Shown here: positions 1 to 64,000 of the stretch, in pieces | Numbering within the stretch: position 1 is the first letter of the stretch | Layout: each line of letters begins with the position of its first letter | Assembly: GCF_004010195.1 (NCBI RefSeq) | Contig: NC_057752.1 | Coordinates: 15,581,031 to 15,645,030, forward strand | Direction of reading: 5' to 3' | From: Chiloscyllium plagiosum | Lineage: Eukaryota | Length of the DNA: 64,000 nucleotides | Made by a program: the position numbers and the translations under genes | Notes under the pieces: generated by a model | The model's database searches: none | What the model was told of the DNA's origin: nothing | What the model saw: only the letters and a program-made list of their open reading frames with translations

Positions 1-337
1 TTGGTTTTTTTGAAGAGTGGTCGTAAAGTTAGAGGTCCCGAGGTGTCTGGGGCGTCTAACAGTTTAGCAATGGACGGAGAGTGGCCAGTTGCCCGAGATC
101 AGGCTTTCTCCAGATTATTTTTACTGCAGCATTCACACAATGTTGGAGTCCAGTGGTGTTGCAAGCTTCAGTAAAGAATTCGGCTGACCTTATCTGAAAT
201 CCGTCTCTTGATATTGTTCCCTCTTGCCTGGAATAATCTGTGTTTGAATTTACCTTTCTGCCGTGGTATGTGCTTATGGAATGTTACTGTATTGGAACAG
301 CTTGTTAATTAAGTTACTATATCGGGTCAGTTAGGTT
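1..337 (+). mobile_element. Gypsy-type LTR fragment; part of an LTR cassette also seen upstream of both intact GPCR genes
   Basis: Aligns with 40010-40341 and 63630-63967. Contains the reverse complement of the LTR motif 'aactgttccaatacagtaacatcc' seen at ~7123 and ~26816. Confidence 0.65.
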
Positions 338-1220
338 TGTCATGGGCGAGGCCAGACTCCCTCAAAATATTTAAGAATGTTGCCTCGACCCTAACTTTTT
401 CTTATTGTAAATGCAGATGTGAGGTGGGTATTCCAGGTGTGATGCAGCTGGTCAAACCACTCGGTTTTGAGCAAAACGTATTTATTTTAAACACTACGGT
501 TGAAGCATAGACTAAAGAAAGTGGAATTTAGAATAACTTAACGATGGTCTAAGTGCTGGCAAATGGGACGAGATTGGGTGAGGAAATCTGGTCGTCATCG
601 ATGAGTTGGACTGAAGGGCCTGTTTCCATTCGGTACATCTCTGTGACTGTACTGGTAAATTGACCGTGAAAACTCGAGTAATATTCAGATACTTTTTGAC
701 TATTACGAGGGGGCATAGCTTTAAATTAAGGGGTGGTATGTATAGGACAGATGTTAGGGGTAGGTTCTTTACTCAGCGAATCGTGAGTTCATGGAATGCC
801 CTGCCAGTAGCAGTGGTGGACTCTCCCTCTTTATGGGCATTTAAGCGGGCATTGGATAGGCATATGGAGGATTGTGGGCTAGTGTAGGTTAGGTGGGCTT
901 GGATCGGCGCAACAACGAGGGCCAAAGGGCCTGTACTGCGCTGTATTCTTGTATGTTCTATGTTCTGTGACTACTTTTGAAGGTTAAGTTGATGGGATCG
1001 ACTATTACATGGATACTACTGTTGAGTGGCTGAAATTCATGCCCGTCCAATTTCATTCCATATCATTAACAGAAATCCAGCTGATCTCTAAACAAATAAA
1101 CCGAAAAAAAGAGTGAATTACAGGAAACCTGAAAGCCCACACTGGAAGACCCAAAGCAGAGCGTGACAATCGGCACACTCGCTCATAAACGTTGATCTCT
1201 TCTCTGTGAAGGAGGAGGGT
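338..1220 (-). mobile_element. Gmr1-family LTR carrying nested CR1 3' fragments
   Basis: Starts TGT...ggccagactccctcaaaatattt like the LTRs at 2708 and 40342. Homologous to 40342-40970. Confidence 0.6.
703..967 (+). mobile_element. 5'-truncated young CR1 LINE 3' end
   Basis: TRGHSFKLRGG...RFFTQRIVSSWNALP...AFKRALD C-terminus and (TATGTTC)n tail. Flanked by TGACTA at 697-702 and 968-973. Empty site at ~40702. Confidence 0.9.
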
Positions 1221-1269
1221 CTACATTTATGCAAGGTGTATGGAAAATTCCAGATTTGCTTTCGACAAA

Positions 1270-2707
1270 ACATTGACAATTATGTTTTCTCATCCTGCCA
1301 CGTGTATAATTTTCAAATTGAATGGCTGCAATAACAAGTTACATCTCAACAGTCTGAAATTTTGTCCTTCAATTTCGCCATAAACTTTAATGGGTTGTGG
1401 TCAGTACACACAATTGCTTCAGTCACATTACCAGCAATATAAAGGCAGAAATATTTTAACGCTAACACCAAGCTCAATGTCCTCTTCTCAATTGTTGAGT
1501 ATTTCTTTTGATGAATATTCAATTTCCCGGAGAAGCATCGGATAAGTATTTTTATCTTCTCGTCGTCGTCTTATAAGGGTACAGCTGCGACACACACATC
1601 AGTCGCATCGATAGCCTCTTTAAATGTGTTTGCGTAATGAGGTGTGGCCAATACTAGGGCAGTCATTAACACAGATTTCAGGCTGTCAAATACTCTGACA
1701 GTTTACCGTTCATTGCATTTTACTGCACTGCCTCAATAAGTCAGTGGAACAGTAAATGGAGCAACCATTCTGCTAAAATTTGACACAAATTTCCGTTAAA
1801 TCCCACTCAATACCAGGATTCGTGGTATTCCTCTCTTCACCAATGATGTAGGAAACTCCCCAATAACGTTTGATGTCCCATTCCGTGGGTCCATCTGTCC
1901 ATGACTGATAACATGGCCGAGGAATGAGACTTCGGCTTTGGTGAATTCAGTCTTATCCAGCTTTATCAGCAAGCCAGCCTCCCAAAGTCAATCGAATAAT
2001 TCGGATCAATGCTGCAAATGTTCCTTCCATGTGTGAATAAAAATCGCCAGGTCATCGATGTTCACGACACAATTGCATTATCCAGAAATTACTTTATTGG
2101 TTAGTCTTTGAAATGTGGCTGGTGCATTTTCCATACCAAATGGCATGACTTTAAATTGGTACAGTCCATTCGGTGTTACGAACGCCAAAATTGTCCTTGC
2201 TTTTTCAGATAAAAATATCCAGTATCCTCTGAATAAAGCCAATTTTAAAATATAAGTTTCTAATCCCACCTTCTCAACACAGACTTCCAAACATGGAATT
2301 GAATATGAATCAGACTTTGTAACTGCATTGCCTTTGTGGTAATTTCCACGTAACTGTTGGGTACCATTACTATTGGTGAACTCCAGTCACTGCAATTCAC
2401 TTAGATTATGTTGTCTTTGCACAAGCGTTCAATCTCTTTTTGAACCTGTGCCAATTTTAGAGTGTTACATCGATAAAGATGTTGCATTCTTGGAACAGCA
2501 TTTCCCAAATCCACATCATCCATAATTATGTTTGTACTTCCAGCTTATTCCCATCTATTTTCCCAATGCAATAGGGTCATTTGGATTTTCCTCTGGAAGG
2601 TAAATCATCAACTTGTCCCAACTTTTGAGAACTTCCTCGTTGTCCAATTTAATGTAAGGAATGTCCAATTCAGAATCTTCTGAACTTGATTCTTCACTTT
2701 GTGTCAT
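1270..2707 (-). mobile_element. Degenerate Gmr1-like Gypsy RT-RNase H fragment
   Basis: AFVTPNGLYQFKVMPFGMENAPATFQRL (2078-2290), a DDL catalytic region near 2050 and RNase H remnants. Many stops. Confidence 0.85.
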
Positions 2708-3270
2708 TGTTCTGGACGAGGCCAGACCCCCTCAAAATATTTCAAGAAGGTAGCCCTGACACCACCTTTTCGAGTTGTTTTAAGCAGATGGAGGGTGGAT
2801 ACTCCAGGAGTGGTGCAGCTGGCCCAAACACTCGGTTTTAAACAAAACAGAATTTATTGACATGCTACTGATAATCAAAATTTAGAATAACTTAATCTGT
2901 CTGAAAACTCGATCGATTCTGTCACAACTTGATGATGTTGTTCCAAATACTTGCAACATCCCTTGGCAAATGGTTCAAATTAACCACAGGTTCTTACAGG
3001 AGAGATTACAGAGAGAGAGAGGATTAGAATGGAGCTATTTCTTTGACCAGTAGTCTCAAAACCAGACTGCTTGCTGAAGCCAAATAAAACAGGACCCTGA
3101 ACCGGGAGGACTGGCTGCTCTGCTTCCTTTGTACAAGTGTTTTAAAACAAAGCACTTGAAAGCTTTTTCAAGTAGTTATTTCCAGACATTTCAGAAAGTC
3201 TGTTTTTATAACCCCTCTGCAAAAAAAGACAAGAACAACATAACCTTGTTATAGGAGCAGCATTGTCACA
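2708..3270 (-). mobile_element. 3' LTR of a Gmr1-like element
   Basis: TG...CA termini. On the minus strand it is preceded by the purine tract 'aatgagggatg' and lies directly downstream of RNase H. Confidence 0.75.
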
Positions 3271-4704
3271 CATCCCTCATTAAAAAAAGCATGGATAACC
3301 AAAGATAACGTCATTCTAAAAACATCCCTGAACACTGTCTGTACCCAAAAATGCACATACATTACATTGACAATCAACACAGACATACATGTACTGCTAC
3401 AATCTGTTTCAGTCTTTTGGTTCTTGCCACTGAGCACCTCAATTTCTCATTCAAGTCTTTACAATGCATCAACAATCATGTTTTCTCGTCCTGCCACATG
3501 CACAATTTTAAAATTGAATGACTGTAACAACAAGCTCCACATGGACAGTGTGGATTTTTGTCCTTAAATTTCTTTACAAACTCCAATGAGTTATGATCAG
3601 TGCATAGGATTGCTTCACATATGAGTACCAGCAACTCATAACCGTTGAAATGTTGAAACACCAACACCAAGCTCAAAGTGTCCTACTCAAATGTTGAATA
3701 TTTCTGCCGATTAATCATTAATTTCCTGGAGAAATATCTGAAAGGTCTTTCTATTTTCTTGTTGTCTTCCTTTAAGAAAACAGCGCTGACACCCACATCA
3801 CTCGCATCGATAGCCACCTTGAATGGCTTTGTGCAGTTAGGTCTGGCTCATACGAGGGCAGTGGTAAGTACAGATTTCAGGCTGTCACATGCCTTCTGAC
3901 AGTTTGCTGTCATTTGAAAATTCTTTCTTTCGTAATTCCGTCAGTGGAGCAGCCACGTTGCAAAGAACTGGTATGAATTTCTGATAAAATCCACTTAATC
4001 CCAAGAATTGCAATACTGCCCTTTTTGTTGATGGAATGGGAAACTCCCCAATTACCGTTGTTTTTTGAATTCCGTGTGGCCGTTTGTCCACGTACAATAA
4101 CATAGCTCAGGAAGGTGACTTGGGCTTTGGCAAAATCACTTTTAGCAAGGTTTATCAACAAGTCTGCCTCCCGAAGTTGATCCAACAATTCAAGTAAATG
4201 TTGCAAATGTTCTTTCCATGTGCGAGTAAAAATCACCAGGTCATCAATACAAACTATACCATTGTGTCATCCAGAAATGAACTAATTGGCTCGTCTTAAA
4301 AATGTGGCTAGTGCACTTTTCATACCAAGTGGCATGACTTTAAATTAATATAGTCCATTTTGTGTTATGAAAGCCAGAATTGTCTTCACGCTTTCAGACA
4401 AAGATACCTGCCAGTACCTTCTGAACAAGTCCAACTTAGAATTATAAGTCACTTCTCCCAAGCTTTCAACGCCGTCTTCCAAACGCGGAATCGGATATAC
4501 ATCAGTCTTTGTAACTGCATTAACTTTTCGATAGCCCATCCATAAATGTTGGGTACCATCTAGTTTTGGCACCATGATAATTGTGAGCTCCAATCACTGT
4601 AACTCACTTTGATTGCGTTGTTTTTGGAGCAGGATTTAATTTCCTTTTGAACTTGTGGCAACTTTAGAAGGTTATGTCTAAAAGGTTGTCACTTAATCAG
4701 AACA

Positions 4705-4800
4705 GCATTCCTACGAAGGGCTTATGCCCGAAACGTCCATTCTCCTGCTCCTTGGGTGCTGCCTGACCTGCTGCGCTTTTCCAGCAACACATTTTTCTGC
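4705..4800 (+). mobile_element. Short Penelope-like terminal-repeat fragment inserted in the Gypsy element
   Basis: gggcttatgcccgaaacgtc...gctgcctgacctgctgcgcttttccagcaacac matches 19055-19140. Hammerhead core is decayed. Confidence 0.75.
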
Positions 4801-6879
4801 TTACAAATATCGACGTCATGCATAATTAGGTTAGTATTTCCCAACTTATTTAAACATACCTCTTCATGCAATAACAATAACGCTTTCAGGTCATTTCAGT
4901 TTTCCTCTGGAATGTAATTGTAATATATCCCAACTTTTGATAACGTCCTCATCGTTCAATTTAATTTGAGGAATGTCCAATTCAGAATCCTCTGAACTTG
5001 GTTCTTCCCGCCGTGTTGTAACCAGTAATACATTCTCCTCTTGCTTTCCTTCCCTGTCAAAATACATTTTGAGCATATTCACATGATACATTCTGTGAGA
5101 TTTCTTTTTGTTTGAAGTCCTTATCAAATAGTTCGCCTCACTCAATCCGCTTTCAACTTGAGGTCCACTAAATCTTCCTTTTAAAGGTTCACGTGCGACT
5201 GGCAGCAACAGTCGCATCTTACCTCTGAGAGCAAAATTGCGAGCTTTTGTTTTCTTGTCTGCTTCCTGTTTCAGTGTTTGCTGTGATATGTTTAAATGCT
5301 GTCTGGCCAACTGCCCCGTTCTATTTAATCTTTTCCTAAAATTTGACACATAGTCCAAATATGTGGTCTCTGAATTATGACACCAATCTCTCCTGAATCA
5401 ATTTTCGTGACCCTCTCACTTCATGCCCAAAACCAAAGCAAATGGACAGAATTTGGGCGATTCATTTGGTGCTTTTCTGATCGCAAAACAGAAGCAAACG
5501 GAATTCCTTTATCTCAATCATCTGGATAGTCTTGACTGTAATCCCTCAACATGGTCTTTAATTTCTCAGGCCACCATTCCAGTGCTCCCTCTGATTCTTG
5601 ATGGTATGAAGTAGATTTAAATTGTTTTATTCCTCCGCTATCCATAACTTCCTTGAATAATTTTTATGTCAACTTTAACCCTTGATCTGATTGTATGTCT
5701 CTGGACAGTCCATTTCGAGGAAACAAATTGAGTAACTCTTCTGCAATCTCCATTTCCTCATCTAAACATCATTTTTTGAGATAGTAACATTCGGGAATAT
5801 ACGCAAGTTCTTCTTCTGTGCCCGTTTTTTGATACAATTGCTTCAGTTTTTCATCTTTCTGTTGTAACTCAGTTAATTTCTCTGAGCTAAAAATATCCAC
5901 ATTGCCCTCCACCTGTTCTTGTTTTGTCTCAATTATTTGATCAAACATGGTCTCTGAGAATTCAAATTCTTCCCCTGTATTCTCTGATTTCTCCTACTGT
6001 TTCAACTGGTGGCTTTGTGACCTTGTTATCACACAGTCAGGAAAAAGTTCCAGAGTACACTTCCTGTAATATCTCAGTTGCCTGATTTTCCACTGGCTTT
6101 TCAACCGCAGTAGGCAGCACTCCGTACTCCCACCTGTGATTCAGCCAGATCATTATAAAGGACAAAGTGTATTCCTGGAACTGACATTTTGTCCAGTACT
6201 CTAACCACCACTTCTGTAATTTTCATTGGACACTCTAACCTGTCTCTACATAATGGAACACTTCTCTTCTCACTATGAATTCCACTTACGAGCATTCTTT
6301 CTAGCAGTAATACTTCTAAGTTTCATATCTCCTCATCTCTCAAAGTCGAAGATTGACTTGATCCCGTCGTTTTTAACCTTACAATTTATTTACCTGCTGC
6401 TCTTGGTCAAGGCGACTGAACCTTCTCTTCACAAGTAAATAGTTTAAGAAGATCTGGCATTTTCTTCTCAACCAACCACGGACCAGCTTCGACATTCTAG
6501 TCTAGCTTTTTAGCCTTGACTGTGCTCTCATTTACCACTTTCAGTGCCTCATTCTGTTTTCTGACATGTGTCTTCCCAGTGCTTTTCCCCAGTCCACCAA
6601 CACTGATTTCATGTGGCCTACTTTATTGCAGTGAAAACGCCTGAGCCTTTTCACTTCCCATTCCCCTTCATGGGTTTCCTTTTTACCCTCTTTCAAACTC
6701 AATGTATGTTTGGCCAGGGTCCCTCCTTAGATTCCTGAAATATTGTCTGTTGGCTTCTTTTTGCACTGCCAAAGCAATTCTTTCCTTTTCTCTTTCCTCT
6801 GCTTTTAGACGTAATTCAAACTGTTTCAGTTCTTTTTCATGTTCAAACTGCTTCACCTGAATTCTAGCCATTTCCACAC

Positions 6880-7000
6880 GAGAGCAGCCTGAGGGAACCT
6901 ACACAGACATGGGGAATGTGTGCAAAGTCCACACAGGCAGCCGCCCGAGATTGAAATCGAAGCTGGGTCCCTGGCGCTGTGAGGGAGCAGTGCTAACCAC
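6880..7000 (-). mobile_element. HE1-like tRNA-derived SINE head fragment
   Basis: A/B-box-like head (gtggttagcactgct...gggacccagcttcgattt on the minus strand). Similar to 7681-7990. Confidence 0.75.
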
Positions 7001-7042
7001 TTTGGAATTTTCAAGTCAATCTTAACAAGAGGGCACAACCAA

Positions 7043-7445
7043 TTATGGACCACGTCAAACCCCTCAACATATTTTAACCATTCGAAAACTTAACCGTCCC
7101 CATACAGTAACTATTGCTAATTAACTGTTCCAATACAGTAACATCCTATAAGCACACCACTTGGTTAAAACATAAATTCAAACACAGATTCTTACAGGCA
7201 GGAAGGAGCAACATGAAGAGAGATATCAGAAGAAGGTTAGAGGAATTCCTTTCTGAAGCCTGCAACTCCCCTGGACCCACGCACCTTGTGACTGCTACAG
7301 CTAAAAACAAACAAGAAAGTACTTGAATTGGGAGAACTGTCCACTCCCGTTCCATTGTTAAATTAGACACTTCCTCGACTCGTCAACACCTTTATAACCT
7401 CTCTTCAAAAAATCCCAGGATCTGTCAACCAGCTTCCTTATCACA
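7043..7445 (-). mobile_element. 5' LTR-like sequence of the Gmr1-like element, inserted in the intron of the orphan GPCR copy
   Basis: Contains LTR family motifs and ends in TCACA. The adjacent 7446-7550 matches GPCR intron sequence at 37500-37620. Confidence 0.6.
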
Positions 7446-7553
7446 ATTGTTTACAATTAGGGCAAAACACATTCAGCAAGTATGGCATCGTTGATTAAAG
7501 TGGAATTCAGGAACATCGAGGAGTGAACTAAAACTGCTGAAAGAATCTCTCAC

Positions 7554-8480
7554 TGTAATGAAGCAGTCCAGCCCTCTCAAGACATTCTTCAGCCAGAAAC
7601 CCAAACCTAACTTTGCATTTTGTTTTGGTCAGTGTACAGTGAAAATTACCCGGTTTAAGTTAGCGAGTTTGACTACCAGGTTTAGATTAGATTACTTACA
7701 GTGTGGAAAGAGGCCCTTCGGCCCAATAAGTCCACACCAACCCGCACATTTACCCTATCACTTAACACTATGTGTGATATACATAACACTATGGGCAATT
7801 TAACATGGCCAATTCACCTGACCTGCACATCTCTGAACTGTAGGAAGAAACCAGAGCACCCGGAGGAAACCCACGCAGACACGGGAAGAATGTGCAAAAG
7901 ACACACAGCCAGTCGCCTGAGACGGGAATTGAACCCGGGTCTCTGGCGCAGTGAGGCAACAGTGCTAACCACTGCGCCACCGTACTGCCCACGTTTGAAA
8001 CAGACAAATATTTTTCACAAAATTACACAATGAAACACAAAGAACAGAACAAAGAACCCTCCAGAAGTCAGTCTATCCATATTAGACTTAATTATGTTGA
8101 TCCGAATATACACAAAAGTCCCATCAAGCAATTCCACTTAAGAAAACAGTAAAAACAGGAAGGATGAAGTTAGAAGGGCAGAAGGAGAGAGAACTTTTAC
8201 AAGCTTTTCACACAAAGCTGAACTCCTAACGAGACCTGGACTGAACTGCTCAGCTAGAGAGCTGACCACTCCACTTCCATTATGCAGGTCACTTCTAAAG
8301 CATGACCAATTTGGCCTGAAACCTCATCTGTTTACATCGAAACAAAAAGGCCTATCGATACCTTTTAATCTCTCTACTAAACCAGTCTAATCGGAACTGG
8401 GAGATGTTTACGACCACTCTGAAAAAATCCCAAGGACACAGTAACCTTGAAGAAAGGAACAGCTTTCATGAAAAGGGGAC
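7554..8480. mobile_element. Solo LTR-like insertion in the orphan GPCR intron, containing a SINE
   Basis: Begins TGTAAT and resembles the other LTRs. Absent from the homologous introns at ~37620 and ~60880. Confidence 0.55.
7681..7990 (-). mobile_element. Full-length HE1-like SINE
   Basis: (TAGAT)n tail and tRNA-like head. Highly similar to 60981-61297. Confidence 0.85.
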
Positions 8481-9221
8481 AATTGCTCTCTCTCTCATGC
8501 TCTTTCTCCTTGTTCTTAAAAAGAGCAGAGAACAAATCAAGCTTTCCTGCAGAGATTGTCAAATTCCGAAAGAACAGTACAGATTGTGAAACAAAATGAC
8601 AAAACGTTAGATGTTGCAAAGTTATTTGTTCTGTGTTTTAGCACGTCTGGTCACGTCACCAAACATTTACTTTTGTCTCTGAAGTGTTGTACATAAAGAT
8701 TCTTCAGAAAACACAATGTTTTGAGGATCTTCCAGTCGCTCTTTCAAAATAAGGAGCAAGTTTCACTCTGAACTGATGTCCTGGGTTCTTTATTTCTGAT
8801 TTTGGAGAGACTATCTGGAGCAATTTGATCACAGCAATTGTCTTCCAATTCTGCTTGTTCAGAGGAGAACGTCCTGCAACTCAACTGTACCCTCAGAACC
8901 TTCCCTCCAATGCAACATGCTCTTAATAGGCATTCTGCCATCTCAACATGTTTTTAAGTGAGTTTCTGTGCGACTCAGCTTGTTCTCATCAGATTCCCTC
9001 CAAGTGAATCAGACACAACACTAACCTCTCCAAGACGCTCACTCTTCAAAACTTGACTCTTGGAACTTCAACAATTCCAAACACTTGTGATCAACTTGCA
9101 CAGAGATGTAGGAAACAGATGGGGAAGAGGGGAACATGTACCCAGGTCTGCTTTCGTTCTGGGTTAGGGACACTACCATTGCATCACAAGAGCCCGACCC
9201 TCAACAATCCCAGACGCTTAC

Positions 9222-9288
9222 CAGGCAAACCGAGTGCAGCTATTGCAACATAGAATATCTTCCTGACAACTCGAACTGTTTGATGCAT
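9222..9288 (-). pseudogene. Orphan coding exon 1 of a GPR139-like receptor (MHQTVRVVRKIFYVAIAALGLP-G|gtaag); no exon 2 in the window
   Basis: 67 nt with intact ATG and GT donor. Homologous to 38399-38465 and 61971-62037. Intron homology continues to ~7446 and is then replaced by Gypsy DNA. Confidence 0.8.
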
Positions 9289-10579
9289 TTTCTGAGTCAA
9301 AAGTTCAATTACTTTGTGCTGCAAGTAATCTCTCTGATTCAGACTGGGAAAAAGATGCTTATGTTATACCCTGCAGGAGCTGCAATGGGAATCTGTGGTT
9401 GCAAACTTTTTCCAGTTGTTTATTTTCCAAAGAATTCACCAAGAAAGATTACGACAAGTGAGTTAAATCCCTAGTGTTGGAGGATATTGAGCAATCTGTT
9501 TTGGAGGGCTCTGCAGGTCTCTTGAGATGAAGAAATTCCATGTTGCCAATCTTAGGCTCAGAACTAACCGAAACTTATTCAACGATAGGTCAATGATCTT
9601 CAGCTTCAATCTTTCCGTCCCAAATTCAAAGACCATCAATTTCAGATCCTAACCACTGCCCCGTTAAAGGTATGTGTTGTATTAGGACACTATTTCATTC
9701 ACTGCCATTCAGTATGTCCCCGTATCTTTGCTGAATTTCCCCCAACTGATTTCACTCATTGTGGATCTCTCACTGTTTCTCTTACCTTTTTGAGTCTCTG
9801 CAACACCCCATCCCTGTAAAGTGGCATCTCTGTAACATTTCTCACCCCTACACATTCTCTGAAACGCTTTGATGAGTCGCGTTTCCCAGAACGTGAAACA
9901 AGTGGCTGGATTTACACACCCACTGGATGTGTCAAGTGTTGTGAAATGTCAGTTCTTCATCTCATACATTGTATATTCTTCCTTCAGACTTATCTCAATA
10001 TTTAAACCAATGAGACGTCTAAACTTTCCTGAATTTTGTTCAGTCCAGTTCATTGGCGATGTTCCCTTCCCTTCCAGGAATTTACTGTCCCCTTTCAAGT
10101 TATCGAATCGGTGTGGATATGAAGCATATTCAGCGACTGTCATTTGTAGCTTCATTTCACTTTCTTATCCCTTCTAGAACGACTACACCCCAGAGTTCTG
10201 AAGGAGACAGCTGGGGAGATTGTGTAGGCATTGGTGGTGATCTTTCAGGAATCACTGGGGTCATGGGGGTTCTCAGAGGACTGGAAGATGGCTAATGTGA
10301 CCCCTCCTTTAAGAAGGGATGGGGCAGAACACGGGAACCGACAGACTGGTTCGCCTGACCTTGATTACTGGTCTGCTTTCAGAGTACATTATGAACCATA
10401 GACCCACAGAAATGATACAGCACAGAAGAGGTCCATTGGCCCCATCTTGTACTGACACAACGACACCCAGACACTCTTTCTAATCCCATCATCCGACACA
10501 CATCCCATCGCCCGACAGGTTACAACACCTATAGTGCAGATCCAGGTACATTTAAAAGAGTTTATTGACTCTGCCTTTC

Positions 10580-10990
10580 CTGCCTCCATCTAGGGCCCCA
10601 AACAGTCCTTCCAGGTGAGACAGAGGTTCACCTGCCTCTCTTCCAACCTAGTTTGCTGCAACAGGTTCTCCTGAGGTCATCTTCTCCACATCAGGGAGAC
10701 CGAACGCAAACTTAGGGAACGGTTCGCTGAGCATTGCAGCCAGGCTCGCAGGGGGCGAACGAACCTCCCAGACATCGCCCATTTCAATTCCCCCAACCAC
10801 TCCCTTTTCCACATGACCATCCTTGACCTCCTTCATTGTCAAAACAAACCACAGCTCCAACTGGAGGAACAACCTTATCTTCCACCCGAGCACCCTCCAG
10901 CCCAGAGGACTCAACGTTGAGTTCTCCTATTTCAGATAACATCCCTCCCCATCACACGATTCCATTCCTAGCCCTTCCCCATCCCTTCCA
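10580..10990 (+). mobile_element. Penelope-like element GIY-YIG endonuclease remnant
   Basis: Hand translation: FQVRQRFTCLSSNLVCCNRFS*GHLLHIRETERKLRERFAEH...AHFNSPNHS...LEEQ.LIF...LQPRGLNVEFSYFR. Confidence 0.8.
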
Positions 10991-11055
10991 CTGCCCCCGG
11001 CCACCACCCAAATTCATTCATTTTGAAAAAAATATTGTTTGTGGTTTTCACAAAT

Positions 11056-11990
11056 GACTTGGATGTGGAGGTGGAAGGGTGGGTTAGTAAGTTTTCCGCT
11101 GACATGAAGGTTGGTGGAGTTGTAGATACTTTTGGAGGGCTGTTGTTAGTTGCGATGGTACATTGACAGGATGCAGAGCTGGGCTGAGAAGTCGCAGATG
11201 GAGTTCAATCCTGAAAAGTGTGAAGTGATTCACTTTGGTAGGTTGAATTTTAATGCAGATTACAGGTTTAAATGCAGGATTCTTGGCAGTGTGGAGGAAT
11301 AGAGGGATCTTGGTGTCTGTGTCCATAGATCCCTCATATTTGCCAGCCAAGTTGATAGGATTGTAAAGAATACATATGGCCAGTTGGCTTTCATTCACAG
11401 GGGGATTGAGTTGAAGAAACACGAGGTAATGCTGCAGCTGTATGGAGCCCTGGTTAGACCATACCTGTAATATTGTGTCCACTTCTGGTCGCCTCATTAC
11501 AGGAAGGATGCAAAGCTTTAGAGAGGGGTCAGAGAGATTGACCAGGTTGCTGCTCAGACAGAGGGCATGTCTTATGAAGAAAGGTGGAGGCACATCAGGA
11601 TTTTCTCATTGGAGTGAAGAAGGATGAGCGGTGACCTGATAGAGGTGTACAAGATCATGAGAGGCATAGATAGAGTGGATAGCCAGAGACGTTTTCCCAA
11701 GGTGGAAATGGATGTCAAAGGGGAATAATTTTAAAGTGGTTGGAGGAAGGTATAGGTGAGATATCAGAGGTAGGTATTTTACACAGAGAGTGGTGGGTGT
11801 GCGCAGAATTCACTGCCAGTGGTGGTCATCAAGTCAGGTACATGAGGGATACTTAAACAACTTGAAGCACATGCAAGATAGTAAAATGAAGGGTGTGTAG
11901 GTTACTCCGATCTTCGAGTAGGATAAAAGATCGGCTAAACTTTGAGGGCCGAAGGGCCTGTACTATTTTGGACTGTTCCATGTTCTATGT
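11056..11990 (+). mobile_element. 5'-truncated CR1 LINE (RT C-terminal part and 3' UTR)
   Basis: QMEFNPEKCEVIHFG, RDLGV and WSPHYRKD motifs, plus a tgttctatgttc tail. Confidence 0.9.
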
Positions 11991-12191
11991 TCGATGGCTT
12001 ATGTATCATCAAACTCTCAAAACTGTTGGAATGGCAGAAATAGCACAGGGCAGGAATAAGAGATAACGTTCGTTCATATTTGCTCCCAGAGATTCACCAA
12101 ATTAATATCCTGGTATTGCTGCTTTGAATTGATTATGGGAATGAGATTAAAATTACATTATCTTACTGGCAATATTAGGGAGTTCCTGCTA

Positions 12192-15100
12192 TTTTGCAGC
12201 AGAGAACGGCGGGTGCTGGGCGGAAGTGAAGTCGAAGCGCAAACCCAGTCGGGAAGGTAAGTGATTGTTATTTAAGAACTTACCTCGACGCCAATGGCCG
12301 TTTTGCAGCAGAGAATGGCGGGTGCTGGGCGGAAGTGAAGTCGGAGCGCAAAGCCGGTCGGGAAGATAAGTGATTGTTATTTGAGTGGGTGTGTTCTCGA
12401 CCCCAGGTCCTACAAAGTAGGGCCACCCTCCCATCCTCCTCCTCGAACCTAAATTAAAAGTCCACAAACTTGCCCCAAAAAGAGGGTCCAAGGAAGTTCC
12501 TGTGGAGTGAAGAGTGAGGCTTTAGCCCAGGCGTCTTTCACAAGGAGGTTGAGTGAAGTGATTACGCCATAGTTGAAGAGGGTGAAGACATGACTGCCAA
12601 GCTGGTTCAGTGTGCTATGTGCTTGATGTGGGAGGTCAACGACTCTGGTGTGTCTGGCTCGTATAAGTGTGGAAAGTGTGTGCACGTTCAGCTACTGACA
12701 GAGAATTTTGCAGCACTGATGAAATAACTCGAGGACCTTAGGCTCATCCGAGAGAACGAGATCTTTATGGACAAGACTTTCAGTGAGGTTATTACACCGA
12801 CCATACCAGAAGAGAGCAGACAATGAGGAAGGCAGAGAGGAGGCAGGTGCAAGAGACCCCGGGGGAAGTACCTGTCAGGAACAAGTTCAATCTTTTGGAA
12901 ACAGACACATGACACTGGCAGTCCGCGAGGCGGCCAGGTCTGTCAATCAAACGTTGGCGTGAGGCAGAGCGGAAGAGTCGGACATCGCACAGAGTCGTGG
13001 TAATAGGGGACTCCACAGTGAGAGGAACAGACCGGGGTTTTTGTGGCAGCAGGGTGGACTTAAGAATGGTGTGTTGCCTTCCTGGTGGCAGGGTTAAAGA
13101 CATCACAGACAAAGTGCAGGAAATCCTCAAGGACGAAGGTGAAGAGCCAGAGGTGGTAGTACATTTCGGCACAAATGATGTCGGGAAGAAGAGGAGGAAC
13201 ATACTACAGCGGGACTTCGGAGAACTAGGAAGAAGGCTGAAAAGCAGGACGTCCAGGGTGGTTATCTCCGGTTTGCTTCCAGTTCCTTGGGCTGGTGAGG
13301 CCAAAAACAGGGAGATAATGGACTTAAACGTGTGGCTGGGGAACTGGTGGTGCAGGAAGCAAGGATTTAAATTCTTGGATCACTGGGGTATGTTTTGTGG
13401 TAAGCATAAATTATGCAAGAGATCCGGTTTGCACCTTAATAGGTTGGCGACCAGCGTTCTGGCAGACAGGTTTGCTATTGCAACACAGCTGCGTTTAAAC
13501 TAAGTAGCGGGGGGGGGGGGGGGGGGCGTGGTGGCGGGGGAAGGGACACGCTGGATGTTGAAGGGAAATTGAAGGGAAAGTTAGAACAAGGGAAGTCAAA
13601 CACAACTGTATCAATGAAGCAGAAAACTCAAAAAGGGATCATGCTGTAAGGCTGAGTGAAACAAGATTTGATGGGAAGGGTGAGGGCAGTAACAAATTAA
13701 AAATACTATATATGAATGCACGAAGCATTAGGAATAAGATGGATGAGCTTGAGGCTCTTTTGGAAATTGGCAGATACGATATTGTGGGTATAACTGAGAC
13801 GTGGCTTCAAGTGGACAGGGCCTGGGAAATGAATATTCAAGGCGACACATGCTATCGTAAGGACAGACTGACAGGCAGAGGGGGTGGGGTGGCCTTGTTG
13901 GTAAGGGATGATATTCAGTCCCTTGCGCGGGGGGGCCTAGTATCAGGGGATGTAGAGTCAGTATGGATAGAGCTGAGAAATTCTAAGGGTAAAAAGACCC
14001 TCTTGGGAGTTATCTCCAGGCTCCCAAACAGTAGTCTGGATGTCGGATGTGAGTTGAATCAGGAGCTGAAATTGGCCTGTCACAAAGATGTTACTACAGT
14101 TGTTATGGGGATTTCAACATTCAGGTAGACTGGGAAAATCAAGATGGTATTGGACCACAAGAAAGAGACTTTGTGGAGTGCCTCCGAGTTGGATTCTTAG
14201 AACAGCAACTGCTTGAGCCTAACAGGGAGAAGACAATTCTGGATCTGGTATTGTGCAACGAACTAGAATTGAACAGGGACCTCAAAGTGAAGGAGCCATT
14301 GGGAAGTAGTGACCATCATACAATAAGCTTCAATCTGCAATTTGAGAGGGAGAGGGTACAATCGGAAGTGACAATATTTCAGTTGAATAAAGGGAACTAT
14401 GGAGCTATGAGGGAGGAGCTGGCCAAAGTTCAATGGTGCATTACCTTAGCAGGGATGACAGTGGAGGAACAATGGCAGATATTTCTGTGTATAATGCAGA
14501 AGATACAGGATCAGTTCATTCCAAGAAGGAAGAAAGATCCTACGAGGAGGCATGGGCGGCCGTGGCTGACGATGAAGTTAAGAAACATATAAAGTTAAAA
14601 GAGAAAAAGTATAACATAGCAAAGATAAGTGGGAAAACGGAGGACTGGGAAGCCCTTAAGAAGGAAATACGCAGAGAAAAAGTGAGGCACGAAGGTAAAC
14701 TGGCCAAAAATATAAAGGAGTATAGTAAAAGCTTTTTTTAGGTATGTGAAAGGCAAAAAAATGGTTAAGACTAATATTGGGCCCTTGAAGACAGAAACAG
14801 GGGAATATATTACAGGGAACAAAGAAATGGCAGAAGAATTGAATTGGTACTTCAGATCTGTGTTCACTGGGGAAGACACAAGCAATCTCCCTGAGGTAAC
14901 AGTGGCTGAAAGACCTGAATTGAAGGGAATTTATATTTGCCAGGAATTGGTGTTGGATAGACTGTTAGGTCTGAAGGTTGATAAGTCCCCAGGGCCTGAT
15001 GGTCTACCAGAGGACACAGCTTAAAAATACGGGGTAGACCATTTAGGACAGAGATGAGGAGAAACTTCTTCACCCAGAGAGTGGTGGCTTTGTGGAATGT

Positions 15101-15304
15101 TCTGCCCCAGAGGGCAGTGGAGGGCCAGTCTCTGGATTAATTTCTGAAAGAGTTGGATAGAGCTCTAAAGGATAGTGGAATGAAGGGTTATGGAGATAAG
15201 GCAGGAACAGGATACTGAATAAGGATGATCAGCCATGATCATGTTGAATGGTGGTGCAGGCTCGAAGGGCAGGATGGCCTGCACCTATTGTCTATTGTCT
15301 ATTG
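12192..15304 (+). mobile_element. CR1 LINE with 5' UTR, ORF1 (zinc finger and SGNH esterase) and APE endonuclease; RT domain deleted
   Basis: ORF1 from ATG 12590 (CAMCLMWEV...YKCGKC, with internal stops). Esterase VIGDSTVRG/HFGTND at 12997-13503. APE NARSIRNK/GITETWL/SDH at 13712-14592. Jumps from KSPGPDGL to TRGHSLK at ~15006. (CTATTGT)n tail. Confidence 0.9.
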
Positions 15305-15699
15305 ATCACAGTTCCCTCATGTAGGCAGGTAACTATTTTGCTGCAATTTTCTGATAGTCAATTGAGAAATGGTACATTAGTTACTTCGGCAAAGAAAGAA
15401 AGTACACGGTTGTGATAAACTGTCATCTGTTATCATATCGAGGTTTGTTTCCATTTGCAGAAAGCTAATGTGACACAGTTAGATGAAGTCTCATGTGAGA
15501 CGGGAAATGCCAGATATGGAACGCTACACTAATGCCATTCTCAACAATACTTTTTTCAAATAAAAGGAGGACGAATCCACAAAATTGCCTGACATGCCTG
15601 TGTTTACAGAAACACCGACAGAAGCAGATAAGGTACCATTTAAAATTGTCACAAGGGAAAATTAAAGAATGAACAGAACACATTTCACTGATGGTCTCA

Positions 15700-17830
15700 T
15701 TTCAAATGTTAGTATTGTCGTGCTGCAGAATAACTTGATTGAAGCTATTTCAGGCAGGAGATCATCACTCCAATCAGTTCCAGAAGAAGTGCTAGGACGT
15801 GCAATTCATGGTGACTGGAGAAGTTCTCCATTATGGAGAGTGAGGTTAGAGTGTCCAGTCAAAATTGGAGAAGTGGTGGCAGGAGTACTAAAGAAACTCT
15901 TGTCTCCAGGAATGCAACTTATCCTTCATAATGATCTGACTGGTCACAGGTAGGAGTGCTGCCTACTGTGGTTGAAAGGCCACTGGAAAATCAGGCAACT
16001 GAGGTATTACAGGAAGTGTACTCTGGGACTTTTCCTGACTGTGTGATAACAAGGTCACAAAGTGACCTGTCGAAACAGGAGGAGAAATCAGAGAATACAG
16101 ATAAGGAAGTTGAAGTAGAATTATCAGACAACACATTTGATCGAATGATTGACACAAAACCATTTCAGGTGGAGGAAAACGTAGATATTTTGAGCTCAGA
16201 GAAATTAACGGAGTTACACCAGAAAGTTTTAAAACTGAAGCTATTGTCTCAAAAACGGGCACAGAAGAAGAACTTGAATATATTCCTGAACGTTACTATC
16301 TTAACAAGGATGTCTCGATGTGGAAATGGAGATCAGCACCTACTCAGGCAGTTTGGAAATGCCATAAGTTTATCAAGTTGTATTGCTTGTGGTTATCAAA
16401 ATGAGATGTTGCGAGCAGCAGATGAATTGCCAGTAGGAGGTCATTTAGGGGTAGGAAAACCTCAAGGTAAACTATAAAATCATTTTTACTAGCCTCGACT
16501 GCATAAGGATGAAAATGAATTTTGCTACACATGTCATGTGCATAAGTTTGCACCCACTTCTGCATTGCAGGAACCTTTTACAGGGGACTTAATTAATTGT
16601 GTAGGTCCCCTACCCAAAACAAAAAGTTGGAATCAGGATTCGTTAACAAAAATGGATGTGTCCTCTCGATTTCTAGAGGTTGTCCCATAACACATGATCA
16701 CAGCTAAAAGGATTGTAGAGGAGTTACTCAAATTGTGCAATCGATATGGAGTACCCACAGAGATAGAAGAAGGCCAGGCATCAAGTTTGGCATCAAAATT
16801 ATTCAAGGAAGTCATGGATAGCTTCGGAAAAAAAAACTTCAAATCTATTGCATACCATCCATAATCACAGGGGGTGCGAGAAAGGAGGCATCAGATACTA
16901 AAGACCATGTTGAGGGCTTACAGCAAGACTATTCAGATGATTGGGATAAAGGAATTCCATTTGTATTTTTTGCCATCAGAGATGCTCCAAATGAATTGAC
17001 CAAATTCAATCCATTTGAATTAGTTTTTGGGCACGGGGTGCGATGAATGCTAAAATTGATTAAAGAGAAGTCAGAGTTTAGAGACTACATACTTGAACAA
17101 TGTGCCAAGTTTTAGGGAACGGTTAAATAGAGTGGGACAGTTGGCTACACAGCATTTAAAAGTATCACAGCAAACAATAAAACAGGAAGCAGGCAAGAAA
17201 ATCAAAACTTGCAAATTCGCTCTCGGATTTGGTGTTAGTTTTACGTCCAGAGTTAGGTGAACGTTTAATAGCAAGGTTTAATGGACATTATCCAGCCAAA
17301 AGGAGATTGAGTGAGGTGAACTATTTGATACGGACTCCAGTCAGGAAGAAATCACACAGAATGCGTCATGTGAATATGTGCACAAGGTATTTTGACAGGG
17401 AAGGAAATCAAAAGGAGACTGTGTTATTGGTTACTACACAGAGTGAAGAACCAAGTTCAAAGGATTCTGAATTGGGCATTCCTCAAATTATATTGGATTA
17501 TGAAGTATGTTGAAATAAGCTGGGAAGTACTAACCTAAATATGCATAATGTGTGTATAGTTAAACCTGTTCGATTAAGCAAAATCCTTATTGGCATAATC
17601 CTATAAAGATGACCCAAGTTCAAAAGGAGATTGATCGCATGCTCCAAAACAACATAATAGAAGTAAGTTCCTGTGAGTGGAGCTCACCATGGTAATGGTG
17701 CAAAAACCAGATGGTATCCAAGGGTTATGTGTGGGCCATCAGAAAGTCAATGCAGTTATAAAGTCTAATTCAAATCCAATTCCATGCTTTGAAGACTGTG
17801 TTGAAAAGCTGGGGCAAGCAACCTATATGG
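15700..17830 (+). mobile_element. Degenerate Gmr1-like Gypsy fragment, order PR-INT-RT(start)
   Basis: RVRLECPVKIGEVVAGV...LHNDL, GGHLGV (integrase zinc-binding region), HVNMCTRYFDRE, then MVQKPDG...KVNAV. Truncated by a Penelope-like element. Confidence 0.85.
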
Positions 17831-17924
17831 AAGAGAAAGTGAGGACTGCAGAGGCTGGAGATCAGAGCTGAAAATGTGTTGCTGGAAAAGCGCAGCAGGT
17901 CAGGTAGCATAAAAGGAACAGGAG

Positions 17925-17960
17925 AATCGACGTTTCGGGCATAGGTCCTTCTTCAGGAAT
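17925..17960 (-). ncRNA. Candidate minimal hammerhead ribozyme (one mismatch in stem II)
   Basis: CUGAAGA-A-GGAC-CUAU-GCCC-GAAA-CG-UC read on the minus strand. Confidence 0.45.
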
Positions 17961-18008
17961 GAGGAAAGTGTGTCCAGCAGGCTAAGATAAAAGGTAGGGA
18001 GGAGGGAC

Positions 18009-18725
18009 NNNNNNNNNNNNNNNNNNNNNNNNNNNNNNNNNNNNNNNNNNNNNNNNNNNNNNNNNNNNNNNNNNNNNNNNNNNNNNNNNNNNNNNNNNNN
18101 NNNNNNNNNNNNNNNNNNNNNNNNNNNNNNNNNNNNNNNNNNNNNNNNNNNNNNNNNNNNNNNNNNNNNNNNNNNNNNNNNNNNNNNNNNNNNNNNNNNN
18201 NNNNNNNNNNNNNNNNNNNNNNNNNNNNNNNNNNNNNNNNNNNNNNNNNNNNNNNNNNNNNNNNNNNNNNNNNNNNNNNNNNNNNNNNNNNNNNNNNNNN
18301 NNNNNNNNNNNNNNNNNNNNNNNNNNNNNNNNNNNNNNNNNNNNNNNNNNNNNNNNNNNNNNNNNNNNNNNNNNNNNNNNNNNNNNNNNNNNNNNNNNNN
18401 NNNNNNNNNNNNNNNNNNNNNNNNNNNNNNNNNNNNNNNNNNNNNNNNNNNNNNNNNNNNNNNNNNNNNNNNNNNNNNNNNNNNNNNNNNNNNNNNNNNN
18501 NNNNNNNNNNNNNNNNNNNNNNNNNNNNNNNNNNNNNNNNNNNNNNNNNNNNNNNNNNNNNNNNNNNNNNNNNNNNNNNNNNNNNNNNNNNNNNNNNNNN
18601 NNNNNNNNNNNNNNNNNNNNNNNNNNNNNNNNNNNNNNNNNNNNNNNNNNNNNNNNNNNNNNNNNNNNNNNNNNNNNNNNNNNNNNNNNNNNNNNNNNNN
18701 NNNNNNNNNNNNNNNNNNNNNNNNN
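18009..18725. other. Assembly gap (717 N)
   Basis: Run of Ns between the inverted repeats. Confidence 1.
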
Positions 18726-19046
18726 TCCTCCATCGCTAGACCATGGCAACACGACGGTTGGAGGAAGAGTGCCTCATCTTCTGCCTGGGAACCCTCCAAC
18801 CACAAGGGATGAACTCGGATTTCACCAGTTTCCTCATTTCCCCTCCCCTCACCTTGTCTCAGTCAAATCCCTCAAACTCAGCACCGCCTTCCTAACCTGC
18901 AATCATCATCCTGACCTCTCCGACCCCACCCCACTCTGACCTATCACCCTCACCTTGACCTCTTTCCACCTATCGCATTTCCAACGCCCCTCACCCATGT
19001 CCCTCCTCCCTACCTTTTATCTTAGCCTGCTGGACACACTTTCCTC

Positions 19047-19082
19047 ATTCCTGAAGAAGGGTTTATGCCCGAAACGTCGATT
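19047..19082 (+). ncRNA. Candidate minimal type I hammerhead ribozyme in the Penelope terminal repeat
   Basis: CUGAAGA(19051-57)-A-GGGU-UUAU-GCCC-GAAA(19071-74)-CG-UC, with palindromic ACGU in place of helix III. Confidence 0.6.
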
Positions 19083-19793
19083 CTCCTGTTCCCTGGATGC
19101 TGCCTGACCTGCTGCGCTGTTCCAGGAACACATGTTCAGCTCTAATCACTTCACTCATACAGACATAGAATCAGAGAGTCATCCAGCACGGAAAAAACCT
19201 TTCGGTCTAACCAGTCCATGTGGACCATAATTCTAAAATAAACTAGTCCCGCCCTTGGTCCATATTCTTCCAAACATTTCTTATTCATGTATTTATCTAA
19301 ATGTCTTTTAAACGTTGTAACTGTACACACATCCCACACTTCCTCTGGAGGTTCATTCCACACACAAACCACTCTGTGTGTAAAACAAAATGTCCTCATG
19401 TCTTGTTTTCAATCCTTCTCCTTGCACGTTAAAAATATGCCCCGAATCTGGAAATCCCCCCCCCCCCCCCCGCGAAAGGGAAAAGATAACTGCCATTCGC
19501 CTCATTTTTATATCTCTTGATTTCGCAAAGCTTTATAAAGTTATCCCTCAAGCTCCTACACTCCAGTGAAAACAGTTCCAGCCAATTCAGCCTCTCCCTA
19601 TGAATGAAACCTTCCATTCCTGGGAACATCCTGGTAAATCCTTTCTGAAGACTCTCCAGCTTAATTGTATCCATTCTGCAAGAGGGTGACCAGAAATGCT
19701 CACATTACTCCTGATCTGGCCGAGGTAAAGAGTGAAGTGATGGTTGAAGTGGGGTTGCTGATTGAGACAAGCTGAGCTGCTCATACAGAGAGC

Positions 19794-20187
19794 TCACCCA
19801 GTCAGCACTGATCCTGTGGCAAATCCTCCCACCGGGGAGGGCCCAATCATTTAGGCTGGCACGGTGTCTCAGTGGTTACCACTGCGACCTCAAAGCACCA
19901 GGGACCCGGTTTTAATTCCAGCCTCAGGCCAGTGTGTGTGTGGAATTTGCACATTCTCCCTGCATATATGTGGGTTTACAGCAGATTTCGTCACCCAGTC
20001 AGCACTGATCCTGTGGCAAATCCTCCCACTGGGGAGGGCCCAATCATTTAGGCTGGCACGGTGTCTCAGTGGTTACCACTGTGACCTCAAAGCACGAGGG
20101 ACCCGGTTTTAATTCCAGCCTCAGGCCAGTGTGTGTGTGGAATTTGCACATTCTCCCTGCATATATGTGGGTTTACAGCAGATTTCG
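19794..20187. repeat. 197-bp tandem duplication including a SINE head
   Basis: 19794-19990 and 19991-20187 differ at about 3 positions. Confidence 0.95.
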
Positions 20188-20686
20188 TCCCACAATACAA
20201 AGATGTGCAAGTTCGGTTAATTTTTTATGCTAAATTGCCCATTGTGTTCAGAGATGTGTAGGTTAAGTGCATTAATCAGGGATTAATGTAGCGTCATAGG
20301 GTAGGGTAATGGGTCTGGATTGGTTACTCTTGAGAGGATCGTTGTGGACTTTTTTGACCAAATGGACTGTTTCCACTCTGTAGGGATTCTATGATGAAAA
20401 CACGGGAGGGGGGTACTTTGAGATATTTTTGAACGAAGAATGTCTCAGTTGAATTTGTTCATCTCAAGAGAGCTTCAGATCTGTCCAAAATGTCTCCATC
20501 GCCAGCGAGTTAACTCGGCTGTCGTAACCTTTGTTTGTGAATTCTGTAGAAAATAATCAACTCTAAAATGTTATAAACCCATTTTCCCCTCGCAGTACCT
20601 GTAGGGTATAAAATAAGGGTGTTAATCCCGCTCTGAATCAGTGAGATTATTTGCAGCACGAAGTGATTGATCTCTTCACTCAGAAA

Positions 20687-22477
20687 ATGTATCTACAAAT
20701 CCAAACGGTTAGGAACATATTCTACGTTGCAATAGCTGTACTCGGTGTGTCTGATAAAGGTCTGTGATTGTTGAGAGTAAGGTTCTTGTGATGCAGTGGT
20801 CGTGTCCCAATCTCTGAACTAAAGCAGGCCTGGGTACAAGTACCCCCTATTCCCCATGTGTTTCTCACATCTCAGTGCAAGTTGATTAAAAGTGCCTCGA
20901 ATTGTTGATGTTGCATGAGTCAACATGTTTGAACAATTACTGTCTTGGGGAGGTTATTGTTGTACCGGATTCATTTGGAGGGAAACTGCTGAGGACAGGC
21001 TGAGTTGCACAGAAGCTCACTTAAAAAAAAACATTTTGAGTTGGCAGAACGCTTTGTAAGAACACATTTGATTGGATGGAAAGTTCTGAGGGTATGGTTG
21101 AGTTGGAGGAAGGTCGCTAAGAACAAGCTGAATTGGGGAGAAAGCTGCCAGAAGGAAGCTGCTCCGGATAATCTGTCCCAATTCAGAAACACAAAAGTTC
21201 CATGACATAAATTCAGAGTGAAACCTATTCCCGATTTTGAAAGAGTGACTGGAAGAAGATCAAAACATTATGTTTACTGAAGAATCTGTATGCATAAGAC
21301 TTTGTGGAAAGGTGCATGTTTAGTAGCATAACCACATCACTATCTCACAGTGAATTTACTGGCACTTGTGATTTCTATCAAAGGCAAGTGAGGAATCTCC
21401 CCATGCACCACATCCTACCTGGTCGCCATGGCAAAAGCGAATCTACTGTACATTATCCTTGAGGTCGGACTGTATGGGATTAAGAAATATTATTTCCAGA
21501 GGAATTTCTTGGATGTGACGACTGTCTGCAGAGTTCACTATACCCTGCGCCGTGCTGCCACCGATTGTTCTGTCTGGTTCACCGTCACTTTTACCTTTGA
21601 TCGATTTGTTGCCAGAAGTTGAAAACGAAATATTGCACCAAGCAAACGGCGACAATGATTCTAGCAACAACAGGCATTCTGCTCTGTTTCCAAAATATTC
21701 CCACCTACTTCAATTATGAAGCTATACGCATGATTAACAATGTCGAGTGGTACTGCACCAGCAGTGGATCATAATATAAAGATCCACATGGAGAGGATTC
21801 AATAGGTTTGAAAAGGTCTTAACTCAAATGCTCCCATTTGCTTTAATTCTTTTGATCAACATTCTGACAGTCAGTCACATTTAGTGGCCAGTCGGGCCAG
21901 TAGATTAGATGACTTACAGTGTGGAAACAGGCTCTTCGGGGTGTCCACACCGATCCGCCACCCACCCATAGCCCTACATTAACCCCTTTTAACCTAACAT
22001 TACGGGCAATTTAGCATGGCCAATTCACATAACCCGCACATCTTTGTGACTGTGGGAGGAAACCGCAGGAAACCCACGCAGACACGGGGAGAATGTGCAA
22101 ACTCCACAGTCAGTCGCCTGAGTCGGGAATTGAACCCGGGTCTCTGGCGCTGTGAGGCAGCAGAGCTAACCACTGTGCCACCGTGGTTAGCACCGTAATC
22201 GACTGAGGGATCAGAGCAAGGGGCAGAATCATTGTGACCCAGAGACGGATATCCAGTAGTTTCATCCTTCTATGTTGTGTTACCTTTTCAATTGCTTTCG
22301 TATTTATTGGATGAATATTCTGAAAATATATTCCAATATGTTGTGTATATGCTGCGGGATATAAACTGCTGCACAAACGCACTTATTTATGTAGCAATAC
22401 TACCCAAGTTCAGAGAAAAGTTCACAAACGCGTTGATGTTTCCTTTGAAGTAAACTACTCAATGTAAGCATCAATAA
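20687..22477 (+). pseudogene. GPR139-like GPCR pseudogene (exon 1 20687-20753, exon 2 21351-22477)
   Basis: Exon 1 MYLQIQTVRNIFYVAIAVLGVS with donor GT>AT. TGA at 21389. 10-bp deletion after DRFVA. SINE insertion at 21899-22193. Deletion of the ESRRKSIILLFA segment. Confidence 0.92.
21899..22193 (-). mobile_element. HE1-like SINE inserted in the pseudogene coding region
   Basis: TAGATTAGAT tail and tRNA-like head. Interrupts the ASRA|RK-encoding segment. Confidence 0.85.
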
Positions 22478-22502
22478 AACAAATGGTAATGCCACAGCAT
22501 GT

Positions 22503-23388
22503 AGAACATAGAACATAGAACATAGAAGAATACAGCGCAGTACAGGCCCTTTGGCCCTCGATGTTGCGCCGATCCAAGCCCACCTAACCTATACTAACCC
22601 ACTATCCTCCATATACCAATCCAATGCCTGCTTAAATGCCCATACAGGGGGAGAGTCCACCACTGCTACTGGCAGGGCATTCGATGAACTTACGACTCGC
22701 TGAGTGAAGGACCTACCCCTAACTTCAGTCCTATATCTACCACCCCTTAATTTAGAGCTATGCCCCCTTGTAATACCCGGCTCCATACGCGGGAAAAGGT
22801 TCATACTGTCGGCCCTATCTCACCCCCTAATCATCTTGTACACCTCAATCAAGTCGCCCCTAAACCTTCTTTTCTCTAGTGAAAACAGCCCCAAGTGCCT
22901 CAGTCTTTCCTCATACGATTTTCCTTCCATACCAGGCAACATCCTGGTAAACCTCCTCTGCACCCGTTCCAGTGCCTCCACCTCCTTCCTATAGTATGGC
23001 GACCAAAACTGGACACAATATTCCAGATGCGGGCGGACCAGAGTTTTATACAACTGCATCATGACCTCAGGACTCCGGAACTCAATTCCTCTACCAATAA
23101 AAGCCAGTACGCCATATGCCTTCCTCACCGCACTATTTACCTGGGTGGCAACTTTCAGAGATCTGTGTACATGGACACCAAGATCCCTCTGCTCATCCAC
23201 ACTACCAAGTATCCGACCATTAGCCCAGTACGCCATCTTTTTGTTATTCTTCCCAAAGTGAATCACCTCGCCCTTAGCTACATTGAATTCCATCTGCCAC
23301 CTTTCTGCCCTGCTCTGCAGCTTCTCTATATCCTGCTGTAACCTGCCACATGCTTCCTCACTGTCAACAACTCCTCCGACTTTCGTAT
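22503..23388 (-). mobile_element. Young 5'-truncated CR1 LINE in the pseudogene 3' UTR
   Basis: MEFNVAKGEVIHFG...LVRPHLEYCVQFWSP ORF and (AGAACAT)n tail. CATGT at 22498-22502 and 23389-23393. The site is empty in both intact paralogs. Confidence 0.92.
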
Positions 23389-23619
23389 CATGTGAAGGGG
23401 AATGGATAACAGTGACAGTTGGATGAATGGAGGAAAAGAAAGGTTCTGTCTAAGCAAATCTGTTTAATATTAGCGATAACGAAAAGGGTACTCAGGGTAT
23501 TAATACAAGGATGCCTTTGAACAGCACATTTAAATGACACCAAAGACTACTGCATCAAGACCGATGGATGAACATGAATAAATGGGGAACGATAAGTGTC
23601 ACAGAGTGTCCTCTGGAGC

Positions 23620-23790
23620 AAGAAAGGAGACAGAATTCAGACCCCTGTCCATCTGGAACTCGACATCACCCCACAGCCCATACCCTACCTGTGACTTGAT
23701 GTTCCACAGTCTGAGCTGTCTGAGGGAAATCCTCCTGGTGGCCTTTCGAACAGGACGGAGGCGTTATCTGTACGGGCTGATGCTGCACAT
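23620..23790 (+). mobile_element. Tx1-like LINE fragment, part of the duplicated gene flank
   Basis: Reverse-complement match to ~35030-35210 and ~58310-58490. Confidence 0.65.
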
Positions 23791-23939
23791 TCACCATTGT
23801 AAAGGCCTTTCAAGATCGGTGGGCACTGCGGGAGCTATAGTGCATCACCAGCCTGGAAAAAGGATCTTGTCATTCAGTAAGTTTCTGTTCCAATGATTTC
23901 CACCCCCCACAAAAACGAGGGTTTCAATTTATTTCGGTT

Positions 23940-24530
23940 AGTGAGAGAGAACACATCGTGCACAGAATTGATAGCAAAAGATCAAAGAGTCATGCAACTT
24001 CCGCAAATGTATTGAACAAACGTGGATGATTATTTGGTCTTTCATCAGTTAGAACAGAGGTGTAGGTTTTAATTGATTAATATGTTCATCCCAGAATTTC
24101 TTTCAAGTCACTGCGTATTTTCTTCAAAAAACAAAAGATCAGATCGACAGCCAGTCAATGTGGCACTTTATAAATTCCTACTTCGGAAATAAAAGTAATC
24201 TAAACGTTACAAACAGCCTTGAAAAATGGCCTCAGACTGAAAGTACGTTGTCTGACCAGAGGTGTCACCTTTGTTCTGATAAAACCTGAAACTATCTCGG
24301 GGCAGTTACTTGAAGAAATTCTGGGATTTACATTTTAATTAATCGAAATTTGCACCTCCACTCAAACTGATTTGCATACGTTGTATGACTCTTTGATCTT
24401 TTACGTATAAATTCTGTGTCCGATGTATTCTCTCTCACAAGCTGCCTGAGGAAGGAGCACTGGCTCTGAAAGCTTTTGAAATCACATAGAAACGTATTGG
24501 AATGTAACGCGATGTCAAATGATTTTTGGT
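23940..24530. mobile_element. Old Penelope-like terminal-repeat region arranged as an inverted repeat
   Basis: 23941-23998 is inverted relative to 24381-24438, and 24091-24114 relative to 24302-24325. Decayed CUGAGGA...GAAAGCUU at 24446-24475. Confidence 0.6.
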
Positions 24531-24564
24531 TTCTTTACGTGTGCAACTGTTGTTTCTTTCAACC

Positions 24565-24800
24565 CATGAACAGTTACTAAAGGTCTGAGGTCCACAATAT
24601 CACAGTCTCCCATCTTTATTCGTAACATTTATTGAGTCATGGACAGTTACTAGAGCTCTAAGGTCCATAATATCATTGTCCCTCTTCTTTATTTGTTATT
24701 TTCTTTGGGTCATGAACAGTTATTAAAGTTCTGAGGGCTATAATATCACTTTTCCTCTCCTTTAATTGTTATCTGTGTTGAGTCGTGAACAGTCGTTTAA
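24565..24800. repeat. Diverged ~73-bp minisatellite, about 3 copies plus a partial
   Basis: Units start catgaacagtta at ~24565, 24637, 24711 and 24784. Confidence 0.8.
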
Positions 24801-25204
24801 GTTCTGCATTCTACAGTGTCGCAGCAGATTGTCTGTGTTGTTATTCCACAGACACAGAGCATTTGTCACACATGCATCTGTGTTGTCACGGTCCCCAGTA
24901 CACTGTGTATAACGCTGTTAACATGTTCTTCTGTTCTCATTCATTCACGCATATTCCAAACTTCCTTTTCAGTGTCAGCAGCAAGACTATATCATGTCAA
25001 TACAATTTACCCGTGCTGAAGACTCGCTGAATACATCATTATCTCCTCAACTCCTTCAAGAATTTATTTACAGCACTGTTGTGCTAATGATAGCTTTTAG
25101 GTGCAGTTATGTTCTCTGCGTTCCTGATCTCAATGTGCATGACAACATTAAAGATGTCTATTTGGTCAACACACAGCAGACTTGAGGGTCAAGCAGACAT
25201 ATCG

Positions 25205-25990
25205 AACCTGGGAAAAAGATTCCGACCGTCAACCCTATCAATGCAACTCATAATTTTATACACTCCTATCAAGTCTCCCTTCAGTCTCGCCTGATCCAGA
25301 GAAAGCAACCCGGATTTTTTTTAACCTCTCCTGCTAGGTCATAATCCGGGCAGAATCCTGGTAAATTGCTGCTGCACCCTCTGCAATTCCGTAATGTGGA
25401 GACCAGAACTGAATGCAATACTTTAACTGTGACTGAACCAAAGTCTTATAAAATGCACCATGACATCATGACTCTTGAACTCACTTCCCCAACAAATACA
25501 AAGGCAAGCATGCCATGCACCTTCTTTACCACCCTATCCACTTGTGTGGCCACTTTCAGGAAGCTATGGACTTGAATCGCAAGATCCTTCTGTACATCAA
25601 TGCTGTTCAGGATCCTCCCATTAACTGTATGCATTTCTCTAACATTTAATCTCCCAAACTGCAGCACCTCACACTGACATGGATTCAACTCGCTTTGCCA
25701 TTTCCCCATCCATATCTGCATCTGATTTATAACCTGTTGCATCCTTTGACAAACATCCACACTATCCACAACTACATTGATCTTTGTATCCTCTGCAAAC
25801 TTACTTATCCACCCATCTACATTTTCATCCAAGTCATTGAAATTTATAACAAACTGCTGAGGGCCCAGTACGGACCCCTAGCGAACAACACGAGTCACAG
25901 AGCTCCAGTCTGAAAAACTTCCTTACACCACTAACCGCTGCCTTGAATTATCAAGCCAATTCTGAATCCAAATGGCCAAGCCACCGTGGA
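25205..25990 (-). mobile_element. Degenerate CR1 LINE RT fragment
   Basis: WISKFAEDTKI...WQSELNPCQCEVLQFG (25446-25832). Confidence 0.85.
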
Positions 25991-26174
25991 TTGAATACCC
26001 ACAATGTGGAAACAAGCCATTTGGCACAAAAAGTCCACACTGACCCCCCGAAAAGTGACCCGCACAGACCCATTCTCCCATTCCTATGGGATTCCATAAA
26101 TATCTAATTTCAGTTACATGACACTGTGATCTTTTGCTATAGATTCTGTTTCTTACAATCTTATACTCCACAAC

Positions 26175-26209
26175 CACCTGATGAAGGAGAAGCGCTCTGA
26201 AAGCTAGTG
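26175..26209 (+). ncRNA. Candidate minimal hammerhead ribozyme in a second Penelope-like repeat family (repeat ~26165-26290)
   Basis: CAC-CUGAUGA-A-GGAG-aagcg-CUCU-GAAA-GC-UA-GUG, with helix I CAC/GUG and palindromic AGCU. Confidence 0.55.
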
Positions 26210-26589
26210 CTTCCGAATAAACCTGTTGGATTATAAACTGGTGTTGTGTGATTTTTAACTTTGTCCCCCCTAGTCCAACACCAGATCCTCCCCCTCAGGG
26301 GAAGCAGTCCCCTTGCATGACAGTGACTGTATCTTTTGACTGATACGTTCAAGCTGCAGACTCATGTTCATGCTGACTAAGGTTCCTTGGAATCCCCAGC
26401 TGTCGGATTTACATGTGGGTTTTATACATTAAGCAATACCCCTCACCCACTGCCGTCCGTTATCCTCATGGACTTCCCTTTAATCTGAGCCATTAGTGCT
26501 TTCTGCTGACTCCATGAAGTTGTTCTAAGACTGATGCCACTGTGAGATCTTAAATGGTTGCAGTCAGCTCCATACGTTTTGAGGAAAAT

Positions 26590-27215
26590 GATGCAGGAAC
26601 AAGTTTCACTGTCTGTTAAACAACGGTTTCTTAGTTTTAAAGGCAAATGTCAGGCGTTATGTTCAAGGTATAATTGATTGGTCAAACCTCCAAGGTTTCA
26701 GAAAAACGCACTTTCTTCACGCACTGCAGTTAAAATGCAAACAAAAGAAAGAAGAATTAGAATAACTTTGTTGGAACATTTAATAGAATATTACATCATT
26801 CAATTCCTGAGCAACAACTGTTCCAATATAGTAACATCCCATAAACACACCTTTGGCAAAGGCACATTCGGTGAAATAGATTGCTTGACATGTAATTCTC
26901 CAGCCCAGGAGAAAAGAACATCAGGAGAAAACTCTGAGAGAGAGACAGAGAGAGAGGGAGAGAAAACTTAAGCATTTTGCTGTGGCAGGGTGAGATGCGT
27001 GACAGGTTCGAATCCCCAACAACTCCTGAAAGTTAAACTAAAATACTGGTTCTGTGGGAGCTTGACCCGACCCCTTCAGGCTGCTTCTATTGTTCCTACT
27101 TAAACAAAACACCAGAGCCTATAAAACTGTTTGATTTACCAGCTTGCAGCACCTCGGTCTCAATCTTATCTCATAAAAAAAAACAGAATAGATTTGTTAA
27201 ATCCAAACATTGTCA
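26590..27215 (-). mobile_element. Solo LTR-like sequence of the same Gypsy LTR group
   Basis: Shares aactgttccaatatagtaacatcccataaacacacc and agaattagaataactt motifs with the other LTRs. Ends attgtcac. Confidence 0.6.
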
Positions 27216-27279
27216 CCCTGACGCTGAATCTTTACAGCAACCTCAAGATAACGGGGTTCCTACATTTGAAGTTCTCGCC

Positions 27280-27775
27280 AAGAGCTTTCAATTCACTTTC
27301 TTGGATGAGTGAAGCTCCACCAACACCCAAGAAGCTTGACACCATCAGGATAAACCTGCCCTCTTGATTGGCCCAACCTCCACAGGCATCACTCCCTCCA
27401 CCACCGACGCTCAGTGGCAGCAATGTCTACAAGATGCACTGCAGAATTTGACCAAGGTTCCTTCGACAGCACCTTCCAAATACATGACCACTTCCATTTA
27501 GAAGGACAAAGGCTGCAGATACATGGGAACACCAGCCCCTGCAGGTTCCTTTCCAAACCGCTTACCATCTTGACTTGGAAAATTGTCGCCATCCTGTCAG
27601 TGTCGCTGGGTCTAAATCCTAGAGCTCTCTACTAAATGATATTATGGGTCAGTCTACAGCACATGGACTGCATCGGTTCAAGGGTCCGCTCACTCCCACC
27701 TTCTCAAGGGCAACTCGGGATGGACAATTAATGCTGGGCTCAGCAAGCGACATCCCAGTCCCACAAGTTAATATA
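27280..27775 (+). mobile_element. 3' end of a distinct CR1/L2-group LINE family
   Basis: LSWMSEAPPTPKKLDTI...HSLHHRRSVAA-type C-terminus of non-LTR ORF2. Confidence 0.65.
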
Positions 27776-27929
27776 TGAATAAAGGAAAGAGTTATGGTTT
27801 TAAACAGCATCTGTTTCTCTTTCAATTTGTACTACAACTGTCAGCCAGAGTGTGGTTACTCCATTTGATATTCGTTCCAAGTGATCATCACTTTTCACTG
27901 TTTGTTAGCTATTAATTTTCAGACAAACA

Positions 27930-28190
27930 CTTTCTGGCTGTGGGTCTGGAGTCACATGTAAGTCAGACCAGGTAAGGATAGTTGTTTCCTTCCCCAATGG
28001 CATTAGTGAGACAGGTGGGGTTTTCTTAAACAATAAGCAAATGCTTTATGGTCAAAATTCAAATCCTAACCCCAGATTTTCTATTGAACTCATCTCCCAA
28101 CATCTGCCATGCAAGGTTTTGAACCAAGGTCCAAAAGCATTCACTGGGTGTCGGGTCTAAAGACAATTCCCTGAGGACATTACCGAGCCT
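27930..28190 (-). mobile_element. Old tRNA-derived SINE (second family)
   Basis: gtgggtctggagtcacatgta...ccaggtaagga body and a decayed B-box (ggttcaaaacc on the minus strand). Recognised from recall only. Confidence 0.5.
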
Positions 28191-29229
28191 TGTAATTCCA
28201 CGTGTTCTCAGGGAATGTTTGTGCTGTATATTTTGGAGAGTTTACAGCTGGATATTGAGAAAAAAGACTCACTCACCCAGCTTTTGTTTGGGATCGAGTT
28301 GTATCTCAGAGAAACATATAATCACAGCACAGAATAGGCTGTTTGGCCCCATCAGCTCTGTCTCATCTCCTTTTAGTACAGGAATATTGACTGCTGAATT
28401 ATTGCCCGACAAACTCACTGGGGAATTTACACTTTCCATATTTATTATAATATGTGTGCTTGGAATGAGCTGTCAGAGAAAGTGGCAGATGCAAGCACAG
28501 TTACTACATTTAAAAGACGTTTGGACACGTACATGGATGGGAAAAGTTCCGAGGAATATGGGACAAATGTAGGCAAATTCGATTAATTTAGTTTGGGGAA
28601 TGTGGCCATCATGTACGATTTGTCCCGAAGGGCCTGTTTCTGTGCTGTATGAATCATTTACTCTCTGAATCTTTGAGGAGGTAAGAAATTGGGGAAAGAT
28701 GGGTTTGGGGTACTTGGATTTTCAAAAGTCGTTTGACAATGTTGGATTCCTTAATATAATACTGGCCTATTATTTTGGACACATTATATTCAAGTGGATA
28801 ATGTGACTAACTAATAGAAGATAGGAAGTTGAGATAAGGGGGGGCATTTTCAGGATAGCAACCTGTAGCTAGTGGAATGCCACAGGGATTGGCATATTTC
28901 GTATTTGAGATGACTTGTGGATGAGTATACCTTGATTCCCAAAACAATGTTCCCATTATGTCTGTGACACTATACTTAAACCATGGTGGGATATTCCCAG
29001 CAGTCCTATACACATTTAGATTCTTTCCGTGAGACACGTTATCAAAGTACTTCTGATAATCCAAACACACCACATCCACTGCCTTTGGGTACGTTCTTCC
29101 TGCACTTATCCAGAGTTCAACACATTCTAGATGTACAGAATTGACAGAAACCCGGTGTCTGTTTACCCAAGGTTTCATCACTGGGGTGATCTCCCTACGT
29201 CACTACAGTGTGGGCGATTTGTGGACTCT

Positions 29230-31650
29230 TGCAGAGCTGAGGCTTTAGATGGCGAGGAATTTGTTAAGTGTGTAGAAGAAAAGTTTCTGATTCAGTATGT
29301 GCATGTACCGACTACAGAAACTGCAAAACGTGACCTTCTCTTGGGAAATAAGGCAGAGCAGGCGTCGGAGGTGTCAATGGGGGAGCACTTTGGGCTCAGC
29401 AACGATAATTCTATTAGTTTTAGACTAGTGGTGGAAAAGGATAGAACAGATCAAACAGTTGAAGTTCTAAATTGGAGGAAGGCTAATTTGTCAAGAACTT
29501 CCAGAAGATGATTGAGAGCATATGTTCACAGGTAAAGGGACGGCTGTGAAATGGGAAACTTTCAAAAATGAGATAACGGGAGTCCCAGAGCAGTATATTC
29601 CTGATCGGGAGAAAGGAAAGGTTGGTAGGTGCAGGGAATGCTGAATGACGAGAGAAATTGAGGGTTTGGTCAAGAAAACGTTGGAAGCGCAGGTCAGGAA
29701 AAGACAGGATAAGTCGAGTGAATCCCGAGAAGATTATTAAGACAGTAGAATATACTTAAAAGGCAAATCAGGAAGTCAAAAAGGGGACATGAGATAGCTT
29801 TGGCAAACGGGGTTAAGGAGAATCCCAAGGGTTTTTACAAATACATTAAGGATAAAGGGTAACTAGGGAGAGAATTGGGTTCTCAAAGATCAACAAGGCA
29901 GCCTCTGTGGGGAAGCACAAGAGGTGGGGGAGATACCAAATTATTATTTTGTATCAGTGTTTACTGTGGAAAAGGGCATGGAGGATAAAGATGACGGTAA
30001 ATAGATGGCGTTATCTTGAAAAATGCCCATACCACAGAGGAGAAGGTGCTGGATGTCATAAAACGCATAAAATTGGATAAGTCGTCAGGACCTGATCAGG
30101 TGTACTCTAGAACTCTGTGGGAAGCCAGGGAAGTGTGTTCTGGGCTCCTTGCTGAGATATTTGTATCATCAATAGTCTCCAGTGAGGTGCCAGAAGACTA
30201 GAGATTGGCTAACGTGGTGCCACTATTTAAGAATAGTGGCATGAAATAGCCAGGGAACTATAAACCAGTGAGCCTGACATCGGTGGAGGGCAAGTTGTTG
30301 AGGGAATTCTGAGGCACAGGATTTACATGCATTTGGAAAGGCAAGGGCTGATTACGGATAGTTAACATGGTTTTGTGCATAGGAAATCATGTCTCATAAA
30401 CCTGATTGAGTTTTTTGAAAAAATAACGAAGAGGATTGATGGAGGCAGCGCAGTAGGTGTGATCTATATGGACTTCAGAAAGACGGTCGACAAGGTTCCC
30501 CATGAGAAGCTGCTTATCAATGTTAGATCTCATAGAATATAGGGAGAACTAGTCATTTCGATACAGAACTGGCTCGAAGGTGGAAGACAGAGGGTGGTGG
30601 TGGAGGGTTGCTTTTCAGACTGGAGGCCTCTGACCAGTGGTGTGCCAAAAGGATCAGTGCTGGGTCCACTACTTTTCATCATTTACATAAATGATTTGGA
30701 TATGAATTCAGGAAATATGGTTAGGAAGTTTGCAGATGACACCAAACTTGGGGTTGGGGGTGGGTGTAGTGGACAGCGAAGAATGTTCCATCAGAGTACC
30801 ACAGGTTCTTTGTCAGATGGGCCACTGGGTTGAGGAGTAACAGATGGAGTTTAATTTAGATAAATGTGAGGTGCTGTATTTTGGAAAAGCAAATCTTAAC
30901 TCAACTTCTGAACTTAATGGTAAGGTCCTGGGGGTATTGATTAACAAAGAGATCTTGGTGTGCAGGTTCATAATTCCTTCAATGTGGAATTGCGGGGAGA
31001 TAGGATAGTGAAGAGGGCGTTTGGTATGCCTGCTTTTATTGGTCAGAGGTTTGAGTACAAGCGTTGGGCGCTCATATTGCGGCTGCACAGGACGTTGGTT
31101 AGGCCACATTTGGAAAATTGTGTGCAATTCTTGTCTCCTTCCTATTGGAAAGATGTTGTGAAACTTGAAAGTGTTACGAAAAGATGTTGCCAGGGTTGGA
31201 GGATTTGTGGTATAGGGAGAGACTGAATAGGCTGGGGCTGTTTTCCCTGGATCATTGGAGGCTAAGGGATGACCTTATAGAGGCTTACAAAATTATGAGG
31301 GGAATGGATAGGATAAATAGACATAATCTTCTCCCTGGGGTTGGGGAGTCCAGAACGAGAGGGCAGAGGTTTAGGGCGAGAGAGGAAAGATTATAAAGGG
31401 ACCTCAGGAACAACATTTTCACACAGAGGGTGATGCGTGTGTGGAGGACGCTACCAGTGGAAATGGTGGAGGCTAATACATTACAACATTTAAAAGGGAT
31501 CTGGATGGGTATATGAATAAGAGGGAATTGGAGGGATATGGGCCAAGTGCTGGCAAATGGGACTAGATTAGGTTCGGATATCTGGTAGGCATGGTCGAAT
31601 TGGACCAAAGTGTCTGTTTCCGTGCTGGACATCTCTATGACTCTATAACT
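29230..31650 (+). mobile_element. 5'-truncated CR1 LINE (end of APE, RT, 3' UTR)
   Basis: [39 protein letters not shown] and a (CTCTATGA)n tail. Many stops. Confidence 0.92.
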
Positions 31651-32409
31651 ATCCTATTCCACTTTGGGAGCATTCCGGTTCTGTTTCCACCAGTGGGGCT
31701 GTCATGCTCTGCTCCTTATTCAGAGTGTCTATTCTTCCCGGTTGCCCCGTATTGACTGAGCTGACTTATCCCAGAGTGTTCCTCAGTGATGTCTCTCTGC
31801 CGTCCTCTGTCGGATGTTTTCTTTATCTTCGACTTGCCTGAACTGTTTTCCTGAACATTGTGCAATCATCCTTCCCTCTGATGTTATGGTGGACGCAATG
31901 TAAAATGGATGGGCCTCGGACACAACACTGAGGAAATCCTGCAGAGATGTCCAGGAGCTAAGTTACCCATTCCTCCCAAACACCTATAGCCATCTTTCAT
32001 TGTCTTCCATAAGGCTTCAAACAGAAGAGAGATTTCCCCCCGTTTCACATTGACTCCAGTTGTGTGGTGGGTCTTTTCGTACAAATTGCAAACTCTCTCC
32101 TTGATGTCAAGGACAATCACTCCTACCTGTTCTCAAGTGTTTGTAATTAGTAGTAATATCAGGAAATCATGCCATCATAATCGTACTTAAAGATTAGATC
32201 ATGAAGATTTCCACATTTATACATTCATAACCTTAGTGACAGAGTGGTAGGAAATCTGCTGTCTGGTAAGAATAAATGGCTCTAGTAAAGCTAAGTGTAC
32301 ATACTGAACCAAGACTGTATAACGTTCAAACCCTTGAAGCTTTAGAGTACTGGAAACATCGTTAACAGACAGTCAGGGCAGAAATGTGTTAAATTGTAAA
32401 TGTTTAAGA

Positions 32410-33870
32410 AGAGGCCAGCCGAGCGGAATGTGCAGCTTGTCACATGTGGGGAGTCCTGGACACTGTCAGTTTCCGAGATGACCACATGTGACGTGGTGCT
32501 CCCAGCTGCAGAAGCTGGAGCTCTGGGTCTCGGAGCTTGAGCAGCAGTTGGAGACACTGTGCCACATCCACAAGGATGAGAGTGACATGGACAGCACGTT
32601 TAGAGAGGTGGTCACACTGCAGCTCAAGGGACTCGAGAATGGATGATCACCATACAGTCCAGAAAGCACAGGCGGGTAATGCAGGAGTCCCCTGAGGTCC
32701 CACTCACTAACGGGTATCCCATTTTGAAAGCTGATGTCGGTGCTAGCACCCCAGAGAAATACAATCAGAGCCATGTTTCTGGCACCACAAGCGGCTTGAC
32801 TGTACAGGAGAAGGAATAAAGGAAGAGGATTAGTGATAGGGGATTCTTTAGTCAGGGAAGCAGACATCTGCACCTAAAGAGTGACTCCAGGATGGTGTGT
32901 TGCCTCCCTAATGCTAGGGTCAGGGATGTCATTGTAAGGCTGCAGGGCATCCTGAAAGGAATGGGTGATGGGTTCGAGGGTGGGCAGCATATTGGTCCCA
33001 GTGATATGGGCCAAGTGGGGAAGGCAAAAATGTAGAACGCCCAACACAGGACTGCACAGTGCTGGGTCTGGTTCTGGGGAAAGAAGCTGGGTAATGTTTT
33101 CAAGGTGGTAGTGGGGGAACATTTCAGCAATAGCAACCACAGCAATGTACGTTCAAATTCGTTCTGCCCAAGGAAAGAAGTGGGGTTGAAGAAGATGGTT
33201 TTTGATTGGGGAAAGCAGATTTTATTAAAACAAAGCAGAATCTGGCCAACGTTGACCGTTAAGATCTCCTTGCAAGTGAGTCTGCAGCAGAGCAGTGGGG
33301 GCATTCAAAAAGGAGCTGAGGATATTACAAGCCCAACATTACCCTTTCGGTGGAGATACAGCAGCAATACGTTCAGGGAACCCTGGATGTCTCAGACAAT
33401 TCAGGATGTGATGAGGAAGAAGGGAAAGGTTCTTAGCAGGTGGAAAGAGTGCAATTCAGATGTGGCCTTCAGTGAATACCTGGAGGCCAAGAAGGAATTT
33501 AGAAATGTGATGAAAACACAAAAAGGGAGGATGAGAAAGAGTTGTGACCAGGATTAGGGAGAATGCTAAGATATTTTACAAATACGTTTAAAGGAATAGG
33601 TTTACCGGGGAATTTTTAGGGCCCATTGGTGACCAAGGTGGCAACCTGCACATGAAATTGCAGGATATCGGAAGGGTGTTGAAAGAATACTTCCCTTGGG
33701 TCTTCATTCTGGAAAAGGCCAACTTAGATTTGGAATTCAGGAAAAGGGACTGAGAGGAACCTGCAGAGTTTGACAAAGGAAAAAAAGGAGGGATTGGAAT
33801 CTCTGTCGAGCTTACAAACAGACAACTCCCCTGGCCCAGATGAATTTAATCCAATGCTGCAGGGGAGAAG
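32410..33870 (+). mobile_element. Old, internally deleted CR1 (ORF1 and ORF2 remnants)
   Basis: VIGDSLVR/MVCCLPNARV esterase remnant, GEHFSNSNH and NSPGPDEF remnants. Confidence 0.75.
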
Positions 33871-33944
33871 TTGTGGGGTGGTGGGGGAAGGGGTTTTGCG
33901 GATGGATTTAGAGGCAGGAAATTGCAGGGGCAACTCAAAAGGCG

Positions 33945-35210
33945 AAAGTTAATTCCCTTTGACACTACCCCCAAAAAACACCCCTGGGACAGGGACAGCA
34001 CCGAGTGAAATATAGAGCAAACATTCTGTACTCTTTGGAAACAGAAAAGTGCAGTTTCCTCAACTCTTCGGAACTCAAAGGTCCCTTGACTCTCTTGCAC
34101 TCAAAATAAAGTTCATTAGACTCGGCCAATAAAATAAGACATTCCCCCGACTGCATCCCCTCCAACTCTTGTGGTAGGGACAACAAAGTATTGAAATCGA
34201 GACACTTAATTTATTAGAAGTCATAGTAAACTAAAGATCAAATTCCCTTTGGCCAATCTCCATCAAACTCACTCGGGACAGGGACAACAAAGGGTAAAAT
34301 AAACCCATTGTTTCTTTCAGGAAGTCCAAAATGACAATAGAAAAAAATGAAAACAGCCCCGCCTGGCGTACTACACCAAAAATAAACGCAAATTCAAAAC
34401 GTTGAATGGAAATTTATATGATGGAACAGAAACTTTCGAAATGACAATATCATTTCCGAGGCTGATGATGCACTCCAGCTCCAACAGTGCCCATTGGTCT
34501 CAAAAGGCCTCGATCATGCTAGCGATGACCAGGTGCTCACTTTCTAGGGACACCCGAGGGAAGGTGTAACCGCGAAAGAGGGCCGCTCCTCGGCCTGCTG
34601 CCTGGACCTGTTCATACCCATCTTGGCCAGGCCCAGCAGCAGAGGCATGAGAAGGCCTGTAGACTTGTCCGCCCAACCCCACACCCGGTGTCAGTAGATC
34701 TGGAGGGTGGGATTGAAATGTAAACAACATTTAACAGCAACCTCTTTAAAAAAGACCGAACAAGAGTCTGCAAATGAACACACTATACATGCACATGGAA
34801 AACTGTCTCCTCCAGACCATGACCATGTGTGTGGTTCGACACCAGGTGAACTCCCTCAGTCTACGGTTGCTTGGGACAGCTGCGTGCAGCATTATCCCCA
34901 CCAGATCCCTGGTGTACGAGGGGAGGAACACTTTGTAGATTACGCTCCGATGGGGATCCAAGCCCACAGAGGGAAAAACATCATGCCAAGGCATGTCCAG
35001 GCAGTAGGCGGAGGTGTAGCAGTGGAGACTGTGCAGCATCAGCTCGTACAGATAACGCCTCTGTACAATTCAAAAGGGCATTGGGCGAATTTCCCTCAGA
35101 TAGCTCAGATTGTGGAACACCACGTCACGAGTGGGGGAGGGGCGTTATGGGGAATGGGGATGATATCCAGTTAAAAATGGACAGGGGTCAGAGTTCTATC
35201 TCCTTTCTTT
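33945..35210 (-). mobile_element. Tx1/L1-clade LINE 3' portion (ORF2 C-terminus and 3' UTR)
   Basis: LPSYTRDLVGIMLHAAVPSNRRLREFT...LHFNPTL...LLGLAK...FRGY...RVSLESEH. Confidence 0.75.
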
Positions 35211-35459
35211 CTCCAGAGGACCCTCTGTGACACTAATTGTTCCCCATTTATTCATGTTCATCTATTGTTCTTGATGCAGTCATCTCTGGTGTCATTTAAA
35301 TGTGTTGTTTAATGGCATCCTTGTGTTAATACTCCGAGTACCATTTTCGTCATCACTAACATTAGACAGATTTGATCCTCCAGAAACTTTCTTTTCCTCA
35401 TTCATCCAGCAGTCACTGTTATCCATTCCCCTTCACATGCTGTGGCATTACCATTTGTT

Positions 35460-36337
35460 TTATTGAATAGTTCGCTTAAAAGGAAACATCAATGTGTTTA
35501 TGAACTTTTCTCTGAACTTGGATAGTGTTGCTACATAAATAAGTGTGTTTGTGCAGCAGTTTAGATCCCGGAGCATATTGGCAACATATCGGAATATATA
35601 TTCAGAATTTTTATCTAATACTGGATCTAATGTATTAAAATATTTCAAAAGGTACCACATCCATAGAAGGATGAAACTACTGGATATCGCAAAGAGTAAA
35701 ATAATTGACTTTCTTCTGCTCTCCATCTCTGGGTCACAATGATTCTGCCCCTTGCTCTGATTCTTCAGTCTCTTACGGGCTCGACTGGCCACTAAAATGT
35801 GACTTACTATCAGAGTGTTGATCAACAGAATTAAAGCAAATGGGAGCATTGGAGTTAAGACCTTTTCAAACCTGTTGAATCCTACCCGTATGGGATCTTT
35901 AGAATACGCTTCAGTATTTGTGCAGTACCACTCGACATTGTTAATGATTCGTTTAGCTTCGTACCTGAAGTAGGTGGGAATGTTTTTGAAACAGAGCAGA
36001 ATGCCCGTTGTTGCGAGAACCACTGTCGCAGTTTTCTTGTTGCAATATTTTGTTTTCAACTTCTGACAGCAAATGGCAACAAATCGATCAAAGGTAAAAG
36101 TGACGGTGAACCAGACGGAACAATCAGTGGCAGCACGGCGCAGGATATTGTGAACTTTGCAGACAGTCGTCACATCCAAGAAATTCCGAGGGAAATAATA
36201 GTCATTGATCCGATACAGTATGACCTCAAGGATAATGTATAGTAGATCTGCTGTTACCATGGCGACCAGGTAGCATGTGGTGCATGGGGAGATCCCACAT
36301 TTTCCTCTGAATAAAATCGCAAGTGCCAGTAAATTCA
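35460..36337 (-). CDS. Exon 2 of intact GPR139/GPR142-like class A GPCR (gene A, 314 aa with exon 1)
   Basis: Open frame to TAA. ADLL (TM2), C3.25, SVWFTVTFTFDRF (TM3), ECL2 WYC, LPF (TM5), FILLW (TM6), ANML..LNCCTNTLIY (TM7), SKFR (helix 8). Acceptor ctctcacag|TG. Confidence 0.93.
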
Positions 36338-36837
36338 CTGTGAGAGTGTGAATAAGAAGTAGATTATAAATTACAGAAAAAAAACTGTTCGCATTATCTG
36401 AGGACAAACCATTGAACAAAACAAATCAGCCATGACTTCAACAGGTTCCCAAGGTGCACAGATCAGGGTAAAATCAGGTTAAACAGGCATCAGTTAGAGG
36501 GTTGTAATGGACTGCTCACTGGAAGCAGGTCTGTGCTTTAATATTCCATTGAAGAATTGTGTGTCTGAAGCTGGAGAAGTCCAACTTTGGAGTAGACCCT
36601 CTGCCCCACCTGCTGCAACGTGTTATATTTCCTTTCTGTTGCAAAGTTGCTACCTGCAAATAAATACTCACTACCTTATTAGACAAACACTCTCAGTTGA
36701 GTGCTTGTCCTTCACGCGTCATGTTTTGTGGTCTTACCTCCTGGAGATCAGCCTTACTCTCCATTACATTTGACTCCACTCACAACTCCCCAGCCTCATT
36801 AACGAGCCCATCCTTTTTGGTAATTACGAAACGTTGG

Positions 36838-37170
36838 AGAAGCATGGTGACTCCGTGTTTAGCACTGTTGCTTCCCAGCGCTAGGGACCCGAGTTCGATT
36901 CCAGCCTTGGGTGACTGTCTTTGCGAGTTTGCACATCCTCCCTGTGTCTGCGTGGGTTCCTTTGCATGCTCCAATTTCCTCTCACAATCCAAGGATGTGC
37001 AAGTTCGGTGAATTGGCCTGGGTGCATTGCTCAAATTGTGCAGGGATGTGTGGATTAGTTGTGATGTTAGGGGTAAATATAGGGTGGTGAAATGGGTCTG
37101 GATAGGATACGCTTCGGAGGCCTCGTGTGGACATGTTGGTCTGAAGGGCCTGTTCCCACAGTTTAGTGTT
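36838..37170 (+). mobile_element. Old HE1-like SINE in the intron, shared with gene B (~60100-60430)
   Basis: tRNA-like head and gatgtgcaagttcggtgaattggcc body. Confidence 0.75.
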
Positions 37171-38398
37171 TCCAAAAAGGAAAAAAAAAAGTCAGGGATT
37201 TTGATTTCACTGTTATACTTGTGTCATCAGTGAGTCAAGTGCTTGTTGGTATATTACTGCACTAGACATCGGTTAGATTTCCCTTGATTCCTTCATACAG
37301 TTTGGCACGCAACTTCTATTTGAACTGTGTCTCTGTGATGAGACCCCAGTTGATGTGAGGGTGGATGACGGAGGAGAGCAGTGCAGATCTATTCCCACGG
37401 CTTCACATATCACCAAGTGAAATATAATTGCACAAGAATACACCCTATCAAGTTACATTTCACACAAAACGATCTGTCAAACAGGTTCCTCAGCAAACGC
37501 AATTGCTTGTTTGACATCAGGATTAAACATATTCAACAAGTATGACATCTTTGATTGACACGGAATTCAGGAATTCAGGGGAGTAAATGGTTATTGCAAT
37601 TATATGTACCAAAAAAATCTCTCCCACTCTCCCTCTCCACTTTCTCTACCTCTCTCTCACCCACTCTCTCTCTCTCTCGCTTCCTGTTCCCGAAAGAAGC
37701 AAAGAACAAACAGGTTCTCCTGAAGAGATGGAAAAATTCTGAAAGAATAGGCACAGTTTGACGAACAGATTATTTCTGAACACAAAATGAAAAGGTGTTG
37801 GATGCTCCACGACATTTGTTCTGTGTTTTTACACGTGTGGTCATGCCGCTCAACATGCATGTTTGATTATTTAGTCTTGTACATACAGATTCTTCAGAAA
37901 ATATGTTTTGGTTTTCTTCCAGTCTCGCCTTCAAAATAGGAAATAGCTTTCACTCTGAACTGAAGAATGGGATTTTTTGTTTCTGAATTGGGAGACATTA
38001 TACAGCTTCCTTACGGCAGCTTTCTCTCTAATTCAGTTTGTTCTAAGCAGCCCTTCCTACACCTCAATTATATCCTCAGAACTTTCCCTCCAATCTAGCG
38101 TGTTCTTGCAAGGTGTTCTGCCAACTCCATATTTTTAAAATAAGCTTCTGTTCAACTCAGCTTGTTCTCAGCAGATTCCCTCCAAATGAATCAAAGACCT
38201 CTCCAAGACAGTCACTGTTCAAAACATATTGACTTATGCAGCCTCAACAATTCCATACACGTGTAACCAACTTGCACAAAGATGTGAGAAACAAATGGGG
38301 AACAGGGGGTATATGTACCCAGGCCTGCTTTAGTTCAGGGGTAGGGACACTACCACAGCGCCACAAGAACCCGACCCTCAACAATCACAGACACTTAC

Positions 38399-38465
38399 CA
38401 GGCAAACCGAGTATAGCTATTACAATGTAGAATATGTTCCTGACCACTTGGATTGGTCGATGCAT
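38399..38465 (-). CDS. Coding exon 1 of gene A (MHRPIQVVRNIFYIVIAILGLP-G)
   Basis: aaaATG start and G|GTAAGT donor. The phase-1 join to exon 2 gives GLP-V-N and completes TM1. Total 945 nt, in frame. Confidence 0.88.
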
Positions 38466-38759
38466 TTTCTGAGTGAAGAGATCAATTACTTTGTGCTGTG
38501 TACTCTCTCTGATTCAGAATGGAATAAAGCCCCTTATTTTATTGTCTGCAGGAACTACCAGGGGAAAACTGTATTTGCAAAATTTTTAGATTTGATTATT
38601 TTCGGGAGAATTCACAAACAAGGATTATGACAGTCAAGTTAACTCCCTGGTGGTAGAGATATTTTGGACGGCTATGAAGCTCTCTTGAGATGAAGCAATT
38701 CAGGTGAGACATTCTTCAGTTCAAAGAAAGCTCAAAGTACTCCCGCCCAGCGTTTTCAT

Positions 38760-39720
38760 TATAGAATCTTTGCAGTGTGGAAACAGGCCAGCATCTGGCT
38801 CAACAAGTCCACACTGACCCACTCAAGAGTAACCCACCCCGACCCATTCCCCTATAACTCTTTCTTATTCCTGACGAATGCACCTAACTTACACATTGCT
38901 GAATAATATGGGGAAATTAGCATGGCCAATTCACCGAGCTTGCACATCTTTGAACAGTGGGTGGAAACCAGAGCGATTCCACACAGACACAGGGGGAATG
39001 TGCAAATTCCACACACAACAGTGGCCTGAGGCTGGAATTGAAACGGGTCCCTGGTGCTTTGAGGTAGCAATGTTAATCACTGAGCCACTGTGCCGCCCTA
39101 AATGATTGGGCCCACCCCGGTGGGAGGTTTTGCCGCAGGGTCTGTGCTGACTGGGTCAGATCAGCAGTAATGTGTCCAGTTTCCCTCGGCCAGATCAGCA
39201 ATAATGTGTCCAGTTCTGGTCGCCTTGTTATGGAAAGGATAAAATTAAGCTGGAGAGTGTTCAGAAAAGATTTACTGGGATGTTCCTCGGAATGGAAAGT
39301 TTCAATTGTAGGGAAGAAGCTGAATAGGCTGGGACTGTTTTCACAGGATCGCAGGAGGTTGAATGGTGACCTTATAATGTTTTGTAACATCATGACGTGT
39401 ATAAATGAGGTGAATGGAAGTTGTCTCTTTTCGCTCCAGTGGGCGATTTCCAGGTTAGGGGCATGTCTTTAATGTGAAAGGAGAAAGATTGAAAACAGAC
39501 AAGAGGGTATTATGCTTTGTGCACAGAACGAACCTCCAGAGAATTTGGTGGATGTGGGTACAGTTACAACATTTAAAAGACATTTAGATAAATACATGAA
39601 TGTGAAATGGAGGGATATGGGCCGAGGCCGGGAAGATGGGACTAGTTTAGTTTGGAATCATGGTCAGCATGGACTGGTTGGACCAAAGGGTCTGTATGAT
39701 TCTCTGACTCAATGACTCTA
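38760..39720. mobile_element. SINE (minus) plus CR1 3' fragment (plus) block shared by four GPCR copies
   Basis: Homologous blocks at 19145-20395 and 53218-54055 (inverted) and at 62330-63320. Absent from the orphan copy at ~9560. Confidence 0.8.
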
Positions 39721-39981
39721 TGATTGAGCTGATTAGTTAATGCTCTTCAGATGCAATCTTTCTTAACCACACTCCAAGACCATTGCTCTGTTAAAGGAAT
39801 GTTTTGCATCAGGACACACTTTCTTTCACTGCCATTCAGTGTGTATCTGTGTCTTTAATGAACTTTCCCCAACGTCTTCGGCTCATTGTGGATCTCCCTC
39901 TGCTTCGCTTACCTTTTTGAGTCTCTGCTACACGCTATCTCTGGAAAATGGAATCTCTGTAGCATTTCTCACCCTACACAC

Positions 39982-41195
39982 TGTGATGATGCTGTTTTGT
40001 CCTTAGTTTTTTTTTTAAGAGTGTTCGTAAAGGCAGAGATCTCGAGGAGTCTGGGGAGTTGAACAGAATAACAATGGAAGGGGATCGGCCAGTTCTCCCA
40101 GATCAGGCTTTCTCCAGTTCTTTTTTGCTGCAGCATTCACAAGATGTCGGAGTTCGGAAATGTTGCAAGTTTCAGTAAAGGATTCCTCTGACTTTCTCTG
40201 AAATCACACTCTGGATTTTGTTCTCTCCTGCCTGTAAGAATTTGTGTTTCTATTTACCTTTCTGTATCGGGCTGTGCTTGTTGGATGTTACTGTATTGGA
40301 ACAGCTGGTCAGTTAATTTCCTGTATCGGGTCACTAAGGTTTGTTTCGAACCAGGCCAGACTCCCCTCAAAATATTTTAAGGAAGTAGCCTAGACCCTAA
40401 CATTTTCTTATTATCAAGACAGATGTGAAGTGGCTATACCAGGTATGATGCAGCTGGTCAAACTACTCGGTTTTAAGCAAAACTTATTTAACTTAAGCAC
40501 GACCGTTGAAGCACAAATTAAGGAAGGCGGAATTTAGAATAACTTAACGATGGGCCAAATACTGGCAAATGGGACGAGGTTGGGTGAGGAAATCTGGTCG
40601 GCATGGACGTGTTGGACCTAAGGGTGTGTTTCCGTGATGTACACCTCTGTGACTGCACTGGATAACTTACCATATATACTCGAGTAATAGTCGGATTTCT
40701 TTGACTACTGTTTACGGTTAAATCTATGGGATCGATTGTGACATGGTTGCTACTTTTGAGTGGCTGAAATTCATTCCGTATCATTAGCAGAAATCAAATT
40801 GATCTCTCAACAAATAAAGAGAAAAAAACAATGAATTACAGTAATGTTGAAAACCCAGAGAGGAGGGGAACAGCCTGTGGACTAGAAGACCTGGAGCTGA
40901 GCACGACTGCGGGCACACTGACTCTGAAATGTTGATCTGTTCTCTGTGAAGGAGTCAGCTTGACCTCTACACAAAATATAAAAAATATTCTAGATTTTTA
41001 GCCAGAAATACGTGTCAACTTTTACATGTGATCGATTATTACTTGAGTATATATGGTAAACGACCCGCTAGAGTAACTATTATTAATTAACTGTTCCAAT
41101 GCAGTAATATCTCATGAACACACCCCTTCGCAAAAAGGAAAATGCAAAAGTACCAAGGACAAAATAATCTTTTTAAAGTGAGAGCATGGACACAC
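39982..41195. mobile_element. Two oppositely oriented Gypsy LTRs (39982-40341 plus; 40342-41195 minus)
   Basis: TGTGA start at 39982 and TGT...ggccagactcccctcaaaat at 40342. On the minus strand a PPT 'aagggggggatg' at ~41196-41207 precedes the LTR. Confidence 0.65.
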
Positions 41196-44100
41196 ATCCC
41201 CCCCTTAAAAAAATGAACCACCAAAATACAACGGTAGCTTCACTTTAAACCCCTTAGTCTTACTCTGTTTGGACACAACAACACACATATACTACATTGA
41301 CTATGTGCATGCAGACATTCACTATTACATTCTGCAGCAATCCATTCACTTCTGCTACCGAACGCCTCCATTTTCCATCATCCAAGTCTCGACAACATGT
41401 CGATGATTACATTTTCTTATCCTGCCGCGCATATGATTTATAAATTGAATGGCTGCAGCAATAAGCTCCATTTAAGCAGTCTGGAATTTTGTCCTTATAT
41501 TTCTCCACAAACTTTGATGAGTTATAATGAGTATATATAATTGTCTCAGATACAGTAATGGCAATATAGATGCGGAAATATTGTAACACGAACAGCAAGC
41601 TCACAGTCTGCTTCTCAATTGTGGAATATTTCTGTTGATGAATATTAAATTTCCGGGAGAAATACCCAATAGGTCTTCCATCTTCTTGTCATCTTCCTGT
41701 AAGTGGACAGCACCGACTCCCAATCACTTGCATCGATAACCACCTTGACGTTCTTTGCGAAATTAGGTGTGGATAATAGTGGGGCAGTGATTCACATAGT
41801 TTTCAGGTTATCAAATGCTGTCTGTCAGATTACTGTCCATTGCAATTGTCTGCACTTCTTCAAAAAGTCAGTGAGTGGAGCAGCCACTCTGCTAAAATTT
41901 GGCATGAATTTCTGATAAAGCCCACTCAATCCCAATAATTACAGTCCTGCTCTTTCCGTTGATGGTATGGAAACTTCCCAATAACCGTTGTTGTCACAAT
42001 CCGTGGGCCCATCTGTCCATGTCTGGTAACATGGCCCAGGAACGTGACTTGAGTTTTGGCGAATTCACTCTTCGACAGCTTTATCACCAAGCCGAATTTC
42101 CGAAGTCAGTCAAGTAACTCTGATAAATGCAGCAAATATTCCTCCCACGTGTGAATAAAAATCACCAGGTCATCGATGTATTCAACACAACTGGGTAATT
42201 CAGAAATGACTTTACTGGTTAATTTTTGAAATGTGATTGGCGCATTTTTCATACCAAACATCATGACTACAAACTGATGCATTCCATTTGGTGTTACGAA
42301 AGCAGAAATTGTAATCCCTGTTTCAGATTATGGTACCTGCCAGTATCCTATGATTAGGCCCAATTTGGAAGTTTTCGTTTCTGGTCCCACATTCTCAACA
42401 CAGTCTTTCAAACGTGGAATTGGACATGAATCAGGCTTTATAACTGCATGGCCTTTGCAATATTCTGCACATACTTGTTGGATGCCATGTGGTTTTGGCA
42501 CCATTGCTATGGGTGAGCTACAGTCACTGCAATTCACTTTGATTATGTTGTCTTTGCACATGCTTTCAATCTCGTTTTGAACCTGTGTCAACTTTAGAAT
42601 TTTACGTCGAGAGGGAGGTTGCTTGTTCGGAACAGTTTTTCCAAATCATGCAGAATTTAGGAAAATTGCAAAATTATGTGTGGCAAATACGAGAGCAGTG
42701 TTTAACACAGCTTGCAGGCTACGAAATGACCTCCAACAGCCTGCTGTCCAATGAAACTATTTGCTTTTCTTAAGCAATTCAGTAAGTGGAGCAGCCACAC
42801 TGCTAAACTTTAGTGTGAATTTCCGATAAAATCCACACAATCCCAAGAATTGTAGTACTGCTCTTTTTGTGTATGGCATGGGAAACTCCCCAATTATCTT
42901 TGCTTTTCCATTCCACAGGGTCGTTTGTCCATGTCCAATAACATGGGCCAAGAAGGTGACTTGGGCTTTGGCAAATTCACTTTTAGCAAGGTTTATCACC
43001 AAGCCTGCCTCCCGAAGTCGATCAGGCAATTCTAATCAATGGTGCAATTGTTCCTTCCATGTGCGGGTAAAAGTCACCAGGTCATCAATATAAACGACAC
43101 AATTGGGTCATCCGGAAATGACCTTATTGGCTAGTCTTCGAAATGTGGCTGGTGCATTTTTCATACCAAATGGCGTGACTTTAAATTGATGCAGTCCATT
43201 CGGTGTTACAAAAGCCAATATAGTTTTGCTCTTTTGGACACAGGTACCTGCCAGCATCCTCTGAGCAAGCATAACTTAGAAAAAAAGTCGCTTCTCCCAC
43301 CTTTTCAACACTGCCTTCCAAACATGAATTTGGATTCAAATCAGACTTTGTAATTGCATTAACGTTATGATAGCCAACACAAAACCGTTGGGTACCATCT
43401 GGTGTTGGCACCATTACTATAGGTGAGCTCCAGTCACTGTAACTCACTTTGTTTATGTTGTTTTTGGAGCAGGCGTTCAACCTCCTTTTCAACTTGTGCC
43501 AGCTTTAGAGAGTTATGCCTATAAGGATGTCACTTCATTGAACCAACATTACCTATACATACATCATGCATAATTAGGTTAGTACTTCCCAGCTTATTTC
43601 AACATACCTCTTCATGTGATAGCAATAACTCTTTCAGGCCATTTCAGTTTTCCTCATGGAAGGTAACTCAATGATTTATCCCAATTTTTGACGACTTCCT
43701 CATTTCCAATATAATTTGAGGTATGTCCATTTAGAATTCTCTGAACATGGTTGTTCCCTTTGTGTTGTAACCAATAACACAATCTCCTTTTGCCTTCCTT
43801 CCCTGTCAAAATACCTTTTGAACATATTTTGGAGTCTTTTTTCAAATAGCTCACCTCACTCAATCTCCTTTTGACTTGATTAAGTCCACTAAACCTTGCT
43901 TTTCCAGGTTCACCTATCACAGGAAGTTACTCTAACACCTTATCTCCGAGAGCAAAACTGTGAGTTTTTGATATCATGCCTGCTTCCTGTTTCATTGTTT
44001 GCGGTGATACTTTTAAATGCTGTCTAACCAACTCGCCCACTCTATTTAACCGTTCCCTAAAATTTGACACATGCCCCAAATGTGTGGTCTCTGAATTTTG

Positions 44101-46200
44101 ACACCAATTTCTCCTAAATCAAGTTCAGAGTTCCTTTCATTTTATACCCAAAGACTAATTCAAATGGACTGAATTTGGTCGATTCATTTGATACATCTCT
44201 GATGGAAAAAAGTACAAATGGAATTCCTTTATCCAAATTATCTAGATAGTCTTGGCTATCAACCGTAAACACGGTCTTCAATATCTGATGCCTCCTTTCT
44301 AGCACTCCCTGTGATTCTGGATGGTATGCAGTGGTTTTGAAGTGTTTTATTCCGAAGCTGTCCATAACTTCCTTGAATAATCTTGATGTCAAGTTTGACG
44401 TTGATTTGATTATATCTCTTGGGTAGTCCATATCTAGTGAAAAATTTGAGTAACTCCTTCATAATCCTTTTCGCTGTGATAATGTGTAATGGGACAGCCT
44501 CTTGAAATTTAGAGGACACATTCATTATTGTTAACAAATCCTGATCCCCACCTTGTGTTTTCAGTCGGGGTCCAACACAATCAATTAAATGGTTCCACAA
44601 ATGTAGGAATGACAATTAAAGGTGCTGGTTTTATCACTAGAACGTAGAACATTGAACAATTACGCCACAGTACAGACCCTCGCTGTTGTGCTGATCTGTG
44701 AAAGAAATGCGAAGCCCACCTAAACGACACTATTCCATTTTCCTCCATTTGTATATCCAATGACCAGTTAACTACCCTTATAGTTGACGAGACTACTACT
44801 GTTGCAGGCAGTGCATTCCATGAAACTACTACTCTCTGAGGAAAGAGACTACCTCTGACATCCATCCTATATCTGTCAACCTTCAATTTAAAGCTATTTC
44901 TCCTCGTGCTAGCCATCATCATCCAAGGAAAAAGGCTCTCACTGTCCACCCTATCTAACCCTCTGGTTATCTTATATATCTCAATTAAGTCACCTCTCAA
45001 CCTTCTTCTCTCTATCAAGAACAACCTCAAGTCCCTCAGCCTTTCCTCGTAAGAACGTCCTTCTATACCATGCAACATCCCAGTAAATCTCCTCTGAACC
45101 CTTTCCGTTTCTGAAATTCCACATCCTTCTTATAATGCAGTGGCCAGAACTGTCCGTAATATTCCAAGTGGCCACACCAGAGTTTTGTACAGCTGCAGCA
45201 TTATCTCATGGTTCCAAAGCTCAATCTCTTTACTCATCAAAACTAACACATCGTATGACTTCTTAACAACCAGATCAATCTGGGTGACAACTTTCAGAGA
45301 TTTATGTGCATGAAGACTGAGATCTCTCCGATCATCTTCACTGCCAAGAATCTTACAATTCACCCAGTACTCTGGATTCATGTTACTTCATCCGAAGTCA
45401 ATCACCTCACACTTTTCTGCATTAAACTCCATTTGCCACCTCTCAGCCCAGTTCTGCAGTTTATCTATGTCCCTCCGTAACCTGTAACATCCCTCAGCAC
45501 TATCCACAACTCTACCGACCGAAGTGTCATCTGCAAATTTACTAAACCATACTTCTACGCTCTCATCCAGGACATTTAGAAAAATGACAAACAGCAATGG
45601 ACGCAAAACAGATCCTTGTGGCACTCTAAAAATAACTAAACTCCTGGATGACAACTACCTATCAACCACCACCCTCTTCTTTCAGCTCACCAATGTCTGA
45701 TCCAAACCACTAAATCACCCTCAATCCCATGCTTCCGTATTTTGTGCAACAGCCTACCATGGGGTACCTTCTCAAACACCTTACTGACTCTCCTCACTAC
45801 CTAACGTTTTCCAGTTACCTTACACCCATGACATGTCTAGCAATATTCAATTAAATCCTTATGTCCTCCAGGGTTGTAAAAATGTTTTTGTATTTTACCC
45901 TGATGTTTTCTTACCCCCTACTGGTAATTCACATGCGACACACAACACCTACCTTTGACATCAGCTAGCAATATGACTTGATGAACGTCTGCCATTTCCC
46001 ATCTGCCTGAAGATGTGATGAACACCATTTCGTCATCTAGATATTCTTTTAAAGATCGTAATATTTGGGAATTCGCTCAAGTCTTTCTTCTGTGTTTGGT
46101 TTTTAATACAATTGCGTCAGTTTTTCATCTTTCTGTTGTAAATCAGTTAATCTCTCTGAGCTAAAAATATCCACTTTGTCCTCCACCCGTTCTTGTTTTG
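41196..46200 (-). mobile_element. Degenerate Gmr1-like Gypsy region (INT upstream of two tandem RT segments, then RNase H)
   Basis: TTAYHPESQGVLERRHQILK...FSPFELVFG (44114-44431). WSSPIVMVP RT starts at 43181-43492 and 42328-42591. RNase H at 41407-41760. Confidence 0.88.
44639..45790 (-). mobile_element. CR1 LINE fragment nested in the Gypsy integrase
   Basis: PQGSVLRPLLF, KFADDT and WQMEFNAEKCEV motifs, with an agaacgtagaacattgaac tail. Confidence 0.9.
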
Positions 46201-46407
46201 TCTCGAGGGTGTTGAATCTCTGGGAGTCATTGCTGCAGGAGGCAGTGGAAGCCAAGTCATTGAGCTTTACAGGATGCAGCTGGATTACCATTCGGGCACG
46301 AGACTTTGCTGTTTTGTATCTGTTTGATTGTCTATTATATTTGCACAGTCAATGTGGTGCACATATGGAGATATGTCTACCACCCGACACTTGGGTAAAA
46401 GATGGAA

Positions 46408-47360
46408 CATAGAAACTGGAAGCAGTAGGCAATCCGTCACCGAATAAAGAACAAAGTAAACTACCGCGCAACAATAGGCCCTTCGGCCCTCCAAGTCTGC
46501 GCTGATCCTGATCCTCTATCGAAACCTGTCACTTATTATCTAAGAATCTGTATCACTCTGCTCCCTGTCCATTCGTGTATCTGTCTAGATACATCGTAAA
46601 ATACATTGTCGTGCCCACCTCCACTGACAATGTGTTCCAGACAACCATCACCATCTGCCTAAAAAACGTTCCACGCATATCTCCCTTAAACTTTCCCCCT
46701 CACTTGAACTCATAACCCCTTTTAACTGAGTCCACCCCCCGTGAAAAGCTTCTTGCTGTTCACCCTGTCAAACCTCCTCGCGATTTTGTAGACCTCAATC
46801 AGGTCCCCCCACAACCTCTGTTTTTCTACTGAATGTAATTCTCATGTACTTGACATCTCTTCATAGCTCGCACGCTCCATACCAGGCAAAATCCTGGGGA
46901 ACTCCCTCTGCAGCCTTACAAAAGCATCCTCATCCTTTTGGTAACGTGATAACCAGAACTGTATGCAGTATTCCAAATATAGCCGAACCAAAGTCTTATA
47001 CATGACTTTCCAACTCTTGTAATCAATACACTGTCTGATGAAGGAAAGCATGCCGTATGCCTTCTTGATCAGTTTGTCAACCTGCATTGCTTCCTTCATT
47101 GTACAATGGACATAAACACGCAGTTCTCTCTGCACATCAATTATCCCCAGGGCTTTTCCATTTATTGTATAATTCGCCCTTAAATTGGATCTTCTAAAAT
47201 GCATCAACTCGCATTTGCCCGGATTGAACTTCATCTGCCATTTCTCCGCCCAAATCTCCAAGCTATCTGTATTCTGCTGCATTCACTGATAGTCCGCTTC
47301 ACGATCTGCTGCTCCACCAATCTTAGTGTCATCTGCAGACTTGCTAATTAGACCTCCTCC
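46408..47360 (-). mobile_element. 5'-truncated CR1 LINE
   Basis: WAEKWQMKFNPGKCELMHF...LEYCIQFW (46842-47282). Confidence 0.88.
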
Positions 47361-47499
47361 ACCTATCTCTTAGAGCAGGTTCTGACATTTTATAAAATAA
47401 GGGCTGATCTTTTCACTGAAAACATATTCCCACCTATTGAGTTTAATGTCTCAACAGGTATCAAGATCTTTCTTGAACATACTTGCTCTCAAATCGCCA

Positions 47500-47960
47500 T
47501 GTCTCTTCCTTTCGCATTCCATCTCTCTCTCTGTCATTCTCGCCCTGACTTGACACACTCCCATCTCTTAGACCTTTTCATTCTGCCCTGACCTTTGACT
47601 CTGTCTGTTTCATCCCCCTCATTTCTTTCATATTGGTCATTATATCTTGCTCTACCTCTCTCACCCCACCCCTGCCTCTCTCTCAGCCAAACTCTCTGTC
47701 CTTCTCAGCCTTTCTCCATCACATCCTCAGTGTCTCACAGACTGTGCCACCATCTCTATCACTCCGTCTATCTTTCAGCCTCTCTCTCTCTATCTCTCTT
47801 CCTTTCTACTCTCTTTCATACTCTGTCTCTCTGTCTCTCTCTCTCTCTCTCTCTACAGCACAGTCTCTCTCTCTCTCTCTTTCTGTCATCCTATCTTTCT
47901 ATGCAGTCTCTGTCTCATCTTGTTTTTTTCTGTGCCCCTGTCTCTGCCTGCGCCTGTCTT
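47500..47960. repeat. CT-rich low-complexity tract / degenerate (CT)n microsatellite
   Basis: Direct inspection. Confidence 0.95.
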
Positions 47961-48049
47961 TCCTCCTCTTGCTGCTGCAGTGATTGTAACAAGGTCAGTC
48001 AGTAGAATCTCAGAGAATCTCGTGGTATCAGCGGCCTCCATCTTACCGT

Positions 48050-51000
48050 AGCAGCAGTGGGACTGGTGAGAGTGAGGAGGAGGGGACTGCTGGGAAGGTC
48101 AATTAATTCTTTAATAACTTATCACGTGGATAGGCAGACCACATGCTGAGCAGGGGCACACACGGGACTGCTGAGTAAGTGAGGTAATATATTTGTGTGG
48201 TTGCCTTAGCCGAAACGCCACTTTGGTAGCTTCTCCCACCAATCGTCCTCCTCATCCTCTAACCAAAGAAAAGGTTTTGTGCACCAATTCATTCAGGTAA
48301 GTAGTTGTTTCATTAGTCTGTTTGGGAATTCACAAGAGTGCGAATGAATGTAAGGGCAGTTGCATGATCCTCCGGCCAGATGTGGGAAGTAAGGGTCACC
48401 ACTCGTGTCTCCAATGACTTCATCTGTGAGAATTTATCCCAACTCCAGTTCCTCAGACACTGCGTTAGGGAGGTGGAGTTGGAGCTGGATGAATTTCGCA
48501 TCATTCGGAAGGCAGAGGATTTATCATACAGGAGTTACAGGGACGTAGTCTTGAGGATCTAAAAATTGAATTTAGGCTGTTGTTAGAAGCATCGAGTGTA
48601 TGCAGATTTCTATTAACGACTCTGCGGTCTCCAACCTTGCAAAGAAGAAGATGATATAGATCAAACTTGACCTGCTGTGTGGACTTGCCATTGCCAGCAT
48701 TGGTGCACAAGAAGGGACAGTTTACCTGTGTGATCCTGAGCAAACAAAGACTGTGTACCAACTATGCCAGGAAGATGTCCTGGTGTGCTGAGAGACTGAA
48801 TGTTACCAAGAATGACTGAATGTTACCAAGAATGTCAACTGCATCAAAAAGATTGAACACTTCATTTACAGACCACGTCTAAATGGTCTTTACCCTGTGA
48901 AGGTGTTGTTTGCCAGTTTGATTTCATTTGTACTATGGGCATCCTTGGTAAGCCTTGTCCCCTTTCAGATAGATCACGTAGTAAAAGAGAAAAAGGGGGA
49001 ATGTTATCCTTCACTAACAATTTGTTTCTAGCAGATGTTCGCACATAAAGGGACGGCTGGAAAATGGGAAGCTTTCAGAAATGAGATAACAAGAATCCAG
49101 AAAAAGTATGTTCCTGTTCGGGTGAAAGGAAAGGCTGGTAGGTATAGGGAATGCTGGATGGCTAAAGAAATTGAGGGTTTGGTTCAGAAAAAGAAGGAAG
49201 GATATACCAGGTATTGACAGGACAGATCGAGTGAATCCTAAGAAGAATATAAAGGAAGTAGGAGTAAACTAAAGAGGGAAATCAGAAGGGCACAAAGGGG
49301 ACATTGAGATAGCTTTGGCAAATAGAATTAAGGAGAATCCAAAGAGTTTTTACAAATACATTAAGGACGAAAGGTTAACTAGGGATCAGCAAGGTGGCCT
49401 TTATGTGGAGCCACAGAAAATGGGAAGATACTAAATGAGTATTTTGCATCAGTATTTACGTTGGAAGAGGATATGGAAGATATAGACTGTAGGGAAATAG
49501 ATGGTGACATCTTGCAAAATGTCCATATCACAGAGGAGGAAATGCTGGATGTCTTGAAACGCAAAAATGTGAAAAAATCCCCGTGACCTGATCAGGTGTA
49601 CCCTAGGACTCTGTGGGAAGCTAGAGAAGTGATTGATGGGCCTCTTGCTGAGATATTTGTATCATCAATAGTCACAGGTGAAGTGCCGTAAGACTGGAGG
49701 TTGGCTAACGTGGTGCCACTGTTTTAGAACGCTGGTAAGGACAAGCCAGGGAACTGTAGACCAGTGAGCCTGACGTCGGTGGTGGGAAGGTTGTTGGAGG
49801 GAATCCTCAGGGACAGGATGTACATGTATTTGGAAAGGCAAGGACTGATTAGGGATAGTCAACATGATTTTGTGTATGGAAAATCATGCCTCACACACTT
49901 GATTGATTTTTTTAGAGGAAGTAGCAAAGAGCATTGATGAGGGAAGAGCGGTAGATGTGATCTATATTGTCTTCAGTAAGGCATTCGACAAGGTTCCCAC
50001 TGATGTGCAAGGTTAGATCTCACGGAATACAGGGAGAACAAGCCAATTGGGCACAGAACTGGCCCAAAGGTGGAAGACAGAGGGTGGTGGTGGAGGGTTG
50101 TTTTCAGACTGGAGGCCTGTGACCAGTGGAGTGTCACAAGGATCAGTGCTGGGCCCTCTACTTTTTGTCATTTACATAAATGATTTGGATGCCAGCATAA
50201 GAGGTACCGTTAGTAAGATTGCAGATGACACCAAAATTGGAGGTGTCATGGACAACGAAGAACGCAACCTCAGATTACAGCAGGATCTTGACCAGATGGG
50301 CCAATGGGCTGAGAAGTGGCAGATGGAGTTTAATTCAGATAAATGCGAGGGGAAAAATGCATTCAGATAAATGCATTTTGGGAAAGCAAACCTTTGCAGG
50401 ACTTATACTCATAATGGTAAGGTCCTACGGAGTGTTGCTGAATGAAGAGACCTTGGAGTGCAGGTTCATAGCTCCTTGAAAGTGGAGTCGCAGGTAGATA
50501 GGATAGTGAAGAAGGCGTTTGGTATGCTTTCCTTTACTGGTCAGAGTATTGAGTACAGGAGTTGGGAGGTCATGTTGCGGCTGTACAGGAAATTGGTTGG
50601 GCAACTGTTGGAATATTGCATGCAATTCTGGTCTCCTTCCTTTCGGAAAGATGTTGTGGAACTTGAAAGAGTTCAGAAAAGATTTGCAAGGATGTTGCCA
50701 GGGTTCGAGGATTTGAGCTATAGGGAGAGGCTGAACAGGCTGGGGATGTTTTCCCAGTCTCGTCGGAGGTTGAGGGGTGACCTTATAGAGATTTACAAAG
50801 TTATGAGGAGCATGGATAGGGTAAATAAGCAAAGTCTTTTCGTTGGGGTCGGGGAGTACAGACTAAGAGGGCATAGGTTTAGGGTGAGAGGGGAAAGATA
50901 TGAAAGAGACCTAAGGGGCAACTTTTTCGCGCAGAGTGTGGTACGTGTATGGAATGACCTGCCTAAGGAAGTTGTGGAGGCTAGTACAATTGCAACATTT

Positions 51001-51160
51001 AAGAGGCATTTGGATGGTTATATGAATAGGAAAGGTTTGGAGGGATAAGAGCCGGGTGCTGGCAGACGGGACTAGATTGGGTTGGGATATCTAGTCGGCA
51101 TGGACGGGTTGGACCGAAGGGTCTGTTCCATGCTGTCCATCTCTATGACTCTATGACTCC
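48050..51160 (+). mobile_element. CR1 LINE: 5' UTR and ORF1 start (48050-48550) plus ORF2 RT to tail (49030-51160), with the interior replaced by unrelated DNA
   Basis: MWEVRVTTRVSNDFICE...[32 protein letters not shown], a 196-aa C-terminal ORF at 50458-51048, and a (CTCTATGA)n tail. Confidence 0.88.
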
Positions 51161-51169
51161 ATAATAAAA

Positions 51170-52591
51170 TATTTGGAGAGGATGAAGTAGTTTGTTATGC
51201 CCTTACTTCAGCAAGAGACTCTCTGACCCCTTTTATCACTCTAAGTCCTAACATGGGGTATAGAATAGTTCTAAATTAATTACAGGGTTATGGACTTCCT
51301 CCAGTAAATCCGCGATACCCTTTACAAATTGCTACAATGGTCATGGATAGGGGTGCACTTTTGTAAAAGTTCCTAAACTTATCACCTGTGCCATGATAAA
51401 ATGCATCAGTCGTCACTGCTTCATTGAAGGACCTCGCAGCTCATGTGTATGCCTTTAAAAGGAATGTGTCTCTGTTACCACTGCTGTTCAAACCCTTTAT
51501 AGGTGGGTAACAACACCCACATTCATTATAATACCTCTAATAGCACTAATATTTTCCCAATTATTGGATGGATAGAATCATTCTGGGATGTTGGCCACGT
51601 CTCTTATCAAGAGACCTCCCTCATTCGACTGAATGCTTTTCTGCCTTTTCGTTTGGTACCAAACTAAATAATCATGGATTACCCAGATACCCCAGGAAGT
51701 CCCAAAGATAGGCCCGCTTCTTATTGGCAAGCTCTCTCCACTATCTGTACTAAACCTGCATATTATTTTTTTCAGTTTGTCCTGAAACACCAAAATTGGA
51801 CAAAATACTTTGTCCTGAATAGAGCAACGACTCTTCATGCTGTAGCTGCAGGAACACTATTTCCAACTATTGTTTCCTGTCCAATTACCTGGCAACGAGA
51901 TTCAAATTCCCCTGTTAAACGTTCAGTTTCTTTTGACTTTTGTGCAGAATGGAAGAATCCAAAGGCCATATCAAGAAGTAAAACTCAATCATTATCATAT
52001 GCAGCTCTTAGTGTTTTTTCCGTAGGATGGTCGTCAGGAGTTATTAGTCATCAAAACCCTAATTCCATAATTATCTCATTTGTGGACTCACGATTTTAGG
52101 AAATGAGACACCTTTGCCCTAATAGAAATTAGGGACATACTTTCAGAATTGTGCCTATTTCCCCAACAAAACCGCTATGCATTCGATTACATACATGTGA
52201 AAGTAGGTGGAGTTTGTGCCATAGTCAAAGGAAAGTGCATCATAAAGGTCACTAATTTTATCGAAAACATTACGAGACAGAGAGATAATATCCGCACTTT
52301 TATCAACCAAATCAATGAAGGTGCAGGATGGGGAGATTGGGTTTTGACTCATGGTACAACTGGCTAATCAATATGGCTATGTATGTTGCTTTAGTTGGTC
52401 TTTTTGTTGGTATTGCTATTGTTAAATGTATTATTGCTAAAATATTAGCTTCTATTGACATCATTGGTTCCACCCAGAAAATACTTCTTCTCCACTCAGA
52501 TGGTGGTGAGGAAGCACCAGTGCCTGCCCCGGGTTACTCTTCGGAGGAAGAGGGAGCATGGCAATCATTCGCTGTCATTAAATTAATTTAA
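51170..52591 (+). pseudogene. env: Decayed endogenous retroviral env gene (gamma/epsilon-type TM subunit)
   Basis: PVKR|SV cleavage-like site, heptad region, QQNRYAFDY...GGVCAIVKGKC (immunosuppressive domain and CX6C), W-rich segment, TM MAMYVALVGLFVGIAIVKCII. Several frameshifts. The 5' limit is uncertain. Confidence 0.82.
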
Positions 52592-52635
52592 TCCATGCCT
52601 TTATGATGCGGTCATGGGATGATCAAAGTGTGGAA

Positions 52636-52850
52636 TGAGGATCTAAAATTTGAATTCAGACTGTTGTCAGGAGCAACAGGTGTACGTAGATTTATATTAA
52701 CCACAAAGTGGCTTTTCAATTTAAAATAACACAACAAATGGTTGCAAGTAATGATTTGACTCTGTAAACTTGAACTGATGCTTTGCTAAGTTGATTGTAT
52801 TTAGAGATAAAATGGAACAATGGATTTTTCAAATTATGAATCTTTTGATA
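52636..52850 (+). mobile_element. Probable ERV 3' LTR start
   Basis: TGAGGATCT follows the env stop and a decayed purine tract. The first ~70 bp match 48552-48620. Confidence 0.55.
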
Positions 52851-54349
52851 ATATTCCCCACAGTAGGCTCATTGTTGGTTTCGTAAGTTTGCCGATAACA
52901 CAATGGTCAGTGGCGTTCTGGATAGTGACGAGGGCTGTTGCAGGTTACAACAAGACATTGACAGGGTGTAGAGCTGGCTTGAGAAGTGGTAGATGGAGTT
53001 CAACCTGGATAAATGTGAAGTGATTCATTTTGGAAGATTGAGTTTGAATGCTGAACACGGGGTTAAAGACAGGATTCCTGGCAGTGTGGAGGAACAGCAT
53101 GATCTTGAGGTCCATGTACACAGATCCCTCGAAGTTGCCAATCAAGTTGATGGGGCTGTTAAGAAGGCGTATGGTGGTTTTGGTTTTCATTAACGAGGGA
53201 TTGAGTTTAAGAGCTGACAAACATTTCTCATCCATGTATTTATCTAAATGTCTTTTAAACGTTGTAACTGTACACACATCCAGCACTTCCTCTGGAGGTT
53301 CATTCCACACACAAACCACTCTGTGTGTAAAACAAAATGCCCTCATGCCTTGTTTTCAATCTTTCTCCTTGCACATTTAAAATATGCCCTTAGTCTGAAA
53401 ATTCCCCACCGGAGGGAAACAACAGCTGCCATTCACCTCATTTATACACCTCATGATTTACTCCAGTGAAAACAGTCCCAGCCTATCCAGCCTCTCCTTC
53501 TGACTGAAGCCTTCCATTCCTGGGAACATTCTGGTTAGTCTTTCCAGAAGAAGCTCCAGCTTAATTTTATCCATGCTGCAAGAGGGCGACCAGAACTGGA
53601 CACATTACCCCCGTTCTGGCTGAGATAAACAGTGAAGTGACGGTTGAAGTGGGGTTGCTGATTGTGACAAGCTGAGACCCTGTGGCAAAACCTCTCAACG
53701 GGGAGGGCCCAATCATTTAGGATGGCACGGTGTCTCAGTGATTAGCACTGCTGCCTCAAAGCACCAGGGGCCTGGTTTCAGTTCCAGCCTCAGGCCATTC
53801 TGTGTGTGGAGTTTGCACATTCTCCCTGTGTCTGTGTGGGTTTGCAGCCAATTTCCTCCAGAAATCAAAGATGAGCAGGTGAATTGATCGTGCTAAATTG
53901 CGCACTGTGTTCAGAGATGTGTAGGTTAGGTGCTTTAATCAGGGATAAAATGTAGAGTCATAGGGTAGGGGAATGGGTCTGGGTGGGGTCTCTTGAGAGG
54001 GTCGGTGTGGTCTTGTTTGGCCAAATGGCCTGTTTCCACTCTGTAGGGATTCTATGATGAAAACACGGGATGGGGTTACTTGAGCTATTTTTTACCCTAA
54101 GAATGTGTCAGTTGAATTTCTTCATCTCAAGAGAGCGGCAGAGCCCTCCAAAATGTGTCCATCGCCAGGAAGTTAACTCGCCTGTCGTAATCTTTGTTTG
54201 TGAATTCTCCATAAAATAATCAACTCTAAAATGTTATAAACCCATTTTCCCCTCGCAGTTCCTGCAGGGTATAAAATAAGGGTGTTTATCCCGCTCTGAA
54301 TCAGAGAGATTATTTGCAGCATAAAGTGATTGATCTCTTCACTCAGAAG

Positions 54350-55095
54350 ATGCATCTACCAGTCCAAATGGTCAGGAAGATATTCTGTGTTGCAATAGCT
54401 ATACTCGGTTTGCCTGGTAAGGGTCTGTGAGTGTTGAGAGTAGGGTTGTTATGATGCAGTGGTCGTGTCCCGATCCCTGAACTTAATCAGGCCTGGATAC
54501 AAGTACCCCCTGTTCCCCATGTGTTTCTCACATCTCAGTGCAAGTTGATTAAAAGTGTCTCGAATGTTGCATGAGACAAATTGTTTTGAACAATTGCTGC
54601 CTTGGAGAAGTTATTGTATCGGATTCATTTGGAGGAGATCTGCTGAGGACTAGCTGAGTTGCACATCAGCTCACTTAAAAAACATTTTGAGTTGGCAGAA
54701 CGCTTGGTAAGAACACACTGGATCGGAGGGAAAGTTCTGAGTATAGTTGAGTTGGAGGAATGCCTGCTAAGAACAAGCTGAATTGGAGAGAAAGCTGCCA
54801 TAAGGAAGCTACTCCGGATAATATCTCCCAATTCAGAAACAAAAAATCCCATGACATAAATTCAGAGTGAAACCTATTCCCGATTTTTAAAGAGTGACTG
54901 GAAGAAGACCAAAACATTATATTTACTGAAAAATCTGTATGAAGAAGACTTGGTGGCAAAGGTGCATGTTTAGTAGCACAGTCACATCATCTCTCACAGT
55001 GAATTTACTGGCACTTGAGATTTTATTCAAAGGCAAGTGTGGAATCACCCCACGCACCACACCTTACCTGGTTGCCATGGCAAAATTGGATCTAC
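54350..55095 (+). pseudogene. Truncated GPR139-like GPCR pseudogene (exon 1 54350-54416; exon 2 start 55000-55095)
   Basis: MHLPVQMVRKIFCVAIAILGLP|VNLLALEILFKGKCGITPRTTPYLVAMAKLDL, then a CR1 tail. The rest of exon 2 was not found. Confidence 0.9.
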
Positions 55096-56183
55096 ATAGA
55101 GTCATAGAGTCATAGAGATGTACAGCATGGAAACAGACCCATCGGCCCAACCTGTCCAAGCCGATCAGATATCCCAATCCAATCTAGTCCCACCTGCCAG
55201 CACCCGGTCCATATCCCTCCAAACTCTTCCTATTCATATACCCATCCAGATGCCTCTTAAATGTTGTAATTGTACCAACCTCCACCCAATCCTCTGCCAG
55301 CTCATTCCATACACGTACCACCATCTGCGTGAAAAGGTCTCTTTTGTATCTTTTCCCTCTCACACTAAACCTATGCCCTCTAGTTCTGGACTCCCCGATC
55401 CCAGGGAAAATACTTTGTCTATTCATCCTATCCATGCCACTCATAATTTTGTAAACATCTATAAGGTCACCCCTCAGCCTCCGATGCTCCAGGAAAAAAA
55501 GCCCCAGCCTTTCAGCCTCTCCTCTATAGCTAAAATCCTCCAGCCCTGGCAACATCCTTGTAAATATTTTCTGAATCCTTCCATGTTTCACAACATCTTT
55601 CTGATAGGAAAGAGACCAGAATTGCACGCAATATTCCAACAGTGGTCTGACCAATGTCCTGTACAGCTGCAACATGACCTCCCAATTCCTGTACTCAATG
55701 TTCTGACTAATAAAGGAAAGCATACCAAACGCCTTCTTCACTATTCTATCTACCTGCGACTCCACTTTCAAGGAGCTATGAACCTGCACTCCAAGGCCGC
55801 TTTGTTCAGCAACAATCGCTCGGATGTTACCATTAAGTGTTTAAGTCCTGCTAAGATTTGCTTTCCCAAAATGCAGCACCTCACATTTATCTGAATTAAA
55901 CTCTATCTGCCATTTCTCAGTCCATTGCCTATCTGGGCCAGACCCTGTTGTAATCTGAGGTAATCTTCTTCGCTGTCCACTACACTTCCAATATTGGTGT
56001 CATCTGCAAACTTACTAACTGAACCTCTTATGCTCGCACACAAATCAATTATGTAAGTGACAAAAAGTAGAGGACCCAGCATGGATCCTTGTGGCATTCC
56101 ACTGGTCGCAGGCCTCCAGTCTGAAAAACAACCCTCCACCACCACCCTCTGTTGTCTACCTTTGAGCCAGTTCTGTATCCAAA
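55096..56183 (-). mobile_element. CR1 LINE disrupting GPCR exon 2
   Basis: 201-aa RT C-terminal ORF (55184-55789), KFADDT, and a (CATAGAGT)n tail at 55096. Confidence 0.92.
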
Positions 56184-56908
56184 TAGAGTCATAGACTTAT
56201 AGAGATGGAAACAGACCCTTTGGTCCAACCCGTCCAAGCCGACCAGATATCCCAACCCAATCTAGTCCCACCTGCCAGCACCCGGCCCATATCCCTCTCA
56301 ACCCTTCCTATTCATATACCCATCCAAATGCCTATTAAATGTTGCAATTGTACCAACCTCCACCACATCCTCTGGCAGCTCATTCCATACACATACCACT
56401 CTTAGCAGGACGTATACGCTTAATGGTAAGGTCCTAGGGAGTATTGTTGAACAAAGAGACCTTGGAGTGCAGGTTCATTGCTCCTTGAAAGTGGAGTCGC
56501 AGGTAGATAGGATAGTGAAGAAGGCGTTTGGTGTGCTTTCCTTTATTGGTCAGAGTATTGAGTACAGGAGTTGGGAGGTCATGTTGCGGCTGTACAGGGC
56601 ATTGGTTAGGCCACTGTTGGAATATTGCGTGCAATTATGGTCTCCTTCCTATCGTAAAGATGTTGTGAAACTTGAAAGGGTTCAGAAATAATTTACAAGG
56701 ATGTTGCCAGGTTTGGGGTATCTGAGCTACAGGGAGAGGCTGAACATGCTGGGGCTGCTTTCCCGGGAGCGTCTGAGGCTGAGGGGTGACCTTATAGAGG
56801 TTTACCAAATTATGAGGGGCATGGATAGGATAAATAGTCAAAGTCTTTTCCGTGGGGTAGGGGAGTCCAGAACTAGAGGGCATAGGTTTACGGTGAGAGG
56901 GGAAAGAT
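56184..56908. mobile_element. CR1 copy with an internal inversion (3' end minus 56184-56400; upstream part plus 56401-56908)
   Basis: The plus piece ends at RGER and the minus piece starts at VVCVWNELP. The two points are nearly contiguous in the sister copy at 50890-50950. Confidence 0.8.
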
Positions 56909-57470
56909 TTTGCTAGTTCTGTCGGGAGGAATTTAAATTAGTCTGGCAGGGGGGAGGGAACACAGGATATTGATGAAATAGAGACACATCATGCTACAGC
57001 AAAGGAAGCAAGTCAGAGTGAGTTCAGCTACGTTTAGTGTCAAGAGAGTAAGGCAAGGTTGGATGGTCTTAACTTTAACATGAGGAATGTAATAGGTCAG
57101 ATTGACATGTTATTGGTGTGGATTGACACATGAAAGTACGATGTTGTTATCATCACAGAAACATGGTTGCGGGAAGGGCTGGCCTGGCAACTTAACATTC
57201 CTGGGTACAGGATCTTTAGGCGAGACAGAGGAGGGTGTACAAAGGGTGGTGGTGAAACACTATTAATGAAGGAGTCGATTACTGTAAGAAGGAGAGATGT
57301 TATTTTCGATGGGTCCTCAAACAAGGCTTTGTGGGTAGAACGTCGGAATGTTAAGGGGACAGTTACTTTACTGGGAGTGTACTATTGTCCCCCAAAGCGT
57401 CAATGGGAAATAGAGGAATAAACATGTAAATGGTTCAAAGAGATGTGAAAAAATAATAATCGGTAATTGT
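56909..57470 (+). mobile_element. Old CR1 fragment (ORF1 end and APE start)
   Basis: ITETWLREG...WQLNIPGYRIFRRDR...GGG...LGVYYCPP. Confidence 0.8.
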
Positions 57471-57479
57471 ACAGAAAAA

Positions 57480-58490
57480 TATACGTTAAAAAAACCTTTC
57501 CCCCGACTACATCCACTCCAAACACACTTGGGGTTGGACAACAAGGGGTTAAATAGAGTCACTCAACTCATTAGAAGTCAAAGTAAACTAAACCTCAAAT
57601 CCCCTTGGGTCAACCCCATCAATCTCACTTGGGACAGGGACAACATGAATCCTTGTTTCTTTCAGAAACTCCAAAATGCAAATGGGAAAATAATTACATT
57701 GGAACAGAAACATACTAAATGACAATACCATCTTCCAGGCTGGTGATGTACTCCAGCTCCAACAGTGCCCACCGGTCTCTAAATGCATCGACGATGCTGG
57801 TGATGACCAGGTGCTCCCTCTCTAGGGACACCCGAGGGCAGATATAACTGTGAAAGAAGGGCAGACAGTCAGGAGTGACAAGCCCCTCCTCGGCCTGCTG
57901 CCTGGACCTGTTAATGGCCATCTTGACCAGGCCCAGGAGCAGAGACATGAGAAGGCCTGTAGACTTGTCCGCTCATCCCCACACCTGGTGTCAGTAGATC
58001 AGGAAGGTGGGACTGAAATGTAAACAACATTTTAACAGCAGCCCCTTCAAAAACCGAACAAGAAGCTGCAAATGGACACACTGGAAATACACATGGAAAA
58101 CCGTCTCCTCCAGGCCACAGAACGTGTGTGTGGTCTGACACCCGGTGAACTCCCTCAGCTGACAGTTGTTTGGGACCACTGCAGGCAGCATTCTCCACAC
58201 CAGATCCCTGGGGTAAGAGGGGAGCACCCCTTTGTCGATGACCGTCCGACAGAGGGAAAACGTCACACCAAGGCACGGCTGGGCAGTGGGCTGAGGCGTA
58301 AAAGTGGAGAATGTGCAGCATCAGCCCGTACAGACAACGCCTCAGTGCTGTTCGAAAAGACACCGGGAGGATTTCCCTCAGACAGCTCAGATTGTGGAAC
58401 ACCCTGTCACGGGGGAGGGTACGGGCTGTGGGGCTGATGTCGAGTTCCAGACAGACAGGGGTCAGAATACTGTCTCCGTTCTTGCTCCAG
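57480..58490 (-). mobile_element. Tx1/L1-clade LINE 3' portion
   Basis: LPSYPRDLVWRMLPAVVP...FCGLEETVFHVYFQC (zf-RVT-like) and LLLGLVKMAINRSRQ. Paralogous to 33945-35210. Confidence 0.8.
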
Positions 58491-58727
58491 AGGACATTGT
58501 GTGACACTGATCGTTCCCCATTTATTCATGTTCATCCATTGGTCTTCATGCAGTAGTCTCTGGTGTGACTTAACTGTGCTGTTTAATGGCATCCTTTTAT
58601 TAATGCTCTGAGTACCATTTTCATCATTGCTAATATTATACACATTTGCTCCGACAGAAACTTCCTTTTCCTCCATCCTATTTCTGTTATCCATTCCCCT
58701 TCACATGGTGTGGCATTACCATTTGTT

Positions 58728-59617
58728 TTATTGATGCTGACATTGAATAATTCGCTTAAAAGGAAACATCAACACGTTTGTGAACTTTTCTCTGAACTTG
58801 GACAGTGTTGCTACATAAATAAGTGTGTTTGTACAGCAGTTTATATCCCGGAGCATATTTGCGACATATCTGAAGACATATTCAGAATTATTGTCTAATA
58901 ATGGATCTAAAGTATTAAAATATTTCAAAAGGTACCACATCCATAGAAGGATGAAGCTACTGGATATTGCGAAGAGTAAAATGATAGACTTTCTTCTGCT
59001 CTCCATCTCTGGGTCACAATGATTCTGCCCCTTGCTCTGATCCCTCAGTCTCTTATGGGCTCGACTGGCCACTAAAGTGTACCTGACTGTCAGAGTGTTG
59101 ATCAACAGAATTAAAGCAAACGGGAGCATTGGAGTTAAGACCTTTTCAAACCTATTGAATCCTACCCGTACGGGATCACTATAATATGCTTCAGTATTGG
59201 TGCAGAGCCACTCGACATTGTTAATGATTCGTTTAGCTTCGTACCTGAAGTAGGTGGGAATGTTTTTGAAACAGAGCAGGATGCCTGTTGTTGCTAGAAC
59301 CACTGCCGCAGTTTTCTTGGTGCAATATTTCATTTTCAACTTCTGGCAACAAATGGCAACAAATCGATCAAAGGTAAAAATGACGGTGAACCAGGCAGAA
59401 CAATCAGTGGCAGCACGGCGCAGGGTGTAGTGAACTCTGCAGACAGTCGTCACATCCAAGAAATTCAGAGGGAAATAATAATCATTGATCCGGTACAATA
59501 TGACCTCAAGGATGATGTACAGCAGATCCGCTGTCACCATGGCAACCAGGTAACACGTGGTGCATGGAGACATTCCACATTTTCCGTTGAATAAAATCCC
59601 AAGTGCCAGTAAATTCA
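58728..59617 (-). CDS. Exon 2 of intact GPR139/GPR142-like class A GPCR (gene B, 318 aa with exon 1)
   Basis: Open frame with the same motifs as gene A. About 89% identical by hand count (~34 differences in 314 aa). Acceptor ctcccacag|TG. Confidence 0.93.
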
Positions 59618-60980
59618 CTGTGGGAGAGTGAAGGGAAAGGGAATTAGAAATTACAGAAAAAATGTTCGCAGTTTCTGAGGACAGTCCATTTAACAAAACA
59701 AATTAGCCATGACTTCAACAGGTCTGCAAGTTGGACAGATCAGAGTAAAGTTCAGGTTGAACAGGTATCAGTCGGAGCCACGTATCAGACTGCTCACCGG
59801 AAGCAGGTCAGTGGGGAATTGTGTGTCTGAAGCTGGAGAAGTGCAACTTTGGAGTAGACCCTCTGCCCCACCGGCTGCAACGTGTTCAATTTCCTTTTCT
59901 GTTGCAAAGTGTGTTACCTGCCAAGAAATACTCACCACCCATTAGACTCACCCTCTGAATTGGGTGTCTGTCCTTCACACGTCATATTTTGTGGTCTTAC
60001 CTCCTTTAGATCAGCCTTACTCACCGCTACTTTTAACTCTACCCGCAACTCCCCAGCCTTATTAACGAGCCCATCCTTTTTGGTAATTTACAAAACTTTG
60101 GAGCAGCATGGTGGCTCTGTGTTTAGCACTTCCCAGCGCTAGGTACCCGAGTTTGATTCCAGTCTTGGGTGACTGTCTTTGCGGAGTTTGCACATCCTCC
60201 CTGTGTCTGCGTGGGTTCGTTTGTATGCTCCAATTTCCTCTCACAATCTAAAGATGTGCAGGTTCGGTGAATTGGCCTTGCTGCATTGCTCAAAGTGTGC
60301 AGGGATGTGTGGGTTAGTTGCGATGTTAGGGGTAAATATCGGGTGGAAATGGGTCTGGGTGGGTTACATTTTGTAGGCTTGGTGTGGACATGTTGGTCTG
60401 AAGGGCCTGTTCCCACATTATAGGGTTTCCAAAAAGGAAAGAAAAATCAAGGATTTTGTTTTCACTTTCATACTTGTTTCAGCAGTGAGTCAAGGGCTTG
60501 GTCATATATTACTGTACTAGACATCGGTTAGATTTCCCTTGATTCCTTCATACAGTTTGGCACACAACTTCCATTTGAACTGTGTCTCTGTGATGAGATG
60601 CCAGTTGATGTGAGGGTGGATGCTGGTGGAGAGCTCTGTAGATCTGTTCCCACGGCTCCACATACCACCAAGTGAAATGTAACTGCACAAGAATATATCC
60701 TATCAAGTTACATTTCACACAAAACTATCTGTCAAACAGGTTCCTCAGCAAACACAATTGCTTGTTTGCCATCAGGTTAAAACATGTTCAACAAGTATGA
60801 CATATTTGATTGACACGGAATTCAGGAATTCAGGGAACTAAATGGTGATCGCAATTAAATGTCCCAAAAAACACTCTCTCCCGCTCTCCCTCTCTCCCTG
60901 TCCTGCTTTCTCTCCCTCTCTCTCACCCACTCTCTCTCTCTATTTTCCTGTTCCCGACAGGAGCAAAGAACAAACAGGTT

Positions 60981-61297
60981 TAGATTAGATTAGATTACTT
61001 ACAGTGTGGAAACAGGCCCTTCGGCCCAACAAGTCCACACCGACCCGCCGAAGCGCAAGCCACCCATTACCCTACATTTACCCCTTTACCTAACACTACG
61101 GGCAATTTAGCATGGCCAATTCACCTGACCTGCACATCTTTGGAGTGTGGGAGGAAACCGGAGCACCCGGAGGAAACCCACGCAGACACGGGGAGAATGT
61201 GCAAACTCCACACAGTCAGTCGTCTGAGTCGGGAATTGAACCCGGGTCTCTGGCGCTGTGATGCAGCAGTGCTAACCACTGTGCCACCGTGCCGCCC
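60981..61297 (-). mobile_element. Young full-length HE1-like SINE in the gene B intron
   Basis: (TAGAT)3 tail and clean A/B boxes. Empty site caggtt|ctcctg at ~37716 in gene A. Confidence 0.92.
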
Positions 61298-61970
61298 TTC
61301 TCCTGCAAGCATGGAGAAATTCTGAAAAAACAGGCACAGTTTGACGAACAGATTATTTCTGAACACAAAATGAAAAGGTGTTGGATGCTCCACAACATTT
61401 GTTCTGTGTTTCTACACGTGTGGTCATTCCACTCAACATGCATCTTTGCCTATGAAGTCTTGTACATACAGATTCTTCAGAAAATATTATGTTTTGATGT
61501 TCTTCCAGTCTCGCCTTCAAAATAGGAAATTTTTTCACTCTGAACTGATGAATGGGATTTTTTGTTTCTGAATTGGGAGAGATTATCCAGCTTCTTTATG
61601 GCAGCTTACTCTCCAATTCAGTTTGTTCTTAGCAGCCCTTCCTCCACCTCAATTATATCCTCAGAACTTTCCCTCCAATTTAGCGTGTTCTGCCAACTCC
61701 ATATTTTTAAAATAAGCTTCTGTGCAACTCAGCTTGTTCTCAGCAGGTTCCCTCCAAATGAATCAAAGACGTCTCCAAGACAGTCACTGTTCAAAACATA
61801 TTGACTTATGCAGCCTCAACAATTCCAGACACTTGTAATCAACTTGAACAAATATGTGAGAAACAAATGGGGAACAGGGGGTATATGTACCCAGGCCTGC
61901 TTTAGTTCAGGGATAGGGACACTACCACAGCGCCACAAGAGCCCGACCCTCAACAATCACAGACACTTAC

Positions 61971-62037
61971 CAGGCAAACCAAGTATAGCTGTTGCAATGT
62001 AGAATAAGTTCCTGACCATTTGGATTGGTCGATGCAT
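61971..62037 (-). CDS. Coding exon 1 of gene B (MHRPIQMVRNLFYIATAILGLP-G)
   Basis: aaaATG start, G|GTAAGT donor, phase 1. Total 957 nt, in frame with exon 2. Confidence 0.88.
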
Positions 62038-63602
62038 TTTCTGAGTGAAGAGATCAATTACTTTGAGCTGTGAACTCTCTCTGATCCAGAATGGAATGAA
62101 GCCCCTTATTTTATTCTCTGCAGTGACTGCCAGGGGAAACTGTGGTTGTAACATTGTTAGAGTTGAGTATTTTCTGAAGAATTCACAAACAAGGGTTACG
62201 ACAGCTGAGTTAACTCCTGGTGATAGAGATGTTTTGGACAGCTCTGCAGCTCAATTGAGAGGAAGAAATTCAATTGACACATTCTTCGCTTCAAAGATAT
62301 CTCAAAGTACTCCCACTCAGCGTTTTCATTATAGAATCCCTGCAGCGTGGAAACGGGCCAGCATCTGGCCCAACAGGTCCACGCTGACCCACTCAAGAGT
62401 AACCCATCCAGACCCATTCCACTACAACACTACCTTATTCCTGACTAATGCACCTAACCTACACATTGCTGAATAATATTGGCGATTTAGCATGGCCAAT
62501 TCACGGAACCTGCACATCTTTGAATTGTGAGTGGAAACCAGAGCAAACCCACGCAGAAACAGGGATAATGTGCAAATTCCACACACGCAGCGGCCTGAGG
62601 CTAGAATTGAAATGGGTCCCTGGTGCTTTGAGGTAGCAATGCTAACCACTGAGACACTGCCGCTCTAAATGATTGGGCTCTCCCCGGTGGTAGGTCTTGC
62701 CGCAGGGTCTGTGCTGACTGTGTCAGCTCTCTGTCAGAGCAGCTCAGCTTGTCTCAATCAGTAATCCCACTTCAACCATCACTTCACTGTTTCCCTCGGC
62801 CAGATCAGGAGTAATGCGTCCAGTTCTGGTCGCCCTGTTATAGAAAGGATAAAATTAAGCTGGAGAGTGTTCAGAAAAGATTTACCAGGATGTTCCGAGG
62901 ACTAGAAAGTTTCTGTTGTAGGGAGAAGTTGGATAGGCTGGGACTGTTTTCACAGAATCGCAGGAGGTTGAGTGGTGACCTTATAAAGTTTTGTAAAAAC
63001 ATAAGGTGTAAAAATGAGGTGAATGGAAGTTATCTCTTTTCCCTCTGGGGGGGAATTTCCAGATTAGGTGCAATCTTTAATGTGAAAGGAGAAAGATTGA
63101 TAACAGACATGAGGGTATTATGCTTTGTGTGCAGAACGAACCCCCAGAGAAAGTGGTGGATGTGGATGTTTAAAAGGCATTTTACATAAATGTGAAATGG
63201 CAGGATATGGGCCAAGGGCGGGCAGATGGGACTGGCTTAGTTTGGAATCATGGTCAGCATGGACTGGTTGGACCTAAGGGTCTGTTTCCATTCTGTATGA
63301 CTCTCTGACTCTATGACTCTAGGATTGAGCTAATTAGTCAATGCCCTTCAGATGCAATCTTTCTTAACCACACTCCAAGACCATTCATTTCATATCCCTA
63401 CCACTGCCCTGTCAAAGGAACGTTTTGCATCAGGACACACTTTCTTTCATTGCTATTCAGTGTGTATCTGTGTCTTTGATGAACTTTCCCCCAACTTCTT
63501 TGGCTCATTGTGGATCTCCCTTTGCTTCTGTTACCTTTTTGAGTCTCTGCAGCACGCAATTTCTGGAAAGCGAAATCTCTATAACATTTCTCACCCTACA
63601 CC

Positions 63603-64000
63603 TGTCACTTTAAAAGGCTATGTTGTCGTTGTTTTTTTTTTGAAGAGTGTTCGTAAAGGCAGAGGTCCCGAGGAGTCTGGGGAGTTGAACAGAATAACAA
63701 TGGAAGGGGATCGGCCAGTTCTCCCAGATCAGGCCTTCTCCAGTTTTTCCTTGCTGCAGCATTCACAAGATGTTGGAGTCCGGAAATGTTGCAAGTTTCA
63801 GTAAAGGATTCCACTGACTTTCTCTGAAATTAATCTCTGGATGTTGTTCTCTCCTGCCTGTAAGAATCTGTGTTTCAATTTACCTTTCTGCGTCGGGCCG
63901 TGCTTATGGGATGTTACTGTATTGGAACAGCTGGTTAGTTAAGTTCCTGTTTCGGGTCAGTTAGGTTTGTTATGGACCAAGTCAGACTCCCCTCAAAATA
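63603..64000. mobile_element. LTR cassette upstream of gene B (runs off the window)
   Basis: Homologous to 39982-40375 and 1-370. Confidence 0.7.

Follow-up and report, generated by a model that had tools for sequence, protein, structure and literature searches.

The OR, TAAR, V1R/ORA, V2R, FPR and MRGPR repertoires form tandem birth-and-death clusters with variable pockets, and immune sensors likewise show tandem turnover, a variable pocket and a fixed inner face. These repertoires are of separate ancestry from the shark receptor family described here. In the available parts of the published accounts, the four known olfactory families of the catshark are small (PMC11979771, PMC6368271), with 8 OR or OR-like, 3 ORA, 3 TAAR, 2 TARL and 32 canonical V2R genes (PMC11979771), and cartilaginous fishes are credited with a 'relative paucity' of GPCRs (PMC8455134). 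Coelacanth, gar and fishes have been reported to carry a GPR210 orphan (A, B and a third set) that groups next to GPR139/142, with few genes per set, in a text that never mentions sharks or cartilaginous fish (Rinne et al. 2019, PMC6504862).

The window, which is the whole 64-kb stretch of DNA analysed, contains five paralogues, namely two intact genes (C and E), two pseudogenes (B and D) and one lone first exon (A), and our analysis confirms both this tally and the outer ends that the earlier note had given. The features are as follows.

Extending to ~8486: intron remnant of copy A, exon 2 missing
9222..9288, minus strand: copy A, a lone first coding exon of 22 codons with an unaltered GT donor
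20687..20753, plus strand: exon 1 of pseudogene B, ATG at 20687, donor GT changed to AT
21351..22477, plus strand: exon 2 of copy B, disrupted by in-frame stops, deletions of 10 nt and 35 nt, frameshifts of 1 nt and a short repeat inside
~21901..22185, minus strand: short interspersed repeat within exon 2 of copy B
34422..40374: duplicated unit around C, matching 57700-64000 around E at 85-86% identity
35460..36337, minus strand: exon 2 of copy C, intact, from the end of TM1 to the stop
38399..38465, minus strand: exon 1 of copy C, spliced protein 314 aa
38466..38701, minus strand: the ~240 nt 5' of the ATG common to the five copies (C shown), candidate promoter or 5' UTR
54350..54416, plus strand: exon 1 of pseudogene D
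55000..55085, plus strand: exon 2 remnant of copy D, ~85 nt, truncated in TM2 by a repeat
58728..59617, minus strand: exon 2 of copy E, intact
61971..62037, minus strand: exon 1 of copy E, spliced protein 318 aa

In all five copies the coding part of the first exon is 67 bases long and ends at a junction in phase 1, so that the identical two-exon layout proposed earlier holds in this respect, but the introns are unequal in length (583 nt in D, 597 nt in B, 2061 nt in C and 2353 nt in E). The term 'two-exon' counts coding exons here, and an extra non-coding 5' exon may exist, given an acceptor-like site 3 nt 5' of the ATG in four of the five copies. Positions 1..9300 hold no trace of exon 2 of copy A. 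We infer from its many copies and from poly(A)-ended reads that the repeat inside exon 2 of copy B is a SINE. N1.50 is residue 24, leaving ~6-10 residues ahead of TM1, in agreement with the N-terminus of only ~10 aa noted before. Exon 2 matches Pfam 7tm_1 in copies C (E 3.7e-18) and E (E 2.7e-14), both above the cut-off, and matches no other Pfam domain in either copy. The predicted model (pLDDT 77) has the expected helices and GPCR-fold matches at TM 0.6-0.7, and the motif residues N1.50, D2.50, R3.50, P5.50 and Y7.53 are 98-100% retained. The 7tm_1 domain, seven predicted helices and sequence motifs thus identify the family as class A (rhodopsin-like) GPCRs.

A protein-database search placed 2,259 of 3,098 candidates at E<=0.001, and the best 120 of these 2,259, the relatives listed, are all shark or ray proteins. 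Heterodontus supplies 69 of the 120 listed clusters, of which 39 lie together on a single 74.5-Mb contig, and 130 clusters (50% identity) reach E<=1e-30. Intact members occur in sharks, rays and a chimaera, with the chimaera members nesting within the family. The lineage-expanded shark family of the earlier note is therefore correct as to expansion, but the expansion is chondrichthyan and not confined to sharks. From these sequences, the family appears to have undergone a very large expansion in sharks, rays and chimaeras, and frogs and salamanders appear to keep a single copy, the 20 amphibian matches coming from 20 species as one cluster each. The suspicion that the family may already be annotated proved right in that NCBI names the relatives automatically 'probable GPR139'. 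A literature search found no account of this chondrichthyan expansion, and a metagenome scan for additional loci gave 429 pattern matches, none of which was confirmed. A whale-shark orthogroup with the 7tm_1 domain, OG0000365, which comprises 157 proteins from 12 taxa and lists no human gene, could be the same family.

The NCBI names raise the question of whether the copies are true GPR139 or GPR142 orthologues sensing L-Trp/L-Phe. Human GPR139 is the top PDB match of the family profile (7vug, 9m42; E 7.6e-16), GPR139 and the family both lack P7.50 and both have W6.48, and C and E keep N7.39 as well. However, the profile gives human GPR139 61.1 bits, against 181.7 for a salamander orphan, 172.7 for coelacanth and 95-105 for invertebrate-type rows, and structural alignment with GPR139 yields ~21% identity. 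A single-sequence search scores GPR139 (28.1 bits) level with NTSR1 (27.7), and a fold search does not single GPR139 out (rank 43). The Trp/Phe pocket includes F109, H187, W241 and N271 according to the available part of one report (PMC5430874), and R244 according to another (PMC8807744). C and E keep two of these five residues (W and N), with F replaced by R, H by E and R by Y, and P243 of GPR139 is likewise replaced. C3.25 is absent from GPR139 in the alignment but kept by the shark family, and N1.50 is residue 44 in GPR139, as counted from the alignment and the S62V mark (PMC8807744), as opposed to 24 here. The copy number, with five copies in 64 kb and more than half of the listed clusters from one species, is also unlike GPR139/142. 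Orthology is thus very improbable, and on sequence grounds the family members are not GPR139 orthologues despite their names, as the earlier note had argued.

That note had also described the receptors as GPR139/142-like, but their nearest relative is instead an orphan receptor of amphibians and sturgeon, which turned up once in each species. In a tree whose rows include three bony-vertebrate lines, coelacanth among them, and no true GPR139 or GPR142, the clade of the family and the amphibian/sturgeon receptor has support of 100/99 and the family by itself 94/85, and a second tree has the same shape. An amphioxus query aimed at GPR139/142 sequences for comparison yielded 9 rows, none from a vertebrate. 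The orphan of Pleurodeles (XP_069092602.1, also named 'probable GPR139') is 31% identical with exon 2 of copy C. The amphibian/sturgeon orphan and the shark family share the short N-terminus, C3.25, an ICL2 KL..YC motif and DPEM..RR before TM6, whereas the amphibian gene has a near-invariant pocket and P6.50, and on the chondrichthyan branch, where copies are extremely numerous, the pocket varies and P6.50 is mostly missing. The short N-terminus also occurs in coelacanth, teleost and amphioxus relatives, and we rejected it as a sensory sign since it is ancestral. GPR210 has three subtypes, and three bony-vertebrate lines surround the shark family in our trees; the amphibian/sturgeon receptor is likely one of the GPR210 orphans.

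Among 122 close paralogues, site rates are 1.25 at pocket, 0.74 at outer non-pocket and 0.35 at inner positions (p 0.026 and 4e-8), and amphibian rows (n=22) reverse the order (0.28, 0.67 and 0.75), although amino-acid rates do not distinguish positive from relaxed selection. In other subfamilies (n=47 rows), the pocket rate is 1.21 and that of other outer positions 1.04 (p 0.34). The DR of TM3, W6.48, P5.50, N7.49, Y7.53 and the C3.25 cysteine are 99-100% conserved in the family. P6.50 is absent in 122 of 122 close members, and signalling is therefore only putative. The fast pocket and fixed inner face of the close paralogues have no counterpart between C and E, which differ at 34 of 314 sites overall but within the pocket at only 2 of 35. 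Their pockets are charged (R3.32, R3.33, D3.37, E5.42, K5.43, R7.42 and D7.43), and judging from these residues the ligands of C and E would probably be polar and much alike. The 122 rows contain 112 distinct 12-residue pocket strings, an observation that carries no evidential weight, the positions having been chosen post hoc.

Because the predicted pocket varies across the family, we lean towards the reading that the family is a diversified, likely chemosensory repertoire derived from a distant GPR139-related orphan. The family also has the chemoreceptor-type trait of a large tandem array with gains and losses. Purifying selection on the intact pair, the size of the family, the rates in the close paralogues and the smallness of the known olfactory families in catshark favour this reading. 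Against it stand the near-identical pockets of C and E, the unremarkable pocket rate in other subfamilies, the ancestral nature of the short N-terminus, the universal loss of P6.50 in close members and the upstream-motif and expression results given below. The pocket of the ancestral receptor would have resembled that of GPR139 and accepted aromatic amino acids or peptides, given that the amphibian gene retains F3.33, W6.48 and N7.39 of GPR139, with K at 6.51. The chondrichthyan copies would then have rewritten the pocket and retained one G-protein interface, so that different copies would signal different small polar ligands through a single pathway, with olfactory, taste, solitary chemosensory and gut cells as candidate cell types.

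The expansion may instead be largely non-adaptive. Repeats would then have driven the segmental duplication of a receptor for hormones or neuropeptides, and redundant copies would persist under relaxed selection while many of them decay. With two copies intact, three dead and a local duplication in view, the birth-and-death turnover described before is borne out; 68% of the window is self-matching sequence, retroelement domains sit between the receptor genes, and Rfam and tRNA scans gave no match. Such duplication would fit the dead copies, the repeats, the near-identical pockets of C and E and the non-significant pocket excess in other subfamilies. However, neutral decay, which the earlier note had named as contrary evidence (dN/dS near 1), is not what the intact pair displays: dN/dS between C and E is 0.27 (bootstrap 0.16-0.44), and 0.64-0.69 for pairs including pseudogene B. 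By this measure, C and E are under purifying selection. Intact members across sharks, rays and a chimaera also speak against the non-adaptive explanation, and relaxation alone predicts no 3.6x excess of pocket over inner face, the single-copy gene showing the opposite, so that we consider it improbable.

A bolder form of the chemosensory reading, tentative and on balance doubtful, is that the family could be an unrecognised major vertebrate olfactory receptor class, the principal set by which sharks, rays and chimaeras detect odours, built from a GPR139-related receptor for amino acids or peptides and far exceeding the V2R set. No exact match to the published mouse olfactory Lhx2/Ebf composite occurs in the 300 nt preceding copies B, C, D and E, and two occur upstream of lone exon A; repeats lie beyond ~-290. 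Its absence weighs little because mouse OR promoters themselves mostly lack it, according to the available part of one report (PMC11643329). TAATTG lies at -23 in A, C and E, with TGAT there in B and D, and C and E have at -100, with one mismatch, what we take to be an O/E-like site. Both were weak as olfactory promoter sites, with window rates of 0.8 (O/E-like) and 1.2 (TAATTG) per kb, and the change of the -23 TAATTG to TGAT in B and D raises the possibility that this site is a branch point.

In the one RNA run with reads (tissue unstated, ~2% of the run read), none of 174 aligned reads was 99% alike, and the 3' end of E had no coverage. When four runs were aligned to exon 2 of E, the X6 run gave 1-2 paralogue-like reads and ~20 partial reads that fall in the TM3 region and derive from other loci, X1 and X2 behave as DNA, with intron pieces present, and X7 gave no aligned reads; these four runs count neither for nor against expression. 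A catshark top-50 'brain and olfactory epithelium' gene list contains no GPCR gene in the available part of its source.

The family might also be an innate-immune or barrier-tissue repertoire, comparable to the FPR and MRGPR expansions, that detects microbial or damage peptides and metabolites on leukocytes, skin and gut. Tandem turnover, a variable pocket and a fixed inner face fit this role too, as do intact copies lacking the olfactory composite upstream. MAS1/MRGPR-type receptors are reported absent from cartilaginous fishes in the available part of one account (PMC8455134), and that role would therefore be vacant. Against this, no immune gene was found in the window and GPR139 is mainly brain-expressed in the available part of another account (PMC12208981), and we regard an immune role as unlikely.

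If the olfactory form of the chemosensory reading is true, cartilaginous fishes could no longer be regarded as smelling with a few dozen receptors, and a class of vertebrate chemoreceptors would have arisen independently. Whatever the role, a large GPCR family has been concealed beneath one automatic name, and the single-copy amphibian gene offers a tractable ancestor-like control. Even the top matches by themselves include dozens of different members per species, which contradicts the picture of GPCR paucity in these fishes.

Copies C and E are two intact class A receptors under constraint. They belong to a cluster shaped by gene birth and death, part of a chondrichthyan family that is very large and whose binding pocket varies. 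Six-frame translation and tblastn have identified five related loci (A to E) in the window, accompanied by decayed mobile elements:

9288..9222, minus strand: copy A, lone exon 1
20687..22477, plus strand: copy B, pseudogene
38465..35460, minus strand: copy C, intact
54350..55085, plus strand: copy D, pseudogene
62037..58728, minus strand: copy E, intact
1262-5750, 15780-17830 and 41150-44460: repeated pieces of decayed retroelements, which we take to be of LTR type, with reverse-transcriptase matches, duplicated together with the gene units
12913-15021, plus strand: remains of a LINE-like element, in which endonuclease and GDSL-like domains are found

In every copy the first exon contributes 67 coding bases and ends at a phase-1 junction, but the intron is 2061 nt in C and 2353 nt in E compared with 597 nt in B and 583 nt in D, and so the identical two-exon layout claimed in the earlier note holds for the exon and its junction and not for the intron (583-2353 nt). 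The products of C (314 residues) and E (318 residues) are 89% identical and match Pfam 7tm_1. Copy B no longer has a splice donor and is disrupted by stops, deletions and an inserted repeat, copy D stops about 85 bases into exon 2, and exon 2 of copy A was not found in window bases 1-9300, in agreement with the proposed count of two intact genes, two pseudogenes and one orphan exon. A run of 717 N between A and B (18009-18725) may hide sequence. Each of the three copies with a 3' end (B 22473, C 35464, E 58732) has an AATAAA that overlaps its stop codon. An in-frame ATG in an open upstream frame (62038-62154, minus strand) could lengthen E, and E only, by 39 residues; the same stretch has stops or shifts in the other copies. 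A branch-point-like TRAY, a pyrimidine run and a CAG directly 5' of the start codon occupy the 3-26 nt before the ATG of B, C, D and E, an arrangement that may mark a non-coding first exon.

The exon-1 region DNA tree groups C with E (100/99) and B with D (100/99) and leaves A separate, suggesting that an inverted pair was duplicated and that the B/D lineage then decayed. The duplicated units of about 6 kb around C and E are 85-86% identical, and together with the decay of B and D they bear out the earlier description of a birth-and-death cluster. Window 5-702 resembles the upstream flanks of C (40009-40707) and E (63635-64000) at 81-83%, and so a further minus-strand copy may lie to the left. 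A 197-nt tandem duplication with a 98% match lies upstream of B (19794-20189). Self-matches cover 68% of the window, and reverse-transcriptase, endonuclease or GDSL-like domains occur in 5 of 10 intergenic frames tested. That the expansion was largely non-adaptive seems improbable. The dN/dS between C and E is 0.27 (bootstrap 0.16-0.44; Nei-Gojobori, 314 codons), away from the value near 1 named earlier as the mark of neutral decay. When the comparison is limited to 201 shared codons, C and E give 0.34 and pairs with B give 0.64-0.69, and therefore the intact copies are constrained. C and E differ at 2 of 35 pocket positions, suggesting that they are probably near-redundant receptors.

With C exon 2 as the query, 2,259 of 3,098 candidates (90%-identity clusters) match at E<=0.001, led by a Stegostoma protein at 77%. 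The best 120 are all shark or ray proteins, as expected of the lineage-expanded family proposed earlier; 69 are from Heterodontus, 39 of these on one 74.5-Mb contig, and most of the 120 carry the name 'probable G-protein coupled receptor 139', so the suspicion of existing annotation was justified. At E<=1e-30, a 42-row family profile recovers 130 clusters (50% identity). Among 18 representatives whose origin was checked, 17 are chondrichthyan, two of these being from Callorhinchus milii, and therefore the expansion likely began before holocephalans and elasmobranchs diverged. In a DNA-like run from a close organism, the summed contig depth of the TM3 stretch, which gives no copy number, is about 197,000 versus 5-8 in the intron, and this excess fits many paralogues. 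Fifteen reads of RNA run X6 match only the TM3 stretch, at 59334-59406, and run on into unrelated non-window sequence; a transcript from elsewhere may carry a fragment of the receptor family.

Human GPR139 is the top PDB match of the family profile at 61 bits, compared with 181.7 for a salamander orphan, 172.7 for coelacanth, 111-120 for amphioxus and 95-105 for invertebrate-type rows. The salamander protein as query returns 25 rows, comprising 20 amphibian clusters (20 species), one sturgeon and four chondrichthyan rows. Two trees, a quick one with 100 rows and a mixture-model one with 39, both built without partial representatives (87 of 148), place the family on one side of a branch (87 and 94/85, respectively) and as sister to an amphibian/sturgeon clade (99 and 100/99); further out come two coelacanth/teleost lines, followed by amphioxus. 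Neither tree includes true GPR139 or GPR142, which are placed by their scores, and these scores could be depressed by a long GPR139 branch. It is nevertheless very improbable that the family represents GPR139 orthologues, as the earlier note had also suggested. In the available text of Rinne et al. 2019 (PMC6504862), the name GPR210 is given to an orphan of coelacanth, gar and fishes that has three subtypes and stands beside GPR139/142, and the three bony-vertebrate lines around the family are likely to be this GPR210.

The 35 pocket positions were chosen beforehand from what we assume to hold for class A receptors in general. Sites change at rates of 1.25/0.74/0.35 (pocket/outer non-pocket/inner) in 122 close paralogues, a set dominated by one species, 0.28/0.67/0.75 in 22 rows of the single-copy amphibian gene, and 1.21/1.04/0.53 in 47 rows of other subfamilies, where the reversal is weaker (pocket versus outer positions, p 0.34). 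These are amino-acid rates, from which positive selection is not provable. The strongest functional clue is this reversal, with the pocket fixed in the single-copy gene and fast in the expansion, in which the inner loops are conserved. F109, H187, W241 and N271 are important in GPR139 mutagenesis (PMC5430874, in part), and R244 has been added by structure (PMC8807744, in part). F, W and N are present in 22/22 rows of the amphibian gene, which has P6.50 and a K at 6.51, whereas C and E retain W and N, have R, E and Y in place of the other three and lack P6.50. This TM6 proline occurs in 0/122 close members, 9/47 other family rows and 22/22 amphibian rows; amphibian rows, for their part, carry N2.50 and S1.50. 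Relatives in amphibians, coelacanth, teleosts and amphioxus also have the short N-terminus (N1.50 at 23-28), which was therefore rejected as a guide to function.

No exact match to the composite olfactory promoter pattern, as given in the available text of PMC11643329, was found within 300 nt 5' of B, C, D or E. Upstream of C and E there are single sites of O/E-like and homeodomain-like type, which are common across the window, and the branch-point-like TRAY offers another explanation for the homeodomain-like one. A role of the family in immune or barrier sensing is unlikely, if slightly less so than a non-adaptive expansion. The accessible catshark sensory text (PMC11979771) reports small OR, ORA, TAAR and V2R sets and says nothing of the family where it deals with GPCRs. 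The whale-shark paper (PMC8455134) states a GPCR paucity in cartilaginous fishes; the parts of its supplements available contain one GPR142 orthogroup (70 proteins in 35 taxa), and no GPR139 entry was found there. A literature search, largely of open-access papers, found no published description of the expansion. The genes are already machine-annotated and an expanded GPCR repertoire is a known kind of system; the chondrichthyan expansion and its ancestry appear undescribed. The ancestral receptor may have bound aromatic amino acids or peptides, and present copies would bind differing polar ligands while sharing a single G-protein pathway; GPR139 signals mainly via Gq/11 (PMC8807744, in part). 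A chemosensory repertoire is the somewhat favoured reading of the family.
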